From: a virus
Length of the DNA stretch: 64,000 nt
Virus record (IMG/VR): IMGVR_UViG_3300042867_001289
Coordinates: 32,001-96,000 of that record
Reading direction: 5' to 3' (one strand)
Shown: positions 1 through 64,000 of the stretch, one piece after another
How positions within the stretch are numbered: the stretch's first letter is position 1
Layout: each line of letters starts with the position of its first letter
Program-made: the position numbers and the translations under genes
The notes under the pieces: generated by a model
Databases searched by the model: none
What the model saw: the letters and a program-made list of their open reading frames with translations, nothing else
Told to the model about the DNA's origin: nothing

Positions 1-238
1 CCAGCTTTTTGACTTGGCTGAAAGTGGGTGCCCAGATGCTTGATACGTCTTCTGTGTCACCAAACTTTTCGATGCAATGGTTGGGGTGCTCCCAACGGAC
101 TTCGCTGGGTGAAGGGCCTGCAGTGATTACTGCAGGGAAGTATGGGGCGAGCAGTGCTGCATCCTGAATACCTCTGACTGTCGGCATTGCAATGCCTTTG
201 TAAATTGTTGTGCTTTGGGTTTCTTTAGTATTGTTCAT
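1..238 (-). CDS. hypothetical protein, runs off window start
   Basis: Open frame from ATG at 238 (MNNTKETQSTTIYKG...) to window edge; TTGACA-17-TACAAT ends 7 nt before the ATG (leaderless). Confidence 0.6.
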   Translation of the reverse strand, partial: MNNTKETQSTTIYKGIAMPTVRGIQDAALLAPYFPAVITAGPSPSEVRWEHPNHCIEKFGDTEDVSSIWAPTFSQVKKL

Positions 239-245
239 AGTTAGT

Positions 246-274
246 ATTGTAAACCATCCTAGTTAGTTTGTCAA
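246..274 (-). promoter_or_regulatory. sigma70/SigA-type promoter, leaderless start
   Basis: TTGACA (269-274), 17 bp spacer, TACAAT (246-251). Confidence 0.75.
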
Positions 275-294
275 GTTAATATTTTCTTGTGGGT

Positions 295-330
295 AAAAAG
301 TGGGCACCCCGCCCCACCGAAGGGTGCCCA
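295..330 (-). terminator. intrinsic terminator after DUF932 gene
   Basis: TGGGCACCC...GGGTGCCCA stem followed by CTTTTT on minus strand. Confidence 0.65.
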
Positions 331-336
331 CAAACC

Positions 337-1359
337 TTACGCCAGAGCCAACACCGCTTGCTGAGTCGCAACCTTGCGCTTAGAGACCCAAGAGTTCTGG
401 TCCATGCTCAGAATTGCCATACGATCAACATCGCCCTCACGGCCATGATCAAGGAACTCTACAACAGCATTGTATAGCGTCCAACCATTATGCCCAGCCT
501 TGCCAGCGTTGCGTGGGTTGTCCCAAATAGCCTTGACATGGGCGATGTTGTCATCCCTGTTGCGACGGGAAACATCTGTCCCATCCTCATTGACCGGGAA
601 AGCAACCTTCAACACACGATCAACACTGTTGCTACCTGGCACGCAGGTAGTTGCCAGCATCTTCTCAGCAGTATCAGTAAATGCGTCAGCCCAAGCCGTG
701 GACATCCCAAGCGCCGTCTGAGCATCCTGTAGGACGCTTTCCACGTTTGAGGTGTGCTTAGCCTTGAATGTGGAGCGTGCCGTGCTAAGGCCCATTCTCA
801 CGGTGTTTTGGCAAACCGCACGAACATTCGTGTTCGCATAGGTAATAGCAGTCTCACCGTCATGCCCAGTAAAAACGAGCAAGTTGCGGGCAATGCTATC
901 GTTCGCTCCAAGCGGATCGATAATGAGCGAGCCCAGATCCAGCGAAGCGAAGAACTTGCGGCCCTCGTCTAGTACGCCGCAGGTATCGACAACAGCGCCA
1001 CCTTTAGACGATCCGACAATAGCTAAGGCCCTAGTGAGAACCTCGCTGTTTTGTACGGGCATGTACCGCTTCCCAACGATAGCGAGCGCATTTCGGTCGC
1101 CGTCGACATCGTCACGGATAGTTGCCCGAGCGCTTTCGACAACCAGTGGCTGACCTGCTTCGTCGAGGATCAAATTGCCGTCGTCGTCGATTGCAGCAAC
1201 ACGAGTTGTGCGAACGGTGTAGTCGGCCATTGCCGCCTTAAGCATTTCCTCAGCGGTCTGCAATCCCTGCATTGGTACACCTAGTTGGTGCCAAGGGCTT
1301 GTGTGGTTTGCGTAGGCAAATCGGGTGCGATCGCCGTTGATTTCTAGATTATGTGCCAT
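337..1359 (-). CDS. DUF932 family phage/plasmid protein (TIGR03299-like)
   Basis: 340 aa with PWHQLG, VGKRYMPVQN, GHDG, VRAVCQNT, KHTS, GWTLYNAVVEFLDH motifs typical of DUF932. Confidence 0.85.
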   Translation of the reverse strand: MAHNLEINGDRTRFAYANHTSPWHQLGVPMQGLQTAEEMLKAAMADYTVRTTRVAAIDDDGNLILDEAGQPLVVESARATIRDDVDGDRNALAIVGKRYMPVQNSEVLTRALAIVGSSKGGAVVDTCGVLDEGRKFFASLDLGSLIIDPLGANDSIARNLLVFTGHDGETAITYANTNVRAVCQNTVRMGLSTARSTFKAKHTSNVESVLQDAQTALGMSTAWADAFTDTAEKMLATTCVPGSNSVDRVLKVAFPVNEDGTDVSRRNRDDNIAHVKAIWDNPRNAGKAGHNGWTLYNAVVEFLDHGREGDVDRMAILSMDQNSWVSKRKVATQQAVLALA

Positions 1360-1391
1360 GTGTTTACTGCTCCTGTTAGTAGTTAGATCTA

Positions 1392-1420
1392 ACTATACAT
1401 GCTATTGAGGCACCTGTCAA
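1392..1420 (-). promoter_or_regulatory. sigma70/SigA-type promoter of DUF932 gene
   Basis: TTGACA (1415-1420), 17 bp, TATAGT (1392-1397); AGGAG RBS downstream. Confidence 0.75.
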
Positions 1421-1421
1421 G

Positions 1422-1495
1422 TGGGGGCAATGGGACTCGAACCCATGACCGGCGCATTATGAGTGCGCTGCTCTAACCAACTGAGCTATACCCCC
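1422..1495 (-). tRNA. tRNA with CAT anticodon (elongator Met or Ile2); CCA not encoded
   Basis: GGGGGTA/TGCCCCC acceptor stem, TAGCTCAGTTGGTTAGAGC D arm, GCGCA-CTCATAA-TGCGC anticodon arm, GGTTCGAGTCC T arm. Confidence 0.93.
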
Positions 1496-1776
1496 TCGTG
1501 ATTTTTCCATTCCAAATACGACTCATAAGATATGTCATCCCAAAATGTCACAGCATCACATCTAACGCAAACCATTCCATCAGCACTCTTAGCATCCCAA
1601 GTCCTTTGCCAGCATGGGCCCAGGATGCCAAGAGCATTCAATGTCGATTTACGGGTAACAAGTTCACTTACAACAATTTCAACATCCGACTCAGCCTTTT
1701 TTACTAAAATCCACCTGTGATTACCACCAAAAAATCTAACCACCTTACACCAGAGGACATTGCAAATGATACGCAT
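1486..1776 (-). CDS. hypothetical protein
   Basis: 96 aa, GGAG RBS, follows upstream gene in same direction; stop lies inside tRNA 5' end. Confidence 0.5.
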   Translation of the reverse strand: MRIICNVLWCKVVRFFGGNHRWILVKKAESDVEIVVSELVTRKSTLNALGILGPCWQRTWDAKSADGMVCVRCDAVTFWDDISYESYLEWKNHEGV

Positions 1777-1785
1777 AGGATCTCC

Positions 1786-2388
1786 TTAACCTGTAAAGCT
1801 AATTTGGGCAGGCGCTAGTTGTACTTCCACTTGAGTTTCCACCTGAATGGCAGCTGGGATAGTTGTAGTAGTTCTGGGGATAGTGGTCGTCGGAACAGCC
1901 GTACTTGTTGTTGTGGTCCTTGGAATTGTTGTACTTGTGGTAGTCGTGGTAGGTGCTGTCGTGCTAGTTGTTGTACTTGTGGTAGTCGTGGTCGTCGGAA
2001 CAGTCGTGCTCGTTGTGCTTGACGTACTCGTTGACGTAGTCGTAGTCGGGTTTACCGGCTTACAGCCATTCCCCCAAATCGCTTGACCCTCCGCGTCCCA
2101 ATTCAGGCCACTATGAATTCCAGCAATCGGCGGAATAATATCATCGGGGTGATTCAAATAGTGATCGCCCTGACCGCTGTCGTTCCCTGCGTCGCCATCA
2201 ACGGAATCCTGCGCCACGGTGAGACTGACAAACGGATTCGACTCCGAGCTCGTCGCATGACAGATATCCACCTTCTCACGATCAGGCGTAGCCGAAACAG
2301 CCCCAGTTAGGCTAAGCAGAACAAAGCCAACAGCGAAGACGGTTATAACAACCAAAGAAAGCTTTTTCATTAATATTTTTCCTTCCAA
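1786..2388 (-). CDS. secreted Thr-rich protein ending in FTG
   Basis: Signal peptide, KVDICHAT..NP motif, long Thr/Ser/Pro stalk, C-terminus LAPAQISFTG. Confidence 0.75.
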   Translation of the reverse strand: MEGKILMKKLSLVVITVFAVGFVLLSLTGAVSATPDREKVDICHATSSESNPFVSLTVAQDSVDGDAGNDSGQGDHYLNHPDDIIPPIAGIHSGLNWDAEGQAIWGNGCKPVNPTTTTSTSTSSTTSTTVPTTTTTTSTTTSTTAPTTTTTSTTIPRTTTTSTAVPTTTIPRTTTTIPAAIQVETQVEVQLAPAQISFTG

Positions 2389-2482
2389 AAAGAGACGTAG
2401 GGCAAGCGCCTAAGCGCCTGCCCTACAATATCAAAATGGATTGACGGTACTGTCAAACTTTCTCAATTAGAGTCTTTAGACC

Positions 2483-2896
2483 CTAACAAGGCTTTGGCGG
2501 ATAATGCCAAGGGCTGCGACCGATATTCTCCAAAGTCCAGATAGCTACAGCGTCCTGCACATGAGGAGGAGCTGAACGCGCCGTCGCATAACCTCTATGT
2601 CCTGCGCGAGCCGACAGATTCCGCCAACTGCTGTCAAGGAATTGATACGCTCCAGATGCCGTGCTCGAAGGATTCTTCGCCGAATAATTATTGCCCGACT
2701 CCCGATTCCGAACACACGCCAAAAACCCCCCAGGAGGACTATGAACAGGCTTATTAGACGCCACAAGATGCTGACGAACAGCTTCCTGCTCAACCGTATT
2801 CATCGTGTGGTAAAGAGCTACTTCCTCAGGCGTGCAGGCCGCTACAGATCCAACAACCAATACCGAAAAAACTACAACTCTCATAAATTTGAACAT
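2483..2896 (-). CDS. Rpf-like lytic transglycosylase, predicted lipoprotein
   Basis: VAAC lipobox; CVRNRESGNNY, ASGAYQF..SW, APPHVQDAVA, GRSPW motifs of transglycosylase/Rpf family. Confidence 0.8.
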   Translation of the reverse strand: MFKFMRVVVFSVLVVGSVAACTPEEVALYHTMNTVEQEAVRQHLVASNKPVHSPPGGFLACVRNRESGNNYSAKNPSSTASGAYQFLDSSWRNLSARAGHRGYATARSAPPHVQDAVAIWTLENIGRSPWHYPPKPC

Positions 2897-3026
2897 AACA
2901 ATGTTAACCTTTCATAGAAGGCTCCGGGGAGTGGCTATTCAACCCAGAGCTGCGAGGTCACTACTGTAGCACACATATTACAGAAGTGTTACAACTTTCC
3001 AATTTGGCACAAAAGAAAGACACCAA

Positions 3027-3359
3027 ATGACCGAAATATACAGAAACCTACACAGAAAAGACTGGTCAATAAGAAACAAAGGCATCGTCACACAACACAC
3101 AAAAACAACAGCAATCAGCCCAGCCAAATTCGTAGTACAACCAGCCGGACGAAAAAAAGTCCTCAAAGAACAACGCAAAAACGTCCACGCATTCATTAGA
3201 GGCCAAGTCACCGACATCCCACCAAACTGGCAAACCTGGAAACAAGTAAAATACAACCCATACCTATTCGACCACTTCTACGACGTAGACACACTCAAAC
3301 GCATCGACACAGCTACCGTTGTCGTGCTTGCCGAAGACGGCAGCGCCTACTACCAATAG
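3027..3359 (+). CDS. conserved phage hypothetical protein
   Basis: YRNLH...WS, FVV..AGR.KVLKEQRKNVHAFI.G, YNPY motifs recalled from phage hypotheticals. Confidence 0.8.
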   Translation: MTEIYRNLHRKDWSIRNKGIVTQHTKTTAISPAKFVVQPAGRKKVLKEQRKNVHAFIRGQVTDIPPNWQTWKQVKYNPYLFDHFYDVDTLKRIDTATVVVLAEDGSAYYQ

Positions 3360-3583
3360 CACAAGCCCCGCCCCCAGTCTTACCCCTAAAATCTGACCCC
3401 TTTTGGTGGTTGGTGTGGTGGTTTGAAAGCCCCGTTCACCCCTGTCTGCCCCCTAAACTTTGACCCCTTTTGGTGGTGGTGGGAGCCCCGCCCCCTCTGT
3501 CCGCCCCCAAAATGTGTCCCCTTTTTGGTGGTTGTCGGGGCTGTGGGGTTGGGGAGGCCGTAGCCTCCCTTTCCCCTTTCGGG

Positions 3584-3697
3584 CTAGCGCCGCTCTTTCG
3601 ATTGGCGTGAGGCTTGGCCTCGGCGGTAGCCTCCGTCCCTGACCCCGTTGGGGGCCTCCCGTGCGGCTCGTGCCTCTTTGGCTTGTGCTTTCGTCAT
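3584..3697 (-). CDS. 37-aa basic microprotein (paralog of 7550-7657)
   Basis: MTKAQAKEAR...GGYRRGQASRQSKERR; own promoter, GAGGAG RBS, downstream hairpin. Confidence 0.7.
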   Translation of the reverse strand: MTKAQAKEARAAREAPNGVRDGGYRRGQASRQSKERR

Positions 3698-3749
3698 GCT
3701 GGCTCCTCTGCTAGGTGATGTACTCAATCTAGCCGATGGGCCATACCCT

Positions 3750-3921
3750 TGTCAAGTCAATACGACAAGTTTCTGTGATGCGATTCTAGGCCTGCAATCT
3801 CTTGACGGGTACGAGTACCGCCGACAACCGAGAACGCGCCTAGAACGCTCTTGTGGACGCTCTAGAGCGAACATCCGCCGACTGATTAGCCTCACAAACA
3901 ATCTGCAACAATGACTTGACA
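3750..3921. promoter_or_regulatory. divergent promoter pair, unit 1 (long-spacer type)
   Basis: TGTCAA 3750-3755 and TTGACA 3916-3921 flanking the ~125-bp repeat. Confidence 0.75.
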
Positions 3922-3973
3922 AGGATATGGCCACCATGTAGTCTAAGTACATCACCTAGCGAAGGAGTACGAA

Positions 3974-4129
3974 GTGCACAACAGCCAATTTGACCGGGTC
4001 ATGCCGGGCGGAGGGTCCGACTGGGTCCACGCCGCCAACATGGCGGACGACCTAGCCGATGTCGATCACGACGACGACTACGACGACGACGACTACGACG
4101 AATGGCCGCCACGCCGAGAGGACTGGTGA
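3974..4129 (+). CDS. 51-aa very acidic microprotein
   Basis: GTG start after AAGGAG; ...DDLADVDHDDDYDDDDYDEWPPRREDW. Confidence 0.65.
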   Translation: MHNSQFDRVMPGGGSDWVHAANMADDLADVDHDDDYDDDDYDEWPPRREDW

Positions 4130-4135
4130 GCCACC

Positions 4136-4153
4136 GGGGGCCGAAAGGCCCCC
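4136..4153 (+). terminator. GC hairpin with GNRA loop closing a cassette (representative of family)
   Basis: GGGGGCC-GAAA-GGCCCCC; similar at 5156-5173, 6947-6964, 7664-7681, 8601-8618, 13251-13268; U-tracts often weak. Confidence 0.65.
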
Positions 4154-4395
4154 ACCTTCCCCTTTTTTCCTTTGCGTCCCGCACACCCCAAACCCCCACC
4201 ACCCCAACGGGACCCCCAAACACACCACCCACACCCCTGGAAGCTATCCGAAAAGCACAAGCCCCGGCCCCCAGCCCTTCCCCCCAAACTTGTACCCCTT
4301 TTTGATGATTGGTCGGGGCTGTCGAATCAACGTGAGGTTTGCACTAGCGGGGCCGCGAGGCAAGGGTGGAAGGCTTGCGCCCCCCCCTTGCGGGC

Positions 4396-4572
4396 TTAGC
4401 CCCACAGCCCCCCTTCGTCCTCAGCGCGACCGACATGCTCGGAAACAGCCTCGTCGCAGCAGTCCTCGCAGAGCAGCTCCGGCCCTGCGACGGTGATGTG
4501 CGTCCAAGTGGCGTCTGCGCCGCAGACTTCGCACTCGTGCCACACATCTAGTAGGTGAGTAAAAACGGCCAT
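4396..4572 (-). CDS. 58-aa acidic CxxC..CxxC (zinc-ribbon-like) microprotein
   Basis: MAVFTHLL..CEVCG..LCEDC; RBS AAGGGG, own promoter. Confidence 0.7.
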   Translation of the reverse strand: MAVFTHLLDVWHECEVCGADATWTHITVAGPELLCEDCCDEAVSEHVGRAEDEGGLWG

Positions 4573-4625
4573 TGTTGGCCCCTTTCGGTTGGTGAAACAC
4601 TGACAATACACCCTGCCGCCGAGGC

Positions 4626-4806
4626 TGTCAAGCCAATACGACAAGTTTCTGTGATGCGATTCTAGGCGTGCAATCTCTTGACGGGTACGGATGCACCCGA
4701 GAACCGAGAACGCGCCGGAAACGTCCTTGTGAGCGTCCTGAGAGCAATATCCCCTAGGCGCTCGCAGTCGGTACCCCTGAAATCGGCATGCAGTAATGAC
4801 TTGACA
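4626..4806. promoter_or_regulatory. divergent promoter pair, unit 2 (long-spacer type)
   Basis: TGTCAA 4626-4631, TTGACA 4801-4806, GTTTCACCAAC leaders on both sides. Confidence 0.75.
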
Positions 4807-4859
4807 AGGGGACCGGCACCGTGTACAGTCAATGTTTCACCAACCGAAAGGGGCCGCAC

Positions 4860-5150
4860 ATGTGGCTAATAACTGATCCGTGGAAAGACCTGAACAAAGA
4901 GGGTCTGACCGCTTGGCAAGCGGCCCTGTCAAAGGACGCTTTCGAGAGAGTCGAAAGCGCTTTTAGGCAGGCGGACGGTCTCGGAATTCGCATCTACCGC
5001 GAACATGACGCGACAGACCGGCCAACGTACTATACGGGCCGCGGCAGTTACGAATATTTTGCGGAATTCGACAATTGCTGGATGAGAATCGAACCAGAGC
5101 GTGACGGCCTAGAGTTTAGGCAGAATATCTACGTCCACATGAAAGGTTGA
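4860..5150 (+). CDS. hypothetical protein, 96 aa
   Basis: MWLITDPWK...; RBS, own promoter and hairpin. Confidence 0.7.
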   Translation: MWLITDPWKDLNKEGLTAWQAALSKDAFERVESAFRQADGLGIRIYREHDATDRPTYYTGRGSYEYFAEFDNCWMRIEPERDGLEFRQNIYVHMKG

Positions 5151-5416
5151 GCGAAGGGGGCCGCAAGGCCCCCACACTCGCGCACCCTCGCATGCGTCCC
5201 GCTATGGGAACCAGGCACCTGGAACCAAAGAAACACAAGCCCCGCCCCCCAAACTCACCCCGAACCCTGACCCCCCCCTTCAGGAAAGGCAAGCCCCGTT
5301 CCCCCGAATCTTTCCCCCCAAAGTTTGTCCCCTTTTCTCAATTTCGGGGCTGCCGTGTTGAACGTGGAATCAAGTAGCGGGACGCCCTGAAGGGGGAGCC
5401 TTTCGGCCCCCCTAGC

Positions 5417-5563
5417 TCAGTCCTCCCATCCAAAGCGGGCGAGCCATTCCTCACGCTCACATTGGATCTCAGCTTGGTCATCAAGCTCAGCTTGGATTTC
5501 AGCTGCAAACTCGGTGTCAACCCAGTCTTGCCACTGTTGGGATAGGTTAGCTTCGATGGCCAT
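5417..5563 (-). CDS. 48-aa acidic microprotein
   Basis: MAIEANLSQQWQDWVDTEF...RFGWED; RBS, promoter and hairpin. Confidence 0.65.
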   Translation of the reverse strand: MAIEANLSQQWQDWVDTEFAAEIQAELDDQAEIQCEREEWLARFGWED

Positions 5564-5614
5564 TTCGGCCCCTTTCGTTGGTGAAACACTCAACCTACTG
5601 CATGGCGGTCACCC

Positions 5615-5808
5615 TGTCAAGTCATTAGAACAAATATCTCTGAGGCCGTTCTAGGCCGTTCTAGGCGGTCGATTGTCGGCCCGCTACCGATACCGCCAGA
5701 ATCGACGAACGCGCTCAGAACGCGCTCACAGTGGCCCTAGAACGAATATCCCCTAGACAGTCGGCAGTCGACAGAAAGAATTGAGATATCCCGTCTAATG
5801 GCTTGACA
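5615..5808. promoter_or_regulatory. divergent promoter pair, unit 3 (long-spacer type)
   Basis: TGTCAA 5615-5620, TTGACA 5803-5808. Confidence 0.7.
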
Positions 5809-5864
5809 GACATTCTCCCATAGAGTATCGTCAGTGTTTCACCACAAAGAAAGGGGCCAACAAC

Positions 5865-6056
5865 ATGGCTTCAGAAGATATGGGATGGGCTGTCTGTGAA
5901 GTCTGCGAAAGCGGCACTACAGACTCGGTAGTCATCGACACCGGCGAGGACCTTGCAATAGCGTGCCGGTCATGCTGGTGGGACTACATCGATGTCGAAT
6001 TCATCGATGGAGACCTCGATGCGGAGCGGGAATACCTGCAAGGCAGAGGGTTCTAG
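5865..6056 (+). CDS. 63-aa acidic CxxC..CxxC microprotein
   Basis: CEVCE...CRSCW; RBS AAGGGG. Confidence 0.7.
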   Translation: MASEDMGWAVCEVCESGTTDSVVIDTGEDLAIACRSCWWDYIDVEFIDGDLDAEREYLQGRGF

Positions 6057-6323
6057 GACCAAAGGGGAGTGGGGCGCAAGCCTCACTCCCCAAAGTCGCG
6101 CCCACACTTCTCCGCCCCGCTACGAGAACCCCTGGAACCAAAGAAAAGCAAAGCCCCGGCCCCCCAATCCGCCCCCCAAAGCTGCACCCCTTTGGAAGCC
6201 CCGGCCCCAATCTTCCCCCCAAAAATTTGCACCCCTTTTTGGTGAGTATCGGGGCTTGTGGGTTTTTTGTAGCTGCCCCTTTCGGGACTGCTGGGGTTGG
6301 GGAGGCTTGCGCCCCCCCTTCCC

Positions 6324-6455
6324 TCAGTTCCACGGTGCGTTGCGTTCCGCAACCTCCTCGGCGCTCATCTCGTCCGAGATGTGTTGGTTCTTGACCAACT
6401 CCCACTCGGCCATCAGGATGGCATGAAACCTTGCGTCAACCTCTTCGTCAGACAC
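6324..6455 (-). CDS. 43-aa acidic microprotein ending APWN
   Basis: GTG start after GAGGGG; HISDEMSAEEVAERNAPWN, 3' end shared with 7148-7378. Confidence 0.65.
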   Translation of the reverse strand: MSDEEVDARFHAILMAEWELVKNQHISDEMSAEEVAERNAPWN

Positions 6456-6511
6456 TTAGTGTCCCCTCTCTTTGTGGTGAGTACCTATTATGCACACACC
6501 TTGCCCCATCC

Positions 6512-6684
6512 TGTCAAGTCAATAGAACAAGTTTCTTTGAGGCCGTTCTAGGCGTGCAATCGGGAACCCGCTACAAGTACCGCCGAGAACCGAGAACGCG
6601 CCGGAAACGCGCTTGTGAGCGTTCTGGGCGCAATATCCCCTAGACACTTAGCCTCACAAATAAACCTGCAATAAAGACTTGACA
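6512..6684. promoter_or_regulatory. divergent promoter pair, unit 4 (long-spacer type)
   Basis: TGTCAA 6512-6517, TTGACA 6679-6684 with CATAAT -10 boxes. Confidence 0.75.
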
Positions 6685-6740
6685 AGGTAGGGGAAGGTGT
6701 GCGCATAATAGTGTCTCACCAAGCGACAAGGAGTTGCGCA

Positions 6741-6941
6741 ATGCATAACAACATAACCGCTCTAGCGTTGGCACTGAATCAGTGTGACCGCTGCGAAGAG
6801 TGGGTCCTAGAATCGCTCACTAGCGATTACAGCGGGGACGGGGAAGTGTGCGAGCTTTGCTACGACCAAAGCGTTGAGGACTCGCACGAATGGCAAGCAT
6901 TCTGCGACGACCACAGAAGGGGAGGCTGGACCACGGGATGA
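6741..6941 (+). CDS. 66-aa CxxC..CxxC microprotein (paralog of 12100-12279)
   Basis: LNQCDRCEE...CELC...EWQAFCDDHRRGG. Confidence 0.75.
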   Translation: MHNNITALALALNQCDRCEEWVLESLTSDYSGDGEVCELCYDQSVEDSHEWQAFCDDHRRGGWTTG

Positions 6942-7147
6942 GCAAAGGGGGCCGAAAGGCCCCCAAACCCGCGCACCGCCTTATGCGTCCCGCACCCAGA
7001 CTTCCACCAAAATAATCTCGGGGCTCACAAATATCAAACCCCTGGCGACCCGCTCATCACCAAAGCCCCGGCCCCCCGAAACCGATTTCTGAGACCTCCT
7101 CGGTTTCGGGACTGCGAAACCGGTGGAGGGCCGAAGCCCCCCCTTGC

Positions 7148-7378
7148 TCAGTTCCACGGTGCGGCAGCCTCAGCGGGCGGCAGCATCGCATCGCTAACGT
7201 GCGCACGCCTGCGTCGGGCAAGCTCAGCGGCAAGCTCAGCCGCTTCGACCTGACGAGTGGTCTCGGCAGCCTCAGCCGCCTCAAGCTCGGCAGCCTTGCG
7301 TAGCAAGGCCCTGACCATCACTGCAAGCCCTGCGAAGGCCACTGACCATTGCAGGATGAACGGTATCCAGTCTCTCAT
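7148..7378 (-). CDS. 76-aa protein with N-terminal hydrophobic helix and Ala-rich coil
   Basis: MRDWIPFILQWSVAFAGLAV...HVSDAMLPPAEAAAPWN; AGGAG RBS. Confidence 0.7.
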   Translation of the reverse strand: MRDWIPFILQWSVAFAGLAVMVRALLRKAAELEAAEAAETTRQVEAAELAAELARRRRAHVSDAMLPPAEAAAPWN

Positions 7379-7430
7379 GGTAACTCCTGTCCGTTGGTGA
7401 AACCTCAAAGCTACAGCATGGCCGATACCC

Positions 7431-7494
7431 TGTCAAGTCAATGCTACGGGCAGCCTGAGAACGGTCTCAGCTTCAGCAGTCAACCGATTTGACA
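7431..7494. promoter_or_regulatory. compact divergent promoter pair with central palindrome, unit 5
   Basis: TGTCAA-18bp-CTGAGaacggtCTCAG(7455-7470)-18bp-TTGACA. Confidence 0.8.
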
Positions 7495-7549
7495 GGCCCC
7501 ATTGCATGGTGTAAGGTATACATATCACCAAGAGCAAGGGAGCCAAGCA

Positions 7550-7657
7550 ATGACAAAGTCAGAACGTCGGGAAGCCCGCCACCGCGACCAATCAGTTCGC
7601 TGGGGAGGTGGCTACCGGCGAGATCAAAAGTCTCGCCAGTCGAAAGAACGCCGATAG
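7550..7657 (+). CDS. 35-aa basic microprotein (paralog of 3584-3697)
   Basis: MTKSERREAR...GGYRRDQKSRQSKERR. Confidence 0.7.
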   Translation: MTKSERREARHRDQSVRWGGGYRRDQKSRQSKERR

Positions 7658-7927
7658 CGGCGAGGGGGCCGAAAGGCCCCCACCTTCGCGTACCGCTTTA
7701 CCAGTCCCGCACCCAAACTCGCCCCCAGACCCACCCCCCCCTTTTTTTGTAACCTCGGGGCTCACCTGGCTATCAAAAGAGGGACAAGCCCCGACCCCCA
7801 AACTTTGCCCCCAAAATCTGCGCCCCCTTTTTTGCGAGGTGATCGGTTTCGGGGCTGCAAAATCAACGTGGAGTTGGACCAGCGGGGCCAACGGGAAGGG
7901 GGAGGCCGAAGCCCCCCCCTTTTCCGG

Positions 7928-8119
7928 CTACCACCATTTGGTGGGGTCGGTACCCAGTGGGTACCATGTGACCTCCGCAAACGGGATGGTGCCGCTAGAA
8001 CCGTCATCCGACCACACAACCGGTACTCCGATTGTTGGGTCGTCCAGATTGGTGATGAAGGCCGTAAGGCCGATCCTTCCCGACCTGTCGGCTACCTCTG
8101 TGTCGTTTCGGATGTGCAT
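7928..8119 (-). CDS. hypothetical protein, 63 aa
   Basis: MHIRNDTEV...; GAGGAG RBS, own promoter and hairpin. Confidence 0.7.
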   Translation of the reverse strand: MHIRNDTEVADRSGRIGLTAFITNLDDPTIGVPVVWSDDGSSGTIPFAEVTWYPLGTDPTKWW

Positions 8120-8173
8120 GACTAACTCCTCATTGCTTGGTGAAACACTGAACTTACACCCTAGGGCCGAGGC

Positions 8174-8356
8174 TGTCAAGTCAATACAACAAGTTTCTGT
8201 GATGCGATTCTAGGCGTACAACCCCTTGACGGGTGCTAGCACCGCCAGAATCCGTAAACGTGCCTAGAACGCGCTCACAATGGCCCTAGCGGCAATACCC
8301 CCTAGACACTCGGCATCCTAGGCGGTCGGCAGTCGGCATGAAATAAAGACTTGACA
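8174..8356. promoter_or_regulatory. divergent promoter pair, unit 6 (long-spacer type)
   Basis: TGTCAA 8174-8179, TTGACA 8351-8356. Confidence 0.75.
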
Positions 8357-8411
8357 AGGGTATGGGCAGGGTGTAAGGTAAGTACATCACCAAGCAGAGA
8401 GGGACCCGCAC

Positions 8412-8594
8412 ATGTGGGAAGTAATCAAGCACGCCCGTATCGAATGCCACGACTGTCAGTGCATGACAACCGTTGCCGATATGGGAACCATCTACCTAGG
8501 CTACACCTTCGAACTCGGCGGAGAGGAAATACAAGCCACCGCCTTCGCATGCAAGTCATGCCAATGGGACCGCTGGGAAGTGGAGTACGACTGA
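8412..8594 (+). CDS. 60-aa CxxC..CxxC microprotein
   Basis: CHDCQ...CKSCQ; RBS and hairpin. Confidence 0.7.
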   Translation: MWEVIKHARIECHDCQCMTTVADMGTIYLGYTFELGGEEIQATAFACKSCQWDRWEVEYD

Positions 8595-8783
8595 GACAAC
8601 GGGGGCCGAAAGGCCCCCACAGTCGCGCCCGCACTCGCATGCGTCCCGCACCCTGGAACCAGGAACAAAACAAACAACAGCCCCGCCCCCCAGTCTCACC
8701 CCAAAACCCTGGCCCCTTTTCAGAAATCTCGGGGCTCACAAACATTGTCATTCCACGCCCCAGCGGGACCCGGAAGGGGAGGG

Positions 8784-8876
8784 TCAGTCCTTCCACTTCC
8801 TGACCCACCGCTCGTTCCAGAGTGCCAGCGCACCCATACTCACTGCCCATCCTGTAGCTATTGCTAGGTATGTCAT
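8784..8876 (-). CDS. 30-aa hydrophobic microprotein
   Basis: MTYLAIATGWAVSMGALALWNERWVRKWKD; own TTGACA-17-TACAAT promoter and AGGAG. Confidence 0.6.
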   Translation of the reverse strand: MTYLAIATGWAVSMGALALWNERWVRKWKD

Positions 8877-8973
8877 TGCTTGGCTCCTGTTCCTTGGTGA
8901 AACACTATTGTACCATACACCTTGCACCTTGTCAAGTCGAAAGGCGAGTGACCGTAGCCACCCGCCTAACAAC

Positions 8974-9183
8974 TCACTCAGCTAACGCCGGTTCTCCCGA
9001 CATTTTTCGCATAACCGCTGTCAGCCGCTCGTATGCGTCGATCAACTCTAGCCCCTGCTCCGGGCTGTAGTTCACGTTGCTCCCGTCCTGTAGCTGCACT
9101 GCCATAAGCTCAGTCGCTTCGATAATAAGCTCCGAAGCTCTGAAGCACTTCTGGAGTGCCGTCCAGTCTTTCTTCTGGTCCAT
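8974..9183 (-). CDS. hypothetical protein, 69 aa
   Basis: MDQKKDW...; cassette leader and RBS. Confidence 0.65.
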   Translation of the reverse strand: MDQKKDWTALQKCFRASELIIEATELMAVQLQDGSNVNYSPEQGLELIDAYERLTAVMRKMSGEPALAE

Positions 9184-9234
9184 GATGACCTTTCTTTGTA
9201 GGTGAAACACTATTCTTGCACACTGCAGGGCACA

Positions 9235-9297
9235 ATGCAAATCGTGCTACAGGCAACCTGAGAGGCCCCTCAGACAACCCGCACGGTGGAATTGACA
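9235..9297. promoter_or_regulatory. compact divergent promoter pair, unit 7
   Basis: ATGCAA-17bp-CTGAGaggcccCTCAG(9258-9273)-18bp-TTGACA. Confidence 0.75.
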
Positions 9298-9349
9298 AAC
9301 TGCACCCTACATGCAATACTAGTGTTTCACCAACCAGCAAGGAGCCACA

Positions 9350-9469
9350 ATGGACAACGACAATTCAGACAATGACGACCTCACCACCTCAGAGATCGAA
9401 GAGATGTTACTCGTCATTGAAATGTTCAAAGAAATCGAAGCGGGAACCCCACCCGCACGAACCGAGTAA
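9350..9469 (+). CDS. 39-aa acidic microprotein
   Basis: MDNDNSDNDDLTTSEIEEMLL...; AAGGAG RBS. Confidence 0.6.
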   Translation: MDNDNSDNDDLTTSEIEEMLLVIEMFKEIEAGTPPARTE

Positions 9470-9473
9470 CAGA

Positions 9474-9499
9474 AAGGGCCACCCGCAAGGGTGGCCCTT
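9474..9499. terminator. hairpin between convergent genes
   Basis: AAGGGCCACCC-GCAA-GGGTGGCCCTT. Confidence 0.7.
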
Positions 9500-9518
9500 C
9501 TGCCCATCCACGGGACTA

Positions 9519-9779
9519 TCAGATAGTAACAACATTCCCAGGCGGGACTAACGCAACACGATGAGTCTCAACCCAACGCTCACCAGTCCCGGCAACAGGA
9601 GTCACCAACAGGTCAAGATGCCCGAAGCGAAGCCGTGCCTCGACAACGTTGACAGAAATCTGCAGGTCTTCCATCTTCATGACGCCTGACATGCCCCGCA
9701 AGGCTGCGATGTCTTCGGCGGTGATCTTCTTGTTATCGCCGTGTTCGTCCCGGGTTGAAAAGATTGTTCTTGTTGACAT
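9519..9779 (-). CDS. hypothetical protein, 86 aa
   Basis: MSTRTIFST...RFGHLDLLVTPVAGTGERWV; AGGAG RBS, TTGACA at 9831-9836. Confidence 0.7.
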   Translation of the reverse strand: MSTRTIFSTRDEHGDNKKITAEDIAALRGMSGVMKMEDLQISVNVVEARLRFGHLDLLVTPVAGTGERWVETHRVALVPPGNVVTI

Positions 9780-9909
9780 TTGTTCTCCTAATAGTTGGTA
9801 GGTCTGTACCTTACAGGGTGTTGGTGGCTGTGTCAAATCGGTGGTATCGAACTTGGGATCAGCTGTCGGGACTGCGGAGAGAGGGAGGGCTTTCGCCCCC
9901 CCCTCAGGG

Positions 9910-10074
9910 TCACTCTGAGCGGAACCCCTCTTCTTGCGAGATTTCACATCGCCAGTCCCAGATCAGGCGCTCTTTCTCAAGCTTGGCGGCTCTCGTCATC
10001 TCGTCGATGCGATCCTGCCACTCTTGGTATCCTCCCTGAACCCACAGGGCCGACAGTTCTAGTTCGTTTAGCAT
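9910..10074 (-). CDS. 54-aa microprotein
   Basis: MLNELELSALWVQGGY...EEGFRSE; GAGGAGG RBS. Confidence 0.65.
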   Translation of the reverse strand: MLNELELSALWVQGGYQEWQDRIDEMTRAAKLEKERLIWDWRCEISQEEGFRSE

Positions 10075-10129
10075 TTCGTCCTCCTCGGACTTGTTGGTGA
10101 AACACTATTATTGCACACTGTACGGCGCA

Positions 10130-10192
10130 ATGCAAATCGGATCATCGGCAACCTGAGAACAGTCTCAGGGAACCCATACGGTAAGCTTGACA
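10130..10192. promoter_or_regulatory. compact divergent promoter pair, unit 8
   Basis: ATGCAA-17bp-CTGAGaacagtCTCAG(10153-10168)-18bp-TTGACA. Confidence 0.78.
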
Positions 10193-10243
10193 GACTGCAC
10201 CCTGTATGGCATACTGGAGTCTCACCAACGAACAGGAGCAGTT

Positions 10244-10414
10244 ATGAATGACCTAGATATGATGATGGCGCTATGCGGCCAGCCAACAGCCGCAGAGACC
10301 GCACAAGAAGCACTGAGCTTCCTGCTCGTGGCTTGCGCAGTCGCAGGGCCAGCAAACAACGAGGAGCTAATCCTCGCAGCAAACATGCTCGCTGACGCAA
10401 TCAACAACCTCTAA
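10244..10414 (+). CDS. 56-aa helical microprotein
   Basis: MNDLDMMMALCG...; AGGAG RBS, hairpin downstream. Confidence 0.65.
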   Translation: MNDLDMMMALCGQPTAAETAQEALSFLLVACAVAGPANNEELILAANMLADAINNL

Positions 10415-10476
10415 GCGACAAGGGGGGGGGCCGCAAGGCCTCCCCCTTTTGCGCGCACCCACTTCTGCGTCCCGCC

Positions 10477-10707
10477 CTAGAAAAGCGTTTCCGTTTGCGG
10501 CGGGGCCTTCAACTTCTTCAACATCATACAAGTCTTACACATCCACCCCATCGGGGCTGTCGGCAAAGCCACAGCGTGAGCGCCACCGCCCTTACGGTTC
10601 TCAACCCAGCCAGTCACCTTCTTCCAGGTGCCCCGCTCTTTGGGGTTGATTTCCATTCCGCATTCTTCGCAAGTAAATAGTGGTGGGAGTCCCGATGTGT
10701 TTTTCAT
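10477..10707 (-). CDS. 76-aa CxxC..CxxC protein, leaderless
   Basis: CEECG...CKTC; TTGACT-17-TACAAT ends 7 nt before ATG. Confidence 0.7.
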   Translation of the reverse strand: MKNTSGLPPLFTCEECGMEINPKERGTWKKVTGWVENRKGGGAHAVALPTAPMGWMCKTCMMLKKLKAPPQTETLF

Positions 10708-10802
10708 ACTTGGAATTGTACCAGCCCCAAACCCGTAAGTCAAGGATATATTTGAGCGTGGCGGGACGCATGAGAGGGGGGAGGGTCTCGCCCTCCCCTG
10801 TC

Positions 10803-11021
10803 TCACTCCGCGGTGTAAACCTCGATCACTCGCCCGCCGAATGGCAAGAGCCATACGGTGCCGAGGAAGGTCTCTACCCCGTCCGTCTCTAGGGCCGCCG
10901 TGGGGTCCCCATGAGAGTCACGCTTGCTAGGTATACCCACCGTGTAGGTAGCCTCACCCCTAGCGTCCTCCCAAAGGATGACCCTTTGAGCGTCTTGTTG
11001 CCAATCATTCAATGTTTGCAT
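10803..11021 (-). CDS. hypothetical protein, 72 aa
   Basis: MQTLNDWQQ...; cassette promoter and RBS. Confidence 0.65.
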   Translation of the reverse strand: MQTLNDWQQDAQRVILWEDARGEATYTVGIPSKRDSHGDPTAALETDGVETFLGTVWLLPFGGRVIEVYTAE

Positions 11022-11073
11022 TGCACTGCCTTTCATTAGGTGATGACACTAGTATGGCATACACCTTACACCT

Positions 11074-11137
11074 TGTCAAATGCTAGCTGAGAACATCCTG
11101 AGAACGCCCTCAGACAAACCATACGGTGCATTTGACA
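11074..11137. promoter_or_regulatory. compact divergent promoter pair, unit 9
   Basis: TGTCAA-18bp-CTGAGaacgccCTCAG(11098-11113)-18bp-TTGACA. Confidence 0.8.
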
Positions 11138-11188
11138 GATTGCACCCTACATGGCATACTAGTGTTTCACCAAACGACAGGAGTTACA

Positions 11189-11401
11189 GTGACAAACAGA
11201 AACGACATAGTAGGAATGTGGCGGGCAGCCTGCCAAGCTGACCCAAGCTTTGACGAGCCGCTAGAAGAGTGGCTAGACCAATGGGAATGGCAACAGCAAG
11301 CCGTTCGCAAAGTGCAGGACGCATGGGGAGTGCAGGATAGTGATATCCCACCCGCATGGTTCGATCCCACGCTCTGTGGTGAGAGCTGGGATGGCGAATG
11401 A
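11189..11401 (+). CDS. 70-aa acidic Trp-rich protein
   Basis: GTG start after AGGAG; ends PPAWFDPTLCGESWDGE. Confidence 0.7.
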   Translation: MTNRNDIVGMWRAACQADPSFDEPLEEWLDQWEWQQQAVRKVQDAWGVQDSDIPPAWFDPTLCGESWDGE

Positions 11402-11653
11402 GTTGAGGGGGGCTACGGCCCCCCACCTCTTCGCGCCCGCACTTATGCGCCCCGCTACGAGAAGCTGCGCTAAGAACAACCAGGAGCCCCGCTAAATCAC
11501 TTCACCAAGCAGTGAAGATCACAGCCCCGCCCCCAATTTCCCCCCAAAGCCTGACCCCTTTCTAAATTTCGGGGCTTTGGGACAACATGGGCACACACCC
11601 CTATCGGGACTGCGGAGGCGGGGGAAGGGCCGTAGCCCTTCCCCCCTTTTCCG

Positions 11654-11932
11654 TTAGCCGATTTCGCTGGCCATGATGGTCAGCTTTGCTGCCAACAGCT
11701 TGAGAGCCTCAGCCTGATCAGCTAGAGAGCCTTTCAGGAAGATGTTTGTGAAGGTTTTCTCTGCCGGGAAAGAGATTGACACAAACGGCTCAACGCGATC
11801 CCCCTTCACGAGGGTAATTGTTGCGTCTCTGACGGCTTCACGATCAACCCCGTGGATGTTGACGCTACCGTCAACATTGATGGACTTGATTTGGTCGCCT
11901 ACTGTCATGTAGGCGGTTGCGGATGTACTCAT
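11654..11932 (-). CDS. hypothetical protein, 92 aa
   Basis: MSTSATAYM...; AAGGAG RBS. Confidence 0.7.
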   Translation of the reverse strand: MSTSATAYMTVGDQIKSINVDGSVNIHGVDREAVRDATITLVKGDRVEPFVSISFPAEKTFTNIFLKGSLADQAEALKLLAAKLTIMASEIG

Positions 11933-11984
11933 GCTCTCTCCTTGTTGGTTGGTGTACTGCAACTGTACTCTATAGGGTGTACCC

Positions 11985-12048
11985 CGTCAAATCGTAGCTA
12001 CAGCGAACCTGAGACCGCTCTCAGCTGCCGCTCATACTCGATTTGCAT
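11985..12048. promoter_or_regulatory. compact divergent promoter pair, unit 10
   Basis: CGTCAA-18bp-CTGAGaccgctCTCAG(12009-12024)-18bp-TTGCAT. Confidence 0.78.
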
Positions 12049-12099
12049 TGTGCTTTGTACTGTGCAATAATAGTGTTTCACCAACAGGAAAGAGCAGAC

Positions 12100-12279
12100 A
12101 TGCCAAACACACTCAACCGCTGCGATCAGTGTGAGGAACTCGTGCCAGAGGAACTCACAGAGGATGTCTACGGAAACGGGTTCTACTACTGCGATGAGTG
12201 CCACTACATCGACGTAGATGACGCTAGCGAGTGGGCGCAATTCGTCCACGACCACCGCCGAGGAGGTTACCTCGGCTAA
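12100..12279 (+). CDS. 59-aa CxxC..CxxC microprotein (paralog of 6741-6941)
   Basis: LNRCDQCEE...CDEC...EWAQFVHDHRRGG. Confidence 0.75.
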   Translation: MPNTLNRCDQCEELVPEELTEDVYGNGFYYCDECHYIDVDDASEWAQFVHDHRRGGYLG

Positions 12280-12426
12280 GCGAAGGGGGGCCGCAAGGCC
12301 TCCCGCATTCGCGTTCCCACGGGGCTCCCACATACACGGCCACCCCAGGCGTCCCGCACCAAAAACTTGCACTCCACGCTATCGGGGCTGCGGGGAAGGT
12401 CCCACCCTTTCAGGTGGGACCCGCTC

Positions 12427-12759
12427 TCAGCCCCAGACCACATCCGTTTCGAGAACGTCCGCGAGCCTTGCGACTGCGATGACTTCCTTGACTCGCATTG
12501 CTGCCACGTTGATGAGTTGGCCGCCCGGAAATTGCACCGGAGGACACTCCGAAGCCTTAGAGAGAGCCTCGTCGGCATTGTCGAGCAGTACTGACGGAGC
12601 GCATTCGCCTTCTGCTTCGTCTCCGGGCATTGCACAGAGGCCGAAGAAGGCCATTGTGGTTACCCATGAGCTATAGCCCATTGAGGCTGGCTCAAAGCCT
12701 TCTGATGCGAGAGCATCGTACTGGCTTCTGGTTACTGATGGTTGGATTTGGACTCCCAT
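12427..12759 (-). CDS. hypothetical protein, 110 aa
   Basis: Cassette promoter and RBS; acidic. Confidence 0.7.
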   Translation of the reverse strand: MGVQIQPSVTRSQYDALASEGFEPASMGYSSWVTTMAFFGLCAMPGDEAEGECAPSVLLDNADEALSKASECPPVQFPGGQLINVAAMRVKEVIAVARLADVLETDVVWG

Positions 12760-12811
12760 TGGTAGGGCCTTTCGTTAGGTGAGATACCATTATGGCATGT
12801 ACCCTGCACCT

Positions 12812-12873
12812 TGTCAAGTGTTGTCTGTGAGCGACTGAGGATTATCTCAGGTTGCCATGGCATGGGCTTGACA
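12812..12873. promoter_or_regulatory. compact divergent promoter pair, unit 11
   Basis: TGTCAA-17bp-CTGAGgattatCTCAG(12835-12850)-17bp-TTGACA. Confidence 0.8.
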
Positions 12874-12924
12874 GACTGCACCCTATAGGGCATAATAGTG
12901 TTTCACCAACAAGAAAGGCCCACC

Positions 12925-13086
12925 ATGGAAACCTACTACGAATACGAAGAGGATCAGTACCTCGCCGAACATGTCGACTGGATGGACGACTACGAAAGCG
13001 AAACACGCGACGAAGATGACTACGAAGAGTGGTGCTACGACTACTGCGAACAACGGGAGCCGGATGGCGACTGGGAATGCGACTGA
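12925..13086 (+). CDS. 53-aa extremely acidic/aromatic microprotein
   Basis: METYYEYEEDQYLAEHVDWMDDYE...; hairpin with TTCG loop downstream. Confidence 0.7.
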   Translation: METYYEYEEDQYLAEHVDWMDDYESETRDEDDYEEWCYDYCEQREPDGDWECD

Positions 13087-13423
13087 GTCAACGGGGGGAC
13101 TTCGGTCCCCCCAACCCAACCAAAGGAGGAAACGTAAAAAACGCCGCCGACTGGCGGAGAACAGACTGCGAGTCCACACCGGAAATTGACCTACCGGGGC
13201 TTCACGCCGAAACGGGGATGTGGCGCACAATGGAGTTCAACCAGTCACCAGGGGGCCGCAAGGCCCCCACTTTTCTATTCCCCAGCCCCGCTGAATCTTT
13301 CACACAAATCTGTTCACGGGGCTAAATAGCAAAAGCCTTTCGGCCCCCTGCACCGGTCACCACCAGTGCAGGGGAAGGGACTCGCTTCACAACAGCGGGT
13401 GAAGCAGAGCCCCGCCTGACCCC

Positions 13424-13639
13424 TTAGCTCTTGGCTAAGAGGTCACGGATATGGTCAGAGTTCGCAGGTGGAACTTCGTTGAACCCGTTCCCCTCTGTCT
13501 GATACAGGATGCGAGTAATTTCGTGGTGAAGGTAATCTGCGATTACTTGCGCAGCCTTTGGGTTATCTGGCAGTAGAGACTCTATGGCCTCATTGCCTAG
13601 GGTTACTAGGTTGATTATGTTTCGGGCTGGAGTTGCCAT
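13424..13639 (-). CDS. hypothetical protein, 71 aa
   Basis: MATPARNII...; TTGACA at 13693-13698 and CATCACCTAACAGAAAGA leader. Confidence 0.65.
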   Translation of the reverse strand: MATPARNIINLVTLGNEAIESLLPDNPKAAQVIADYLHHEITRILYQTEGNGFNEVPPANSDHIRDLLAKS

Positions 13640-13704
13640 GTTTGTTCTTTCTGTTAGGTGATGAGTGTAAGTGTACACCCTAGGTGATGTCTTGTCAAGT
13701 TGTT

Positions 13705-13855
13705 GCGGGTCGCGCCCCTATGCCTAGGAACACAACCCGCCTACCGTACCGTCAAGCCCTGCAAATAGGCTCAAGAGGCTATAAAGCAATATAGACTCGA
13801 TTAGTACGAACCCCTCACTATTGCTTTGCACACAAACGGTGAGGTAACAACGAAC
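13705..13855 (-). ncRNA. candidate small structured RNA in the left slot of unit 12
   Basis: Cassette-type promoter but no RBS and no ORF >18 aa; ends in 16-bp stem with several G-U pairs and GGCA loop. Confidence 0.4.
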
Positions 13856-13881
13856 ACTATTATTGCACACTATAGGCCACA

Positions 13882-13944
13882 ACGCAAATCACGCTACAAG
13901 CAACCTGAGAGAGTTCTTAGACAACTCACGCAGTGGAGTTGACA
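13882..13944. promoter_or_regulatory. compact divergent promoter pair, unit 12
   Basis: ACGCAA-17bp-CTGAGagagttCTTAG(13905-13920)-18bp-TTGACA. Confidence 0.7.
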
Positions 13945-13996
13945 GACTGCAAGGTGTATGGCATACTAGTGTTTCACCAACGAACAGGAGAAACAA

Positions 13997-14233
13997 ATGA
14001 TAGACATCAAAATTTGCTCAGACTGCGCAATGTGGGTAGCCAACCTCGATGACTCAGCAGTCGACAATGACGACAGAGGCAACGAGTACCGCCAACGCCG
14101 TGACGAAGGCCTAGAGTCCTTCAGCGGCTGCGTTGTGGTCAATATGGACGACGACGGCTACGGCTTCACTCATAACGGCTGCGACATATGCGGCCAGACT
14201 GGTCACCACGGCATCAGCGCCACAGTGTTCTGA
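13997..14233 (+). CDS. 78-aa CxxC..CxxC protein
   Basis: ICSDC...GCDICG; AGGAG RBS. Confidence 0.75.
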   Translation: MIDIKICSDCAMWVANLDDSAVDNDDRGNEYRQRRDEGLESFSGCVVVNMDDDGYGFTHNGCDICGQTGHHGISATVF

Positions 14234-14403
14234 GAGAACGGGAGAGGGGCGAAAGCCTCCCTCCCACTTTCTCGCGCCCACGGGACCCCCGCCACCCCCG
14301 ACAACCGGCACGCCCCGCACACAACAAAAGTCAAGTCCACTCAACAAAAGTCAAGCAACGGGGCCAGCAAGCTGGGGAAGGCCGTAGCCCTCCCCTTGCT
14401 CAC

Positions 14404-14691
14404 TCACCAGCCTCTCACGACTATCGAACCGTCACCGACTTCGACGACCGTTGTGTTGTGTCCTAGTTCTTCTAGGCTGTCGATCTCGTGGCCGGTGTCT
14501 TCAACGTACTCCTCAAAAGAGTCGTAGACGGCATAATCGCAGCGAAAACCAATGGGATCTAGTTCGATCCCTGGCTCATCAGCGAAGGTGTCTTCTAGGT
14601 AGTTGAAGAAGGCCACCGCTGCGTTGTAGGGCCAGTCAGCGAATTGCCGCATGGCTTGAGCGAAGTCTGATTCTGAAACTGTCTGATACAT
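14404..14691 (-). CDS. 95-aa acidic protein, ELDPI family copy 1
   Basis: MYQTVSESDFAQ...ELDPIGFRCDY...EVGDGSIVV. Confidence 0.8.
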   Translation of the reverse strand: MYQTVSESDFAQAMRQFADWPYNAAVAFFNYLEDTFADEPGIELDPIGFRCDYAVYDSFEEYVEDTGHEIDSLEELGHNTTVVEVGDGSIVVRGW

Positions 14692-14744
14692 GTTGACTCT
14701 TTCTGTTAGGTGATAGGTACAACTATATAGGCTAGGTTGCTTGC

Positions 14745-14808
14745 CGTCAAATTGACTATAAGAGTTTCCTGAGAGCCGACTCAGCCTCACTCTAGCTACC
14801 GCTTGACA
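14745..14808. promoter_or_regulatory. compact divergent promoter pair, unit 13
   Basis: CGTCAA-18bp-CTGAGagccgaCTCAG(14769-14784)-18bp-TTGACA. Confidence 0.8.
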
Positions 14809-14858
14809 AGGTGCAACCTACATGGCATAATAGAGTTTCACCAACAAGGGAGCCACCA

Positions 14859-14978
14859 ATGAATGCAAATTTGATCAACATCGACTGGGTAAACCAGTTC
14901 AGCGCAGTTCAACAGTTCGGAGCAGGACTAATCATAGCGTCCACAATCCTCTCAATCGACTGGCTAAGAAAGCGGTAA
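14859..14978 (+). CDS. 39-aa microprotein, possibly membrane-associated
   Basis: MNANLINIDWVNQF...IDWLRKR; GGGAG RBS and hairpin. Confidence 0.55.
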   Translation: MNANLINIDWVNQFSAVQQFGAGLIIASTILSIDWLRKR

Positions 14979-15170
14979 CCGGAAGGGGGCGCAAGCCCTC
15001 TGTTCCCGCACGCCCCGCCACCCCAAACCCCTGGTCTCAGCAACGGGGCTCACCCACATCTTCCAGATAGCCACCTCACACATTTCAGGTAGCTACGTCC
15101 CGCCCGGATTGTTTGAACCTGGGCTATCGGGGCTGACGAAGCGGGAGAGGCCGAAGCCCCTCCCAGTCGC

Positions 15171-15479
15171 TCACCATTCTTGGACGACGATTGAACCGTC
15201 TCCAACCTCTAGAACTAGGGTGTGTTCTGCTAGTTCTTCGATGTTGGCGACGTTGTCGTGGCCGTAGTCGCTCTTGTAAGCGTCGAAACTAGCGTGGACA
15301 CTGTAGGCACACCGGAAGGCGATGGGGTCTAGTTCGACCCCTGTGTCACCTTGACCGTAGCCAACTTCCCCGGCTACCTCTTCGATGTAGTCGAAGAGTA
15401 CAACCGAGGCGCTATAGGGCCAGTCTGCGAATTCTCGCATGACTTGGGCAAAGTCTGATTCTGTTACGTTCTGGTACAT
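15171..15479 (-). CDS. 102-aa acidic protein, ELDPI family copy 2
   Basis: MYQNVTESDFAQ...ELDPIAFRCAY...EVGDGSIVV. Confidence 0.8.
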   Translation of the reverse strand: MYQNVTESDFAQVMREFADWPYSASVVLFDYIEEVAGEVGYGQGDTGVELDPIAFRCAYSVHASFDAYKSDYGHDNVANIEELAEHTLVLEVGDGSIVVQEW

Positions 15480-15532
15480 GTTGGCTCTTTCTGTTAGGTG
15501 ATAAGTGCAACTATACTTGACAGGTGCCACCC

Positions 15533-15652
15533 TGTCAAATTTAGGTGCATGAAACCTGAAGCCTTTCTCAGTTTGTTCTCTGTTCGTGACCTCCGAAACA
15601 GAGAACAGATTAGCTAAGAGCGTTCTCAGCTAGCCGACACGAAGACTTGACG
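15533..15652. promoter_or_regulatory. divergent promoter pair, unit 14, with two palindromes and an inserted hairpin
   Basis: Palindromes 15556-15571 and 15614-15629, each 17 bp from its -35. Confidence 0.7.
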
Positions 15653-15702
15653 CCTTGCACCCTATAAGCTACAATGATGTTTCACCTAACGAAAGGCAAA
15701 CA

Positions 15703-15918
15703 ATGAACCTAGACAAAGAAATATGGGAAGGGTGGACAGTCGCCGACTACGTCGGAGAACTTGAACCACTATTTGACATGATCATGAGCAACGGATCATG
15801 GCAGAAACCCTTCACCTCAAAGGCGCAAGTCAAAGAATGGTGCATGGACAACCAGCCCGGATACAAAAAGAACATCCCAGACGTCGTCAACTACCTCTGG
15901 GGGAAAACCTGCAACTAG
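15703..15918 (+). CDS. hypothetical protein, 71 aa
   Basis: MNLDKEIWEGWTV...NQPGYKKNIPDVVNY. Confidence 0.75.
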   Translation: MNLDKEIWEGWTVADYVGELEPLFDMIMSNGSWQKPFTSKAQVKEWCMDNQPGYKKNIPDVVNYLWGKTCN

Positions 15919-16149
15919 CAGGCGGGGGCCGCAAGGCCCCCACCTTCTTACGCCCACGGGACTCACACCCCAAGCGACAAACACGACAGCCCCGCCGAAA
16001 CATTCGGACAGGGCTTACTGCGGGACTCATGGTGAAATGAGGGAGCAGGTGGGGAGGCTCACCACAACCGTCCCCACCGCTTCACCTCGTTAGCAGGCTA
16101 TCACCTCGAAGAGGTCTTGTGTGACTTCTCCTGGTAGCCCCGCTAAGGC

Positions 16150-16422
16150 TTAGATGTTATTCTCTTCCTCGCAAAGGGTTACTAAAATGGCATCTTCGTC
16201 TGCCTTTTCGTAGTATCCCATAATGTCTATGCCACCTGAGTCGATGAATCCTGTTTCCTCGATCCATGCAGGTGCTTCATATCTAAGACTTTCCCAGCGA
16301 TAACCGGTGCTGCGGGCTGCCTCTTCGATCCAAAGGACCATCTGGGAAACAGCATCTTCTGGGTTGGCTGCATCAAACTTACATGACACGCTTACTGTGT
16401 ATTCTTCAAGTTCTTCGTTCAT
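16150..16422 (-). CDS. acidic hypothetical protein, 90 aa
   Basis: Own TTGACA-17-TACAAT promoter, AAGGAG RBS. Confidence 0.7.
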   Translation of the reverse strand: MNEELEEYTVSVSCKFDAANPEDAVSQMVLWIEEAARSTGYRWESLRYEAPAWIEETGFIDSGGIDIMGYYEKADEDAILVTLCEEENNI

Positions 16423-16499
16423 CGTGTGGCTCCTTGTGTTGGTTGGTGTGTAATCATTGTAGCAGGCACCTGACAGCTTGTCAAGTACCTGCTACGGAA

Positions 16500-16706
16500 T
16501 TACTTCCTTCTCTCAGCAAGCTCGTCACGAACGGCTGCCCAATTTTCCTGAGCTTCACGAACGGCTGCACGCTCAGCATCGACGATGTCCTGAGCGTTCC
16601 TGATACGAACGTAGGACGCTTCGATACGACGCTCTAAAACGCCTTCAGTGTATTCCAGCTCATCGGTTGTAGAATCTGCAATTCTACTCTCAAAGAATGT
16701 ACTCAT
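16500..16706 (-). CDS. coiled-coil hypothetical protein, 68 aa
   Basis: Cassette promoter and leader. Confidence 0.7.
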   Translation of the reverse strand: MSTFFESRIADSTTDELEYTEGVLERRIEASYVRIRNAQDIVDAERAAVREAQENWAAVRDELAERRK

Positions 16707-16760
16707 TGTTTCTTCTCTCTGCTAGGTGGTAGGTGTAACTATACACGGCACCCGCCTACC

Positions 16761-16822
16761 AGTCAAATCGACGTACTCGCATCCTGAGAAATCGCTCAGA
16801 TTCTCAAGCAGTGGAGTTGACA
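16761..16822. promoter_or_regulatory. compact divergent promoter pair, unit 15
   Basis: AGTCAA-17bp-CTGAGaaatcgCTCAG(16784-16799)-17bp-TTGACA. Confidence 0.78.
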
Positions 16823-16874
16823 GCTTGCACATTGCATGGCATACTAGTGTTTCACCTAGCAGAGAGAAGAAACA

Positions 16875-17165
16875 ATGTACCAACTAGTTGGAGAATCCGA
16901 CTTCGCACAATCCATGAGAACCTACGCAGGCTGGTCATACTCAGCCTCATGCGCGTTCTTCTGGTTCATGGAAGATAACGACAGCACAATCGACGGCTTC
17001 GGGATCGAACTTGATCCCATCGGCCTACGATGCGAGTTCAGCGTCTACGCAGACTTTGACGCTTACGCAGAGTGCTATCCATCTATGGCCACGCTGGACG
17101 ACCTGAGGGAGAGCACCCTAGTCATCGAAGCAGATGACGGCTCTCTGGTCGTGCAAGACATCTAA
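16875..17165 (+). CDS. 96-aa acidic protein, ELDPI family copy 3
   Basis: MYQLVGESDFAQ...ELDPIGLRCEF...EADDGSLVV. Confidence 0.8.
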   Translation: MYQLVGESDFAQSMRTYAGWSYSASCAFFWFMEDNDSTIDGFGIELDPIGLRCEFSVYADFDAYAECYPSMATLDDLRESTLVIEADDGSLVVQDI

Positions 17166-17274
17166 GCGATTAGGGGACAGGCTCCGGCTTGTCCCCTTTT
17201 CTGCTGTAAAGACTTGACAAGCAGTGTACAACCATGTACAATAAGAACCATCACCTAGCAGAAAGAAGCAAACA

Positions 17275-17553
17275 ATGGCAATCACCATTAGCAGTAACGG
17301 ATACAGTGTCGGCGACCAAGTCGGCGACTCCCTAGCCTTCCTAGAACAATTCTGGCCAGCACTAGCAAAGCCAATCCTACTCAACCTGCCAGCATACGAC
17401 CCCGAACTACCGGGCTACGATGACGAAGCACTTGACTGGATCATCGCAGACATCGAAGCGACCGACAAGGTTCGCTGGATCGAAGGCGAACCATGGGGAG
17501 TAATCCCAGCCGGGAACCTCGAATACCGACTCTGGAACTGGGAAGAGGAGTGA
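17275..17553 (+). CDS. acidic hypothetical protein, 92 aa
   Basis: Own TTGACA..TACAAT promoter near 17214. Confidence 0.7.
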   Translation: MAITISSNGYSVGDQVGDSLAFLEQFWPALAKPILLNLPAYDPELPGYDDEALDWIIADIEATDKVRWIEGEPWGVIPAGNLEYRLWNWEEE

Positions 17554-17691
17554 GGTGAGGGGCTCCGGCCCTTCCCCCAGTCCCGCTACCCGTTTTCCTG
17601 AACAACCAGGGCGGGGCTAAGCACGCTTTTGCACGCTTTTTGTGGGTACATATGCAGAACCGTGCCCAAATAGGCACGGTTCTGCTACCGA

Positions 17692-17904
17692 TTAGCTGTC
17701 GGCGATAGGTGCCGGTGTAGTGCTAATTGTCTGGTACTTGGATGGGGCGACGCGAACGTCGTTAGCTACGGATAGGACATCCCAGCCAAGTTGCTCGTCT
17801 AGCGTCTCAGCAGCGATCTTGATGGCTACAGCATCGTCGTCGCAGGTTGCCCAAGTCTCAAGGATGAAGTCATCCCCGTAGAAGGTTACTGTCTTGTTTT
17901 CCAT
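17692..17904 (-). CDS. hypothetical protein, 70 aa
   Basis: Cassette promoter and RBS. Confidence 0.7.
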   Translation of the reverse strand: MENKTVTFYGDDFILETWATCDDDAVAIKIAAETLDEQLGWDVLSVANDVRVAPSKYQTISTTPAPIADS

Positions 17905-17958
17905 GTTGGCTCTTTCCTGTTAGGTGGTAGTTGTAACTATACTAGCTAGGCAACCTGC

Positions 17959-18020
17959 TGTCAACCTTTACTACAGACAAGCTGTGAGCGTTCTCAGCAT
18001 TCATGACGCAAGACTTGACA
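17959..18020. promoter_or_regulatory. compact divergent promoter pair, unit 16
   Basis: TGTCAA-17bp-CTGTGagcgttCTCAG(17982-17997)-17bp-TTGACA. Confidence 0.78.
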
Positions 18021-18072
18021 CTGTGGCCTGCAGGGTATAAGGTAGTGTTTCACCAACCAATAAGGAGCCACG

Positions 18073-18258
18073 ATGGCAAAGCAGAAGAAAACCAAACAAT
18101 CCACACGAACAGCCGAGATCGTTCTCGCAATCCGCACCCAAGCACATGAGCAGTACGTCGACGCACTTCGCGACGGTCGCCGCCAACGTGCCGCAACCTA
18201 CCCAGACCGCCGCAAGGTGGCAAACAAGAAGGCTTGTCGCAGGTCAGCATACAGCTGA
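18073..18258 (+). CDS. 61-aa basic protein
   Basis: K/R-rich, DRRKVANKKACR; AAGGAG RBS. Confidence 0.7.
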   Translation: MAKQKKTKQSTRTAEIVLAIRTQAHEQYVDALRDGRRQRAATYPDRRKVANKKACRRSAYS

Positions 18259-18426
18259 CCTAGCGGCTAAGCCGCTTGCACCAGTCCCGCCTGGGCCACC
18301 AGGGATCTAGGCTGCCGGGGCTAAAAGCTTTTTGCTTCTCTGACCATCGGGGCTAAGGAGCAATTTTTGGTCCCTGGCTATCGGGGCTAAAGGCGCAGGA
18401 GGGGCCGAAGCCCCCCCCACAACCTG

Positions 18427-18756
18427 TTAGCCATATACCACCTCAGTGAAGCAGGCCACCTGAACAATCAGGTCTGCAAGGTCTGCGTCGATGTCGCCAG
18501 CCTCGTTCTCACGAACAGCAACAGCGATCTTATTGACGACCACGGGGTGGATGCCGCTAGTGTCTCCACCGATAATCTGCTCAATCGCTTCCTGCACGTC
18601 CGTTGGCGTGATTGGGTAGCGTTGGCCATCTTCCATGTCGTGGAAAGTGGCGTGAGTGTTCTCATCGGCGTGCGAGTAATCGTCCACTTCCGCCCAGTAG
18701 TTACTGCCACCTTCGGCGGCTGTGACGATGATGTCGGATAGGAATTGTGTGTCCAT
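18427..18756 (-). CDS. conserved phage hypothetical protein, 109 aa
   Basis: AAEGGSNYWA...IDADLADLIVQVACF.EVVYG motif pattern recalled from phage hypotheticals. Confidence 0.8.
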   Translation of the reverse strand: MDTQFLSDIIVTAAEGGSNYWAEVDDYSHADENTHATFHDMEDGQRYPITPTDVQEAIEQIIGGDTSGIHPVVVNKIAVAVRENEAGDIDADLADLIVQVACFTEVVYG

Positions 18757-18812
18757 TGCTTGGCTCCTTGTGTTGGTTGGTATGTAGTCATTGTAGGGTA
18801 TAGAACGTATCC

Positions 18813-18875
18813 TGTCAAGCCTTGTCACAGGAAGCCTGATAACGCTCTCAGAATGCCTGACACATATACTTGACA
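18813..18875. promoter_or_regulatory. compact divergent promoter pair, unit 17
   Basis: TGTCAA-17bp-CTGATaacgctCTCAG(18836-18851)-18bp-TTGACA. Confidence 0.78.
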
Positions 18876-18926
18876 AGATGCTTTAGGTAAAGTACTATGA
18901 GTACACATCAACGAACAAGGAGCCAC

Positions 18927-19253
18927 ATGAGATCCCTACAAGACCTACTAAAATTGTTACGAGGCCTACCAGAGGTCGCAAACCTGCAAGATGCATTCAC
19001 GTTGCTAGACCGTTCTATCGTAACGATAACGGAATACGAACAGCTTGAAAGCGAATGTAGACGCAGAGCCAGAGAACTCAAGTTCTGTCTTGACTCCCTC
19101 GGAATCAAATACGAATCCGCCTGGGGAGAACATCACTCTTGGTCAGTCTACCTAGCCACCAACGACTGCACCGTGAAAGGTGCACCCCTAACAGGACCAG
19201 TCATCGCAGACTGCCGAGCATCCCAGCTAATGACAAGCTTCAGTCGAATCTAG
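18927..19253 (+). CDS. hypothetical protein, 108 aa
   Basis: MRSLQDLL...; AAGGAG RBS. Confidence 0.7.
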   Translation: MRSLQDLLKLLRGLPEVANLQDAFTLLDRSIVTITEYEQLESECRRRARELKFCLDSLGIKYESAWGEHHSWSVYLATNDCTVKGAPLTGPVIADCRASQLMTSFSRI

Positions 19254-19397
19254 CGAGGGTCCGTCCGAAAGGGCGGGCTCTTCACCAGCCCCGGACGCCC
19301 AATGCTGTAGCGGGACTATCGTATGCCCTGGTCGCACGATGAGGCTGGCAGGCCCCGCTTCGGGCGGGGAGGCTTGGGGGCCGAAGCCCCCGTTGCC

Positions 19398-19610
19398 TTA
19401 CCAGCCGACACCTTGTCGCCCTGCCGCTATGCGATCCTCGTAGATCTCGTGGATGCTCATGATCCAGTCAAACGCTTCTGCGATGTCACGAGCGTCTTTG
19501 CAGTGTTCCCAGACTTGTTCGTCTTCCCAGCACTCGTCGATGACTGAGCAGCTTCCGCTGCCGATGATCTGGTTTCCTCGGATGAATTTGATTAGCTCTT
19601 GCTTGTCCAT
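19398..19610 (-). CDS. hypothetical protein, 70 aa
   Basis: IG.GSCSVIDECW motif; GAGG RBS. Confidence 0.7.
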   Translation of the reverse strand: MDKQELIKFIRGNQIIGSGSCSVIDECWEDEQVWEHCKDARDIAEAFDWIMSIHEIYEDRIAAGRQGVGW

Positions 19611-19665
19611 TGCTTTCCTCTTTCTTGTAGGTGATAGGTGTAACTGTACATGGTAACGGCCTGCC

Positions 19666-19727
19666 AGTCAAATCGTTGCACAAGAACCCTGTGGACGCTA
19701 TCAGGTTTCCGAGCAGTGGGGTTGACA
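19666..19727. promoter_or_regulatory. compact divergent promoter pair, unit 18
   Basis: AGTCAA-17bp-CTGTGgacgctATCAG(19689-19704)-17bp-TTGACA. Confidence 0.72.
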
Positions 19728-19780
19728 CAGTGTAGCTTGTATGGCATAATAAATAGACATCAACCAACAGGAGCTAAACA

Positions 19781-20143
19781 ATGAGAATCAACGACACATG
19801 GCGAGACGTAAACTCGGGAACGGTAATCGACCGCATTGCCGAACTGGGAGCGATCAGTCTTGCCGACGCAGATGAGAACGACTCAATCGAACTGGCAGAA
19901 CTACAGAATCTCGATCAACAAGGACGCGAGATTGTGGGCTGGGCCGAAGGCTACGTCATGCTAATCAAGGACGGCTACATGGAAGACCACGCTCAAGAGC
20001 GAGCAGAAGAAGAGGGCAAAATTAGCTTCAACGAGTGGCCAGCAACGGCCATTGACTGGCATCAAGCAGCAGAAGAACTCAAGTTCTCCTACGGCTACAT
20101 CCCAGTCGACTTTTTCAACAGCACCTACTGGGTCGTCAAGTAA
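19781..20143 (+). CDS. acidic protein resembling ArdA antirestriction C-terminal region
   Basis: YMEDHAQERAEE...WP..AIDWHQAAEELK..Y..VDF...YW; function inferred. Confidence 0.5.
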   Translation: MRINDTWRDVNSGTVIDRIAELGAISLADADENDSIELAELQNLDQQGREIVGWAEGYVMLIKDGYMEDHAQERAEEEGKISFNEWPATAIDWHQAAEELKFSYGYIPVDFFNSTYWVVK

Positions 20144-20223
20144 GAAACCTCTCAGCGCCCCCTTGACAAACCGTCATGGGGGCGCTACAATGTACACATA
20201 CCACCTAACAGAAGGAGCCAAAC

Positions 20224-20736
20224 ATGCCAAACTGGTGTGAGAACACATTACAAATCAAAGGACCAATCACAGACCTAGAAGACATGGTCAACAAACTTGA
20301 CCAAGTCGAAGCCAACGCACTACTAGAGGTCTTCGCCCCAATCGGCGACTGGGACTACGACAAAGCCACCAAATCCTGGGGCACCAAATGGGACGTAGAA
20401 TACAACGTCTCTGACGCAATGGACGCAGAAGACGGCCAAGCCATCCTCGTCATGGGCTTCGCCTCCGCATGGGGGCCACCCGTCGAAGGAATCCAAACGT
20501 GGTCAAAGTTGTACCCAGATACGATGTTCCGCATCGCATACTCAGAATCAGGAATGTGCTTCTGGGGAGTTGAAATCATCCAAGATGGTGAAATCATCTC
20601 AAGCAACACTGGTGACATCCCAGACTTCCTCCCATTTGAGAGGCAGGGCGGCCCCACCGACGACGACTACCAGAAAGCATGGGACCTACAAGAAGCATGG
20701 GTAGATACAACCCTCCAACAAGGGGCGTTCACATGA
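20224..20736 (+). CDS. DUF1281/YubB-like ferredoxin-fold protein
   Basis: MPNWCEN, WGTKWD, F.SAWGPP, YSESGM.F.G motifs. Confidence 0.8.
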   Translation: MPNWCENTLQIKGPITDLEDMVNKLDQVEANALLEVFAPIGDWDYDKATKSWGTKWDVEYNVSDAMDAEDGQAILVMGFASAWGPPVEGIQTWSKLYPDTMFRIAYSESGMCFWGVEIIQDGEIISSNTGDIPDFLPFERQGGPTDDDYQKAWDLQEAWVDTTLQQGAFT

Positions 20737-20891
20737 GCGGACGCCAATGGCTTCTAGCCGAAAACTTCGCGCTAGAAGCCAAAATCCAGAAGGTAGATCC
20801 CGTACTACTCATCCAAGCAATAGCTGACCTAAACGGACTCCTGTTAGGAGTAGCTAAACCCAAGCAAAGCAAAGAACAAATTACTCCTTGA
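20733..20891 (+). CDS. 52-aa hypothetical protein
   Basis: ATGA overlap with upstream stop. Confidence 0.45.
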   Translation: MSGRQWLLAENFALEAKIQKVDPVLLIQAIADLNGLLLGVAKPKQSKEQITP

Positions 20892-20914
20892 GAGAGGAAG
20901 CGAGTTTCAAGCCT

Positions 20915-21265
20915 GAGACCTATGCCCACCACCACCAAAAAGGTGGAGAAGGGGCATAGGTCAATCACTCCCATCGGAGTCGCTTCGTCACGAAGCCATC
21001 GAAATACGGTGTCGGGTATTATCCGATCACATTACCGGCATATGTTTGCGGGGCTTGGCGCTAATATATTTATGCGCACGAAAGCATTCGTTCGGCTCGG
21101 GCATCCTTTATCCGACTGCCCGCAAACGCGAGATTTGCAGACGTCCCGCTTAATGGGAACGTCTGCGGCATGCCCCTCTAACGGGCGACTGTACCGACGG
21201 CTAACCGGCCCCCCAGGTTTAAGACTCGGGGCTGTCTGTGTTTGCTTCACGTTTTGTGTAGCGGC
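20915..21265. ncRNA. candidate structured non-coding RNA (~350 nt), possibly minus strand
   Basis: Dense inverted repeats incl. long-range stem 21044-21052/21119-21127; extended -10 TGCTACAGT on minus strand near 21270-21278; no credible ORF. Confidence 0.45.
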
Positions 21266-21411
21266 AGGGACTGTAGCACCGTGTTTTGTCGCGTGTTGGA
21301 TACTTTGATTAATATGTTTTTCCTCAGTTTGCTCAGACGGTCAATTTGACGTATTGCCTTAACTGGTGTAGAGTGATACCACTACCTACTACAGCAATGA
21401 AGGAGCCAAAC

Positions 21412-21912
21412 ATGACTTACATCGATCAAGCGTTTGCAAAAATGATTGAAGCCGGACTTGAAGAAGTGGAAAGAACCACCGAGAAAGTCTCAGTGCCGGA
21501 CGGCATCTGGGCACCGAACTCCCGATGGGAATACGGTGACGACGAGGGACCAGAATGGCCTTTCTCGAAGTTTGAGGAGATCTACGTCGTCACAGCCTCT
21601 GGCTACAGGTATGAGATCACTCCAGTGATCCTGCCGGACTACTGGCGCATCGCGATCCTCGTCCTGTCGCCCGACGTAGGTGATGTACTTAACCTAGGCC
21701 TTCCAGCAGGTAACGACATGGATCTGGCCGTTGAGATTAAGGATGACGAGGTTGAGTTTGCCATGGATCTGGCGGTGGCCGTAGCTGTCGAAGAAATCTC
21801 GACTCAGCTTCATAAGGCATTGGAGACGGACGTTGTTCGTCAGGCGAATGCTTTGGTTGCCAAGTTTCGGGAGTCGGCCAATCAACATTTTGATGCAAGC
21901 TGGCGGAAGTAG
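21412..21912 (+). CDS. acidic hypothetical protein, 166 aa
   Basis: MTYIDQAF...; TTGACG promoter, AAGGAG RBS. Confidence 0.75.
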   Translation: MTYIDQAFAKMIEAGLEEVERTTEKVSVPDGIWAPNSRWEYGDDEGPEWPFSKFEEIYVVTASGYRYEITPVILPDYWRIAILVLSPDVGDVLNLGLPAGNDMDLAVEIKDDEVEFAMDLAVAVAVEEISTQLHKALETDVVRQANALVAKFRESANQHFDASWRK

Positions 21913-21985
21913 TCGAATAAATCCCTTGACAGCCTGATCTAAACAAGCTACAATAAGAACCTAACTACCACACGAAAGAGCCAAA

Positions 21986-22513
21986 ATGCACACACCACAA
22001 GGTACAAGATCAATCTCCGTATGGGGAGCAAGAGGAGGCATGGGCTGCACCACGACAGCACTCCTACTAGCCAAAACAGGGCTAACCGCCATCGTCTACG
22101 ACCAGATACACAACGGTGGGTTCGACATCCCCACCAAAGAAAGCAAATGGTCAGAAACCCCAGGGCCATGGGAACTCGAAATCAGTGACCGTGGACCAAT
22201 CTCCGAAGAAAGCCGATGGGACCTTGCAGACCTAAACTACATCGTCCTACGCGGCCCATCCTTCCTCGGACTTGCAAGCATCGTCGAACTAGCCGAGTAC
22301 TGGATACCATCAGCACACACCATCAGTGTCATCGTCCTAGAAGACGAACATTCAATTCTGACTGTCGAAGAAGTATCAGCAGTGCTTCACAACGTCAAAG
22401 TCACCTCAATGCCACTAACCCCAGCTATCGCAAGGCTTAGCGACAGAGGCATGATCTGCGACATCCCCACGATGGCAGACGAACCACAACTAGTCGAAAT
22501 GCTAATCAAGTAA
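21986..22513 (+). CDS. small ParA/MinD/CpaE-like P-loop protein
   Basis: ISVWGARGGMGCTTTALLLA resembles deviant Walker A. Confidence 0.55.
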   Translation: MHTPQGTRSISVWGARGGMGCTTTALLLAKTGLTAIVYDQIHNGGFDIPTKESKWSETPGPWELEISDRGPISEESRWDLADLNYIVLRGPSFLGLASIVELAEYWIPSAHTISVIVLEDEHSILTVEEVSAVLHNVKVTSMPLTPAIARLSDRGMICDIPTMADEPQLVEMLIK

Positions 22514-22581
22514 TCCGGCTGGGGCTTCGGCCCCAGCCACACCAAATCGCCTACAATGGTGACACCCGACAAGGAGTCCCG

Positions 22582-22944
22582 ATGCCCGACATTCCCCCAA
22601 ACAGCTCTCAACTATTCGTCTCCGACTGGCTTGGTACAAACTACAAGGCATGGGAAATCACAGACGCCCTAAGAGAGCTAGCCTCAGAATTTGGTTTAGA
22701 TGCCGACGATGTTGTCGGGACTGGTATACGGGTTGTTAAACTCCAGGCTTCGAAAAGCCTTGAAACTGATGACGACAAATTTTGGTATGAAAGCAGCAAC
22801 GACACATATGCGTCCCGGGATATCTGGGCTGTTGTAGAAGGAAGTCCCGTTAACGCTGTGATTCTTTACCTTGATATAGAAGCTAATGAATTGAAGGCTA
22901 ATGCTTGGGCTGAGAGGGAAAGGTTCAGGCGACTGAACCCTTAA
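22582..22944 (+). CDS. hypothetical protein, 120 aa
   Basis: AAGGAG RBS, TACAAT upstream. Confidence 0.7.
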   Translation: MPDIPPNSSQLFVSDWLGTNYKAWEITDALRELASEFGLDADDVVGTGIRVVKLQASKSLETDDDKFWYESSNDTYASRDIWAVVEGSPVNAVILYLDIEANELKANAWAERERFRRLNP

Positions 22945-22956
22945 GGAGTCCCGTAT

Positions 22957-23322
22957 ATGGTTCTAGATCCGTTCACGTTTTTTTTAGTAAGCCTTGCCGT
23001 TTATCGTGTTGTTAGGTTTTGCCTGTACGACAGTTTGATAGCCCCGCTCAGGGATCGCCTGTTTGAGGGTTTGTCTTTTGATCGTGAGTATGACGACGGG
23101 ACTGTTGAGTTGTTTGGTCGTCCTGGGTTGCGGGGCTGGTTTTTTTCTTTGTTGTCTTGTTATTGGTGTTTTGGGGTTTGGGTTGCGGGGCTGTTTAGTT
23201 TGGTTTGGGTTGTGTGGGGTGGTTTGGGTTGCGGGGCTGGTGTTGTGGTTTGGTTGGCTTTGTCTGTTGTCGGGGCTTGGTTGCGTATGTTTGAGCTTTT
23301 GGTTGTGGGTTTTATTGACTGA
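22957..23322 (+). CDS. DUF1360 family membrane protein
   Basis: LAVYR..R....D.L..PLR and LLSCYWC.GVW motifs, hydrophobic helices. Confidence 0.75.
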   Translation: MVLDPFTFFLVSLAVYRVVRFCLYDSLIAPLRDRLFEGLSFDREYDDGTVELFGRPGLRGWFFSLLSCYWCFGVWVAGLFSLVWVVWGGLGCGAGVVVWLALSVVGAWLRMFELLVVGFID

Positions 23323-23411
23323 GAGTTTTGTCAGGTTTCTGGGCAGACGATTTGACGTATCCTTGCTTGCAGTGTACAGTGGGTACACATCAACCAACAA
23401 GGAGCCATACA

Positions 23412-23891
23412 ATGTCATACATTTACAACACACTTACACTCTCTGGTAGCAACGACACAATCACAAAGTTCGTCCTTGCTATCAACGACAACAAGAACAC
23501 ACTGCGCAACACATGGTCTGTTCTTGGAACACACCTACCAGAGTGGCATCACCCTGATGAGGCTAACGACCCATTCTATGTGGAAGACGGTCACGCCTAT
23601 ATCAACACTTGCACCACGTTTATGGCCCCTACGGGCGCTCTACAGAAGGTGTCGGTCAACTTCCCTAACTTGACCTTCTCTAATTACTTTACGGAAGAGT
23701 CAGATGCCTTTGCTGGTTACGCTGTAATCAAGGACGGTGTGGTCTTGGATGTCTACGATGAGGATCAGCCTGATTTTGAGTGGGACGATAATCCTGATTC
23801 CGATAATGAGGATTTTTATGACCAGATCAGCGAATGGCAACGTGGCATCGAGGATCGCTGTTACAACAGTGCCGAGAACGTAAAGTCCTAA
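23412..23891 (+). CDS. DUF1281/YubB-like protein (distant paralog of 20224-20736)
   Basis: N-terminal NTLTLSG, APT..L..VS..FP.L.F, EES..FAG, acidic tail. Confidence 0.65.
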   Translation: MSYIYNTLTLSGSNDTITKFVLAINDNKNTLRNTWSVLGTHLPEWHHPDEANDPFYVEDGHAYINTCTTFMAPTGALQKVSVNFPNLTFSNYFTEESDAFAGYAVIKDGVVLDVYDEDQPDFEWDDNPDSDNEDFYDQISEWQRGIEDRCYNSAENVKS

Positions 23892-23973
23892 TAAGAACCT
23901 TCACAGCACCCCTTTGACAGACCGTCAGGGGGGTGCTACAGTGTACACATACCAACTACTAAGGAGCTAAACA

Positions 23974-24186
23974 ATGCCTACAACCTACATGACACTAGTA
24001 CTATCCGACGACACCGAATTTTGTAAGCCTTTCATTGGAAGAGCACGCCCTGACGAGGTAATCGTGGTCGGTGGCATCGATCAGCAAGTCAACGTCAACA
24101 TTCATGCCACAAAGGATCAGTGGGCGGCATTAGCAGTCTATTGCCTACAGTGTGTAGAAGCACTAGTGCTGGATGAAGCAAAATGA
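23974..24186 (+). CDS. hypothetical protein, 70 aa
   Basis: Own promoter, AAGGAG RBS. Confidence 0.65.
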   Translation: MPTTYMTLVLSDDTEFCKPFIGRARPDEVIVVGGIDQQVNVNIHATKDQWAALAVYCLQCVEALVLDEAK

Positions 24187-24596
24187 ACACAGACATCTAC
24201 GGAAACCAAATCACTACACACTCGCTAAACATCGACTGGAACTTGCTAGCTAAGCAAAAGAAGCTAGTTCTAGACTTTCTAAATAGTGAGAGTCCAACAC
24301 AATTTGCCGACGTATGGAACAACAGCGACGGCCAGGATCTGATGGATGGACTCTTAAACGTCCTTGACAGCTTGCAAGATCAAGCCGCAGAAGAGCTTGG
24401 CGAAGAAGCCGTATTTGGGCCATGGTGGAATTACCGAACGCCTACCCATAAAATTGTCTGGTCAGAAGGACATGGCTTTGTCGAAGATGAACAATTTTTT
24501 ACAAACATTATGGATGCGAAGAATTACAAGGCCGAACACCCATTGGGCAAGTTTGCGTCTGTGGTTCCCATACCTGACGGAAGCGGCTTAATCTGA
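24183..24596 (+). CDS. hypothetical protein, 137 aa
   Basis: ATGA overlap; IDW.LL.KQK...GLLN.LD.LQD.A motif. Confidence 0.75.
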   Translation: MNTDIYGNQITTHSLNIDWNLLAKQKKLVLDFLNSESPTQFADVWNNSDGQDLMDGLLNVLDSLQDQAAEELGEEAVFGPWWNYRTPTHKIVWSEGHGFVEDEQFFTNIMDAKNYKAEHPLGKFASVVPIPDGSGLI

Positions 24597-24683
24597 GAGG
24601 ATCCTCAGGTTCAGCCGCTTGCGATTTGCGCCAACATGCATTGCCATGTACGATGTACACATACCAACCAACAAGGAGCCACA

Positions 24684-25556
24684 ATGCTAAAGCCACAACA
24701 ACTAGAACAGCACCTATCCCAACTAACAGAACTAGCAGAATCTGACCTAATGAGCGCTAAAGAGGCAAACAGCTTCTACGCACAAGTGAGGGTCCTATTC
24801 GGTTTCAAGCCACTAGCAGGGTTTTTTCTTTCAACAGAGAAAGATATCGCCAAGCTAGACGTGGGAACGGGCCGCCACCTAATCGGCCTATCTCTCCCAC
24901 CGGCCACATCCTCTGGTCTTGCCAACACTTGCGCATTCGAAGACGACTGTCTGACAAAGTGCGTAGGCGTAGGCGGTTCGAATCGCTTCAGTAGCGCTTC
25001 TAACGGCAAGGCGGCCAGACTGCAATTGTTTATCGACAATCCCCAGGCCGCGCTAGCGTTGCTAGTAGGCGGGATCGATAAGGCAGTAGCTAACCATGGT
25101 GCCGAGAATGTAGCCGTTCGATTGAATATCTATTCGGATCTTAGGTGGGAACGCATTCTGCCAAATTGGTTCTGGACACGCTTTGCAAACGTAGTCTTCT
25201 ACGATTACACAAAGCATCCTCTGGCCAGTCGACCAGTAGCAACTATTCCAGCTAATTACAAGCTGACATACTCTGTTAGCAAGCGGTCGACGGTATGGCA
25301 AGTGTCTAACCAGCGTAACGCAGGACGGCCAGTAGCGGTCGTTATCGATACCCGTGGCGGTAAGGTCAAGGGGACCGATAAGTACCGTGATTTGCCGCTT
25401 GAGGCAGACGGTGTGACCATCGTCGACGGTGACGCTAGTGATCGTCGCTATGAAGATCCTGCTGGCGCTTTAGTTCTTCTACGTCGGAAGAATGGTCTGC
25501 CCGCATCTGATCCTCTGGTTCGGAATGCGGAGCAATTGGAAGCAATGCTTTCCTAA
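24684..25556 (+). CDS. GP88-like phage protein (Cys-motif, possible Fe-S enzyme)
   Basis: C.....C...C, RLN.YSD..WE, FYDYTK, NY.LTYS, DGD.SD.RY.DP motifs. Confidence 0.75.
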   Translation: MLKPQQLEQHLSQLTELAESDLMSAKEANSFYAQVRVLFGFKPLAGFFLSTEKDIAKLDVGTGRHLIGLSLPPATSSGLANTCAFEDDCLTKCVGVGGSNRFSSASNGKAARLQLFIDNPQAALALLVGGIDKAVANHGAENVAVRLNIYSDLRWERILPNWFWTRFANVVFYDYTKHPLASRPVATIPANYKLTYSVSKRSTVWQVSNQRNAGRPVAVVIDTRGGKVKGTDKYRDLPLEADGVTIVDGDASDRRYEDPAGALVLLRRKNGLPASDPLVRNAEQLEAMLS

Positions 25557-25644
25557 GAACCTTCACAGGTGGCGGGTGGAATCACTTGACGAGAGTGGTT
25601 TCACCCGCTATCATGTACACATACCAACTACTAAGGAGCTAGCA

Positions 25645-26133
25645 ATGAGACCACAAAAAACACTAAGAGAACTAGTCGGAATCATAATGGTTCCATCTCA
25701 CGAGCTTGAAGAGCTCATCTTGGACGCTTACGCCGACGAAATTGAGAAGGCCGTACAAACAGCAATCTCTGACCAGATCAGCGAAGAAGTTCGAGATGCG
25801 GGGCTCTACGAGATCACAGATCAAAACATTCTGTGTAGTGACCATAGCGAGCCTTTCACTTGGCACGCTGTTGTTAGTTACGATGAGCCACTTGACCCCG
25901 AGTCTGAGTCTGTGAACGACTTTTACATGCCGACCCAGGAGGGTGATATGGCCGTGGAAGCTGCTGTGCGCAAGGTTCTGGGATCTAAGTCGATTGAAGG
26001 CGCAATGTATTATGTCCAGCTAGAAGTAGCTGAACAGGGGTTTGATCAGTGCAATGCCGTTTATGGCATAGATGTTGCTATGAGGATTCGTGCCGTCTTG
26101 AATGGGACTCAGCGCCTGTACGTCGCAATGTAA
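25645..26133 (+). CDS. acidic hypothetical protein, 162 aa
   Basis: MRPQKTLR...; cassette leader and RBS. Confidence 0.7.
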   Translation: MRPQKTLRELVGIIMVPSHELEELILDAYADEIEKAVQTAISDQISEEVRDAGLYEITDQNILCSDHSEPFTWHAVVSYDEPLDPESESVNDFYMPTQEGDMAVEAAVRKVLGSKSIEGAMYYVQLEVAEQGFDQCNAVYGIDVAMRIRAVLNGTQRLYVAM

Positions 26134-26227
26134 AGCTGAGTGGCCTCACAGCTAGTGGGGCCACTCACTTGACCATCTATTATCTATCTGTTACCATGTA
26201 CACATGACAAACAACGAGGAGCCAACA

Positions 26228-26488
26228 ATGATTGACGAAGAGACAGACCTACCAATCGACACAACCGAACCAAGGTTCCCAGAAGTAGAACTTACGGTTG
26301 ACATCTTTGGAACAGAAGGAAACGCCTTCTTTCTTATCAGCAAGGTGCGTAGGGAGCTGGCATATCACGATGCGAGCGAAGAGGAAGTCGAAGAGTTTGA
26401 TAAGGAAGCCAAGTCTGGCGATTACCAGAATGTGCTTGACACAATTGGTAGGTGGATTACCTTTACTTACTTTCCAGAGCCTTTCTAA
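26228..26488 (+). CDS. conserved phage hypothetical protein, 86 aa
   Basis: G.EGNAF.LI..V...L...EEF..EA.SGDY motif. Confidence 0.8.
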   Translation: MIDEETDLPIDTTEPRFPEVELTVDIFGTEGNAFFLISKVRRELAYHDASEEEVEEFDKEAKSGDYQNVLDTIGRWITFTYFPEPF

Positions 26489-26569
26489 GAACCTTCTCAG
26501 TGTCCCCCTTGACAAGCAGTCGGGGGGACACTACAATGTACACATACCAACCAACAAGGAGCCAAAACA

Positions 26570-27022
26570 ATGGAAATACGATTCGAACTATGGCAAGCAT
26601 TCGACGATGAAGACTTCTTCTCCCGTCGCACACCCTGCCCAATGCGCCCACAATACTCAGGAATGATCGAATTCAATGCCGGACCAGACGGCAAGCTGCC
26701 AGTCTACCCAACACTCGACAAGCTGTTCGAGATGTTCAACATCAACCACCCCCACGACTTCACCGGACACTCATTGAGCGTTCACGACATCGTCGTCCTA
26801 GGTGAAACGTCTTACCAGTGCATGCCAATCGGATGGGAAATCTGCTCAGCACCTTCAATCAAAGGGCCAGCAGACGTTGTTGAACTGCCCTTCATGGACC
26901 CTCGGGCCACAGTCTGTGGACACTGCAGACGAGGATGGGACGACACCGTAGCCACAGGCTGGACACCCGTACCATCCGGCAGGTGCCCATTCGAGTACGA
27001 GCATGAGTACGAGGATGACTAA
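26570..27022 (+). CDS. YodL-like domain protein with C-terminal Cys motif
   Basis: LFEMFN..HP.DF.GHSLSV.DIVVL....Y.C..IGW. Confidence 0.75.
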   Translation: MEIRFELWQAFDDEDFFSRRTPCPMRPQYSGMIEFNAGPDGKLPVYPTLDKLFEMFNINHPHDFTGHSLSVHDIVVLGETSYQCMPIGWEICSAPSIKGPADVVELPFMDPRATVCGHCRRGWDDTVATGWTPVPSGRCPFEYEHEYEDD

Positions 27023-27217
27023 TCCTGGGCACGTCCGGGGCTGGTCGCATTATCGACACTAGCCCCCGACGGCCTGCACTGGGCGAGCCACACGCCCGCC
27101 ATTAGGGTAGCCGACAAAATGCCCCCTGAGCGAATACTTATTAACTTTGTTCAACAAATTGACTAAAGTCCTACATTTTGCTATCATGTACACATACCAA
27201 CTACTAAGGAGCTAACA

Positions 27218-27817
27218 ATGCTTTATAACAACTACACAGTAATGCCCTCACATTCTTCCAATTTGGAAAACGTCGAATTTATCAACGTTGACTCAGGCCT
27301 AAATGAGAGCACCGGCTATACCGCCACGATCACATTCACCGACCTGCCAGACAACCTACTGACGGGATTCGAGGTCCAACGAGCCATCTCTCAGGCCCTC
27401 CAAAATGACGAATACCATCTGATGGTAACTTGCTTCGGGCCAGAGGCTCCGCTGAGCGACGAAATCTTCGGTCAGATCTTCGAGGGTTACCTCACAGCAG
27501 CCGCATGGCTATCCGTTGACGACACTGGGGCTGGAACTTTCATGCAGTCCGGCAACTTCGACGAGCGAGCAAGAACGCATGCTCTGGGCGAGCTACAGGA
27601 TTTCCTGGGCCTAGCCTCTGTCGATGTTAGGGAATACCTTTCAACGAATCAGCCAGAGCAACTAGGGCACGATTTCTTCCTAACTCGGAATCGTCACGGT
27701 GCCGGATTCTGGGATCGTGGACTAGGTGACCTTGGTCAACGTCTTACCGAGGCTTCCCATACTTATGGTGAGACCAATTACTACGTTGACGAGACCGGTA
27801 ACATTACGTCTTACTGA
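27218..27817 (+). CDS. conserved phage hypothetical protein, 199 aa
   Basis: GHDFFLTRNRHGAGFWDRG motif. Confidence 0.8.
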   Translation: MLYNNYTVMPSHSSNLENVEFINVDSGLNESTGYTATITFTDLPDNLLTGFEVQRAISQALQNDEYHLMVTCFGPEAPLSDEIFGQIFEGYLTAAAWLSVDDTGAGTFMQSGNFDERARTHALGELQDFLGLASVDVREYLSTNQPEQLGHDFFLTRNRHGAGFWDRGLGDLGQRLTEASHTYGETNYYVDETGNITSY

Positions 27818-27964
27818 GAATTCTGTCAGGTTGCATCACATCCTGTGCTCTGCTTCAGCCCCTGACAGCTAGGGTCAGATCGGCTCCCCGCTGGTCTGGC
27901 CCGACTTGACAAAGCAAATACTACCTGCTATTATGTACACATACCAACCAACAAGGAGCCAGCA

Positions 27965-28225
27965 ATGAACGAAGTAATCGCAGTATTCAGCCAGAGTGAG
28001 CTTACTAGACTCAAATTGGCCGTCATGGACAGAAGAGACAAGCTAAGAGAATGCGCAGACCCAAGGTCTTCAGACATGGAAGAGCTTGGAGAGAAGCTGA
28101 ATCAAATAGAAAGTCGAAATGACATGCGGGATCGGGCAGATCAATGGGATCTACTTGAGGCTATAGAGAAGTCCGATTACTTCGCCATCAAAGCAGAGGC
28201 TAGAGCCCAGTCAATGCCAATTTGA
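27965..28225 (+). CDS. hypothetical protein, 86 aa
   Basis: Cassette promoter, leader and RBS. Confidence 0.7.
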   Translation: MNEVIAVFSQSELTRLKLAVMDRRDKLRECADPRSSDMEELGEKLNQIESRNDMRDRADQWDLLEAIEKSDYFAIKAEARAQSMPI

Positions 28226-28282
28226 CAAAGTGGCTAGTAGCTGCTACACTGTACACATACCAACAAACACAAGGAGCCAGTA

Positions 28283-28462
28283 ATGAACGTAAACGAATTT
28301 TTAGAAGCAGTAATGACACCGCAATACCATGCGGCCATCCAAGAAGTCTTCGAGACAATCCTGCCCGAGATGTACGACGGCACACTGCCCGACACGATTC
28401 TGGCAGCCATGCAAGACATCAGCTGGGAATTTGGAATCGAATTCAACGGGGAGATGCTGTAA
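28283..28462 (+). CDS. 59-aa acidic microprotein
   Basis: MNVNEFLEAV...EFNGEML; cassette promoter and AAGGAG. Confidence 0.65.
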   Translation: MNVNEFLEAVMTPQYHAAIQEVFETILPEMYDGTLPDTILAAMQDISWEFGIEFNGEML

Positions 28463-28725
28463 TGTCTAACAAATATGAAGTATCAGTACATACGCCACAC
28501 CCAAGCATGGAAAATCGCCTTGCACCGGGCTACTGGCGAGCAAACCAAGAGAATGTTGACCAAATGTTCGATGCAGGAGCAACAGAAATAGGTCTTTATG
28601 TTGTTCTAGATGGCGGCAACCGCAGATTTGTGAAGCGGATTTCTGAAGCTTCACGATTTGCTGACGCTCTACGCTTTGCGTACAAGCGGTACGCTCCTTC
28701 TAGTTCTAGAAGAGCATTTTCTTAA
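28462..28725 (+). CDS. hypothetical protein, 87 aa
   Basis: TAATG overlap, MSNKYEVSV... Confidence 0.6.
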   Translation: MSNKYEVSVHTPHPSMENRLAPGYWRANQENVDQMFDAGATEIGLYVVLDGGNRRFVKRISEASRFADALRFAYKRYAPSSSRRAFS

Positions 28726-28843
28726 GAACGTTCCTGATCCCTATACCCGATCAGGAGCTAGTCCTCGGCACCACTGGCCTCCTCTCTCTCAGAGGTGCCG
28801 GGGCTATTTTTAAAAGAGCTTGACCCCGCCCTAGCGTACCGTC

Positions 28844-29260
28844 CTACGCTACGGTGGTGCGGTCAGCATCAGCAACGCGGGGGGAAGTCGATGGCTCCTC
28901 TTCCCTCCGCCTTGCTATTTCCAGAATCTGATGAACCCGTTGGCGTGATAGACCATAGGTCTCCCCAATGACTTGCAAGGTCACACCACTTGACCGCATC
29001 GCCACAATCTCAGTGTTACGGCCTGACTTAGACTTAGGACCAGGCTGAAGAACCCAAGCCCAATCTGCGCGGCCTTCAAGAGCAATGATCATGTCTTGCT
29101 GTAGCTCGCCTAGGCGGTAGTATGTGCGAATCGAGGATACCCACCGCCCTAGTGGTACAGTGCCCTCCATGTGCTTCACAGGGACTCTAGCGGTGCCTTC
29201 TCGGTCGATATAGGTATCAAGTGCTTCTAGGTACTTTGTTGCTTTGTTTAGTGATTTCAT
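28844..29260 (-). CDS. helicase-associated (HA) domain plus sigma70 region 4-like HTH protein
   Basis: VP..H.E...LGRWV...R..Y..G.L....I..LE..W.W; TLQVIGETYGLSRQRVHQIL. Confidence 0.75.
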   Translation of the reverse strand: MKSLNKATKYLEALDTYIDREGTARVPVKHMEGTVPLGRWVSSIRTYYRLGELQQDMIIALEGRADWAWVLQPGPKSKSGRNTEIVAMRSSGVTLQVIGETYGLSRQRVHQILEIARRREEEPSTSPRVADADRTTVA

Positions 29261-29372
29261 ACTGCCATGTTACATCATCTAGATGACTTTGTAAAGCCAT
29301 ACCGCAGCATCAACTTGACAACCCCTGTTTCAACATATACAATACCCACCTACAACAAACGAAAAGAGCCAA

Positions 29373-29702
29373 ATGGAATTCATCCTAGCTGAACTAAACA
29401 ACGAAGAAACGCAATCATCAGCACTCGTAGTCGCCGCACCAAAAGCAGAAGACTCCAGACAAAAAATGATTGCCTACCCCACACCCCTAACCCCAGACTA
29501 CGAAATGCGATTCATCATCGCCATCGACGACAACATCGTCAACGAAGTAATCGAACGAGACGCAGAAAACGGTGACACACAATCATGGGATCGCATGATG
29601 GAAGCAGCCTGCTCCCTCGCCCAACACAACACCGAAACCCAACTCAAAGCAAAACAATGGTCCATCCACGAACAGGACAACAAAAATGACTACAACGAAT
29701 AA
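29373..29702 (+). CDS. hypothetical protein, 109 aa
   Basis: TTGACA-TACAAT promoter; first gene of replication cluster. Confidence 0.65.
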   Translation: MEFILAELNNEETQSSALVVAAPKAEDSRQKMIAYPTPLTPDYEMRFIIAIDDNIVNEVIERDAENGDTQSWDRMMEAACSLAQHNTETQLKAKQWSIHEQDNKNDYNE

Positions 29703-30018
29703 AGAAACACAAGAAACACAAGACACCAACCAACACGTCGCAACCGTATTCGAATACTGGGTATCCAAAACATGGACAGGCCGCGGTGTCTACCCCGTAC
29801 TCTCAGAAAAGCGACGCAAACTAATCCAACGCTGCATCAAAACCTACGGATTCGAAGCAGCCCTAGCAGTAGTAGACGGAGCCATAGCCTCAGACTGGCA
29901 CACAGGGTCAAACCCAAGTGGCAAACGCTACCTCTCCATCGAACTACTCTACCGAGACGCAGAACACATCGAGTCATTCGTCGAAAACGCAGAAGAAGCC
30001 AACGGAGAACCCTTCTAA
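29686..30018 (+). CDS. putative replication initiation/organizer protein fragment
   Basis: KRRKLI...SDWH.G.N..GK.Y..IELL.RD pattern; lies upstream of loader and primase. Confidence 0.5.
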   Translation: MTTTNKETQETQDTNQHVATVFEYWVSKTWTGRGVYPVLSEKRRKLIQRCIKTYGFEAALAVVDGAIASDWHTGSNPSGKRYLSIELLYRDAEHIESFVENAEEANGEPF

Positions 30019-30461
30019 TGAACAAAGAAGAAACAGTCGCAATCGTCGAACGCGTCTGGGCATCATGGGGGTCCCGACCCGAAAACCCAGAAGAACGCAA
30101 ACAAACCTACGCCGCATGGTTCGAAATCCTCAGCGACATCGAACGGGACCTCGTAGCACAAACTGTCAACGACCTCATCACGGCAGACGGCTACAAGCCC
30201 CGACCAGGGACAGTGCGCCGCAAAGTGCTCCTCAAAGGCAGAGAAGCCCCGACAAAGGCCGAAGCATGGAACGAAGCGCAGAAGCTTCGCCAGTCGCTCC
30301 TCACCGGAAACAACGCCCCGGCAGTCCACCCACTTACCCTAGCTACAATAAACAAGATTGGGTCCGTCGCCGATCTCAACACCGGGGCTGACAGAGAGTT
30401 CTTCCTCAACACCTACACCGAAACCGTCAACGCCTGGGAAGCAGAGATAACGGGACTATGA
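30018..30461 (+). CDS. G39P-like replicative helicase loader/inhibitor
   Basis: MNKEET..I...W...W.EILSD....V...V......P.P pattern and position. Confidence 0.55.
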   Translation: MNKEETVAIVERVWASWGSRPENPEERKQTYAAWFEILSDIERDLVAQTVNDLITADGYKPRPGTVRRKVLLKGREAPTKAEAWNEAQKLRQSLLTGNNAPAVHPLTLATINKIGSVADLNTGADREFFLNTYTETVNAWEAEITGL

Positions 30462-32164
30462 ACCCAATAGACACAGTACTAACTAGCCTCCAAGGAGTGA
30501 AAAAAGTTGGAGAATCAGCATGGTCAGCAAAATGCCCGTGCCGTAACGACGACGACAACCCCAGCCTTTCCATCGGAATAGGCCGAGACAACAGGGTTCT
30601 ACTTAACTGCCACCGCGGTAACGGCGGCTGCGACACCAACCAAATCTGCGACTCAATAGGACTAACCATGACAGACCTCTACGAAAAGAAATCAGAGCCA
30701 CGAGAAACCCTCACGCTCACCAACACCTACCTGTACACCAACGAAGAAGGCGAAGTCCTTTTCCGCAAACTCCGATTCAAAGACAGTGCAGGTAAAAAAA
30801 CTTTCCGGCAGCAACACCCAGAAGGAAACGAATGGGTCTCAGGGCGCGCCGGGGCTGACCCCGTCCTCTACCGTCTACCCGCAGTCAAACAAGCCATCTC
30901 CGACCGTGCCGACATCTGGGTATGCGAAGGCGAAAAAGATGTCGACGCAGTAACCGAAGCGGGACGGTGCGGAACAACAATGCCCGACGGGGCTGGCAAA
31001 TGGAAACCAATCCACACAGCCCAAATTGCCGGGGCTCGCAGGGTAGTTATCGTCGCAGATAACGACCCCATCGGGACTGAGCACGCATGGGCCGTACACG
31101 ACGCCATCGTCGGGGCTGTCGAGAAAGTCATTGTCGTCTCAGCCCCGCAAGGCAAAGATGCTTACGATTTTATTCACGTTCACCGGGGCGACCTAGCCGA
31201 CATGGCACCGCTTGCCCGTCCCGGAGAAACCCAAATTGAAATCCCCACCGGGACTGACGAGTTCAGTGAGATCGCCAGGGGGATCGCAGACCTCGTAAAG
31301 TCCGACGCCCCGCTCACATCCAAATTGATGAGAGCCAGGAACCTGATTGATCGTGCCGAGGTAGATGGCATTCAGCAGGATGGCAGGCTTGTCACCTGGA
31401 CTGACTTCGTAAACGAAATTGAAGACGACAAATATGATTGGGTTATCCCAGGGGTTCTCGAACGGCAAGAACGAGTGATCGTCGTCGCCGCCGAAGGTGT
31501 AGGTAAAACAACTCTTGCCCGTCAAATTGCGATTTGTACCGCAGCAGGGATACAGCCATTCACCCGATCAGGGATGGCCCCCATCAGAACACTGTTCGTC
31601 GACCTCGAAAACCCTGAAAGAATTATCAGGAGAATGTCCAGGAAGATTGTTGCAGCAGCAGAACACTACCGGCCCCACAAAGGAGCCCCAATCAACGCAC
31701 ACCTCCTCATGAAACCCGACGGGATGAATCTCCTCGAAGCAGCAGACCGCATCCTCCTAGAAGAAACCATCGAACGAACCCAACCAGACCTGCTAGTCCT
31801 GGGGCCCCTGTACAAATCGTTTATCGATCCAGGCGGCAAAACATCCGAATCGGTCGCAGTCGCAGTAGCCAAATATCTTGACTACATCAGGTGGACATAC
31901 GACTGTGCACTCTGGTTAGAACACCACGCCCCGCTAGGCGGTTCCGGTGGCAGAGACATGCGCCCCTTCGGTTCCGCTGTGTGGTCCCGCTGGCCCGAAT
32001 TCGGTTTGACAATCGAACCCGATCTCACCTCAGCTGAAGTAAACCATTTTAAGATTGGCACTTTCCGAGGCTCACGGGACGTCCGCCACTGGCCAACCAA
32101 AATGCGGTGGGGATCGACACTCCCATTCGAAGCTTTAGAGTATTCGACAACCGGCGACAATTGA
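30458..32164 (+). CDS. bifunctional DNA primase (Zn finger + TOPRIM)/RepA-type helicase
   Basis: CPC..D..PSL, CEGEKD, DND..G, KD.YD; Walker A AAEGVGKT; DLEN. Confidence 0.9.
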   Translation: MNPIDTVLTSLQGVKKVGESAWSAKCPCRNDDDNPSLSIGIGRDNRVLLNCHRGNGGCDTNQICDSIGLTMTDLYEKKSEPRETLTLTNTYLYTNEEGEVLFRKLRFKDSAGKKTFRQQHPEGNEWVSGRAGADPVLYRLPAVKQAISDRADIWVCEGEKDVDAVTEAGRCGTTMPDGAGKWKPIHTAQIAGARRVVIVADNDPIGTEHAWAVHDAIVGAVEKVIVVSAPQGKDAYDFIHVHRGDLADMAPLARPGETQIEIPTGTDEFSEIARGIADLVKSDAPLTSKLMRARNLIDRAEVDGIQQDGRLVTWTDFVNEIEDDKYDWVIPGVLERQERVIVVAAEGVGKTTLARQIAICTAAGIQPFTRSGMAPIRTLFVDLENPERIIRRMSRKIVAAAEHYRPHKGAPINAHLLMKPDGMNLLEAADRILLEETIERTQPDLLVLGPLYKSFIDPGGKTSESVAVAVAKYLDYIRWTYDCALWLEHHAPLGGSGGRDMRPFGSAVWSRWPEFGLTIEPDLTSAEVNHFKIGTFRGSRDVRHWPTKMRWGSTLPFEALEYSTTGDN

Positions 32165-32178
32165 TGTAAACTCTGATC

Positions 32179-32784
32179 ATGTCTGACGCCATGTCAAGAG
32201 AATTCCTCGCAGAGCGGGATCTCATGATCCTCCAAATGAAAAAAGCCGGAGCATCAGAATCCGAAATCGCCAAACGATTCCGCATCGGACTAGGCGCAGT
32301 CAGATCCGCGTTACAACGCCAACTAGAACAACTCAACCGGCAAGCCATGCTCGCCTACCCAGAAGTCCTACGAATGGAACTAGAACGCCTGGACTCCCTC
32401 CAGAAAGCCCTGTGGCCCCTCACACAGATGAGACGGGTAACTACCGACGACGGCTCCGAAGTCACGTTAGAACCCGATATAAGGGCCACACAGCAAGTTC
32501 TGGCGATCATGGCGAGCAGAGCAAAACTTATGGGACTAGAACAAGCATCCAAAATGGACATCAGAGTCGACGTACCCCAAGTCAACACACCCCAACTACA
32601 CGGGGCTCAACAAGCCGAAAGCATCACAACGTTCAGCCCCGAAAACGAAGCACGCCAACTCCTCGGCCTCATGATCCAAGCCGGAGTTATGGACGATTCC
32701 GTAGAACACCTCCTAGCAATAGAAGCCCCGGTAGATGTAGAAGACGCCGAAATTGTAGAACAAGTAGAACAAGAGGAAACATGA
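32179..32784 (+). CDS. HTH protein, terminase small subunit-like
   Basis: N-terminal HTH, ELERLD.L...LW, L.IM..RAKLMGL. Confidence 0.6.
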   Translation: MSDAMSREFLAERDLMILQMKKAGASESEIAKRFRIGLGAVRSALQRQLEQLNRQAMLAYPEVLRMELERLDSLQKALWPLTQMRRVTTDDGSEVTLEPDIRATQQVLAIMASRAKLMGLEQASKMDIRVDVPQVNTPQLHGAQQAESITTFSPENEARQLLGLMIQAGVMDDSVEHLLAIEAPVDVEDAEIVEQVEQEET

Positions 32785-33104
32785 GCCCCGACGAACCCGT
32801 CATCTACAACGACAACCTGGGTCCCGCAATGGACAAAGTCGCCGAAACCCTAAACCCCACCATAAGCAAACCAGGCAAAAAAGGCAGCCCCGCCCAAGCA
32901 CAAATCCTCGTAAGAGTAACCACAGAAACCCGGGACCGCTGGAAACAAGCCGCAGAACACTCAGGCAAACCAGTCTCAGACTTCATCAGAGACCTCGTCA
33001 ACGGGGCTGCCGACGAAATCCTCGACTGCTCCCACCCACAAAACATGAGACGCTGGAACATCCGCCACGAATACTGCCTCAAATGCGGGAAACAACTCCG
33101 ATGA
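32781..33104 (+). CDS. ribbon-helix-helix protein with C-terminal Cys/His motif
   Basis: ILVRVT...RDRWK.AAE..G..VSDFIR; CSH...CLKCG. Confidence 0.7.
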   Translation: MSPDEPVIYNDNLGPAMDKVAETLNPTISKPGKKGSPAQAQILVRVTTETRDRWKQAAEHSGKPVSDFIRDLVNGAADEILDCSHPQNMRRWNIRHEYCLKCGKQLR

Positions 33105-33268
33105 TGCCCCGCAGACCAGGCCGACCCCCAGAAGCCCCGACAAAAGAAATCTGTGCGATAACCCTGAGAGTCCCGGCAGCAGTCAAAACACACCTGATAG
33201 AACAATCAGAAGCCCTGGATATTTCTATTAACGAATATATGATTATGCTTATAGAGCGTTCTAGGTGA
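33101..33268 (+). CDS. small ribbon-helix-helix protein with AT-hook-like motif
   Basis: RRPGRPP; ITLRVP...K..L...SINEY. Confidence 0.7.
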   Translation: MMPRRPGRPPEAPTKEICAITLRVPAAVKTHLIEQSEALDISINEYMIMLIERSR

Positions 33269-33615
33269 GTCGGGTTCCTGAGAGGGCTACGACCGAAGGG
33301 CAAGTGTACCTACAGATCAGACTACCTGGGAAGCTTAAGAACCAGGTCATCGACAACGCTGAGAGCTCAAACGTCAGCCTCAACGCCTGGCTGTTGCAAG
33401 CCATCCAGAACATGCTCAGAGACGGCATGCCCGCACCAGCACCCCTGGCTCCGTTGCCTACGCATGTGGATGTGCTGAGGGCGTACTTATCTGGGGAAAC
33501 TCTTATGGGCCCCTGTGGTCAGTTGGCCACCGACTGTGACGCTGTGAACGGTAACAGGTTGACAGCTGATATGAGCTGTCAATGGTGCCAGACATGCGGC
33601 ATCCGTCTCACCTGA
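33265..33615 (+). CDS. ribbon-helix-helix (HicB/Arc-like) protein
   Basis: LQIRLP..LK......A....VSLN.W; C-terminal Cys cluster. Confidence 0.7.
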   Translation: MSRVPERATTEGQVYLQIRLPGKLKNQVIDNAESSNVSLNAWLLQAIQNMLRDGMPAPAPLAPLPTHVDVLRAYLSGETLMGPCGQLATDCDAVNGNRLTADMSCQWCQTCGIRLT

Positions 33616-33712
33616 GGACTCGCATAGTTTTCACCTGTGTAAACATTCAGTACCGTTAACATCTCACTCACAGTGACCAAACCGAACTTACCCGCCCGTG
33701 GCCCCACCCCAT

Positions 33713-33785
33713 AAAACCACACACCGTCACAAAACTTCCAACAAAAACCACACACCGTCACAAAAACCCACACACAGTCACAAAA
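33713..33785 (+). repeat. three direct repeats CACACACMGTCACAAAA
   Basis: Copies at ~33718, 33749, 33769 in intergenic gap between convergent gene blocks. Confidence 0.7.
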
Positions 33786-33830
33786 CCCAACTACTAATCT
33801 CCTACTAACCAACATCAAATTAGTAACAAC

Positions 33831-34022
33831 CTAACAACCACACCCACCCCGACGACCCTCACGCACCACCTGAGACCCCCCAGGAGGCAAAACAGACACC
33901 ACCCTCACAACCACACCACCCACCTCATCAGCCTTCTCCTCAGCCCGAACCCTGGACCCAGACAAAAACTCGCCACCCCCAGGGAGATCCACACGGTACA
34001 TGGTGACCTTCTGCTGTTTCAC
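33831..34022 (-). CDS. hypothetical protein, 63 aa
   Basis: GTGA overlap with whiB-like stop. Confidence 0.5.
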   Translation of the reverse strand: MKQQKVTMYRVDLPGGGEFLSGSRVRAEEKADEVGGVVVRVVSVLPPGGSQVVREGRRGGCGC

Positions 34023-34375
34023 CGGTTATCCCCCCATACCCCGGCGATAGTAGTCCTAGAGGGTCTGATGCCAAGGCGTTTCTGCTCTTTGTCTATCTGC
34101 CTGGAGGTCATCATGGCCCACACGCCGTGCATGTCTGCTGCTGGGAATTCGAGTGCGTAGTCTCTACATTGTCGGAGTACTGGGCATTGTTTGCATATTG
34201 CTCTTGCTTCGGTGATGTATGAGATGTCTTTGTGTTGTTTGGGGAAGAATTTGTTTTGTTTGCCTTTGCAGTTGGCTTGTTCTGTCCAGTGGTCTTTGTG
34301 GGCTTTTGTGTGTATATCAGTTTTGGGTGTGTTTGTGGTGTGGTGTTTTTTGTTTATGTTTGTTAACGGGTTCAT
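34019..34375 (-). CDS. whiB: WhiB family transcription factor
   Basis: W...A.C...FFP...A..IC..CPV...C..YAL...GVW. Confidence 0.9.
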   Translation of the reverse strand: MNPLTNINKKHHTTNTPKTDIHTKAHKDHWTEQANCKGKQNKFFPKQHKDISYITEARAICKQCPVLRQCRDYALEFPAADMHGVWAMMTSRQIDKEQKRLGIRPSRTTIAGVWGDNR

Positions 34376-34435
34376 AGTGTTGTTCCGTGTTCCCGTGTGT
34401 TGGTCATTTTGGGTGTTGTTTTCTTTTCGTGGAGG

Positions 34436-34744
34436 TTATTTGCGGATTGTTCTGATTTGGTGGATGCATCCTATTGGGATGACTATTCCGTTTCCGTGTT
34501 GTTGTCCTGTGAGGGATGCGATTACTTTAATGTATGTGTCGGTTTTTTCCCATAGGTAGCCGATGGTGAGTGCTTTGGGGGGTTGGATGTTGTGTGTGGT
34601 GTCTGGGTCTTCCCAGGATGAGGCTCCTAGTGAGGCTGCGTCTATCCATAGGATTTCTACTAGGGTTGCTGTGCCGTGTTTGGGTTTTGTTGTTTCCCAG
34701 GCGTGGTCTAGTATTGATTGTGTTTTTTCTGTTGGTGTTGTCAT
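34436..34744 (-). CDS. conserved phage hypothetical protein, 102 aa
   Basis: VEI.W.DA...TIGYL...IP.GCI motif; starts at overlap with upstream stop. Confidence 0.7.
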   Translation of the reverse strand: MTTPTEKTQSILDHAWETTKPKHGTATLVEILWIDAASLGASSWEDPDTTHNIQPPKALTIGYLWEKTDTYIKVIASLTGQQHGNGIVIPIGCIHQIRTIRK

Positions 34745-35967
34745 TGGAGTATGTTGAGTCCTCCCCATCCGTCTTCGTTGACGATGAGGCTGAGGGTTCC
34801 TGCGGCTGTTGTTGTTCCGTGGGCGTTTGCCCAGTATTCGCCTACTTTGGTTAGGGATGGGGCGATGAGTAGTAGTCGGCCTTCTTGTTCTTTGATGTTG
34901 AGGTGGTGGAAGTGTCCTGAGATGAGGATGTTTGCGTCTGCTAGGGATGGGATGGCTCTTCCCATTGCGTGTTTGGTCCACCAGTCCCATAGTGTGGGTA
35001 CTGCACCGTTTTTGGGTTTGGGTGTGTGTCCGTGGGTGAATGCGATGGTTTGGCCTGATACGCGGATTGCTAGTGCTATTTCTGATGCGGCTAGTCTGAA
35101 GCCGACGTTGTCGATTGATTCTGTTGCTGCGATGATTTCTGCTACTTGTTCGAAGACTGAGACGTCGTCGTTGTCGTTGATTGTTGTGTAGGCTTTGCCG
35201 TTTTTGCGGTTTTCGCCGTGGTTTCCTGGTACTGCTGCGACTTGGATTTGTTCGGCGTGTTTGGCTGTTTGGACGATGATGTCTCGGATGCCTCTGCGGA
35301 CTACTCGTGTTTGTTCTCTTCGGTCTAGTTCGACTGTGAATGCTTGGTTGGGGTAGTAGTCGCAGGTGTTTTCTACTAGGTCTCCTAGGCCTGCGATGAC
35401 TACTGTTCCGATGTTGTGTCCTGCGCGCCGGTGGTCTGCTAGTTGGTCGCAGATTTGTTCTGGTAGTGCTGCGATTGCCCGGATTTGTTCGTTGGTTCCG
35501 CCGAAGTCTGCGTTGCCGCATTGCCAGTCGGAGAGTGCTACGACGAATGTTTCGTCGCCTGTTTTGCGTTTCGATTTGGCGGGTTTTTGTTTGCGGGCTT
35601 CTATGTAGAGTTGTTCGAGCGATTCGTCTTGTGGTGTGTCGGGTGTTTTGAGGCGGATGTTTGCCCGGTAGCTGAAGCAGAGTGCACTGTAGGTGTCGCC
35701 GCCGATTTCGTCTCTTCGCCATCCGTCGTAGGAGCACCATTTGATGGTGTCTCCGACTATTTCGTATCGTTCTGGGTCTAGGCCTCGTTCTTTGAGGAGG
35801 TCGTCCCAGTTTTCTGGTGGTTGTTCTAGGGTGGATGTGGTGACTGTCCCTTTGGTTCCTTCCCAGGTTACGCCGGGTTCCCATCCTTTGGGGATGTGTT
35901 TGGTTCGTTCTGGTGGTTCTTCTATTTGTTTTGCTTCTAGTGCTTTTAGGTTGTCGGGGAGTTTCAT
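34741..35967 (-). CDS. calcineurin-like metallophosphoesterase/nuclease
   Basis: SDWQ, LGDLVE, PGNHG, THGH, SGHFHH motifs. Confidence 0.88.
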   Translation of the reverse strand: MKLPDNLKALEAKQIEEPPERTKHIPKGWEPGVTWEGTKGTVTTSTLEQPPENWDDLLKERGLDPERYEIVGDTIKWCSYDGWRRDEIGGDTYSALCFSYRANIRLKTPDTPQDESLEQLYIEARKQKPAKSKRKTGDETFVVALSDWQCGNADFGGTNEQIRAIAALPEQICDQLADHRRAGHNIGTVVIAGLGDLVENTCDYYPNQAFTVELDRREQTRVVRRGIRDIIVQTAKHAEQIQVAAVPGNHGENRKNGKAYTTINDNDDVSVFEQVAEIIAATESIDNVGFRLAASEIALAIRVSGQTIAFTHGHTPKPKNGAVPTLWDWWTKHAMGRAIPSLADANILISGHFHHLNIKEQEGRLLLIAPSLTKVGEYWANAHGTTTAAGTLSLIVNEDGWGGLNILQ

Positions 35968-36188
35968 GTGTAGCATCCGCATTTTTGGTTGCGGTGCGTG
36001 GTGAGGGTTTCTCTGCCGATGGTTACGTTTTCGGTTCGTAGGGCGTGGTGGATTTTGCGGATTGATACTCGCCCGTCTAGTAGGCGAAGTAGTACTTCAC
36101 CGCTTTCGGGGTCGATTTTTGCGAATTCGGAGACTTTGCATTCTCCTGGGATTTGTTGTTCGAGTTTGGCGAGTTGTTCAGTTAGCAT
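35964..36188 (-). CDS. hypothetical protein, 74 aa
   Basis: Coupled to phosphoesterase; C..., HR..CGC motif. Confidence 0.65.
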   Translation of the reverse strand: MLTEQLAKLEQQIPGECKVSEFAKIDPESGEVLLRLLDGRVSIRKIHHALRTENVTIGRETLTTHRNQKCGCYT

Positions 36189-36402
36189 TGTGGCCTTTCA
36201 GGTACCAGTGGGCTAGTAGCATGCCGGTTATTGCTCCGGTTATTTCTGGACCGTATTTTTGTTTGGCTGCCCATCTGATCCCTGTTGAGATGGTTGCTCT
36301 ATTTTGGCGTGTTGCGAGTGCGTTGTAAAGGCATGCGGTTATTGCGATCGTTGATGCCCCTGCAAGATTTTCGACCAGTGTTCGCCTATCGGTCGCTACC
36401 AT
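36178..36402 (-). CDS. hypothetical membrane protein, 74 aa
   Basis: GAGG RBS before MVATDRR, two hydrophobic segments. Confidence 0.55.
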   Translation of the reverse strand: MVATDRRTLVENLAGASTIAITACLYNALATRQNRATISTGIRWAAKQKYGPEITGAITGMLLAHWYLKGHNAN

Positions 36403-36453
36403 TGTTTCCTCTGGGGTTCGGGTGGGTGGCTCTTCCAGTGTAGTCTGTATTCC

Positions 36454-36915
36454 ATGCAGGGTAGCGAACCTAACGATTTTATTGGTAGTAGCGAGTGGGT
36501 GAACCCGGATCATTTGATGCGCCGCCCGTTGGAAAAAGCTTTGGATGGTGTCGATAATGTTGGGGTTGTGGTGGAGGAAGTTCTTAAAACTTTGGACGAG
36601 TACCGCATTATCAGTTATGGGGCACCGGACGCTTTGAAGCTTTTGACCCCTCAGGGTCGGGCTTTGATGCTTTTGATGGAGAACCCTGATTTGACGGTGC
36701 GGGAACTTTCGGTGATGTTAGGTGTCGCTGAAAGTAACGCCACTATGGCCATTTCGGCTTTAGTAAAGGCTAATCTCGTAGTAAGAACAAAAGTTGGTGG
36801 CCGTAATCAGTACAATTTTTCTTTTGAAGGCCTGTGCAATCACCCTGACGTATCAAGGTTCCTGGCTGCTATCACCCCTGTTGTTTCTGAGGAGCCCCCT
36901 GATATCAGCCTGTGA
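36454..36915 (+). CDS. winged-helix (MarR/ArsR-like) regulator
   Basis: LLT..GR.L....ENPD.TVRELS..LG...L..A.LV.RTKVG.RN.Y. Confidence 0.8.
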   Translation: MQGSEPNDFIGSSEWVNPDHLMRRPLEKALDGVDNVGVVVEEVLKTLDEYRIISYGAPDALKLLTPQGRALMLLMENPDLTVRELSVMLGVAESNATMAISALVKANLVVRTKVGGRNQYNFSFEGLCNHPDVSRFLAAITPVVSEEPPDISL

Positions 36916-37534
36916 ACTCCAGGTTTGTGGCTGTTTGCGCTGGGGCTAGTTGTACTGGCACCTGAGTTGTTGTGGTGGTACCAATAGTGGTACTAGTCGT
37001 GGTGCTAGTCGTTGTTGTTGACGCCGTTGTGGTAGTTGTTGTTGTGGGCGGCGGGCAAGGAAACCCCCAATGCTGTTGCGCTGTCGACAGATCAACAGGG
37101 AACAACATAGGGCCATGCCACACACCTGTCGGGCTGATCGTCTGAGGAGTCACCCCAGTAACAACATCAAACTGCACAGGGTTACAATCCTTCTTAAACG
37201 TAATCTCGGTAACCCCAGCATCCTTAATCGTAAAAGGAACTACTTCAAAAAGTTCTTGAGGCCAAGCAACCCCTCCACCCGGCATCGAATAAATCACAGC
37301 AGAAGCTTTAACCGCAGAACACAAAGGCGCAGAAGCCGTAACGGTAATGACAAACGTATCGTCCGAAGAAGAAACCTTATTAGTCAAAGCCAGCAAAGCC
37401 GGAAGGCAAAACCCTTGCACAGGGTCAGACTCCTGAACCACAGTGATAAACGAATCCTCTTCAGCCCCCACCGAAAAGTTAACCCCACCAAACATGACGG
37501 TAAGAATTGTTAACGTTGCTACTATCTTTTTCAT
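36905..37534 (-). CDS. secreted Thr-rich protein ending in FTG
   Basis: Signal peptide, Cys-containing beta domain, Thr stalk, LAPAQTATNLEFTG. Confidence 0.75.
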   Translation of the reverse strand: MKKIVATLTILTVMFGGVNFSVGAEEDSFITVVQESDPVQGFCLPALLALTNKVSSSDDTFVITVTASAPLCSAVKASAVIYSMPGGGVAWPQELFEVVPFTIKDAGVTEITFKKDCNPVQFDVVTGVTPQTISPTGVWHGPMLFPVDLSTAQQHWGFPCPPPTTTTTTTASTTTTSTTTSTTIGTTTTTQVPVQLAPAQTATNLEFTG

Positions 37535-37602
37535 TTAAAACTCTCCTAAATATTATGCGAATTTCGCCAAAAAATTTGTCTGATATCACTACAACTAAAA
37601 GC

Positions 37603-38268
37603 CTAATGGGCGTTTATACAAACCCAACCATACTTATCAAAACTCTCATCCAACACATCCGGCACAAGACCCGATTTCCAAAGAGCATACCCGCAACTCA
37701 CCTGATCCCGTGACGTCCAATCCAGAACCTCCCGAAACCAAATTTCGCCAAAAAATTTTACTTTGGGGACGTTCATATCTCTAGCTTGAACACCTGCCGC
37801 ATACAACCCGTAATGCTCAGGGAACCCCTCCTTCTTATAGGAGTCGCATTGCCCTTCAAAATCCTGGTCAGAGTAGCCCGTTCCCATTAAGACTTCGGCT
37901 TCATCGTACCCACAATCCCTATCATCCCAATGAGGGGACAGCACGAGACCCCTATACAGAAACGAAAGCACCTCTTCAACAAAATTATCGTTCACTATCT
38001 GCATCGACCCGTCAACCCAGATCACATAGTCGTATTCGCACAGCGCTGGGATCATATGGGGGTTTAGCTTTGGTATCTTAGCGAGCTTCCGCAGGTCTCC
38101 TATGATGCCTTCAGGGAGTCTGCAGACTTGCCATTCGCTATCTGCTGGGGAGCTCTGCCCGTCTGTAAAGTACAAGTAATCAACATCGTCCCTATAAGCA
38201 GCAGTGTGCTTTATTGGACGGTCATACCCACCAGTAACTGCTGTAACAACAGCTATCCGGTTCATCAC
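37603..38268 (-). CDS. DUF616-like glycosyltransferase
   Basis: TA.TGGYD, YFTD, K.PKL.PH, IWVDGS, H..R.C.Y.E, RDQ.S motifs. Confidence 0.8.
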   Translation of the reverse strand: MMNRIAVVTAVTGGYDRPIKHTAAYRDDVDYLYFTDGQSSPADSEWQVCRLPEGIIGDLRKLAKIPKLNPHMIPALCEYDYVIWVDGSMQIVNDNFVEEVLSFLYRGLVLSPHWDDRDCGYDEAEVLMGTGYSDQDFEGQCDSYKKEGFPEHYGLYAAGVQARDMNVPKVKFFGEIWFREVLDWTSRDQVSCGYALWKSGLVPDVLDESFDKYGWVCINAH

Positions 38269-38271
38269 AAC

Positions 38272-38592
38272 CTACTGCTGCGCATCCAGCCAGCTAGCAA
38301 ACACTTCATCATTCAAAGGAATGACCCACACTTGGGCCTGATCCAAATCGTAATGATCGCCCTGAATAGTCCATGCCACTTCCATAGCCCCAGTCGGAAC
38401 ACACGAACCGACGTTGCACTCTAAACCGAAACGGTTAATAAAATGCTTGACCACACAAGAAGTCTGCTGGTGAACACACTCACCAGAACCAGGACAAGTA
38501 ATATCTTCAACTACCAACTCCGCATTCTGTAAACGCAAATGCAAAACATGGTGATCCGAATGCCAGATATTACCTAAATCTACTGAGCTCAC
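38272..38592 (-). CDS. hypothetical protein, 106 aa
   Basis: Colinear ORF, Cys-rich. Confidence 0.65.
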   Translation of the reverse strand: MSSVDLGNIWHSDHHVLHLRLQNAELVVEDITCPGSGECVHQQTSCVVKHFINRFGLECNVGSCVPTGAMEVAWTIQGDHYDLDQAQVWVIPLNDEVFASWLDAQQ

Positions 38593-38762
38593 GAATCCTC
38601 AGGCGTATCATCCTGCAACTTAGCAACTTCAGCTTCGAGCATACGGATCAACCCACGCAAAGCCGCATTCTGAGTCATAAGGTTTGTGATATCCATTTGC
38701 ATTTCCTGCATCATGATCTCTGGGGGAATGGAGGGAACGTCTGGGATCGGAGCGTCTGACAT
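38589..38762 (-). CDS. 57-aa coiled-coil hypothetical protein
   Basis: MSDAPIPDV...; AAGGA RBS, GTGA overlap downstream. Confidence 0.6.
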   Translation of the reverse strand: MSDAPIPDVPSIPPEIMMQEMQMDITNLMTQNAALRGLIRMLEAEVAKLQDDTPEDS

Positions 38763-38852
38763 GTGATTCCTTTATGTAGTGTTTATAAGGCAAATACAAG
38801 GTTAGTACATAGTAATGACAAAATCAACTCATAGAATATGGTCAATATTCGA

Positions 38853-39788
38853 TCAAAAAGCGACATCCACCGAGGTGCTATCACCCCAGTCGACAACGCC
38901 GGTCCTACTCAGATTCACTAAAGACGAAGCTCCGAAAGCCGCATACCATATGTTGCTCGAATTTTCTGCAATCACATAGGTGGGAGCGTCCCCGTCGGCA
39001 ACAGCAATAATTTCAATTTCTGATGAATACGGTTCAAATCTTATCAACTGGTCATTGATATCAGAGGTGATCCACAGATAGGTTCCGTCTGAATCCACAG
39101 AATATGATCGGGCTGTAATCGGTATTGTATCTACAAGTAGATTGTTATATGTATCAATTTTGTAAATCGCAAAACCAGCTATAACCCAAAGATATCCAAA
39201 ATCGTAAACACCAGGGACGTCTTGAATGTATATCTCAGACAGTGGGATTGTGGCATATATTTCAAGGGAAACAGGATCGAACTTCAAAACTTCTTTAGAA
39301 GCAGTATCAATAGTCCAAATCGAATCATCGACACCTATAACCTTGCTTATACTGCGTAAAACGTAATCGTTATCCGGTCCAAAATCGAATAGCCAGGGGT
39401 CATCAATAACAAAAGTCGAAGGATTCACTCGGATCAAACTGTTGCCTCGTGAGACCCATATGTCACCGTTTGCAAAATCCACATTCCGTGGCTGTATCCC
39501 ATTAGTAGTCAGAAAACTTTCATCGGACAGATTTGTCTCTGGGTCAATCCTAAACAACCCACCATCGTTATAGCCAAAACAAGCAACCCAAATATAACCA
39601 AATTCGTCAACAGTGATATCAACCGGACCCTCGCCTACAGCTATGGTATCTAAAATCGTATTTGAAACAGGATCAACCCTAGAAACCGAATTATCAAAGT
39701 ATTGGGTAACCCATATAGACCCCGATGTAAAAACGCACTGAAAGGGTATTTCACCAAGATTGATTCGTTGCGTTTCCTCGTAAGCCAT
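38853..39788 (-). CDS. YncE/Vgb-like beta-propeller protein
   Basis: Repeated IWV....V.R.DP.....TI.VG blades. Confidence 0.75.
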   Translation of the reverse strand: MAYEETQRINLGEIPFQCVFTSGSIWVTQYFDNSVSRVDPVSNTILDTIAVGEGPVDITVDEFGYIWVACFGYNDGGLFRIDPETNLSDESFLTTNGIQPRNVDFANGDIWVSRGNSLIRVNPSTFVIDDPWLFDFGPDNDYVLRSISKVIGVDDSIWTIDTASKEVLKFDPVSLEIYATIPLSEIYIQDVPGVYDFGYLWVIAGFAIYKIDTYNNLLVDTIPITARSYSVDSDGTYLWITSDINDQLIRFEPYSSEIEIIAVADGDAPTYVIAENSSNIWYAAFGASSLVNLSRTGVVDWGDSTSVDVAF

Positions 39789-39812
39789 TAGATCATCTTA
39801 CCCTAGAAGGCC

Positions 39813-40796
39813 TTAACCGTTCTCTTCAAGAACCCAGACTTCAAAATCCTGAATACTCAAATTAGCTAAAGCGGAAAGATCTTTCTGGTCCCACCTAGAA
39901 TCGGGTTCAAGCATCGTGGAATTGTGTCCACCAGAGTCAACAATCATGATCCCTGGCCCCTGATAACAATCCATCACAGCATTCGCCTGAGGATTAGTTT
40001 TTCTGCCAAAACCGCTATCTGTTAAACGGGTTCGTGCCGATTCTTTCAAACGTAATACAGCCCCCATAGGCGGAGCGTCAACAGCAGAACTTTTGCCATC
40101 GGATCCCTTAGCAGGCCAAATAAACTCCGATGATGCGGCCACGACCCCCATGCTCGCACGTTGCACCCACCCAGCGAGCACAAGATCGTCATAGCGAAGC
40201 GTAAGCTCCGCTAGCGACTGCCGGGCAACCGAACACCCTTCAGCCTCATACGAGCCTTCTAGGAGGGAATGCTGGGTGACCTTAGCCGCCTGAGTACAGG
40301 CATTGCCTCTGTCATAAAACTCACCGGCCTCAGTAATCGTCATAGATGACAGATCGTAAACATGGAGTTTATGATCGCTGTAATCCTGCATCGGATTACC
40401 CTGGATCATCATCCTCGGATCGTATTTGAACATCTTCCCATAAGGTGCGGCCCATCCGGTTCCGATCCAACATTTATTTACACCATAACCTGTTGATACC
40501 AGGTATTTGCGATCCGTTAGCTTGGCAAGATTTAGCGGATAGCCATCGACTACACCATTAACTTTAGGTTTAGTGCTTCCCGTAAATATTGATATACCTT
40601 TAGACGTACTATCAGTAGCGGCCAAATGGCCGATCATTAAAGACGATAAAGGGTGCCTAGTTTTTGGGATAGTAGTAAACGCTTTATCATCATCCGGGTG
40701 CCAGGGTTTAGCGGGCAACGATGGGGTCGCAGGATAATTCCAACGTTTCCAAACCCAAACATTATTTACAAAAATATCCCACAAACCCATTTTCAT
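39813..40796 (-). CDS. hypothetical protein sharing a domain with 57510-63314
   Basis: DH, WPAKGSDG, MG.VLRL, G..IVD.GG motifs also in the PKD protein. Confidence 0.7.
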   Translation of the reverse strand: MKMGLWDIFVNNVWVWKRWNYPATPSLPAKPWHPDDDKAFTTIPKTRHPLSSLMIGHLAATDSTSKGISIFTGSTKPKVNGVVDGYPLNLAKLTDRKYLVSTGYGVNKCWIGTGWAAPYGKMFKYDPRMMIQGNPMQDYSDHKLHVYDLSSMTITEAGEFYDRGNACTQAAKVTQHSLLEGSYEAEGCSVARQSLAELTLRYDDLVLAGWVQRASMGVVAASSEFIWPAKGSDGKSSAVDAPPMGAVLRLKESARTRLTDSGFGRKTNPQANAVMDCYQGPGIMIVDSGGHNSTMLEPDSRWDQKDLSALANLSIQDFEVWVLEENG

Positions 40797-40798
40797 GA

Positions 40799-41251
40799 CT
40801 AGCCCTCATCTTCACCAGATGTGCGACGATCAGGCTTTATGTCGATTCCCATGTTGTCTATAAAATTTTCGAACCTTTTACGTTCTGACTCGGTCGCTGA
40901 AAGCAGTTGCATTCCTTTTTCAAGTTCACTAATACGATGATGAATCGGGGTTGCCGTGCCATTAGGTCCCAAATGGTAACGTTCATAGTCACTCATTTTC
41001 GCAAGTCGATCCTCGATACACTTATGGTCTAGTGCCATCTGCTCAATAGACCACTCCTGATACTGCACAAGCGCCTCATTATTAGACGCAATGTCATCCT
41101 TCAGTGGTTCTACCCCAACGCTCACTTGTTTAGCTGCCCAACGCCCAGTAACACCTGAGATCTTTTCGACAAGCACAAATAGACCGATGAGAATAGCTAC
41201 AGTCGAAGCTAATACCGCTATGGTTTCCGCCGCCTGAAACCCCACGACCAC
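40799..41251 (-). CDS. membrane-anchored lysis-cassette protein
   Basis: N-terminal TM then coiled coil, downstream of holin. Confidence 0.6.
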   Translation of the reverse strand: MVVGFQAAETIAVLASTVAILIGLFVLVEKISGVTGRWAAKQVSVGVEPLKDDIASNNEALVQYQEWSIEQMALDHKCIEDRLAKMSDYERYHLGPNGTATPIHHRISELEKGMQLLSATESERKRFENFIDNMGIDIKPDRRTSGEDEG

Positions 41252-41430
41252 TACTGTGCTTTGGTCGAAGTATTAGCTGAAGCCAAACCGAAACCCAAAA
41301 CAGTGGAAGCCAGTCCAAGCCAAACGGCAATCTGTCGCGAATCCACAACGCCATATGCCACCAGTATTGGTACTACCGCCACCAAAACACGGTAGATATA
41401 GGCTCGTGTTTGCTCATTTTTAAGACTCAT
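41251..41430 (-). CDS. putative holin
   Basis: 59 aa, two TM segments (RAYIYRVLVAVVPILVAYG...), next to endolysin. Confidence 0.75.
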   Translation of the reverse strand: MSLKNEQTRAYIYRVLVAVVPILVAYGVVDSRQIAVWLGLASTVLGFGLASANTSTKAQ

Positions 41431-41459
41431 TTTGTTTCCTTTGCTCGTGAAATATGAGG

Positions 41460-42332
41460 TCATCGTGTTAGCCAAAACCACGTTGCTGGGCCGATGATTC
41501 CATCAACCTTCATTTGGGCATCGCTAAGTCGGAAAAACTTTTTTACATTTCGTTGAAAGATTCTGGTAGCAGCCGCTGATGCGGGCCCAAAATTGCCATC
41601 GATTTCCAAATCTGGCCCGTCAAGCTTGTTGTTCAAAAGTGCTTGCGCCCATCTAGCCGCATCCCCTTTTGAGCCTTGCTTCACGATCTGTTTTGATGCT
41701 GCCGCTATCCCTGCTGCTATCGCCACAAGATCTACACCTCCGGCCACTGGTGCAGGCTCTGGGACAGGCTCTGGCACTGGTGCCTGCCCTTCATGCCATT
41801 GGCGGCAGAACTCGGCAGTAATCGTTCTCATATCCTCACCAGAGACAGTATGCATATCGATCTTACGGGTTGTGTATTCTTTATGCATACAACAAGCAGG
41901 GATTCGACCCGTGTCATAACCAATCAGTGCCGCCGTCACCTTAGCGACCACAAACAATTGGTCCAGCCGCCATGGCTCAGTAGAATCGTAACCCGTATTT
42001 TCTACTTCAATGCCATACATTGTACTATTGCCCCTGTTCGTAATACCCTGCCATCCCCCAGTACCAGCGTGATTTGCTTTGCCAGCCGCGATCACAATGC
42101 AAATATTTGAACGCGTGATAAGAACGTTACATAAAGGCCCGGCGAGATCAGCGCGACCGTTAGTCACAATCCCCAGCGAAGGGGCATCTTTGCCAAGACC
42201 TGAAGCGGTATGATGCCACATAACCCCGTTTGGGGTGAAGCCATCTGATTTACCACGGGTTTGCCAACCTGGTTGCTCTTCAACAACAAGACCTGCTTCT
42301 CGTAGCCTATCTGCTATGCCCAAATCTCTCAT
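41460..42332 (-). CDS. endolysin: N-acetylmuramoyl-L-alanine amidase with peptidoglycan-binding domain
   Basis: WHHTA, AGKANHAG, GIEVEN, HKE...RKID; C-terminal DG.FGP / DGIIGP.TW. Confidence 0.92.
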   Translation of the reverse strand: MRDLGIADRLREAGLVVEEQPGWQTRGKSDGFTPNGVMWHHTASGLGKDAPSLGIVTNGRADLAGPLCNVLITRSNICIVIAAGKANHAGTGGWQGITNRGNSTMYGIEVENTGYDSTEPWRLDQLFVVAKVTAALIGYDTGRIPACCMHKEYTTRKIDMHTVSGEDMRTITAEFCRQWHEGQAPVPEPVPEPAPVAGGVDLVAIAAGIAAASKQIVKQGSKGDAARWAQALLNNKLDGPDLEIDGNFGPASAAATRIFQRNVKKFFRLSDAQMKVDGIIGPATWFWLTR

Positions 42333-42598
42333 AGTTGCCCTTCTCCTTGCAGTGTGAGTATTGCAGCGTCTAGGCCGTCAGTTATAGCTAACTTTACAGC
42401 ATTGATTGTTGTAGCTTCAGTTAGTCTGGAACTAATCTCGTCATGCATAGCCTGAGCCGCAATTACCTCTGGGGATGGTCTTATTTCCGGTTCTGGATCT
42501 GCTGCCCGCTGCGTAAGAAAAGCCGCAGAAGGTGTGACAAGCACCCATGTGACACCATCGTCCGAGTGCCATTCGCCATTTGTATCTGTACGTTCCAT
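42329..42598 (-). CDS. hypothetical protein (possible tail fiber chaperone)
   Basis: 89 aa directly after fiber gene. Confidence 0.6.
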   Translation of the reverse strand: MERTDTNGEWHSDDGVTWVLVTPSAAFLTQRAADPEPEIRPSPEVIAAQAMHDEISSRLTEATTINAVKLAITDGLDAAILTLQGEGQL

Positions 42599-45500
42599 TA
42601 TACAAGTCCTAACACTGTGATTTTTGATCCAATTGCAAAGTTATCTGCGCTTGGGAAAACCAATATTGAAGTAATCGCAGCAGTATCGTTTGCGAATATC
42701 AAAGCGTTCTGTGTGACCGCTACGCCGACCGCTGCTGTCGAAAGTTGGTGGACCCCCCTTTGAACGCCTGCCGTGTACTTCCCAACCCCACCTACAGTAA
42801 AATCGCACTCCCAGTAGCCTTGACGGTTTGTATTCGTGAGTGAACCAGGAAGCGAACCGTTGGAGTTAAAAGATGTGGTTGCGGCACTAGCGTTGATAAG
42901 ATACTCAGAGGCGGTTGACCCGTTAATTCTCATGCGCACGCCAACTGATGTGGCAGCAGAATCCCCTCGGCCTTGCAAGACAATCTTGATGTTTGAATAG
43001 CCGGTTGGATTGATATCAACACTTGCCGTGGCTGACGCAAACGTAGTTTTGCTAAGAACTTTGTAACCAGTGTTAAGAGTGTCCAAGATAGTTTTATCCG
43101 CAGCGCTCATCGAACCGGGGAGCGATGTGGTAGCAGAATTTATCGAAATATCAGGTGCGCTACTTGACCCACTGCTAACAATGGGTGCCGTTCCAGTAAC
43201 GCTCGTAATCGCTGTACTCCAGCTTTGATCACCACGCAAAAACGTGGTGGCAGATGCGGTACCGCTAGTGGCTAAGAAGTTTGTGCCGATCAAGTTAGGC
43301 ACATCGTTTGTGCGGCCCGGTCCAAGTACCATCACCGAGCCTGTTGTGGCGTGAACACGAGTAACTCTGGCGACGTTCTGAACCAAGTCTGTTGCAGCTG
43401 TTGGTCTGGTGTTTGTTAGCCCACCACCGGGTGCAACAAACATGCCGGAGTTGATTCCATAGCCAGTGGTGTTGAGGCCAGTGATAGTCCCCATAATCAT
43501 CACAAGGCCCGTACCATTGATGGCTAGGTCTTGCATAAGCAGGCCAATAGAGGGCATCTTTGCGCCTACTGAAGCGTCAGCGCCAGCAACTTCAATCACG
43601 GTAGTCGCACCGACGGTTCCAGTCGCATAAACCGGAGTTCCTTTAGTGAGCGCACCTCCTGATGTGTTCTTTACGCTGATCTGGAGTGGAACATCATCAG
43701 TCCATGTTGAGTCTCCACGCAAGAAGGTATCTGCGCTTGCTGTTCCTGTGCCAAGTAACGCTGGACTAAAGATGCCTGTTGTGGTTTGCGATGCGTCAAT
43801 CGGTCCAAGAGTGACATTCGGATCTGTAGGTGTCCCCGTAATCGCTATTGGTGAGGTGCCAGTCACCGACTGGACCGTGCCCGGATCGCCCTGAGCGCCT
43901 TCAGCGGCAATCAAAGTCCAATAAGTGCCTTCGACGGGGGTATCACCGGTGTTTCCACCATGAGCGTCTAGCCGGTACCACGTTTGACCTTCATAGGTTG
44001 CAATATCACCGATAGCGTATGATGCACCGGCAGAATACGCACCGGTGAAGTTCCAAAGAGCAGGAGCACCCGGATCACCCTGTGGACCAGGATCGCCCTG
44101 AGCACCCGGATCACCCTGTGGACCAGGATCGCCCTGAGCACCCGGATCACCCTGTGGACCAGGATCGCCCTGTGGACCAGGATCGCCCTGAGCACCCGGA
44201 TCACCCTGTGGACCAGGATCGCCCTGAGCACCCGGATCGCCCTGTGGACCCGGATCGCCCTGTGGACCCGGATCGCCTTGAGCACCCGGATCACCTTGAG
44301 CACCCGGATCGCCCTGTGGACCCGCAACATTGATTGAAAACGTAACTAGTTCAGCATTGCTGAAGGAGCCGTAACCCATGTTGCTAGGGTTGACGGTGAA
44401 GATAACGTAACTGCCGCCTTCTGTGTCGACAGTACCGCCAACACATGAAACAATTTCCCAGCTTGCATATGTCGAAGGGTCAGATTGACTCGTGACCAGT
44501 AAATAACCACCCTGAATACTCAAAAATAGTTCGTGTAGAGTCGTGTTTATCCCATATGGGTTGTCGTCTACCACTATCTGAGTTGCGCTTGAATACGGCA
44601 CCGTAACGAAACCGATGTGATCGTTGCCTGGGTCTCGGTCGCCAGCGTCAAGAGTGTTGATTGTGTAAGTCCAAGACAATCCACCTGGTGACCCCTGAGC
44701 TCCGGGGTCACCTTGAGCTCCGGGATCACCTGGGTCACCTTGAGCGCCAGGATCGCCCTGAGCACCGGGATCGCCCTGTGGACCCGGATCGCCCTGAGCA
44801 CCAACTAATGACGCTAACCACGCAGCCTCATTGCCAACGAACCCCTCTTCGACAGCAATTTCATATGCTGACAAGCCAGAAGTCCCCGTAAGATCAAAAG
44901 CGTCGATAACAGCGAAAGCTTCTTCAGCAGTACCAACATACAATCCGGCGTTTTCATAACTGAGCGTACCTGTGAATCCGGTATAAGTTCCAATCTGAAC
45001 TTCGGCACCAGTCAGCGAATGGGGTATAAAACTAGTAGCAGCTGCAAGCGGGTCAATAAACCCACCGAGACCAGCACCTTCATTAAAGCCAACCCACAAA
45101 GCTGGGGTAAACAAGCCAGCACCACCGCAGCCAACTGAAACTACTTGACCGCCAAGAACTTCAACAGGTTCAAAATCAACGTCATGGACAAGAGCGTAAA
45201 CGGTTGGCATTTCATCGCCGACAAGCATCAATAAAACATGCTGGTTGGGATCTGCTTCCCACAGTTCAGAGTTCACATACGACTGTGTAATCGTCCAGCG
45301 TGCTGGGCAATCGTAGACAGCCCACTCAGAGTCTTCTGCCAGTATCGCCGGAGCCGAGGGCAAGTACTGCATCAAATATATGACATCACCGGGTTCTGGA
45401 GTCAAGGAAGGGGTCATCAGGACAACAGCAGCAGCGAATGAACCTGTCCCATCAGCACCATCAGCACCATCAGCACCATCAGCACCAGGGGGCCCATCAG

Positions 45501-45615
45501 CGCCCGGCAAACCCACACGCGTAACCTCAACCTCAAACTGAGGCTCCTCCCAAACCTCAACAATATTAGGCAAAGGAACTATAACTTCAGAACGAAGCGA
45601 CTCATCACCACTCAT
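42598..45615 (-). CDS. collagen-like tail fiber protein
   Basis: Two long G-X-Y tracts ([12 protein letters not shown]), G.SAYE.A...GF.G.E..WL.SL.G motif, TFLRGD repeats. Confidence 0.85.
44067..44323. repeat. 18-bp coding tandem repeat (collagen [12 protein letters not shown])
   Basis: About 14 units; a shorter tract at ~44687-44800. Confidence 0.85.
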
Positions 45616-45974
45616 ACGTCTGCCTCAACACGAGTAACAGAAGGCTTAAACCTAAAAACACCCTTGATAACCTTATCGGCCTCACCATCAGGAGGATAAA
45701 GAAAAAGGTCATAAACCCCATCAGTAGTAATACCCACACCATCCTCAACCGAAATAGTTAAATCAATCCAACCCTCAGCAGACAAAACGATACAACCATT
45801 CTCAGTAGTCATATCAATCAAAAACTGGGAAGCCTCAATCAAAGAACGAACACTCATACGCGCCGTCCAATCATTCCCAAAAACCACATCCGTGCCATCA
45901 GAATTACGATACCGGACACGACGAGACCAATACTCGCCTTCCTCGTAATCAAAATTGTGCACACCAGCAGCCAC
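45612..45974 (-). CDS. tail-associated hypothetical protein (BppU N-terminal-like)
   Basis: ARM.VR...G.I.L.I...GVYDL.L......KVI.G.F...P.VTR. Confidence 0.65.
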
Positions 45975-46058
45975 AGAAACTCTTTCAACCAGTAAACGCC
46001 AACCCCTATATTAGGTGCCCACTACAATTTGCGGCGCAGCAAATAACACTTATAAAAG

Positions 46059-46253
46059 CTACTCAGCCGAATACCACTCAACGATTCTTTCCTGAGCCAT
46101 CTCAAACATCCCAAGAGCAGTCCACGGAGTCAAAGACTCAGAAGAAATAACCTGAAGATTTATACCGTCTTCGCTAACAATCTCAGCGATAATGATGTAA
46201 TTGGAAACAATAGAATTTGGGAAGTTCTCATTGATGATTCCCTCGATGTCCAC
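46059..46253 (-). CDS. hypothetical protein, 64 aa
   Basis: AAGGAG RBS, PW..LGM motif. Confidence 0.65.
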   Translation of the reverse strand: MDIEGIINENFPNSIVSNYIIIAEIVSEDGINLQVISSESLTPWTALGMFEMAQERIVEWYSAE

Positions 46254-46268
46254 TTTTGTCTCCTTTGA

Positions 46269-47432
46269 TCATGTTTTGATTATGTAATTCAGGTGGATGA
46301 ACGGTGGCCTGATATCCAGAGGTGTACTAGTACCGCCACTATTTCCTGACAGGCCAGTATATGGATTCACATCAAAATTATGAGCATGAAGTCCTCCGGC
46401 TTGAGTATAGTAACCAACATTCGCAGTAGAGCTAAGGAGCCCAAGCCCAAAACCATTTGTACCAGTTCCAGTTCCACCAATACTTGGTATTGGATGCTGA
46501 TGATTACCCTGAGCGTCCGTAGCCTGATTCGGATGATCATGATTAATATTATGCTGATGCGGAGGCAAATTAGCTATTGAAAGCGTCTTCGTGTCAGACC
46601 CACCGGTAACACCAAGAGACTTACTGCCAAGCATCCATTCACCAGAATTAACACCACAAACAAAAGCGCCACGCAAATCAGGCAACGTAAACGTATCAAT
46701 AGAAACAGAACCATAAGTAGTCCCAATAACAGCAAACAAATTAGCATACTCAGCCCGAGAAACAGAAGCCCCAGCAGCCATCAACCAACCCGCAGGAACC
46801 TTTGTATCAGGACCAGCAAAAGACATAACAGCACCAATAGGCCAACGCTCAGAAGCAACAATTCTTGTTCTCGTTATAGCCTGATCGGCAATCTTTGCAG
46901 TAGTAACGACACCATCACCAAGTTTAGCAGTAGAATTTATTGCCCCATCCTGGATATGAGCAGCGTTAACAGACCCAGTTCCCATAACGTGGACATGGTC
47001 AGCCCGTGCGAAACTTTCAGCGCTTCCACCCAGAGTAGTCGTTCCGATTGGCCTCACTTCGGATGTTAGACCCCACGACCGGGTAGCGTGAACATGGTCT
47101 GCTCTTGCAGAATATACGCTTGTTCCTTCTGATTGTGATTGCCCTGGGAAAACCTCTTCAGGAACATCAAAATCGTTAATTGAAAACCATCTCGTACCAT
47201 CGCAATAGTACAAAACTAAAACATTATCAGTATTGCTTGTATCTGAAGCTAGGTAAAATGTTCTAACCGTCTCGTCTCCAGCTGCTGGCCTATTCTCGCT
47301 TGGGCCAGACAAAAATTTTGCTGCCAACGATTCTAACTGCATATGAGACTGATTCATTTGATCGCGCGTAAACGGATCAGTGCCAAAAGGCCAAGTATAG
47401 ATTCCGAACCGTGGTGTTTCTGTTGCCGCCAT
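46269..47432 (-). CDS. tail collar domain protein
   Basis: PIGAVMSFAG...PAGWL...G..VSR..YA.LF.VIGT.YG...F.LPDLRG; LNYIIK. Confidence 0.9.
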   Translation of the reverse strand: MAATETPRFGIYTWPFGTDPFTRDQMNQSHMQLESLAAKFLSGPSENRPAAGDETVRTFYLASDTSNTDNVLVLYYCDGTRWFSINDFDVPEEVFPGQSQSEGTSVYSARADHVHATRSWGLTSEVRPIGTTTLGGSAESFARADHVHVMGTGSVNAAHIQDGAINSTAKLGDGVVTTAKIADQAITRTRIVASERWPIGAVMSFAGPDTKVPAGWLMAAGASVSRAEYANLFAVIGTTYGSVSIDTFTLPDLRGAFVCGVNSGEWMLGSKSLGVTGGSDTKTLSIANLPPHQHNINHDHPNQATDAQGNHQHPIPSIGGTGTGTNGFGLGLLSSTANVGYYTQAGGLHAHNFDVNPYTGLSGNSGGTSTPLDIRPPFIHLNYIIKT

Positions 47433-49321
47433 CAGGCCTCCAATGCTGTTATACGCTGCGCCAGCTCATCTAGAGCGGCAGCTACTTGGTCTGGTGGACT
47501 AACCCAATCTGCTGGGATGGCAGGCGCATACGGCACTTCTGGTGCGTGTTCCGTTAACACCGAAACGGCATCAGTGCCAGCAAGAACAACAATTTCTCCA
47601 GGGACGATTTCCAGGGTTGAATCAACCCGACTAGCACCTACAACGATTCGCTTATCGTCAACTAGGACAAGTTCAGTCTGATTAGTTAAATACCCGGCTG
47701 AAGCTCCAAGAGTCCAAATGCCGTTAACGCTAGCAGCGGACTGGTTAGGCAAATAGACGGTTATATCGTTAGGATTAGTTGTAGGCCAGGAGTAAAGAGC
47801 GACTTCTTCAGTAGCGATACAATCAACCGAAAGGGTTAAAGGAACAAAGGAGCTATCAGTTAGTGTAGAAATACCATCGGTTCCAGCAAGAACAACAATC
47901 TCACCGGGGACAATCTCCAAAGTCGAGTCAACACGACTAGCACCAACAACAATTCTTTTCTCGTCGACTAGGACAAGTTCAGTCTGATCGGTCAGAGACG
48001 CTGCCGAAGCCGCAAGAGTCCAAATCCCGTTAGCGCTAGCAGCAGACTGGCTAGGCAGATAAACAGTTGCGGAAGCGGCGTTATCGCCCGGCCACCCATA
48101 GATAGTGACTTCTTCGGTAGCGATGCAATCAACCGAAAATGTTAGAGGTAAAAGCGATCGACTTCTCTGAACAGCCGAATCGTCAACAACTATATAGGTG
48201 GCGGTTACAACAGCTAAAGCTAAAAGAACCTCATCTTCACCAGGCAACCAGTCAGTCATCCCAGAAGGAAGCCCATCAGAAGGCTGGACCACACTAACAA
48301 CACCAGCATCGTTCACGACAACAGCATCAACCCGCCGAGAAAGCCCAATAGGAAAAGTGGACTCAGCGGCATCTAACGAAAAGCTTGCCGCATCAAAAAC
48401 AACATTTAACCCATTTATACTTACTACCCCGGCTTCGACCTCAAGATCAAGCCCACCAAACGAATAAACGTTTCCAGCTTCGACAAGACTATTAAGACTT
48501 AACGATTGAGCCTTAATCAGATTCAAAGATAGCTCTACCTGCGTTAAAGAATAATCTAAAGTCTGCTGAGAAAGATGGTATTCCTTGGCCTCAGCCGAAT
48601 GAGGATCAACCCAAATGCCGTTTGAAATTTGGATTAATTCACCTGCAGTCAGATGCAAAAGATAATTAAGGCTATCAACGTTCTGCCCTGGGGTTGTAAG
48701 GTCAAAGGCCTCATCCCATGAAATATCTAAATTCAAATAAGCGTTTTCAACATCACTAACAAACTGTGCGTTAGGTGAAATGATTACACGGTCGTTGATC
48801 CCTGGTTGAATCGAAAATTTCGATATGCTCAAATCCGGTTGGATCACATATAAGCCGGGCTGATTAACTACAGGGTCGGCTTGAACGTCGCCCATAGAGT
48901 TTGCGATTAAAAGAAGCTCGCCAATTTCTGGGACATATTCCAAAGTGGATATGTAAGGGGTTCCATAAAAAGACGTAGAAACAAACCCGACTACAAAAGT
49001 CGCTGAACTTTGCGTAGTTAAATTTGCGTACACATAATCAAAAACTTCTTGACCATTGTCAAAAGGTGCACCCGTATAAGAATTGTCGTAAACAACAGCC
49101 GAAGCGGCCATGCTGCTAGTTTCATAAACTAGAGCTTGAACAAGGTTGGGTCGATCTGCGATAACCGCATCAAGCTGACTCACAACCTCTTTAAGGCCAG
49201 CAGCTAACGCATTGTGATGGTTATGATGATCCAACGCTGGGTCAACATTGCCTTCACGCTCAGTCTCGTCAGTGATTGTCGACGGGAGAGTAATCGGATT
49301 CGGTTTATTCGTCCATGCCAT
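47432..49321 (-). CDS. tail/virion hypothetical protein with internal ~100-aa duplication
   Basis: PLT.SVDCIATEEV...VVLAGTD occurs twice. Confidence 0.75.
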   Translation of the reverse strand: MAWTNKPNPITLPSTITDETEREGNVDPALDHHNHHNALAAGLKEVVSQLDAVIADRPNLVQALVYETSSMAASAVVYDNSYTGAPFDNGQEVFDYVYANLTTQSSATFVVGFVSTSFYGTPYISTLEYVPEIGELLLIANSMGDVQADPVVNQPGLYVIQPDLSISKFSIQPGINDRVIISPNAQFVSDVENAYLNLDISWDEAFDLTTPGQNVDSLNYLLHLTAGELIQISNGIWVDPHSAEAKEYHLSQQTLDYSLTQVELSLNLIKAQSLSLNSLVEAGNVYSFGGLDLEVEAGVVSINGLNVVFDAASFSLDAAESTFPIGLSRRVDAVVVNDAGVVSVVQPSDGLPSGMTDWLPGEDEVLLALAVVTATYIVVDDSAVQRSRSLLPLTFSVDCIATEEVTIYGWPGDNAASATVYLPSQSAASANGIWTLAASAASLTDQTELVLVDEKRIVVGASRVDSTLEIVPGEIVVLAGTDGISTLTDSSFVPLTLSVDCIATEEVALYSWPTTNPNDITVYLPNQSAASVNGIWTLGASAGYLTNQTELVLVDDKRIVVGASRVDSTLEIVPGEIVVLAGTDAVSVLTEHAPEVPYAPAIPADWVSPPDQVAAALDELAQRITALEA

Positions 49322-49375
49322 CTGACAATCCTCCAGTGGTCATTCTACGCTATTTGATCTCACTCATAGTCTCAA

Positions 49376-51778
49376 CTATGTGATGTTTGAACCATAAACA
49401 TAAGAACTACCGTATATGCCGGGATCGCCATAAGACTCTGATTCAAACACCTGCAAAGCCACTGAACGATGCTCAACACCATATCCGGCAGGTATGACTC
49501 GGCTTAACGCTTTCATAACCTGCAAAGAGGTTTCACCGACAGCTTTAACTCCAGGCGTTTCCTCAACTATGGTTTCCACCCTAATCTGCCATGGGTCGCC
49601 ACCGACACGGCGAACAATCCGCACCTGCTTATCGCCCCTAAGAACGCGTCTAACCGATTCGGCTAGAGCATCCTGTGTGCCGCCGCGTAACCCACTCACA
49701 GCAGTTTTTACTTGCCACCGCCAGTAATCGTAACTATTGGATTCGCTGTCATCGAATGATTCGATTTCACCCCAGCTGACAGCACCATCCCTGTTCCCGT
49801 TAGGGCTTGGCAATTCGTCGGGTTCGATTTCCCATTCATCCCAATTTTGCAATGGTTCTGGTACATCTGTAGTGAGTTCTTGGAAAGCGAGATTATCCCA
49901 TGCGGTAAAACCAGTTGAATTGTCTTCGATCTTAACGCCAACCAGAGTTCCGAGCCAATCCAAAAATTTTATGCAACAGATATCTGGATTAACAAGCTTT
50001 GATCTGATCTCGCCACTATCTAAAGAAACTTCATCTGGTGCTATGTATCTGAGCTCAGACCAGATTCTTTCAATTTGACCAGCAGTGATATAGAGAACAT
50101 TAATGAACTGACCTAATGGATACCTTGGTTCCACCTGCAACTCGTCCGCTTCAGTTATGTACGCAGGTAGGCGATCCCAGACTTCATAACTGAAAGAATT
50201 TTCGTATCTAAAACCAGGGACAGTTAATGCTGGTGCAGCAAAATAGATCGCATCGCCAGCTTCTTCTGCATCAATTTCAAAAGTTGTTCGAAGGATAGTT
50301 TCGCCATCAGGTGGCATCCTGTTGGGAGAATACAGCGACAACAACTGCCACTGATTTGGTTTAACTGAAATGAGCTCAGAAGTTTTTTCAACCTGACCAA
50401 AACGGGTAGCGGTAAAAATCATGTTTACCTCCACCCGCCTAGGTGCCCAAATCCAAATAAAGCTTCTCTGGTACCGGTTCATAAACCGCCGAGGAAGCAC
50501 ATACCGGGCGGAACCTAAAACAAACTTTTCACCATCTGAAATAACTCGCAGGCTATTAATATCATCATGGAGGAGCTTTGTGCGGCTTGCACCTAAAGAT
50601 GCATTACCGCCAACAATCTCCCAATTCCCGACACTTGAATCAAAAGAAAAATCATTGCCCTTATAAAGGTTATTATCCAATAATGTTGGGAACCAACAAT
50701 CCCCATTATCTTCTTCAACTATCAGCTTGCCAATACTCGGTGGTACCGGAACCAGAATGGTATCGGAATCAGATACGCTCCCGCCCCTATAAGACAAAAA
50801 GGAAACTGCTTCGAAATTACCTGAAGAATTAGCTTTGCCAGTAACTTCAACAACAACAATCCCATCAATATCACCAATATTGATTAGACCATTATTCCAA
50901 GGAACTTCAAGGCCATTAAGCCGTACCGTATCTATAGAGATTTCAAAAGGCCACGAGATCTGCAATCCAGCAGAATCCACCAACCCTTCGACCTCGGTAA
51001 GATAAGAAACCACTTCACCTAATGTTGCCGATTCAACAGACCAGTTAGCTTCAATGTCAGGAGCTTCAACAACGACCGCTTCGCAAACAAAAACTTCCGA
51101 ATCGTGGACTTCCCAATTAATACCCCACGAGAAGCTTTCATCAACTACAGGCGTTCGCAAGGTTGCGACTAAAGAAACAGCCCCAACCGGAGCCTCGGGA
51201 ACCTCAACGGTAGTGCCGAGTCTTACAGTTTCGCCAACAGTGAAACCAGACGAAGCCCCCTGGAAAGTTGCACTTGTGTACGTTGTCGGTAAAACCTCAG
51301 GGGTTTCATCAGAGAACGAACGGTAAAGGGAGACGAGAGGATCGCCAACGCGTGCACCGGCTACGTCAACCCATTCGAGGGTTGCCATAACGTATTCGGA
51401 AACACAATCAGAACAATCTCCAGCTAAAACAAATATCCCATTCCCACCGCTAACAATGATCGTTGAGACTGCTGAGTCTTCGTATTCTTCGGCATCGGTG
51501 ACGGTTAAGGTGGTGACATATATTCCAGGTCCAGCATAAATGTGCGTAATTGTTTCTAGGGAAGACGATGCTGTCCCATCGCCGAAATCCCAAAGATACG
51601 ATAGGGCTGATACGCCTGTTGACGTTGAACCATCAAACGCTACTGAAAGAGGCGAATCCCCATTCGAGACATCGGTAAGAATTACCGCTATTGGATCAGG
51701 ATGCACTGGCGGTGTTCCCGCAGAACCAAGGGTGTCTTCACCTCCGACTTCTGAAGATCCGACGTTAAAGATTCCCAT
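49376..51778 (-). CDS. PKD-domain protein with baseplate wedge-like C-terminus
   Basis: YLWDFGDG PKD; RLP.YI..D, LDWL...VGV, RGGT...L. Confidence 0.7.
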   Translation of the reverse strand: MGIFNVGSSEVGGEDTLGSAGTPPVHPDPIAVILTDVSNGDSPLSVAFDGSTSTGVSALSYLWDFGDGTASSSLETITHIYAGPGIYVTTLTVTDAEEYEDSAVSTIIVSGGNGIFVLAGDCSDCVSEYVMATLEWVDVAGARVGDPLVSLYRSFSDETPEVLPTTYTSATFQGASSGFTVGETVRLGTTVEVPEAPVGAVSLVATLRTPVVDESFSWGINWEVHDSEVFVCEAVVVEAPDIEANWSVESATLGEVVSYLTEVEGLVDSAGLQISWPFEISIDTVRLNGLEVPWNNGLINIGDIDGIVVVEVTGKANSSGNFEAVSFLSYRGGSVSDSDTILVPVPPSIGKLIVEEDNGDCWFPTLLDNNLYKGNDFSFDSSVGNWEIVGGNASLGASRTKLLHDDINSLRVISDGEKFVLGSARYVLPRRFMNRYQRSFIWIWAPRRVEVNMIFTATRFGQVEKTSELISVKPNQWQLLSLYSPNRMPPDGETILRTTFEIDAEEAGDAIYFAAPALTVPGFRYENSFSYEVWDRLPAYITEADELQVEPRYPLGQFINVLYITAGQIERIWSELRYIAPDEVSLDSGEIRSKLVNPDICCIKFLDWLGTLVGVKIEDNSTGFTAWDNLAFQELTTDVPEPLQNWDEWEIEPDELPSPNGNRDGAVSWGEIESFDDSESNSYDYWRWQVKTAVSGLRGGTQDALAESVRRVLRGDKQVRIVRRVGGDPWQIRVETIVEETPGVKAVGETSLQVMKALSRVIPAGYGVEHRSVALQVFESESYGDPGIYGSSYVYGSNIT

Positions 51779-54615
51779 TAGGGTCCTTCAACTTGCTGCA
51801 TCCAGTCAATGACATGCTGGCTTCCAACTGGTGCTGGTATTGGATTCGAGTTATATCGTTCAAGCATTGAATCGTGATCCGTCATCGTCATATACAAGCT
51901 CAAGAGTTCACTTTTATCTGCTGCAGCAAACGCATCAACAAGAGGATCTAGCTGATTATCAGCATTAAAAGATGGTACAAGTTCATCCCAGCGGCCATAA
52001 CAATAACCTATCGGCTTATCATTTGCTGCTACATACTCCTGGAGTCTTAAACCATCGTAATCGTAAGATGGTCCAGGCTGATTAGTCAGAATTTGCCATG
52101 CCAACTTCACAACGGGTATAGACGGGATTGGCTCCGTAGCAACTGCTCGTTCCATGTCTACAGGTCCTGCCCATGAAAAAGCGCCAAGAAAATCTGGATC
52201 TCCACCAGAATAAGTTAAATCTCGGTGGAAGGCTGATCCATCATCCGTAATATCTTTTGTCAACATTGAAGCTTTAGCTAAAAATCCTCCAGCAGAATAC
52301 CCGGTAGCGAATTTTCTTGTAGGGCTCAAATCGTAATCTGAACCGTCAGTTTCGACCCAACGCCCGCAAGCCTTATAATCTATGAGATCCTGTGGCCAAT
52401 GAACGGCAGGCGTAGCACCGGCAAGCTTCGCTAATCGGTAGCCGACGCATAGAACAGCGTAACCATTATTGATCAGATCCTGTTTGAAATCTTCGGGGAT
52501 ATCAGTAGTTTTTCCGCCAACGAAGAACCCAGAAAAACCCCATAGAATAGTCGGCCATCCACCTATAGGAGGCTCCCCGTTAGGGATATGCAAATCACCT
52601 TTAGCTGCAGAACCATTAACAGCAGGATCGCCGCCACCCATGTTGATATCAAAATAGCTCGTATACGGCGGCTGAGATATTTCAGGCGATGAAAGAAGCA
52701 CTTCGACAGAATTAGAAACCCACATATTAGTTCCATCCCAAACCATAGAGAGTGGGCTGCTTCGCATATCTATGGTTGAGGTAACACTATTTGTAGCCGG
52801 GTTAATTTTTGATATATCCCCAGATCCGTTATTGGCAACCCAGATGCTAGTGCCGTCATATGCCAGTCCGCGAGGCGATTTTCCAACAGGTATAGGATCT
52901 CCAACAACCAAGTTAGTGGCAGGGTCAATCTTTGAAACAGTATTAGAGCCGCTATTAGCAACCCAAATATATCCTGCAGCCGACAGGACCGCAAAAGGCC
53001 TAGAACCCTGTGGCATCAAAATTGTTGCTAATACGCTATTAGCCGATATGCCGCTAGTACCGATTTTATAAACACGATCACCCAAAGGTTCATTGTTATC
53101 ATTGGAGCACGCAACCCAAATATTTGTCCCCTGAGATACCATCCCCTTCGCCGTATAATTAGTGTTGTTTAGGACAATAACAGTTTGCGCCACAACATTA
53201 TTGGCTGGGCCAGTGGGCGTTATGCGAGTAATTTTTGTTCTAGGAACAGGCAAAGTCTTTATTGTCGTAGCCGATCCCGGATTCAGCAATGTTGACTGGC
53301 TAGTAGCCCAAATTGATCCCTGAGCATATAGAACTTCAGTTGGAAGATTCCCTACGTCTATCGTGGGGGTAGGATTGGTTGTACCACTAGGGTATGCTAC
53401 CGGAATCCCCGTGGTGGCAAGAATTCTCATTATCCCATTAGCTGAAGAGTTCGTTATCCAAAGATATTTTGATCCATCGTATGTAATTGATTTAGACCCA
53501 TACGCATTTGATGTTGTGGATACAGCTGAAGTCGCTATATCAATTTTTGAGAGTAAATTTACCCCATTATGAGTAGCGTAAATGGAAGGTGGTATAGCAG
53601 GTACTGACGTCGGATTGTTGATGTACAGTAAACTTCTCACACTCTCAGATACGGGGATATGAGATATTACGCCTGTAGTCCCATTTATTTTTGATACAAC
53701 ACTGTCAAATGGTACAATATTGCCGTTACTAGTTTTTCTTCCTTCTAGACTTAATAAGTTTTCTGTTACCCCATCCCATTCTGAATATTTTGGCTGGTTT
53801 ACTTGCGCTCCGATTCTTTTGTCGTAATAACCAATAGGAGTCATATCCTGATCGTATAAAAGGATATTTTTAAAATAAATAGGTGGGGCTAGAGCAGACG
53901 CCAAAGGGTAAGTATCAGTGTTGCAACCAAACTCAATGGTATCGAAGTCAGCTGCGCCTGGTGCAAATTGTTGCGTAATCTTAAATACACTATTTGCGTT
54001 AGCGTTAGGCGTTAATGGAATGGTCCATCCGGTAACAGTCACAAGATTTGTTGAACTTACAGAAATCTCTATCCGATACTTCCACAAAGCGGTTGTATAG
54101 ATAGCCCCATTGGACTGCACCGACATAGCTTTCTGAGTCGTTCCATCCATAATCGCCATACGCTGAGCATCGACACCCTTAGTAGGAATGAAGGCTTGGA
54201 CTATTCGTAAACCGAGCTTCCTGACACCACCATCATCAAGGGTGCCACCGGATCTAAATGTCAAAAAATCAAAGTTTGCAAGCGTTGGGTTTGCAGATAA
54301 TTGCATTTCAAAATACATAGAGTAAGGAGGATTTACGGTAATCAAATCAGGAAGTTTAGTAACTGAATCAATGGCACTAGTATCAAAATTTTCAAAACCT
54401 ATAGCGGACCGTTGACCAAGAAAGTTAGCAATATAAATACTTTTTTGCCTACTAGCCTCAGCTCCAGCAACCTGGGTTAAAGAATAAAAAAAATCGGGTT
54501 TAGTATCACAATAGGTGAATGGATTGTCGTTCACACCTCGATCACCAGGGCGAAGCTCGCCAGCACCAGGAGACCCTTTAGCATCCCACCCCGTCCACTT
54601 GAATATTAAAGACAT
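51778..54615 (-). CDS. virion protein with beta-propeller and alpha/beta-hydrolase (esterase) domain
   Basis: IWVAN..S.TVSKIDP.TN blades; GFFVGG.K, VGYRL, GYSAGG nucleophile elbow. Confidence 0.78.
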   Translation of the reverse strand: MSLIFKWTGWDAKGSPGAGELRPGDRGVNDNPFTYCDTKPDFFYSLTQVAGAEASRQKSIYIANFLGQRSAIGFENFDTSAIDSVTKLPDLITVNPPYSMYFEMQLSANPTLANFDFLTFRSGGTLDDGGVRKLGLRIVQAFIPTKGVDAQRMAIMDGTTQKAMSVQSNGAIYTTALWKYRIEISVSSTNLVTVTGWTIPLTPNANANSVFKITQQFAPGAADFDTIEFGCNTDTYPLASALAPPIYFKNILLYDQDMTPIGYYDKRIGAQVNQPKYSEWDGVTENLLSLEGRKTSNGNIVPFDSVVSKINGTTGVISHIPVSESVRSLLYINNPTSVPAIPPSIYATHNGVNLLSKIDIATSAVSTTSNAYGSKSITYDGSKYLWITNSSANGIMRILATTGIPVAYPSGTTNPTPTIDVGNLPTEVLYAQGSIWATSQSTLLNPGSATTIKTLPVPRTKITRITPTGPANNVVAQTVIVLNNTNYTAKGMVSQGTNIWVACSNDNNEPLGDRVYKIGTSGISANSVLATILMPQGSRPFAVLSAAGYIWVANSGSNTVSKIDPATNLVVGDPIPVGKSPRGLAYDGTSIWVANNGSGDISKINPATNSVTSTIDMRSSPLSMVWDGTNMWVSNSVEVLLSSPEISQPPYTSYFDINMGGGDPAVNGSAAKGDLHIPNGEPPIGGWPTILWGFSGFFVGGKTTDIPEDFKQDLINNGYAVLCVGYRLAKLAGATPAVHWPQDLIDYKACGRWVETDGSDYDLSPTRKFATGYSAGGFLAKASMLTKDITDDGSAFHRDLTYSGGDPDFLGAFSWAGPVDMERAVATEPIPSIPVVKLAWQILTNQPGPSYDYDGLRLQEYVAANDKPIGYCYGRWDELVPSFNADNQLDPLVDAFAAADKSELLSLYMTMTDHDSMLERYNSNPIPAPVGSQHVIDWMQQVEGP

Positions 54616-55169
54616 TACAAAGGCCGTCTAAAGATTAGGCTTCCGACAGGAACGCCTTCTGGTAACGCCTCGCCTATATCAACAACAAAGATACCCGTAC
54701 CAGCAGCACCATCAGCACCCGCAGGGCCCTCACTAATAGCGATAAGGACACGCCTATCGCTAATCATCCCAGGAGTGATATTCGTTATCGTAGGAGGAAT
54801 ATAAACTGCAGCCAGCTTGATTGAATCTGTACTCAACTCTGGTTCCAAAGGCGAAGCCGCAGCGACACCAGTTTTCACCGCGGGTATACCAGAAGTGTTA
54901 ACCTCGATCAGGTCGATACGCGGATTAGTTGCGTTAGCCGCAGTGAACGATAAAGCGGTCAGGCTCACGTTGACATGTCCGAGAGCAAAACTTGGTTGTA
55001 CCACACCAGCAGCTACAGAGATACTCATACCTGATACACCGTCGGATACGAGACATCCGCTAACTACACCCTTGCCAGCTTGGGCAAGAACAATGTCCTG
55101 CAAAGCCGAACTGTAGATACGGGCCTGCGCAGCGTATTCGGCTTCGCTAAGATTCGGAATATCCCACAT
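54615..55169 (-). CDS. tail hypothetical protein
   Basis: GV.SG..V...MS.SV.AG, PRIDLI, LA.VY.P, I.D.R pattern of phage tail proteins. Confidence 0.7.
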   Translation of the reverse strand: MWDIPNLSEAEYAAQARIYSSALQDIVLAQAGKGVVSGCLVSDGVSGMSISVAAGVVQPSFALGHVNVSLTALSFTAANATNPRIDLIEVNTSGIPAVKTGVAAASPLEPELSTDSIKLAAVYIPPTITNITPGMISDRRVLIAISEGPAGADGAAGTGIFVVDIGEALPEGVPVGSLIFRRPL

Positions 55170-55193
55170 ATCAGTATGTCCTTTGAGTTTTCA

Positions 55194-55565
55194 TTAGAAT
55201 GCCTCAACCCATGTTAGACCATCAGTCGAAATAGATACTTCGATTGAAGTCGCATTGATTACATGACACCAAATGTACAACGGGTAAGTACCACATCTAG
55301 GTTTGCCGAGGAAATACAGCATGATGCTAGAAGATTCTTCGTCTAAAAGCGCAACCGGTTCAGTAGCAAAAGGCAAAACCGTTTCAGCTAATATTGCTGG
55401 GGACCACCCGTCGACAGGGGCAACCCCTGGGGTTGAACCAGGAACTATTTGACTCCCAGCAAAACCGAGTCGCGCTATTTCTTGGCCAGCAAAATTGTCG
55501 ATAGACAAAAGCCAATTATCTATCTCGAACTCGGAATGGAAACCCAAAACTTCAGAACAGGCCAT
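55194..55565 (-). CDS. hypothetical protein, 123 aa
   Basis: Colinear, TGATG coupling. Confidence 0.65.
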   Translation of the reverse strand: MACSEVLGFHSEFEIDNWLLSIDNFAGQEIARLGFAGSQIVPGSTPGVAPVDGWSPAILAETVLPFATEPVALLDEESSSIMLYFLGKPRCGTYPLYIWCHVINATSIEVSISTDGLTWVEAF

Positions 55566-55789
55566 CAGGCTATACCAGCGACGTCATCGATAACCATCTG
55601 AAAAGTTAAACCAGTTTCTGGATCAGGAACAATCTCGGTAAATTGAAAATCGTTCTCTTCGAGAATGTCGACGAGAACAACTTTTAGTGGAGTAATACTA
55701 AAATTCAGGCTTACCTTTTCGCCAACAGCGGGCATCCCTAAATCCCATACAGCATTTTGCATAGGCAAAATTGGTAATTCATCCGGCAT
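55565..55789 (-). CDS. hypothetical protein, 74 aa
   Basis: GGGGTGAG before MPDELPI. Confidence 0.6.
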   Translation of the reverse strand: MPDELPILPMQNAVWDLGMPAVGEKVSLNFSITPLKVVLVDILEENDFQFTEIVPDPETGLTFQMVIDDVAGIA

Positions 55790-56054
55790 TGAACTCACCC
55801 CATAACGCAGAGAAGAACATGGCAACAGAAACGGAAGTACCCTGACCTAAAGGGCGACCAAAATCTTGCCATGCGCCAATAGCGATAGAATCGTCTCCTG
55901 CCGGAGAAGAAACTACTGTATAAAAATTATCGGGTATTGAAACGCTGGCTTTAGAAAAATTATCTTCACATGTGGTTATGAGATGAGGGGAACCAGGGTC
56001 TTCCCCACCGTAGGTGGCACCAGATCCGTAAGAGACTGACTCATAAGTTGGCAT
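55779..56054 (-). CDS. hypothetical protein, 91 aa
   Basis: TGATG coupling to upstream gene. Confidence 0.6.
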   Translation of the reverse strand: MPTYESVSYGSGATYGGEDPGSPHLITTCEDNFSKASVSIPDNFYTVVSSPAGDDSIAIGAWQDFGRPLGQGTSVSVAMFFSALWGEFNAG

Positions 56055-57454
56055 CAGACTGGGAACCAAGAACCGTTTTGGTTATCTGCCATAAAACTCA
56101 TAAAAGGATTTTCAGAGGTCAAAGTAGGCACTGATGACATCTCATCAAAGACAGAACGATTTAACATACGACCATATTTAACAACCACTGTGACATCTTC
56201 CGTGGAAGCCGGATCTCTTAACAAAGTAATAACTTGCCCAGGCAGCCAATCCCTATTGTACGGCAAAACTCCTACCCAATCTCCAGCATCATCGTCAGCA
56301 AGAACAACAGTAGTTCCAGGTTTACAATCGAACACATATTGTGCAACCAAAAATTCTGAATCAACATCAATATTGCGTATTAAATTATTAGGAGATAAAG
56401 AAATCAACCTAGGTTGAGCCTCCCACGAATACGAAACTTCCGCTTCCGAACCCACCCCAGAATAACTTGACCCATAGCGGGCATCACGGTACAAACCTGC
56501 AGCGTCGAAGTGCATAGCGAGCTCTTTAGGATTAACAGCGCTAATAGCCTCAGGATTAGCCACCCCAATCCAATTGATAGCACCAGTTTCATGAATCTGG
56601 ACGCTACGCATCCCCATACTAGCGATTTCATTACTCGGGATAACACCAGACTCATGCACAAAAACCAGTCGATCCCCACCACTAGTCGTCACAACCCAGT
56701 CAGGCTGCTCAAACGCCACCGTGATCGATTTATTGCCAGCATGAGATATGCGCTGCGCCCCAACACCGGGAGTGTCAGATATCGTAATATCATTTGTAAA
56801 ACGCTCAACATACTGACCCCAACCATCTACAGGATCATCATAAGAAGTAATTACAAAAGACACATAGTCCCCGGTGTCACCATTAACATACGCAAGGACC
56901 AATTGAGAAATAGCTTCCACGGAGTCAAAATTGATTCCAGTAGTAAGACCCCCAAGCGTATCCACGCCAGGGTCATCACCCAAAGGTGTTAGATCAATAA
57001 AAAGTGCGGCAGCGGCAGGGGCGACCATCTCATCAAGAGCAAACTTTCCACCTATCACAAGAGCTGGCTGATAATCCTCAGGAGCAGATCCACCAATATC
57101 AGCGAGATCAATACGATCATAAACATCAACAGTAACCGGACCATTAAGATCATCAGAATGACCCACGCCATCACCGACAACAGCGATAGCCCCACCGTCA
57201 TCAGCCACACGGAAATCAACTAAAGCGAGAACCTCAGTAGGTTCACGAAAAGCCAAATATTGTCCACTGGAAACAAGCGTAGACGCTTCAAGCCCACTAA
57301 CCCTATCCCCGACTGTCGCATAACTACCAGAAGGGGTTCCCCCTAGCTCAGTTACAATATCGTTGATATGCGCTGCACGAATAACATCGCCGCTCCCATC
57401 CCCAGGGACAGCATCGTCTTCTAGCGGAACCCCACTGTTAGGCGGATATGCCAT
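56054..57454 (-). CDS. tail/virion hypothetical protein, 466 aa
   Basis: GGAGGAG RBS; A.HIN...ELG..P.G...TV.DR N-terminal motif. Confidence 0.75.
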   Translation of the reverse strand: MAYPPNSGVPLEDDAVPGDGSGDVIRAAHINDIVTELGGTPSGSYATVGDRVSGLEASTLVSSGQYLAFREPTEVLALVDFRVADDGGAIAVVGDGVGHSDDLNGPVTVDVYDRIDLADIGGSAPEDYQPALVIGGKFALDEMVAPAAAALFIDLTPLGDDPGVDTLGGLTTGINFDSVEAISQLVLAYVNGDTGDYVSFVITSYDDPVDGWGQYVERFTNDITISDTPGVGAQRISHAGNKSITVAFEQPDWVVTTSGGDRLVFVHESGVIPSNEIASMGMRSVQIHETGAINWIGVANPEAISAVNPKELAMHFDAAGLYRDARYGSSYSGVGSEAEVSYSWEAQPRLISLSPNNLIRNIDVDSEFLVAQYVFDCKPGTTVVLADDDAGDWVGVLPYNRDWLPGQVITLLRDPASTEDVTVVVKYGRMLNRSVFDEMSSVPTLTSENPFMSFMADNQNGSWFPV

Positions 57455-57509
57455 TGCAAACTCCTCCGGTTTTAACAAAAATCAAAAAATTTGTAACCAT
57501 ATTCTATTC

Positions 57510-60500
57510 CTAATCGGTTAAGTAGCATCCAACAAAATTGAAAAAAGATACTTCCAAACCGTTAGGGATAACATTTTCGGTGCCCAACAGGTCAATCGAA
57601 ACAACCAAAATAAGCGGATAGTCCAAAGCGAACAGTGGCAAAGTCCCCGTATCTAAAGAAATGTCAACCCGCTGCCCGTTGGAGACTGCTGTGCCGTCAA
57701 GAACTGAGAACGAATACCGTTCAGACCAAACCTGAGATTTATAGGTTTTTGCACCATCCAAAAAATCACCATTTGAACGATATAAAGCAAAAGTTGCTTT
57801 AGCTGGAACATCCCCGTAATCGCTTTCATCTATTTGCAAAATAAGCGAAGCACCAATTTTCAATCTTCCAGAAACAGCACTTTCGGGGAAACGAACCTGC
57901 GTAGCAGCATAAAAACTTGAATTATCGATAGATGCAGCTTCAAACCACCCTGACCCAGGCGGCAGAGAAGCATTGCCAGGCGACCCATCAGGAACAGCAA
58001 CCTGGTATCCGACGTTGTTTTCTACCAGCTCGGTATACCAATCTTCATCCCAGTCAACGAACCTCCAGATGTTAGTCCCATTCCAGGCCTCAAGATTAGA
58101 TCCAACAAAACTCTGATAATCACCTCCGCACCCTAAAGCCGAAACTATCTCGGAAACTATTACCGATTCAACGATTGAAGCAGAAGCGCCTTCGTCGTCA
58201 TAAACGGTTAGGACCACACGATAGGTGCCGCCAGAAGACCAGGTTTTAGAAAGATCCGCCTGATCAGATGTTGTCCCATCACCAAAATCCCAAGAATGAG
58301 CCGTTATAGTCCCATCGTCATCATAAGAATTTGAGCCGATCAGACCGTAGGGGATACCGGCTACAGGTTCACCGACACGGTCAATCACCGGAACTGGTGG
58401 CTCGTTCACCACCATCGGATCTACAATCTCGATTACCGTAATAGCCTCATCCACACCTGAAGTCATTGAAACAATGTACGACCCGGCAGCATCATAAGAA
58501 TGCTCCAGCGGATCAGGATCGGTTACAACAGGAAAAGTTGTGAATCCGATAACTTCATCAACTTCAAAAGGATTTGAACCAATAGGTTCAATCGAAAAAT
58601 CTGGGGCAACCGAAACTAAACGAAAACCTGGTACCTGTACCGATCCTTGAAACGGGGTAACACGAATCGCAAAACTATCGGTGCGGACTTTTTGGGTGGG
58701 AGTAAAAGTCGCCGTAATCAGCCCATCCCATAAAGCGTTTATTATATAACCCTGCCCATAATCGGTTCCAAACTCCCCTAAACCTGACCAAACCCCAGGG
58801 ATCACACTTCCGTTAGGAAAGGAAATAACAGAAACCCCAAACCCGCCAGCCCTTAAACCGCTGCCGATCTCACCAAAATCAACTTCTAAAGATTCGACAA
58901 GAGCATTAGGTGCAGGGTACCCATAAGCCCGAAGATAAGAAGCCCCAAACAAGGTTTCGATGTCATCTTCAGCCCAACCTAAAACAACTTGCCGATACGG
59001 GTCGGGTCGCACAAACGCACCATCAGAATCAACAGTTGTTTCCCCTTCGGTCGCACCGCTAATCACAGTGACACGTTGAGAACTAACAGCTGAAGCCCCA
59101 TCGTCATCTCTGACAGTTAGCGTGACCGTATAGTACCCGGAAGTTGTCCACGCTTTAGTTGGCGACTCGGCTGTTGATCCTGTGCCATCATCAAAATCCC
59201 ACAGATACGAGACAACAGTTCCATCCGAATCGGTTGATACCGAATCTAATGTGACTGTCTCATTGACCAAAACGGATGAAGGAGCGCTAATAATTGAAAC
59301 GGGTGCCAGATTTATAGGGGAAATTATTATCGAATCTGTTTCTGTTGCTGTAGCACCGTCATCATCGGTGACTCTCAGGCTTACCGTATACGTTCCAGCG
59401 CTCAGATATGTGTAAACCGGATTTGCTTGAGCGGATACGCTTCCATCACCAAAAGTCCAAAGATAAGAACTGATTGTCCCATCAGGATCAGATGAACCCG
59501 CAGAAGAAAAAGTGACCGGAGTGCCCGCTATTCCCGTAGGCGGAACCGTAATTATTGCAATAGGTGGAAGATTCGGAGGCGGTTGGCTGCTAATAAAAAT
59601 TGATTGTGTTTTACTAGCGGTTTCCGCATCGTCATCAGTTACCGTTAACGTAACCAGATACGGCCCGTATTGGACTTTTTGGCTTACATTCCATGAGGTT
59701 GAGCGGCCAGCTAATTGGTTAAATTTTGTTAGTGTGATGCTGCCAAATGGTGGTATGTACAACGATCCGAGGGATAGACCCATGATCGCAGGACCGTTAC
59801 CGTCAGTGCCTGAGGATAGACAATAGTTATAGATGCTTTCTAGTTCATTTACACCAGAAACAGTTTGATCGTTGTTGCCATAATCGGCAATAGCCATATG
59901 TGAAATGTTTTTCGTTTTTGCCCACTGCCGAAAATCGGTTAAACCTGTAGGGTAACCTACGGTTCCGATCGAACCAGAACTAGCAGCCGTAACGTACTTG
60001 ATCAGCCCATAAAAGTCCCATTCGGCAAGAGGTTCCAAATACGAATCAGGGTTATACGCACCAAGCTGATCGCCTTCCCATGTCGTAGACTTAAAGATCG
60101 GCGCAAAAGAAATATTTGTTGCATTTATCTGATTCAAGATTTGACGGAACTTTACCTGAACAAGACGCCATTCTTCTATCGTAAACCAGTCTTCAACCCC
60201 TACATAATATTCTGGGTTATCCCAAACGCTTAACCATATCGGCTTATCAACATTTTTTAGACTAGTCAGCAAAGCCAAAATATTTGCGTCTTCAGAACCA
60301 GCTATCACACGGTCCACTGGAGGGAAATAAGAAAACCAGGGCATGCGACCAGCTGCGGTCGTCACAGAAGCCGCTGTGACCCGATCTGCGGGGTTCCACG
60401 CCGGTGTCAGCACCCCAGGAGCATTCGGCGACCCGGAGAGCCTATGGATACCCAGCGATTTACCTGCTTGGTTTTCGTATCTATCTTTAAAGAAGGCGTT

Positions 60501-63314
60501 AATACCTGATGGCACGCCAGTGTAAGTCGCACCCAGTCTGACTACACCATCAGGGGTGTTTCCAGGCAACGGAGGCACATCAGAGGCTTGTGTATAAATT
60601 TTTGATGGTGAAGCCGACGCCGAAGTTGTTCCATCACCAAAATCCCAAGAAACTGAAACAATGCTTCCATCAGTATCCGTTGATAGTGACGATGAAAAGT
60701 TTTGGGTTTCACCAATCCGACCTATGCTCGGCCCTGTGATATTAGCTACAGGTGGCACATTTGGGGCCACTGGAGCCGTTACAACGATTTCCGTGGACGC
60801 TATATCAAAAACACCTTCATCGTCAGTGATTGTCAACGTAACAACGTAGGTCCCTGCTTCAGTGTATGTATGTGAAGCAACCGCATTAGTATCTACGAAA
60901 CCATCACCAAAATTCCAGTAATACGAAGTAACAACACCGTCACCAGGGACAGAAGACGAAGCATCAAAATCAACAGCTACAGGCAACAACCCCGAAGTAG
61001 GAGCAGCTTCTATGACAGCTGTTGGTGGAAGGTTTTCCGAAGGCGGAGGAGCTATAGCAATTTTATGAGAATCAGGCTCACCCTGAATTGAAGAAATATC
61101 GACAACTTCAAAAAGGCTATAATCAAATGCGTTACCGACCTGGTCTTTAATATTATTTGGCCACGAGGGGTCATTCGGTGCAATAAGTTTTGGTTGCCCT
61201 CCCCGGTCGAATAGCATAGCCCCATATTTTTTTAGGGTTCTTGCTATGGCCCTGGCTGGTGCCGATCCAGACAGCACATCATTTTCATCAAAACTTGCAG
61301 AAAGACGAATTATTTGACCCGCTTTAAGACCTTCAGACAGCTGGCCATCAGACCCCCTTGCAGGCCATACGGCATCGCTCGGATCAAGCGCTTTATAATT
61401 TACAAGAGTAAAACCGAGCATATGCCCAAGGTCTTTATCTTCTTCACAATCTAACAGGTCCTGATAAGTAAAGAAAAATTGGGCTATAGGTATCTCCGCC
61501 ACACAAGCACCGTAAGCAAACTCCCCTAGCCCTGCACTCTGGTAACGAGAACCCGTAGGATAACCCGCATAGGGAGACCGTGGAAGATCATACGAATCCA
61601 GGTCCCACGTTACCGCATTCTCACAATCTGCACTAGAGCCACTATAACCAATCGCTTCGAATAGCTCTCGATTGTTTTCGTTCCAACATATGGCATGCCG
61701 ATCACCTGCTGCTTCACCGATCGAAGCGGTGTAGTTGCCGCCAAGCAAGAATGAGGATTTGTAGGCCCCCTGCTGTCTTAAAGCTGGGAAAAAAAGATGT
61801 TCGTTAATCGAATCATGGGTTTTAACATTTCGTTCACCCACGATCATCGCAGGAGTAGGAATCCAATAACGATAGTCCACTAGAGCCGGAGCGCTATCAG
61901 ACCAATACCCGACCTGCCAGCCCAGATCCCATTGCTGCGGAGTGGTAGGCTTAAATGCCATATGCCGGTAAAGGTTTCCTGGCTGAGCGGCCTGATAATT
62001 TCCTGTCGAAGTCATAATGGCTGCGCTGTCTGGATCGACAGGAAGCTCATCGACAGGCGTATTGAAAATAGAATCCCGCCAAAAAGTAGCCCTATTAGGC
62101 CGATGTGGGGGATAGTCCCATCTGGGCCCTTTAGGTCTCGCACCCGTACCCCTGACAGTAACAGTTCTAACCACAGAGATAGCATCACCATCATCCGTGG
62201 TAACGGTAAGCCTTATAGGGTACTGCCCTGCAATATTGTAAACCTTTGTTATCGAAAAAGAATCCTGGATAACACCAAAACCATCAGCCAAAAGCCCACT
62301 AGTCGGCAACAAAAGCAAACTAAGCAGACCATCATAAACAGCAGAACCAATAGGGGGAATCGAATTATAGGCAGTCGAAATATCCGCAGCACTCGAATAA
62401 CAAACAGCCGCCACACGGGCACCCGCATCATCATAAGCAGAACCTAAAGCATTCTCAAAAAAAGCATCATGAATGGCAGCAGCAGTCGCATCAAAACTAT
62501 TCGAAGAATAATTACTTATATTCAAAACAAGATTCTTATCACGAAGAAAACGGCGAGCTTTAAAATATGCCTCATAATTCTGCGGACTAGTAGCTATACT
62601 CCCAAAACTGTTTTGCACACGAAAATCTGCACCAAAAAAGTCCCAGCACCCATCAATCCACCAACTAGCAGGATCAACTCCAACAGTATTGAAAGTCCCA
62701 ACAGAAAGAACCGGAGCAAAAGCAATATTAATAGCACCAGAGGCATCTAAACGTGCTTTAAACCTCTGCTGAAAAGAACGCCAATTAGCAAGCGTATAAC
62801 CAGAACCGCTACTAGCGGTCTTTACCGTAGCCTCAGGTTGCGGCTCAACCGAAATCCATACAGGACCATCAAGATTCTTAAGACCCGCAATTATACTATC
62901 AAAATGCCCATCCCGTGCACCAGTAGCAGCAGCAGCCCAATTGTCGACCTTAAAAGAAACCCAAGGCAAACGAAACTTAGACAAAGCCTCAGTAGCGTCC
63001 GCAGACACGCTAAGACTATCGGCCCATTGGCGGTACAATCTTTCAACACCGACACGATCACCTGAAGGATCTTGCCAACGTGAACCAATATTGCTATCAG
63101 AGAATCCAATTCGCATCATCCCAGGACGGATATCGCCTGGGTAACTATCGGTTTGGCTATAAGCTTTATCTAAAGAAGTGCTATCTCCCCAATCGAGGAG
63201 ACGATTTAGCAAAACATTTGGGACCGAAGCCGAATAATTTGCGGTAACCGTCACAGTAAAAGGGGCATAACCGTAACTCTCAGAAACTGTTAAAGACGAA
63301 ATAACTGGTGCCAT
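57510..63314 (-). CDS. 1934-aa multi-PKD virion protein with two GH26-like domains
   Basis: Six to seven W.FGDG/WDFDDG PKD repeats; two (R.PW.S...PVWIS...PE...WDF.G) TIM-barrel-like segments. Confidence 0.75.
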   Translation of the reverse strand: MAPVISSLTVSESYGYAPFTVTVTANYSASVPNVLLNRLLDWGDSTSLDKAYSQTDSYPGDIRPGMMRIGFSDSNIGSRWQDPSGDRVGVERLYRQWADSLSVSADATEALSKFRLPWVSFKVDNWAAAATGARDGHFDSIIAGLKNLDGPVWISVEPQPEATVKTASSGSGYTLANWRSFQQRFKARLDASGAINIAFAPVLSVGTFNTVGVDPASWWIDGCWDFFGADFRVQNSFGSIATSPQNYEAYFKARRFLRDKNLVLNISNYSSNSFDATAAAIHDAFFENALGSAYDDAGARVAAVCYSSAADISTAYNSIPPIGSAVYDGLLSLLLLPTSGLLADGFGVIQDSFSITKVYNIAGQYPIRLTVTTDDGDAISVVRTVTVRGTGARPKGPRWDYPPHRPNRATFWRDSIFNTPVDELPVDPDSAAIMTSTGNYQAAQPGNLYRHMAFKPTTPQQWDLGWQVGYWSDSAPALVDYRYWIPTPAMIVGERNVKTHDSINEHLFFPALRQQGAYKSSFLLGGNYTASIGEAAGDRHAICWNENNRELFEAIGYSGSSADCENAVTWDLDSYDLPRSPYAGYPTGSRYQSAGLGEFAYGACVAEIPIAQFFFTYQDLLDCEEDKDLGHMLGFTLVNYKALDPSDAVWPARGSDGQLSEGLKAGQIIRLSASFDENDVLSGSAPARAIARTLKKYGAMLFDRGGQPKLIAPNDPSWPNNIKDQVGNAFDYSLFEVVDISSIQGEPDSHKIAIAPPPSENLPPTAVIEAAPTSGLLPVAVDFDASSSVPGDGVVTSYYWNFGDGFVDTNAVASHTYTEAGTYVVTLTITDDEGVFDIASTEIVVTAPVAPNVPPVANITGPSIGRIGETQNFSSSLSTDTDGSIVSVSWDFGDGTTSASASPSKIYTQASDVPPLPGNTPDGVVRLGATYTGVPSGINAFFKDRYENQAGKSLGIHRLSGSPNAPGVLTPAWNPADRVTAASVTTAAGRMPWFSYFPPVDRVIAGSEDANILALLTSLKNVDKPIWLSVWDNPEYYVGVEDWFTIEEWRLVQVKFRQILNQINATNISFAPIFKSTTWEGDQLGAYNPDSYLEPLAEWDFYGLIKYVTAASSGSIGTVGYPTGLTDFRQWAKTKNISHMAIADYGNNDQTVSGVNELESIYNYCLSSGTDGNGPAIMGLSLGSLYIPPFGSITLTKFNQLAGRSTSWNVSQKVQYGPYLVTLTVTDDDAETASKTQSIFISSQPPPNLPPIAIITVPPTGIAGTPVTFSSAGSSDPDGTISSYLWTFGDGSVSAQANPVYTYLSAGTYTVSLRVTDDDGATATETDSIIISPINLAPVSIISAPSSVLVNETVTLDSVSTDSDGTVVSYLWDFDDGTGSTAESPTKAWTTSGYYTVTLTVRDDDGASAVSSQRVTVISGATEGETTVDSDGAFVRPDPYRQVVLGWAEDDIETLFGASYLRAYGYPAPNALVESLEVDFGEIGSGLRAGGFGVSVISFPNGSVIPGVWSGLGEFGTDYGQGYIINALWDGLITATFTPTQKVRTDSFAIRVTPFQGSVQVPGFRLVSVAPDFSIEPIGSNPFEVDEVIGFTTFPVVTDPDPLEHSYDAAGSYIVSMTSGVDEAITVIEIVDPMVVNEPPVPVIDRVGEPVAGIPYGLIGSNSYDDDGTITAHSWDFGDGTTSDQADLSKTWSSGGTYRVVLTVYDDEGASASIVESVIVSEIVSALGCGGDYQSFVGSNLEAWNGTNIWRFVDWDEDWYTELVENNVGYQVAVPDGSPGNASLPPGSGWFEAASIDNSSFYAATQVRFPESAVSGRLKIGASLILQIDESDYGDVPAKATFALYRSNGDFLDGAKTYKSQVWSERYSFSVLDGTAVSNGQRVDISLDTGTLPLFALDYPLILVVSIDLLGTENVIPNGLEVSFFNFVGCYLTD

Positions 63315-64000
63315 CAGCGAGCCGCCCGTGCAGTAACCGAAATAGTAGCGTCAGGTAAACTCCCATACCTTGTAAAAGCCAAATCGGCTCCCGAGACATC
63401 CAACGACCCAACAGGCCAGGCCCCACCATCAGTAACATAATCACCTGTTATATCCTCAGGCGCTATACCAACAATATGATTAGTAGTCGACACAACAATT
63501 GACAAATCCTCAACACGGGCAACACCAGCAACATTATTAATCGCAGTAACAACCTCGTTGTAAAAAATAGTATCCCCCCAAGACCAATAATTTGGAGTCA
63601 AATACTTACTCAACGCAGCATTCACCGAATCCGTCACAACACGCGTAGGATAACCCGCAGAACAAATAATTGTCACATTCACATCAATCGGCACAAGATG
63701 AGGTGGAACAATATCGATTTGCAACCCGGCTACAGCACGCTGCATCAAATCCGATGCCATCGCCCGAGATTTTTCCACCGAAAAAGAAGCACCATTCAGG
63801 CCGCACGCATAAATAGTAAGGTAACCATTCGCAGGCAAAGTTTCAGCAATAAGATCAGTCCTCGGCAAATCATTATACTTACCAACAACCGCTAACCGAC
63901 TATACGCTTTAACCCGATAAACATCAGGATATTGAGCCAACAAATACTGTTCAAACTGCTTAGGCAACACAAGAGCCTGGCTATAAGAACTCAACTTGCC
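63314..64000 (-). CDS. baseplate J-like protein, C-terminal part
   Basis: V....FE...L, V.RVKA, I.V.V.I, L..YL.P..W.WG..I..NEV...I..V.GV..V; open to window end. Confidence 0.75.
   Translation of the reverse strand, partial: GKLSSYSQALVLPKQFEQYLLAQYPDVYRVKAYSRLAVVGKYNDLPRTDLIAETLPANGYLTIYACGLNGASFSVEKSRAMASDLMQRAVAGLQIDIVPPHLVPIDVNVTIICSAGYPTRVVTDSVNAALSKYLTPNYWSWGDTIFYNEVVTAINNVAGVARVEDLSIVVSTTNHIVGIAPEDITGDYVTDGGAWPVGSLDVSGADLAFTRYGSLPDATISVTARAAR

Follow-up and report, generated by a model that had tools for sequence, protein, structure and literature searches.

Probable slot-by-slot evolution of a periodic array of divergent small-gene cassettes in the putative immediate-early region of a lake-water phage

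In a 64,000-nucleotide stretch of viral DNA (the window), a preliminary description reported a periodic array of divergent expression cassettes at positions 3360-20143, in which a fixed scaffold of regulatory elements surrounds variable small genes. This raises the question of how such an array arises and whether its genes are exchanged. The window appears to hold the immediate-early region of an uncultivated tailed phage from lake water with a genome of ~128 kb, which is apparently lytic. The host is probably an actinobacterium, as indicated by four WhiB genes in the record and by the primase-helicase, whose nearest relatives among cultured phages belong to phages of Arthrobacter, Gordonia, and Microbacterium.

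The array was confirmed in detail by repeat search, promoter profile search, and promoter-by-promoter inspection, on which all counts rest. It comprises 18 divergent two-gene units and six single cassettes on both strands, with 41 small genes in total. The reported period of ~0.8-1.2 kb was borne out by centre-to-centre distances of 801-1199 bp between the divergent pairs, and the intercalated single cassettes are exactly those named before (8784, 9519, 10477, 13424, 16150, and 17275). Each gene encodes a product of 30-120 amino acids (aa) behind its own promoter and a stereotyped leader that contains a ribosome site, and is followed by a GC-rich hairpin. An ORF is present in both slots of 17 of the 18 pairs.

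According to the centre between the two promoters, the pairs fall into a long type ("class A") and a short type. The five long-type pairs, located at 3.7-8.3 kb, are unit 1 (3584-3697 on the minus strand, 37 aa, basic, and 3974-4129 on the plus strand, 51 aa, acidic; -35 boxes at 3755 and 3915) and, with the minus-strand gene always given first, unit 2 (4396-4572 and 4860-5150; -35 boxes 4631/4801), unit 3 (5417-5563 and 5865-6056; 5620/5803), unit 4 (6324-6455 and 6741-6941; 6519/6679), and unit 6 (7928-8119 and 8412-8594; 8179/8350). Five of the single cassettes lie on the minus strand: 8784-8940 (gene 8784-8876, 30 aa; -35 box 8935), 9519-9850 (gene 9519-9779; 9845), 10477-10748 (gene 10477-10707; 10743), 13424-13703 (gene 13424-13639; 13698), and 16150-16489 (gene 16150-16422; 16484), the last with a tandem-type leader in reverse orientation. 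The sixth, 17209-17553, lies on the plus strand (gene 17275-17553; 17214).

The 13 short-type pairs are found at 7.4-19.7 kb, and in 12 of them the interval between the -35 boxes contains the palindrome CTGAGA-N4-TCTCAG. It occurs in class B units 5 (7148-7378 and 7550-7657; -35 boxes 7440/7487; perfect palindrome 7455-7470), 7 (8974-9183 and 9350-9469; 9240/9292; 9258-9273), 8 (9910-10074 and 10244-10414; 10135/10187; 10153-10168), 9 (10803-11021 and 11189-11401; 11079/11132; 11098-11113), 10 (11654-11932 and 12100-12279; 11990/12042; 12009-12024), 11 (12427-12759 and 12925-13086; 12817/12868; 12835-12850), 13 (14404-14691 and 14859-14978; 14750/14803; 14769-14784), and 15 (16500-16706 and 16875-17165; 16766/16817; 16784-16799), where both partners share one 25-nt leader. 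With one mismatch it is found in class B units 12 (13853-14233; palindrome 13905-13920), 16 (17692-17904 and 18073-18258; 17964/18015; palindrome at 17982), and 17 (18427-18756, phrog_2355, and 18927-19253; 18818/18870; palindrome at 18836). In unit 12 the plus promoter (13939) precedes gene 13997-14233 and the minus promoter (13888) faces an empty slot. Unit 14 (15171-15479 and 15703-15918; 15538/15647) has two one-mismatch copies, at 15556 and 15614, and in unit 18 (19398-19610 and 19781-20143; 19671/19722) no copy was found with one mismatch allowed. The whole record contains 9 perfect copies, where ~0.12 are expected, and 12 with one mismatch; 19 of these 21 lie within window positions 7.4-27.8 kb.

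A periodic array could in principle result from mis-joined repeats, and Logan contigs do break at long-type units (3762-4097, 4072-4663, and 4638-5094), while the contig of a relative, G001, ends inside unit 1. This explanation is nevertheless extremely improbable. In run X1, a single Logan contig (20,338 nt) spans positions 5299-22500 with 0 differences, and in run X7, from another sample, the contigs are collinear with the window and show an identical sequence across most of the region. All sampled words of the stretch were present in 6 of the 24 listed runs, and a fraction of 0.99 in a seventh. These contigs show that the array is correctly assembled. Run X1 may be the source sample of the record.

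A consensus scan of 3360-20143 found 38 promoter-like sites compared to 7.1 ± 2.4 in shuffled sequences, and 47 of the 50 profile matches in the whole 128-kb record (E ≤ 10) lie at 3.7-28.3 kb of the window. The distance between -35 box and start codon was 56-66 nt for 40 of 40 genes. Gene 10477-10707 looks leaderless, since only 7 nt separate its ATG from the -10 box. The promoters appear to be of the near-consensus sigma-70/SigA type, which would need no activator; because no RNA run containing the stretch was found, their use and timing are judged from the consensus only. Promoters shared a mean ungapped pairwise identity of 42% and leaders one of 44%, but the first 60 coding nucleotides one of 29% (780 pairs each), in agreement with the proposed fixed scaffold and variable cargo. 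Each of the three leader classes is represented on both strands. A hairpin with a minimum free energy of ≤ -12 kcal/mol was found within 48 nt of the stop codon in 41 of 41 genes; the mean of -23.7 compares to -13.9 for shuffled sequences, whereas classical T-run terminators were barely enriched (28 versus 16.1 ± 4.7).

The motif-rich spacers of the preliminary description turned out to be built from the hexamer GYCCCG (CGGGRC on the other strand). The 128-kb record has 125 copies on both strands, every one of them in a field at 3365-33175, where 35-40 are expected; the remaining 98 kb contain 0 compared to 40-70 expected, and none of the single-base variants is depleted. In the array, 66 of the 76 copies fall into the spacers that separate convergent gene ends and that total 3.6 kb. 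Adjacent copies show spacing peaks at 31-34, 42-43, and 51-54 bp, and the first site of a spacer is in plus orientation in 12 of 16 cases and the last in minus orientation in 13 of 16. Hexamers also occur inside genes, with four copies in the coding DNA of 9519-9779, four within 10477-10707, and 14 in the coding DNA of the primase-helicase gene. A pure insulator role of the hexamer does not explain these dense primase-helicase sites. This inside/outside split is also seen in two relatives, G001 and G002.

Such a sharply limited field, conserved in relatives, would also be expected if these 30 kb entered the cell and worked first, as in the first-step transfer of T5, with the array as pre-early genes and with protein bound to the hexamer arrays as a stop or boundary signal. 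The genome of G002 has terminal repeats, and its field is situated at one end, with the first kilobase included. Furthermore, the observed/expected ratio of 6-bp palindromes was 0.74 in the field (0.66 in the array) compared to 0.84-0.95 in size-matched windows elsewhere. However, restriction sites are only modestly further depleted, the record is classed as linear and end repeats were not found in it, and the field makes up 23% of the genome, replication genes included. In T5, early DNA lacks sites that late DNA tolerates; the distribution of GYCCCG is the opposite. We consider early entry rather unlikely, although it is compatible with the explanation that we prefer below.

The cargo itself is heterogeneous. 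Among 55 called proteins only nine pairs match (E ≤ 0.01), which make up five small groups within the array plus one elsewhere, so that the array ORFs are mostly not homologous, as previously noted. Acidic proteins prevail (pI < 5 in 29 of 40), and for 19781-20143 on the plus strand a weak ArdA-like lead was obtained, the single one of this kind. This composition and this lead make a role of the cargo in host takeover or anti-defence plausible. One conceivable origin of the array would be tandem duplication of one bidirectional unit followed by drift of the ORFs, with regulatory parts kept and no cargo exchanged. In line with this idea, similar scaffolds adjoin (long type at 3.7-8.3 kb, short type at 7.4-19.7 kb), and the paralogues 14404-14691 and 15171-15479 occupy the same slot of adjacent units. 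Their third paralogue, 16875-17165 of unit 15, however, lies in the opposite orientation behind a different promoter/leader subtype. Moreover, the cargo differs in type: some are double-CxxC proteins, others are very acidic or very basic, and one 30-mer is membrane-like. Some of the cargo is homologous to genes in unrelated phages of Streptomyces, Achromobacter, and Microcystis. Gene 9519-9779 has a homologue in G002.

Some direct support for an exchange at the scaffold came from G001, whose flanks are ~83% identical to the window in DNA. Its unit 1 has retained the central element together with the gene in the plus slot (78% aa identity), whereas the minus slot is occupied by an unrelated zinc-ribbon-like ORF of 52 aa, whose promoter resembles that of unit 2 of the window. 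The breakpoint falls within the central element; the comparison covers one slot in one relative. With an unrelated ORF beside a conserved neighbour, duplication and divergence alone are an unlikely origin of the array. The promoter array is absent from more distant relatives (~44-53% aa identity), and searches with four scaffold patterns and with the cargo families found it in no other record.

The predicted reshuffling of cassettes between scaffold repeats is thus supported in part, by the G001 swap, the paralogues in both orientations, and the empty slot, but no ongoing or programmed reshuffling was seen. At the contig level, four lake runs are collinear and contain no rearranged joints, inversions, or circles, which suggests that near-identical strains keep the same array order. 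This is difficult to reconcile with a diversity library within one population, generated by a dedicated recombinase at scaffold sites as in an integron or shufflon. The spacers do carry inverted hexamers (GYCCCG - 26 nt - CGGGRC), with nine convergent pairs exactly 32 bp apart from start to start, and each leader class is found on both strands, which speaks for such a system. On the other hand, GYCCCG also fills replication-gene coding DNA, G002 has hexamers at ~150-300 bp spacings without cassettes, and the array cassettes, unlike those of integrons, each have their own promoter. As in the window before, no recombinase was found when the search was extended to seven recombinase and recombination families, tyrosine and serine recombinases included, in the whole record, which is rated 87% complete. 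Programmed shuffling is therefore very unlikely.

Taken together, we regard the array as probably an immediate-early set of monocistronic cassettes that evolves slot by slot via homologous recombination at the scaffold. Host RNA polymerase with the primary sigma factor would fire ~55 near-consensus promoters (TTGACA, 17 bp, TAnnnT, many with TGn), each yielding one leader per monocistronic gene of 30-120 aa. The leaders, predicted to be ~25-30 nt long, carry a conserved box, GTTTCACCAAC, ATCACCTAAC, or ACATACCAAC, and the ribosome site AAGGAG, and transcripts would end at GC-rich tetraloop hairpins, mostly without a U tract. In short-type pairs, one putative dimeric regulator bound to the palindrome could control both promoters together; since the palindrome lies ~61 bases upstream of both presumed starts and thus off the core promoter, regulation in either direction is possible. 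The oriented, helix-phased GYCCCG sites between convergent gene ends might bind a putative protein, specific to this phage family, that keeps the units insulated or labels the early domain. As at the PeSL elements of T4-type phages, ordinary homologous recombination between the repeats of the scaffold would then replace, duplicate, invert, or delete genes one slot at a time.

The PeSL cassette is also the closest known kind, of which the array is a variant with back-to-back pairing; the earlier view of an architecture without recognised precedent has to be revised. The same promoter grammar indeed continues in tandem beyond the array (20163-29702), with 13 plus-strand promoters reaching 29.3 kb (20163, 21346, 21926, 23352, 23914, 24626, 25586, 26169, 26509, 27159, 27906, 28222, and 29315). 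At four of eight tandem junctions examined, all on the plus strand (20143/20163, 23891/23914, 25556/25586, and 26488/26509), the -35 box is located within the terminator hairpin, as in the PeSL design. These composites, like the occurrence of each leader class on both strands, favour recombination at the scaffold. The only minus-strand gene of the tandem part, 28844-29260, encodes an HA domain and a sigma-70 region 4 helix-turn-helix, is conserved in G002, and is a candidate regulator gene.

The preliminary description had depicted the region 3360-20143 as a periodic array of divergent two-gene cassettes with a constant noncoding scaffold. A repeat search, a promoter profile built from 11 promoter copies, and site-by-site inspection reproduced this anatomy almost to the base. 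The region contains 18 back-to-back promoter pairs, whose centers are 801 to 1199 bp apart, in agreement with the spacing of ~0.8 to 1.2 kb proposed earlier, and exactly the six intercalated single cassettes that had been listed (8784, 9519, 10477, 13424, 16150, and 17275). The promoter grammar, which had been said to continue in tandem, was traced through 13 further plus-strand promoters, the last of which is located at 29315. The module is stereotyped and consists of CTTGACA, 17 bp, TAnnnT (often preceded by TGn), a short leader, AAGGAG, and the start codon, and the promoter motif is present in ~55 copies. A consensus scan of the array detected 38 promoter-like sites compared to 7.1 ± 2.4 in shuffled sequences, and 47 of the 50 profile matches in the record were found within 3.7-28.3 kb of the window, the remaining three having E values above 3. 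The distance from the −35 box to the start codon was between 56 and 66 nt in 40 of 40 genes.

The leaders fall into three classes, GTTTCACCAAC, ATCACCTAAC-like, and ACATACCAAC-like, and every class occurs on both strands. A leader box, GTGTTTCAC (e.g., at 9322-9334 and 10096-10108), resembles a half-site of the parS palindrome of bacteria. A GC-rich hairpin begins at most 48 nt after the stop codon of each of the 41 genes and is positioned at the convergent gene ends, away from the promoters. The hairpin loops are mostly GAAA, GCAA, UUCG, or UACG, and the mean minimum free energy was −23.7 kcal/mol compared to −13.9 kcal/mol for shuffled sequences. A classical terminator scan was barely enriched (28 versus 16.1 ± 4.7), because few of the hairpins carry a T-run; terminators without U tracts are common in actinobacteria. 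One slot is empty, as the pair 13888/13939 has one promoter without an ORF behind it. A candidate leaderless mRNA, unlike the other cassettes of the array, was noticed at promoter 10743 (10715-10748, minus strand), where the ATG of gene 10477-10707 lies 7 nt past the −10 box.

Two types of central elements separate the paired −35 boxes. In five pairs (3755/3915, 4631/4801, 5620/5803, 6519/6679, and 8179/8350) the first bases of the −35 boxes are 160-183 bp apart, and these long centers, which include repeat family D3, are 76-81% alike across units and contain, by eye, repeated CTAGAACG- and GAGAACG-like words in both orientations. In the remaining 13 pairs the corresponding distance is ~47-109 bp, and in 12 of them the palindrome CTGAGA-N4-TCTCAG is situated between the boxes, 16-18 bp from each. 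Nine perfect copies of this palindrome are present in the record, compared to ~0.12 expected by simple arithmetic, together with 12 copies having one mismatch, and 19 of the 21 copies are located at 7.4-27.8 kb of the window. Copies of the palindrome in the tandem part overlap the preceding gene's stop codon (e.g., C-TAA-GAACCTTCTCAG). As the palindrome center is ~61 bases upstream of both inferred transcription starts (counted from the −35 box), a single dimeric protein bound to it could act on both promoters of a pair.

The 40 cargo proteins called have a median length of 69.5 aa; 29 of them have a pI below 5 and four a pI above 9, and six contain two CxxC motifs. Comparison of 41 cargo proteins with Pfam gave three weak single-member matches. 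Seven PHROGs families were matched, of which six have no assigned function and the seventh, matched weakly, is annotated as "anti-restriction protein." That most of the small ORFs are not homologous to each other was corroborated, as paralogues are confined to a few small groups: 3584-3697 (minus) and 7550-7657 (plus); 6741-6941 and 12100-12279; the trio 14404-14691 (minus), 15171-15479 (minus), and 16875-17165 (plus); 5865-6056 and 8412-8594 with, weakly, 4396-4572 (minus); and 3974-4129 and 12925-13086. The small size, acidity, and position of the cargo make a role in host takeover or anti-defense plausible. Such a set of 41 tiny, mostly very acidic proteins is a natural candidate for screens for inhibitors of host proteins or defense systems.

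The weak anti-restriction match (E = 0.0018) concerns the last gene of the array, 19781-20143, whose Atlas structure neighbors were automatically named ArdA-like. A homologue search with this protein yielded only three close relatives. The AlphaFold2 model, calculated from a three-row alignment, had a mean pLDDT of 52, too poor for a structure search, and a profile search against PDB sequences gave chance-level matches only (E values of 0.36 and above). Because of the low pLDDT and the chance-level PDB matches, the assignment as a possible ArdA-like protein is kept as a lead only. Outside the array, a DUF1281_C (Api92-like, ferredoxin-like) domain was found in two paralogous proteins (20224-20736 and 23412-23891), and two other products of the tandem part belong to the GP88 family (24684-25556) or contain a YodL-like motif (26570-27022).

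The array had further been interpreted as a gene library reshuffled by recombination between scaffold repeats, and this interpretation was borne out in part. In G001, a relative contig whose flanks show ~83% identity to the window, the center and plus gene of unit 1 (−35 boxes 3755/3915) are 80% identical at the DNA level and 78% at the protein level, and between the flank and this center 525 nt stand in place of 353 nt of the window. The replacement segment encodes a 52-aa ORF without a relative in the array (best E value, 0.2), the promoter of this ORF is 79% like that of unit 2 (4631/4801), and the right break lies inside the central element. Two members of the paralogue trio occupy minus slots and follow one promoter type, and the third occupies a plus slot and follows the other type, with the join near the transcription start. 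In unit 15 (16766/16817) an identical leader is common to both partners.

In the contigs of four lake metagenome runs (X1, X7, X8, and X9), a contig-level comparison revealed no joints, near-identical strains being collinear, and a second relative (94-96% identical) was collinear across 26.2-34.9 kb. The earlier observation that no recombinase is visible in the window could be extended to the whole 128-kb record, which is rated 87% complete: none of the seven recombination families searched was found, no integrase or resolvase was present, and there was no match to the tyrosine recombinase family PF00589, which matched in all control genomes. We concluded from these comparisons that the scaffold exchange would have occurred over evolutionary time by general recombination and that nothing points to a programmed shuffling system.

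Searches for further copies of the array in other genomes were negative. Megablast of the array against 50,697 phage records gave no match, the promoter-leader pattern had only two chance matches in IMG/VR and nine in JGI metagenome contigs, the latter without homology to the window, and a pattern of the operator with two promoters had none. The long-center pattern retrieved the G001 contig only, and no IMG/VR relative was obtained with an alignment of the cargo family that has three paralogues. Relatives at 44-53% amino acid identity, identified via the primase-helicase and the neighboring 340-aa protein and including the complete distant relative G002, contain no promoter array. Besides G001, which covers unit 1 only, the pattern searches found no record covering the array.

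Misassembly as a source of the repetitive architecture is contradicted by an independent contig that covers 5299-22500 without a single difference and by collinear contigs from another sample. A loose contig end at 9352, which continues as the start of the gene at 24684, was read as a local match of the shared leader and not as a recombinant, because the compared stretch ended at 22500. An apparent depth spike at 3835-4501 was false and was due to the GAC repeat at 4068-4101, to which hundreds of unrelated contigs align; this repeat encodes an Asp-rich stretch within gene 3974-4129.

The spacers between convergent genes had been called motif-rich, and the motif could be defined as the hexamer GYCCCG, preceded by A at 52 of the 76 sites in the array. 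Sixty-six of these sites are clustered in 3,578 bp of convergent spacers, and eight are inside the single genes 9519-9779 and 10477-10707, whereas the other 39 array genes contain none, compared to roughly 10 expected at the background rate of the domain. The first site is in plus orientation in 12 of 16 spacers and the last in minus orientation in 13 of 16, so that the sites tend to face incoming transcription, and in 27 of 41 genes a sense-oriented site is found at most 75 nt from the stop codon. The spacing of neighboring sites has maxima at 31-34 bp (27 pairs), 42-43 bp, and 51-54 bp, which are multiples of ~10.6 bp, and nine convergent pairs are spaced by exactly 32 bp.

C-rich repeats of ~45 nt (AAGCCCCGnCCCCC...CCCCC.AAA...CCCCTTTT; families D4, D7, and D8) are also present, with one to three copies per spacer, in the first eight spacers (3361-8727) and otherwise only at 11.5 kb (11519-11562). 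A function of the C-rich spacers as Rho-type sites was rejected, as the C-richness is confined to a single strand and the genes converge from both sides. The opposite strand carries four G-runs per repeat, and the formation of four-stranded DNA by this strand is conceivable. A G/T-rich stretch at 23041-23330, which resembles the C-rich spacer repeats of 3.4-8.7 kb in reversed orientation, contains six GYCCCG-type sites (one plus, five minus, the minus sites 34-55 bp apart) and overlaps the listed ORF 22957-23322, which is perhaps not real along its full length.

All 125 copies of GYCCCG in the record are located within 3365-33170 of the window, where 35-40 were expected, corresponding to a threefold enrichment, and none is present in the remaining 98,208 bases, where 40-70 were expected. 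When the rest of the genome was scanned blindly for underrepresented words, the two hexamers of GYCCCG were the only nonpalindromic words with zero copies. Six palindromes made up the remainder of the words without a copy; they are missing from the array and early region, too, and look like ordinary restriction avoidance. Single-base variants of GYCCCG were not depleted. The primase-helicase gene (30458-32164) contains 14 sites in mixed orientation and in all three reading frames.

A similar distribution was found in relatives. G001 (97.5 kb, 83-93% DNA identity), which ends inside unit 1, carries 12 sites in the terminal 2.5 kb and a single one in the preceding 95 kb. G002 (137 kb, with terminal repeats and ~45-53% protein identity to the source phage) has 93 sites at 100-137 kb and four in the first kilobase, compared to seven at 5-100 kb, where 82-130 were expected. 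The field of G002 is located at one genome end and contains homologues of the early and replication genes of the window. T5-like first-step-transfer DNA, which enters the cell first, likewise has a terminal position, next to or inside the terminal repeat, and a role of the field as such first-entering DNA is conceivable but rather unlikely. In the distant relative L008, with a 44% identical primase, seven GYCCCG-type sites occur in the first 400 bases (1-420, noncoding) and 12 in the first 5 kb, followed by one in the next 16 kb; some of them are extended to TAGCCCCGTAG.

Avoidance of GYCCCG might be ascribed to host restriction, in the same way as that of the palindromes. As a sole cause, this was rejected, since G002 shares the avoidance of the hexamer and differs in most of the avoided palindromes. 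As G002, which has no promoter array, tolerates most of the palindromes avoided by the source phage, we infer that GYCCCG would be read by a factor carried by the phage lineage and not by the restriction enzyme of one host. The absence of the word from 98 kb, its threefold enrichment in the domain, and its conservation in relatives that avoid other sites than the source phage point to a lineage-specific DNA-reading protein. Five genes for candidate DNA-binding proteins, all with homologues in G002, are located at the right edge of the field: 28844-29260 (minus), with a sigma-70 region 4 motif; 32412-33104 and 33265-33615, both with weak ribbon-helix-helix-type matches; 34019-34375 (minus), encoding a WhiB protein; and 36454-36915, encoding a MarR-type protein.

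A wider reading, which taken as a whole we consider rather unlikely, is that A-GYCCCG marks a 30-kb early domain in a family of freshwater actinobacterial phages and is read by a phage protein. The array would be the most elaborate part of this domain, and the word would have been removed from the cargo of the cassettes and from the phage DNA outside the domain. Helix-phased, oriented sites behind each terminator hairpin would serve as protein roadblocks, allowing ~40 very strong back-to-back promoters to fire without read-through into their neighbors, and the pair of protein and word would separate early from late DNA, for shut-off or for stepwise entry. Candidate readers would be the two ribbon-helix-helix-like proteins, the MarR-type protein, and the sigma region 4 protein. 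Phage T4 distinguishes its own modified DNA from cytosine DNA, and the proposed mark, if real, would be a sequence-coded counterpart of this distinction.

The window spans bases 32001-96000 of the source record (128,048 bases), which is classed as linear and in which no end repeats were found. The record contains four WhiB genes and, at 42-64 kb of the window, tail fiber-like late genes. The cultured phages nearest by primase-helicase (28-31% identity) have Arthrobacter, Gordonia, and Microbacterium as hosts, and the 24 runs listed with the stretch are all lake-water metagenomes, with no RNA run among them. From these gene contents and sources we infer a lytic phage of a freshwater actinobacterium, and the four WhiB genes together with the actinophage-like primase-helicase point to a phage group other than the T4-type myoviruses. 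Uncultivated lake phages of actinobacteria are abundant. The palindromes CGTACG, TACGTA, CGGCCG, GCCGGC, GGCGCC, and TCCGGA have no copy in the whole 128-kb record, compared to 10-35 expected, probably as a result of restriction avoidance. In G002, only GCCGGC and GGATCC are missing among nine palindromes tested, and this dissimilarity suggests different host enzymes. An Rfam search detected tRNA only, a tRNA-Met gene (anticodon CAT) at 1421-1495 (minus) just upstream of the gene for the 340-aa phrog_1221 protein, whose promoter at 1420 has a leader different from those of the array.

The region is a real, unusually regular early-gene region, and the closest known system is that of the PeSL cassettes. 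PeSLs are composites of a stem-loop, a sigma-70-like early promoter, and a ribosome site that occur in ~50 copies per genome in plastic regions of T4-type phages; they recombine with each other, whereby genes are exchanged and mini-circles arise (Arbiol et al. 2010, PMC2839356; Comeau et al. 2014, PMC4122927). The stem-loop, which terminates the preceding gene, is described as lying upstream of the promoter, overlapping the −35 or −10 box, or between the boxes (PMC2839356). In both systems, small genes are preceded by early promoters of the strong host type, which are nearly identical, number in the dozens, and are accompanied by stem-loops and ribosome sites, and genes of unknown function are concentrated in one plastic region. 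A counterpart of the gene replacement through recombination between PeSLs may be seen in one case, unit 1 of G001. In addition, a hairpin encloses the −35 box at four of the eight tandem junctions examined, matching one PeSL subclass. In contrast to the PeSLs of T4-type myoviruses, the array belongs to an actinobacterial phage with WhiB genes, its promoters are paired back to back around a shared palindrome, its hairpins are at the far gene ends and not fused to the next promoter, and its spacers contain oriented copies of a hexamer that the genome outside the domain lacks. The architecture, which the preliminary description did not recognize, is set apart by the back-to-back pairing, but it has known relatives in PeSL-type cassettes, which four tandem junctions resemble. 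If slot-wise exchange is true, the PeSL principle, in which regulatory repeats serve as seams for gene exchange, would reach actinobacterial phages in a bidirectional form, beyond T4-type phages of Gram-negative hosts.

A second comparison is offered by the cluster O mycobacteriophages, for which eight to nine SigA-like promoters, including one divergent pair, and a 17-bp palindrome, TGTTCGG-N3-CCGAACA, with more than 30 copies located within intergenic DNA or close to it, have been reported (Cresawn et al. 2015, PMC4351075). These actinobacterial phages likewise have strongly predicted SigA-like promoters and an invariant short palindrome repeated many times. They differ from the source phage in the number of promoters (eight to nine versus ~55), in a palindrome that is dispersed along the genome instead of being placed between paired promoters, and in the lack of a periodic cassette array.

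The host-takeover module in the terminal repeat of the Bacillus phage SPO1 brings together in one region numerous small early genes without assigned functions; they form short operons, and both their host-type promoters and their ribosome sites are strong. By this description, it resembles the array in the dense packing of small early genes with strong promoters but has far fewer of these promoters, and it is not known to contain a regular back-to-back unit, a shared operator, or a hexamer limited to one domain. The stoperators of cluster A mycobacteriophages, such as L5, are 13-14 bp long, occur genome-wide, and are the binding sites of the immunity repressor of the temperate phage. GYCCCG resembles them as a short asymmetric site repeated many times close to gene ends, and in the spacers its orientation tends to be biased with respect to transcription; by analogy, this layout would suggest a protein roadblock. 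However, its core has only 6-7 bp (A-GYCCCG), is confined to 30 kb, and is dense inside some genes, too, and no repressor or integrase was seen in the source phage. Integrons also combine small unrelated genes with repeats having inverted core motifs, but the array is without an integrase, every gene has its own promoter, and genes are on both strands; by all tests made, the array repeats were not attC-like. A literature search on GYCCCG and on divergent early promoter arrays gave nothing relevant. The most unusual component of the region is the domain-limited hexamer.

As a set of parts for actinobacterial reporters, the region offers ~55 graded natural promoters, three leader types, 41 hairpins without U tracts, one palindromic operator, and the hexamer. 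A different promoter type was observed in L032, a distant relative with ~51% amino acid identity and a GC content of 64%. At 1100-2700 of this record, CTTGAC, a spacer with a conserved GTCCGACCCC, and TATAGT are repeated at least five times in both orientations within 1.6 kb, which may represent a small analogue of the array with a different scaffold.

Follow-up and report, generated by a model that had tools for sequence, protein, structure and literature searches.

A palindrome kept at a fixed distance from early phage promoters as the putative operator of one symmetric regulator

Background

A 16-bp palindrome, CTGAGNNNNNNCTCAG (CTGAG-N6-CTCAG), lies repeatedly between the -35 boxes of promoters that point in opposite directions in the early region of an uncultured actinobacterial phage from a lake, and the question raised by this arrangement is what reads the palindrome and to what effect. 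The window, that is, the whole stretch of 64,000 nucleotides that we analyzed and from whose first nucleotide all positions are counted, belongs to a virus record of 128,048 bp that is 87% complete. The initial annotation proposed that one dimeric factor binds the palindrome and co-regulates 30 or more promoters, and it named a recombination site as the alternative.

Abundance and position of the palindrome

The window holds 9 exact matches to the palindrome against 0.03 expected, a number reached in 0 of 100 shuffles of the window, and when up to two mismatches are allowed it holds 50 matches against 28.1 +/- 5.8 (largest shuffle, 44). These 9 copies, which span 7455-24608, are the only exact ones in the 128,048-bp record, and a backwards control pattern has 0 matches across the same record. 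The weight-matrix scan of the phage that the initial annotation had called for was run, and all position weight matrix hits scoring at least 14.6 fall inside 7455-27814, in the early region.

Thirty-one sigma-70-type promoters have a copy ahead of their -35 box at 17 or 18 bp, and 19 copies, the degenerate one at 27126 included, account for all of them (Table 1). The gap is 17 bp in 19 of these promoters and 18 bp in the other 12, and between the dyad centre and the upstream edge of the box there are 25.5 +/- 0.5 bp. All left and right gaps listed earlier for 12 divergent units with one palindrome each were reproduced exactly, as was the 17-bp gap of the single promoters at 23319, 24593, 25553, 26136 and 27126; at 27126 the gap stands and membership of the group is doubtful, the matrix score of 7.4 being within noise. 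Beyond the earlier list, a hairpin insertion separates a leftward copy (15556) from a rightward copy (15614) in what makes a thirteenth divergent unit. The leftward promoter of unit 13905 has no open reading frame behind it by the rule applied. Unit 11098 carries an additional overlapping half-site copy from 11087.

Table 1. Copies of the palindrome with their -35 boxes, and candidate binder genes
Feature	Position	-35 box	Gap (bp)	Remarks
Divergent unit	7455..7470	leftward 7436-7431; rightward 7489-7494	18/18	CTGAGAACGGTCTCAG
Divergent unit	9258..9273	leftward TTGCAT 9240-9235; rightward 9292-9297	17/18	
Divergent unit	10153..10168	leftward 10135-10130; rightward 10187-10192	17/18	
Divergent unit	11098..11113	leftward 11079-11074; rightward 11132-11137	18/18	
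Divergent unit	12009..12024	leftward 11990-11985; rightward TTGCAT 12043-12048	18/18	
Divergent unit	12835..12850	leftward 12817-12812; rightward 12868-12873	17/17	
Divergent unit	13905..13920	leftward TTGCGT 13887-13882; rightward 13939-13944	17/18	1 mismatch (CTTAG)
Divergent unit	14769..14784	leftward 14750-14745; rightward 14803-14808	18/18	
Split unit, left copy	15556..15571	leftward only, 15538-15533	17	1 mismatch
Split unit, inserted inverted repeat	15572..15613			~10-bp stem between both copies, read directly off the sequence
Split unit, right copy	15614..15629	rightward only, 15647-15652	17	1 mismatch (CTAAG)
Divergent unit	16784..16799	leftward 16766-16761; rightward 16817-16822	17/17	
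Divergent unit	17982..17997	leftward 17964-17959; rightward 18015-18020	17/17	1 mismatch (CTGTG)
Divergent unit	18836..18851	leftward 18818-18813; rightward 18870-18875	17/18	1 mismatch (CTGAT)
Divergent unit	19689..19704	leftward 19671-19666; rightward 19722-19727	17/17	2 mismatches
Close copy, palindrome-like	20140..20155	20163	7	score 12.3; upstream TAA at positions 2-4
Single promoter	23319..23334	rightward 23352-23357	17	1 mismatch; TGA of upstream gene 22957-23322 at positions 2-4
Close copy, palindrome-like	23891..23906	23914	7	score 12.0
Single promoter	24593..24608	rightward TTGCGC 24626-24631	17	exact; TGA of upstream gene at positions 2-4
Single promoter	25553..25568	rightward 25586-25591	17	2 mismatches (CTAAG..CACAG); upstream TAA at positions 2-4
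Single promoter	26136..26151	rightward 26169-26174	17	1 mismatch
Close copy	26485..26500	26509	8	1 mismatch, score 19.9; upstream TAA at positions 2-4
Single promoter, doubtful member	27126..27141	rightward 27159-27164	17	degenerate, 8/10
Orphan copy	27814..27829	next at 27906	76	1 mismatch, score 17.2; upstream TGA at positions 2-4
Candidate binder, HA domain	28844..29260			- strand; 138 aa; sub-threshold sigma-70 region-4-like helix-turn-helix
Candidate binders, ribbon-helix-helix-like N-termini	32783-33104, 33083-33268, 33265-33615			+ strand; three tandem small genes
Candidate binder, MarR family winged-helix	36454..36915			+ strand; 153 aa; MarR_2 34.6 bits, cut-off 27

An independent promoter scan of the whole genome, which required 10 or more matches in the 12 hexamer positions and ignored the palindrome, returned 57 promoter-like sites. 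A palindrome of at least 8/10 lies at a gap of 17 (11 sites) or 18 bp (8 sites) in 19 of the 57, and each other gap from 0 to 120 bp is represented by at most 2; equal frequency at random offsets is what the initial annotation had said would tell against its reading. If the -35 hexamer is set as -35 to -30, the centre of the dyad comes out at -60.5 or -61.5, a figure that assumes the usual distance from hexamer to start. Read from the hexamers in this manner, all 31 promoters have a site near -61.5 on one helix face, as in class I activation, so that the spacing behind the class I placement made earlier is upheld and the value of -61 itself is a prediction from the hexamers. The first start codons follow about 75-80 bp beyond the near edge of the palindrome, after a full promoter and leader; in the comparison with start-associated repeats, the distance from palindrome to start codon is put at about 110-125 bp.

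Four copies are found at a non-canonical distance. Three of them (20140, 23891 and 26485) have a -35 box at 7, 7 and 8 bp and, because they are 10 bp or one helical turn closer, would be on the same helix face; the fourth is the orphan at 27814. The -35 box of copy 20140 is within the loop of a G+C-rich hairpin, and the same hairpin layout around the -35 box is seen at 23891 and 26485. The stop codon of the upstream gene occupies positions 2-4 of the palindrome in 6 of the 9 copies in tandem context, which the operator model proposed below does not predict.

Conservation of the half-sites

We took the mean identity between the members of 453 promoter pairs, paralogous copies from one genome that were in part picked by the motif itself, as the measure of conservation. 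The half-sites (0.89) are conserved like the -35 box (0.80), and the N6 core (0.41), the 17-nt gap (0.34) and the promoter spacer (0.35) are near random, in agreement with the earlier description of variable cores and flanks around constant half-sites at a constant distance. Half-site identity is still 0.88 in the 224 pairs with unrelated spacers (identity <=0.35), and positions 1-5 and 12-16 have an information content of 1.5-2 bits, against <0.8 bits in the core and the gap. At least four unrelated promoter subtypes, with different spacers, -10 boxes and leaders, have the palindrome in common.

Among 23 copies there are 20 deviations from the consensus (18 mismatches, 2 G-T, 0 compensatory), and because all of them are one-sided it appears that a sequence is read and not a hairpin. 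The hairpins have stems of 5-7 bp and, when folded as single-stranded DNA, an energy of only -2.6 to -6.6 kcal/mol; in the divergent units the palindrome precedes both promoters, so that no RNA-level role is needed. An intrinsic terminator or structured hairpin was rejected on these grounds, and a search of Rfam at the palindromes gave no known RNA family.

A putative operator and its alternatives

The anatomy, the statistics and the selective conservation of the half-sites are direct observations, and together they suggest that CTGAG(a)-N4-(t)CTCAG is probably the operator of one symmetric regulator, placed in a class-I-like manner, which would act through a stereospecific contact with the polymerase. 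What we infer, as follows, is that a protein binds, that it makes this contact, which way it acts and where it comes from. The binder would be a sequence-specific helix-turn-helix dimer or ribbon-helix-helix tetramer, and would recognize two half-sites separated by one helical turn, 17-18 bp upstream of the -35 box in about 30 host-type (sigma-A/sigma-70-like) early promoters and centred near -61. In 12 of the units a single copy sits exactly halfway between two promoters that point apart, which would turn either half of the bound protein towards one RNA polymerase; the earlier idea that symmetry lets one site serve both directions is borne out to the extent that one copy is common to both promoters. 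The claim of one factor for some 30 or more promoters holds for the DNA, where about 30 of them have one and the same symmetric element at a constant distance that keeps the helical phase, and the factor itself is a prediction.

The strict spacing, the variant one turn closer and the presence of two copies where a unit is split point to a stereospecific contact with the polymerase from upstream, at a class-I-like position where the alpha C-terminal domain could fit in the 17-18-bp gap; judged from the layout, simple occlusion is not what it looks like. At a guess, the protein may be phage-encoded, expressed from promoters that lack the palindrome, and used to time a block of small orphan early genes. 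Most likely, the repeated placement of the palindrome enables one symmetric DNA-binding protein to govern the whole early gene set. Our guess as to sign is positive control, which we consider somewhat likelier than shut-off and a little short of an even chance.

Shut-off, in which a phage middle protein at -61 would silence both flanking strong early promoters, is the lesser possibility and on the whole unlikely. The promoters are near consensus, with a 17-bp spacer, A2 and T6 of the -10 box in 31/31 and TTGAC in 26/31, so that they should fire unaided and an activator may be superfluous, and early orphan genes are typically switched off later in infection. Against this, a site in a bacterial promoter whose centre is near -61 and which stays clear of the core elements is usually that of an activator. 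A weak -35 box is also tolerated where the palindrome is present: 14 of the 31 promoters with it do not have TTGACA, against 1 of 20 similar promoters without it (judged functional by sequence), a comparison in which the way of finding the two sets introduces a bias. That these 20 promoters do without the palindrome counts against the operator model. For shut-off, the polymerase could be held through the upstream contact, as phi29 p4 does in its contribution to repression of A2c, or a larger complex could be nucleated. The passages on phi29 cited here (PMC3100819) describe p4 as both activating and repressing from inverted repeats between promoters, its sites being CTTTTT-N15-AAAATG with A-tracts, partly over -35 boxes, among A2c, A2b and A3. 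The resemblance lies in inverted repeats between opposed promoters and in a phage dimer that contacts the host polymerase, the binder being putative in our phage; the difference, going by those same passages, is that p4 requires a partner, p6, and that there is one control region there and about 20 here (PMC3100819).

We consider it a little less probable still that the palindrome is the site of a host transcription factor, either borrowed for immediate-early expression or titrated away from the host. Immediate-early genes are limited to factors present in the cell beforehand, and none of the phage proteins examined has the palindrome assigned to it. The scan of candidate hosts proposed in the initial annotation speaks against a host factor as far as it reaches: in 401 sampled Actinomycetota, an unpublished genome (G229) among them, CTGAGA-N4-TCTCAG has at most 2 exact copies in each, by a strict 12-base pattern and in a sample that the true host may be outside of. 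At least one copy occurs in 33 of the 401 genomes, and the backwards control occurs in about 19. The palindrome is also unlike the CRP/GlxR consensus. No related genome with the motif was found; a distant relative (G001) has sigma-70-like promoters but no such palindrome. Judging from the genomes compared, it is a lineage-specific motif.

It is very improbable that the palindrome serves recombination or marks a cassette boundary, with promoter-gene modules being exchanged or inverted there. The region is an array of modules, the subtypes are paired in varying left/right combinations around the palindrome, and the upstream gene often ends within it, as given above. Site-specific recombinases require matching cores, however, and the N6 core varies from copy to copy; homologous exchange needs more than five conserved bases, and the promoter and leader contain longer stretches of conservation; nor would such a site account for the constant 17-18 bp that separate the palindrome from the -35 box. 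The alternative named in the initial annotation is thus weakened, because the cores all differ and no tyrosine or serine recombinase (Phage_integrase, Resolvase) was matched in the 87%-complete record; a site-specific site was rejected for want of an identical core and a cognate enzyme of these families. Least credible is a functionless passenger of promoter cassettes copied many times: some flanks are common within a subtype (e.g., GTTGCC after CTCAG) and the core AACCTT is identical in four copies, but conservation is uneven, with half-sites at 0.88 even between unrelated spacers against 0.34 in the adjoining gap, and the palindrome is found in all four subtypes.

Comparison with known regulatory sites

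The operator reading can be compared with class I activation at lac P1, where the CRP site at -61.5 has its centre about 26 bp from the upstream -35 edge, and a single CRP site serving divergent promoters has reportedly been described by El-Robh and Busby. The phage element is alike in its 16-bp dyad, 5-bp half-sites, 6-bp core and distance of about 26 bp, and in that one symmetric site can face two promoters. It differs in that the half-sites are CTGAG/CTCAG and not TGTGA/TCACA, the promoters are near consensus and not weak, the arrangement is repeated 12-13 times within one 13-kb stretch, and activation is only proposed. The CRP/FNR consensus is TGTGA-N6-TCACA or TTGAT-N4-ATCAA, and no clear CRP-family gene was found in the phage, the sole HTH_Crp_2 match (13.2 bits, below cut-off) being in the MarR-like gene; a CRP/FNR-family operator was rejected on the consensus and on this result.

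The L5 stoperators and the conserved inverted repeats of phiC31 are lysogenic-repressor sites within or downstream of promoters, and stoperators are asymmetric and orientation-dependent. Our phage shares with them tens of copies of a short operator across early-gene intergenic regions of an actinophage, but its palindrome is symmetric and precedes the -35 box by a set distance, and no integrase turned up in the 87%-complete record. With no Phage_integrase or Resolvase match and with sites so placed, an array of lysogenic-repressor operators was rejected. At late promoters of P2 Ogr and P4 Delta, a dyad near -55 is used by a small phage activator acting via the polymerase alpha subunit. In both cases many phage promoters have a dyad ahead of the -35 box, the activator here being only proposed; the sequence and spacing of the dyad differ, and an Ogr_Delta domain is absent from this phage genome.

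Other actinophages carry short many-copy palindromes with invariant arms and a variable centre, as does ours: in the passages cited here these are TGTTCGG-N3-CCGAACA in Cluster O mycobacteriophages, with >30 copies between or inside genes (PMC4351075, PMC6439249), and GATCAACC-NN-GGTTGATC in Cluster EG Microbacterium phages, 14-22 bp upstream of start codons (PMC7302621). A fixed distance to the -35 box is seen in our phage, and none is stated in those passages (PMC4351075, PMC6439249, PMC7302621). A start-associated palindrome of the second kind was rejected on the distance to the start codons given above.

Candidate binders encoded by the phage

Candidates for the binder in the phage genome are a MarR family gene, a gene with an HA domain and three tandem genes with ribbon-helix-helix-like N-termini (Table 1), and WhiB genes are candidates too. 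The first of the tandem genes (32783-33104) has no HicB/Arc match, and sub-threshold matches of this kind are limited to the second and third. A different palindrome, TCATCTAGATGA, is present in the upstream region of gene 28844.

Layout and position of the palindrome

The first 29,400 nucleotides of the window are densely filled with short genes behind sigma-70-type promoters, and 45 promoter-like sites were counted between 7001 and 27000, compared with 13.1 ± 3.6 in shuffled sequences. Exact copies of the 16-bp palindrome CTGAG-N6-CTCAG number 9 against 0.03 expected, with none in the rest of the record. On each side of a copy the same layout follows: a TTGAC-type -35 box, a 17-bp spacer, a -10 box of the TAnnnT or (C/A)ATAAT type that is often preceded by TG, a conserved leader, AGGAG and the start codon. 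The left and right gaps that the initial annotation had assigned to 12 divergent units were all reproduced from the sequence, as were those of its five single promoters, and a thirteenth, split unit was added. The copy at 27126 has the right gap, but its membership is doubtful: its weight-matrix score of 7.4 is too degenerate when scores of 9 or more already arise about 10 times in shuffles.

Random placement was checked by scanning the genome for promoter-like sites without reference to the palindrome. The palindrome (at least 8 of 10 half-site bases) stood at a gap of 17 or 18 bp in 19 of the 57 sites found and, at any other gap from 0 to 120 bp, in at most 2, several of these off-gap copies being an overlapping half-site or the neighboring copy of the split unit.

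Positions of palindrome copies, candidate genes and neighboring features (window coordinates)
Feature	Position	Remark
Compact divergent units	7455, 9258, 10153, 11098, 12009, 12835, 13905, 14769, 16784, 17982, 18836, 19689	one palindrome, two opposed promoters
Split divergent unit	15556/15614	one copy per promoter, at 17 bp
Single promoters	23319, 24593, 25553, 26136, 27126	
Copies 7-8 bp from -35 box	20140, 23891, 26485	
Orphan copy	27814	
Candidate: MarR-family protein	36454-36915	no link to palindrome found
Candidate: HA + helix-turn-helix protein	28844-29260	other palindrome upstream of own gene
Candidates: three tandem ribbon-helix-helix-like genes	32783-33615	sub-threshold matches in only 2 of 3
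Candidates: several small CxxC proteins	4396-4572, 5865-6056, 8412-8594	no link to palindrome found
12-bp palindrome TCATCTAGATGA	29261-29314	
Cluster of weak palindrome-like matches	33164-33612	
Wide divergent promoter regions	3740-3935, 4616-4820, 5605-5822, 8164-8370	homologous
Rightward -35 box in inverted-repeat loop	20156-20191, 23907-23942, 26501-26537, 25569-25608	
Possible small RNA	13700-13882 (-)	
MYQ.V.ESDFAQ paralogues	14404-14691 (-), 15171-15479 (-), 16875-17165 (+)	
Short basic peptides	7550-7657, 3584-3697	paralogues
Skewed stretch	33650-34450, 34001-36000	

Conservation of the half-sites

Spacer, -10 box and leader divide the 31 promoters with the palindrome at the 17- or 18-bp gap into four or more subtypes. 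Over 453 promoter pairs the half-sites had a mean identity of 0.89, a figure inflated by the partly motif-based picking of copies, above the 0.80 of the -35 box. Values close to random were seen for the N6 core (0.41), for the promoter spacer (0.35) and for the 17 nt adjoining the -35 box (0.34), and the contrast between half-sites and directly adjoining bases is unaffected by how the copies were picked. In the 224 pairs with unrelated spacers the half-sites, subject to the same inflation, were still 0.88 identical. The information profile has two symmetric peaks of 1.5 to 2 bits and weaker preferences for A (position 6) and T (position 11), which makes CTGAGa / tCTCAG the better form of the half-site. 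Two further counts carry no weight for conservation: in L005, a short related contig, 61 differences fall within 26224-28300 and 0 within the three palindromes covered, where only about 1.4 would be expected, and in contigs from four lake-metagenome runs none of the 40 differences listed, out of 488, lies within a palindrome.

The 20 departures from consensus in 23 copies affected one arm only in every case, and in 0 of 20 was pairing restored. The hairpins that the palindrome could form are weak, and in divergent units it lies upstream of both promoters and is thus absent from the transcript of either. These three observations indicate that the palindrome is recognized in the DNA duplex, one half-site at a time, by a partner with two-fold symmetry.

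Regulatory interpretation

The half-site centers are 10 to 11 bp apart, as would fit either a helix-turn-helix dimer or a pair of ribbon-helix-helix dimers bound to one face of the DNA. Measured from the upstream edge of the -35 box, the dyad center is at 25.5 ± 0.5 bp and, if transcription starts at the usual distance from the -10 box, would be near -61. A site near -61 is in the class I position, and a gap of 17 to 18 bp leaves room for the alpha C-terminal domain of RNA polymerase. Within a unit the two -35 boxes are 50 to 52 bp apart with the palindrome midway. Three observations favor a face-of-helix requirement acting per promoter: the gap varies by no more than one bp, three copies stand 10 bp nearer to the -35 box, and in the split unit each promoter has its own copy at 17 bp. 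Neither an occluding repressor nor a site of nucleation would be expected to depend on such spacing. What stands of the class I activator interpretation in the initial annotation is that the palindrome is likely, from its fixed spacing and half-site conservation, an operator at a class-I-like position.

Whether the bound factor turns these promoters on or off is a separate matter, and we predict activation with slightly less than even confidence. Position counts for it, together with the weak -35 boxes (TTGCAT, TTGCGC, TTGCGT) among the palindrome promoters. Exact TTGACA is found in 17 of 31 palindrome promoters versus 19 of 20 palindrome-less ones (Fisher p = 0.004), but the latter set was found by TTGAC-like boxes, and this biased comparison was set aside. 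That a dimer bound upstream represses these promoters instead is somewhat less likely. Two points count for repression: the promoters look strong enough without help, and the phi29 protein p4, an upstream dimer, represses as well as activates (PMC3100819).

Among the 9 copies of the rightward tandem part, 6 contain the upstream gene's stop codon at positions 2-4, where chance would give one frame in three. These 6 include three of the four copies off the canonical distance, and the G-to-A variant CTAAG still holds a stop codon. These stops may reflect genes that reach the next regulatory module, or the history of a cassette. They are the main reason why a role in recombination or as a boundary is still given a small probability, against which stand the variable palindrome cores and the failure to find a tyrosine or serine recombinase in the record. 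A restriction site is rejected, as neither CTCAG (220 copies) nor CTGAG (150 copies) is avoided on the + strand of the genome.

Returning to the operator, a more speculative reading, which we hold tentatively, is that promoter, 17-18 bp, palindrome, 17-18 bp and promoter make up a natural bidirectional expression cassette that was copied 12 to 13 times. One symmetric protein would touch two RNA polymerases simultaneously, one with each half, and each copy would serve the phage as a ready-made slot into which orphan genes for host takeover can be plugged. About 30 promoters would then be timed by a single protein, a new gene could be recruited merely by landing beside a cassette, and the stops embedded in the tandem part would mark genes grown to the edge of the next cassette. 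If true, this would be a very clean natural case in which two promoters share one operator with exact symmetry, about a dozen times over, and a one-factor regulon spanning the entire orphan early block of an uncultured freshwater actinophage. The 16-bp site would be a handle for finding the regulator and for sorting promoters into temporal classes, actinobacterial genetics could use the unit as a compact two-way promoter, and a promoter-linked case would join the unexplained repeated palindromes of actinophages.

Comparison with known systems

The two-promoter pattern had 0 matches in viral contigs; its 2 matches in metagenome contigs were both one unrelated long hairpin. CTGAGA-N4-TCTCAG-N17/18-TTGAC gave 6 single matches, all unrelated, and for a 15-mer of the conserved leader there were at least 117 single matches, none of those listed having the promoter context of this phage. 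A narrow literature search found no description of this motif or layout. Stoperators and the phiC31 repeats are reiterated repressor operators of temperate phages that act at or after promoters. The present palindrome has class I geometry. One dyad common to two promoters is already known for CRP. Repeated palindromes have been described in Cluster O (PMC4351075, PMC6439249) and Cluster EG phages (PMC7302621); in the parts of these reports used here they are start-associated or scattered and untied to a -35 box, while the present palindrome keeps a fixed distance from it. The palindrome is neither a CRP site nor a member of the Cluster O/EG, stoperator or phiC31 repeats, and it likely works in the manner of a CRP site.

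Candidate binding proteins

The initial annotation had proposed to look for the motif in candidate host genomes; in 401 sampled Actinomycetota genomes (the unpublished genome G229 included) the 12-base motif never exceeded 2 copies per genome. Since the palindrome is also absent from G001, a distant relative, a phage-encoded factor is favored over a host one. G001 has TCTAGA-like words beside two of its -35 boxes.

Neither an early-type promoter nor a CTGAG palindrome was found upstream of the MarR-like gene. Pfam identified no DNA-binding domain in 20 early proteins, and HTH_3, RHH_1 and Ogr_Delta are absent from the genome. The sequence TCATCTAGATGA, between the leftward HA/helix-turn-helix gene and a rightward promoter at 29315, is probably that protein's own operator. 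Inside the ribbon-helix-helix-like genes, five weak palindrome-like matches (scores 9.2-13.6, in the noise range) fall within 450 bp, an unusual clustering.

Virus, host and relatives

The virus record has 128,048 bp, of which the window covers bases 32001-96000, and is scored as linear and 87% complete. It contains four WhiB genes, and since the Pfam WhiB control was positive only in Corynebacterium among 14 control genomes, the host is likely actinobacterial. A WhiB query against genome contigs matched only Streptomyces (46%) and a Saccharibacteria bin (40%), and for this reason no closer host call was made. The primase/helicase is about 30% identical to Arthrobacter phage proteins. No integrase or resolvase was found in the record, so the virus is probably lytic.

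Region 7300-17299 is present in 24 lake-water metagenome DNA runs, and no RNA runs are listed among the sequencing runs carrying it. Contig joints from these runs fall in repeated promoter sequence with flanks of only 21-50 nucleotides and were left out of the analysis. Near and distant DNA searches with 7300-12300 gave no match in cultured phages. Two short IMG/VR contigs, L005 and L006, have a primase/helicase 96% identical in protein and DNA about 95% identical, and cover only 26224-34951 and 28843-33734, respectively; a further IMG/VR set has a primase/helicase at 44% protein identity. No relatives of the GP88-like protein were found by search.

Neighboring features

The wide divergent promoter regions have about 170 bp between their -35 boxes, a mean column identity of 74% and many CTAG-containing repeats. 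Within them a diverged element resembling the palindrome, CTGTGATGCGATTCTA (or CTGAGGCCGTTCTAGG at 5640), sits some 17 bp from the leftward -35 box and may be an older or second type of operator. Four rightward promoters have their -35 box in a hairpin loop, enclosed by the arms of a G+C-rich inverted repeat that no T-run follows, so that the terminator-like hairpin of the upstream gene overlaps the next promoter. The leader motif TTTCACCAAC, TATCACCTAAC or ACATACCAAC, located between the -10 box and AGGAG, occurs in all promoter subtypes and at about 50 promoters from 7500 to 28300 (0.8-1.0 bits per position); it may act as a signal for the start region or for translation.

No open reading frame was found behind the leftward promoter of unit 13905. 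The segment of about 170 nt there has a hairpin and a terminator-like site (13813-13793), is followed by a promoter at 13698 and is a possible small-RNA gene. Three early proteins of 95 to 102 aa, paralogues that start MYQ.V.ESDFAQ, each lie behind a different palindrome promoter; the one tested, the product of 14404-14691, had no Pfam match. The strongly skewed stretch (GC +0.25, AT -0.53), with ACACACCGTCACAAAA-type repeats, adjoins the WhiB gene at 34019-34375 (-) and may be an origin or a strand-switch point.
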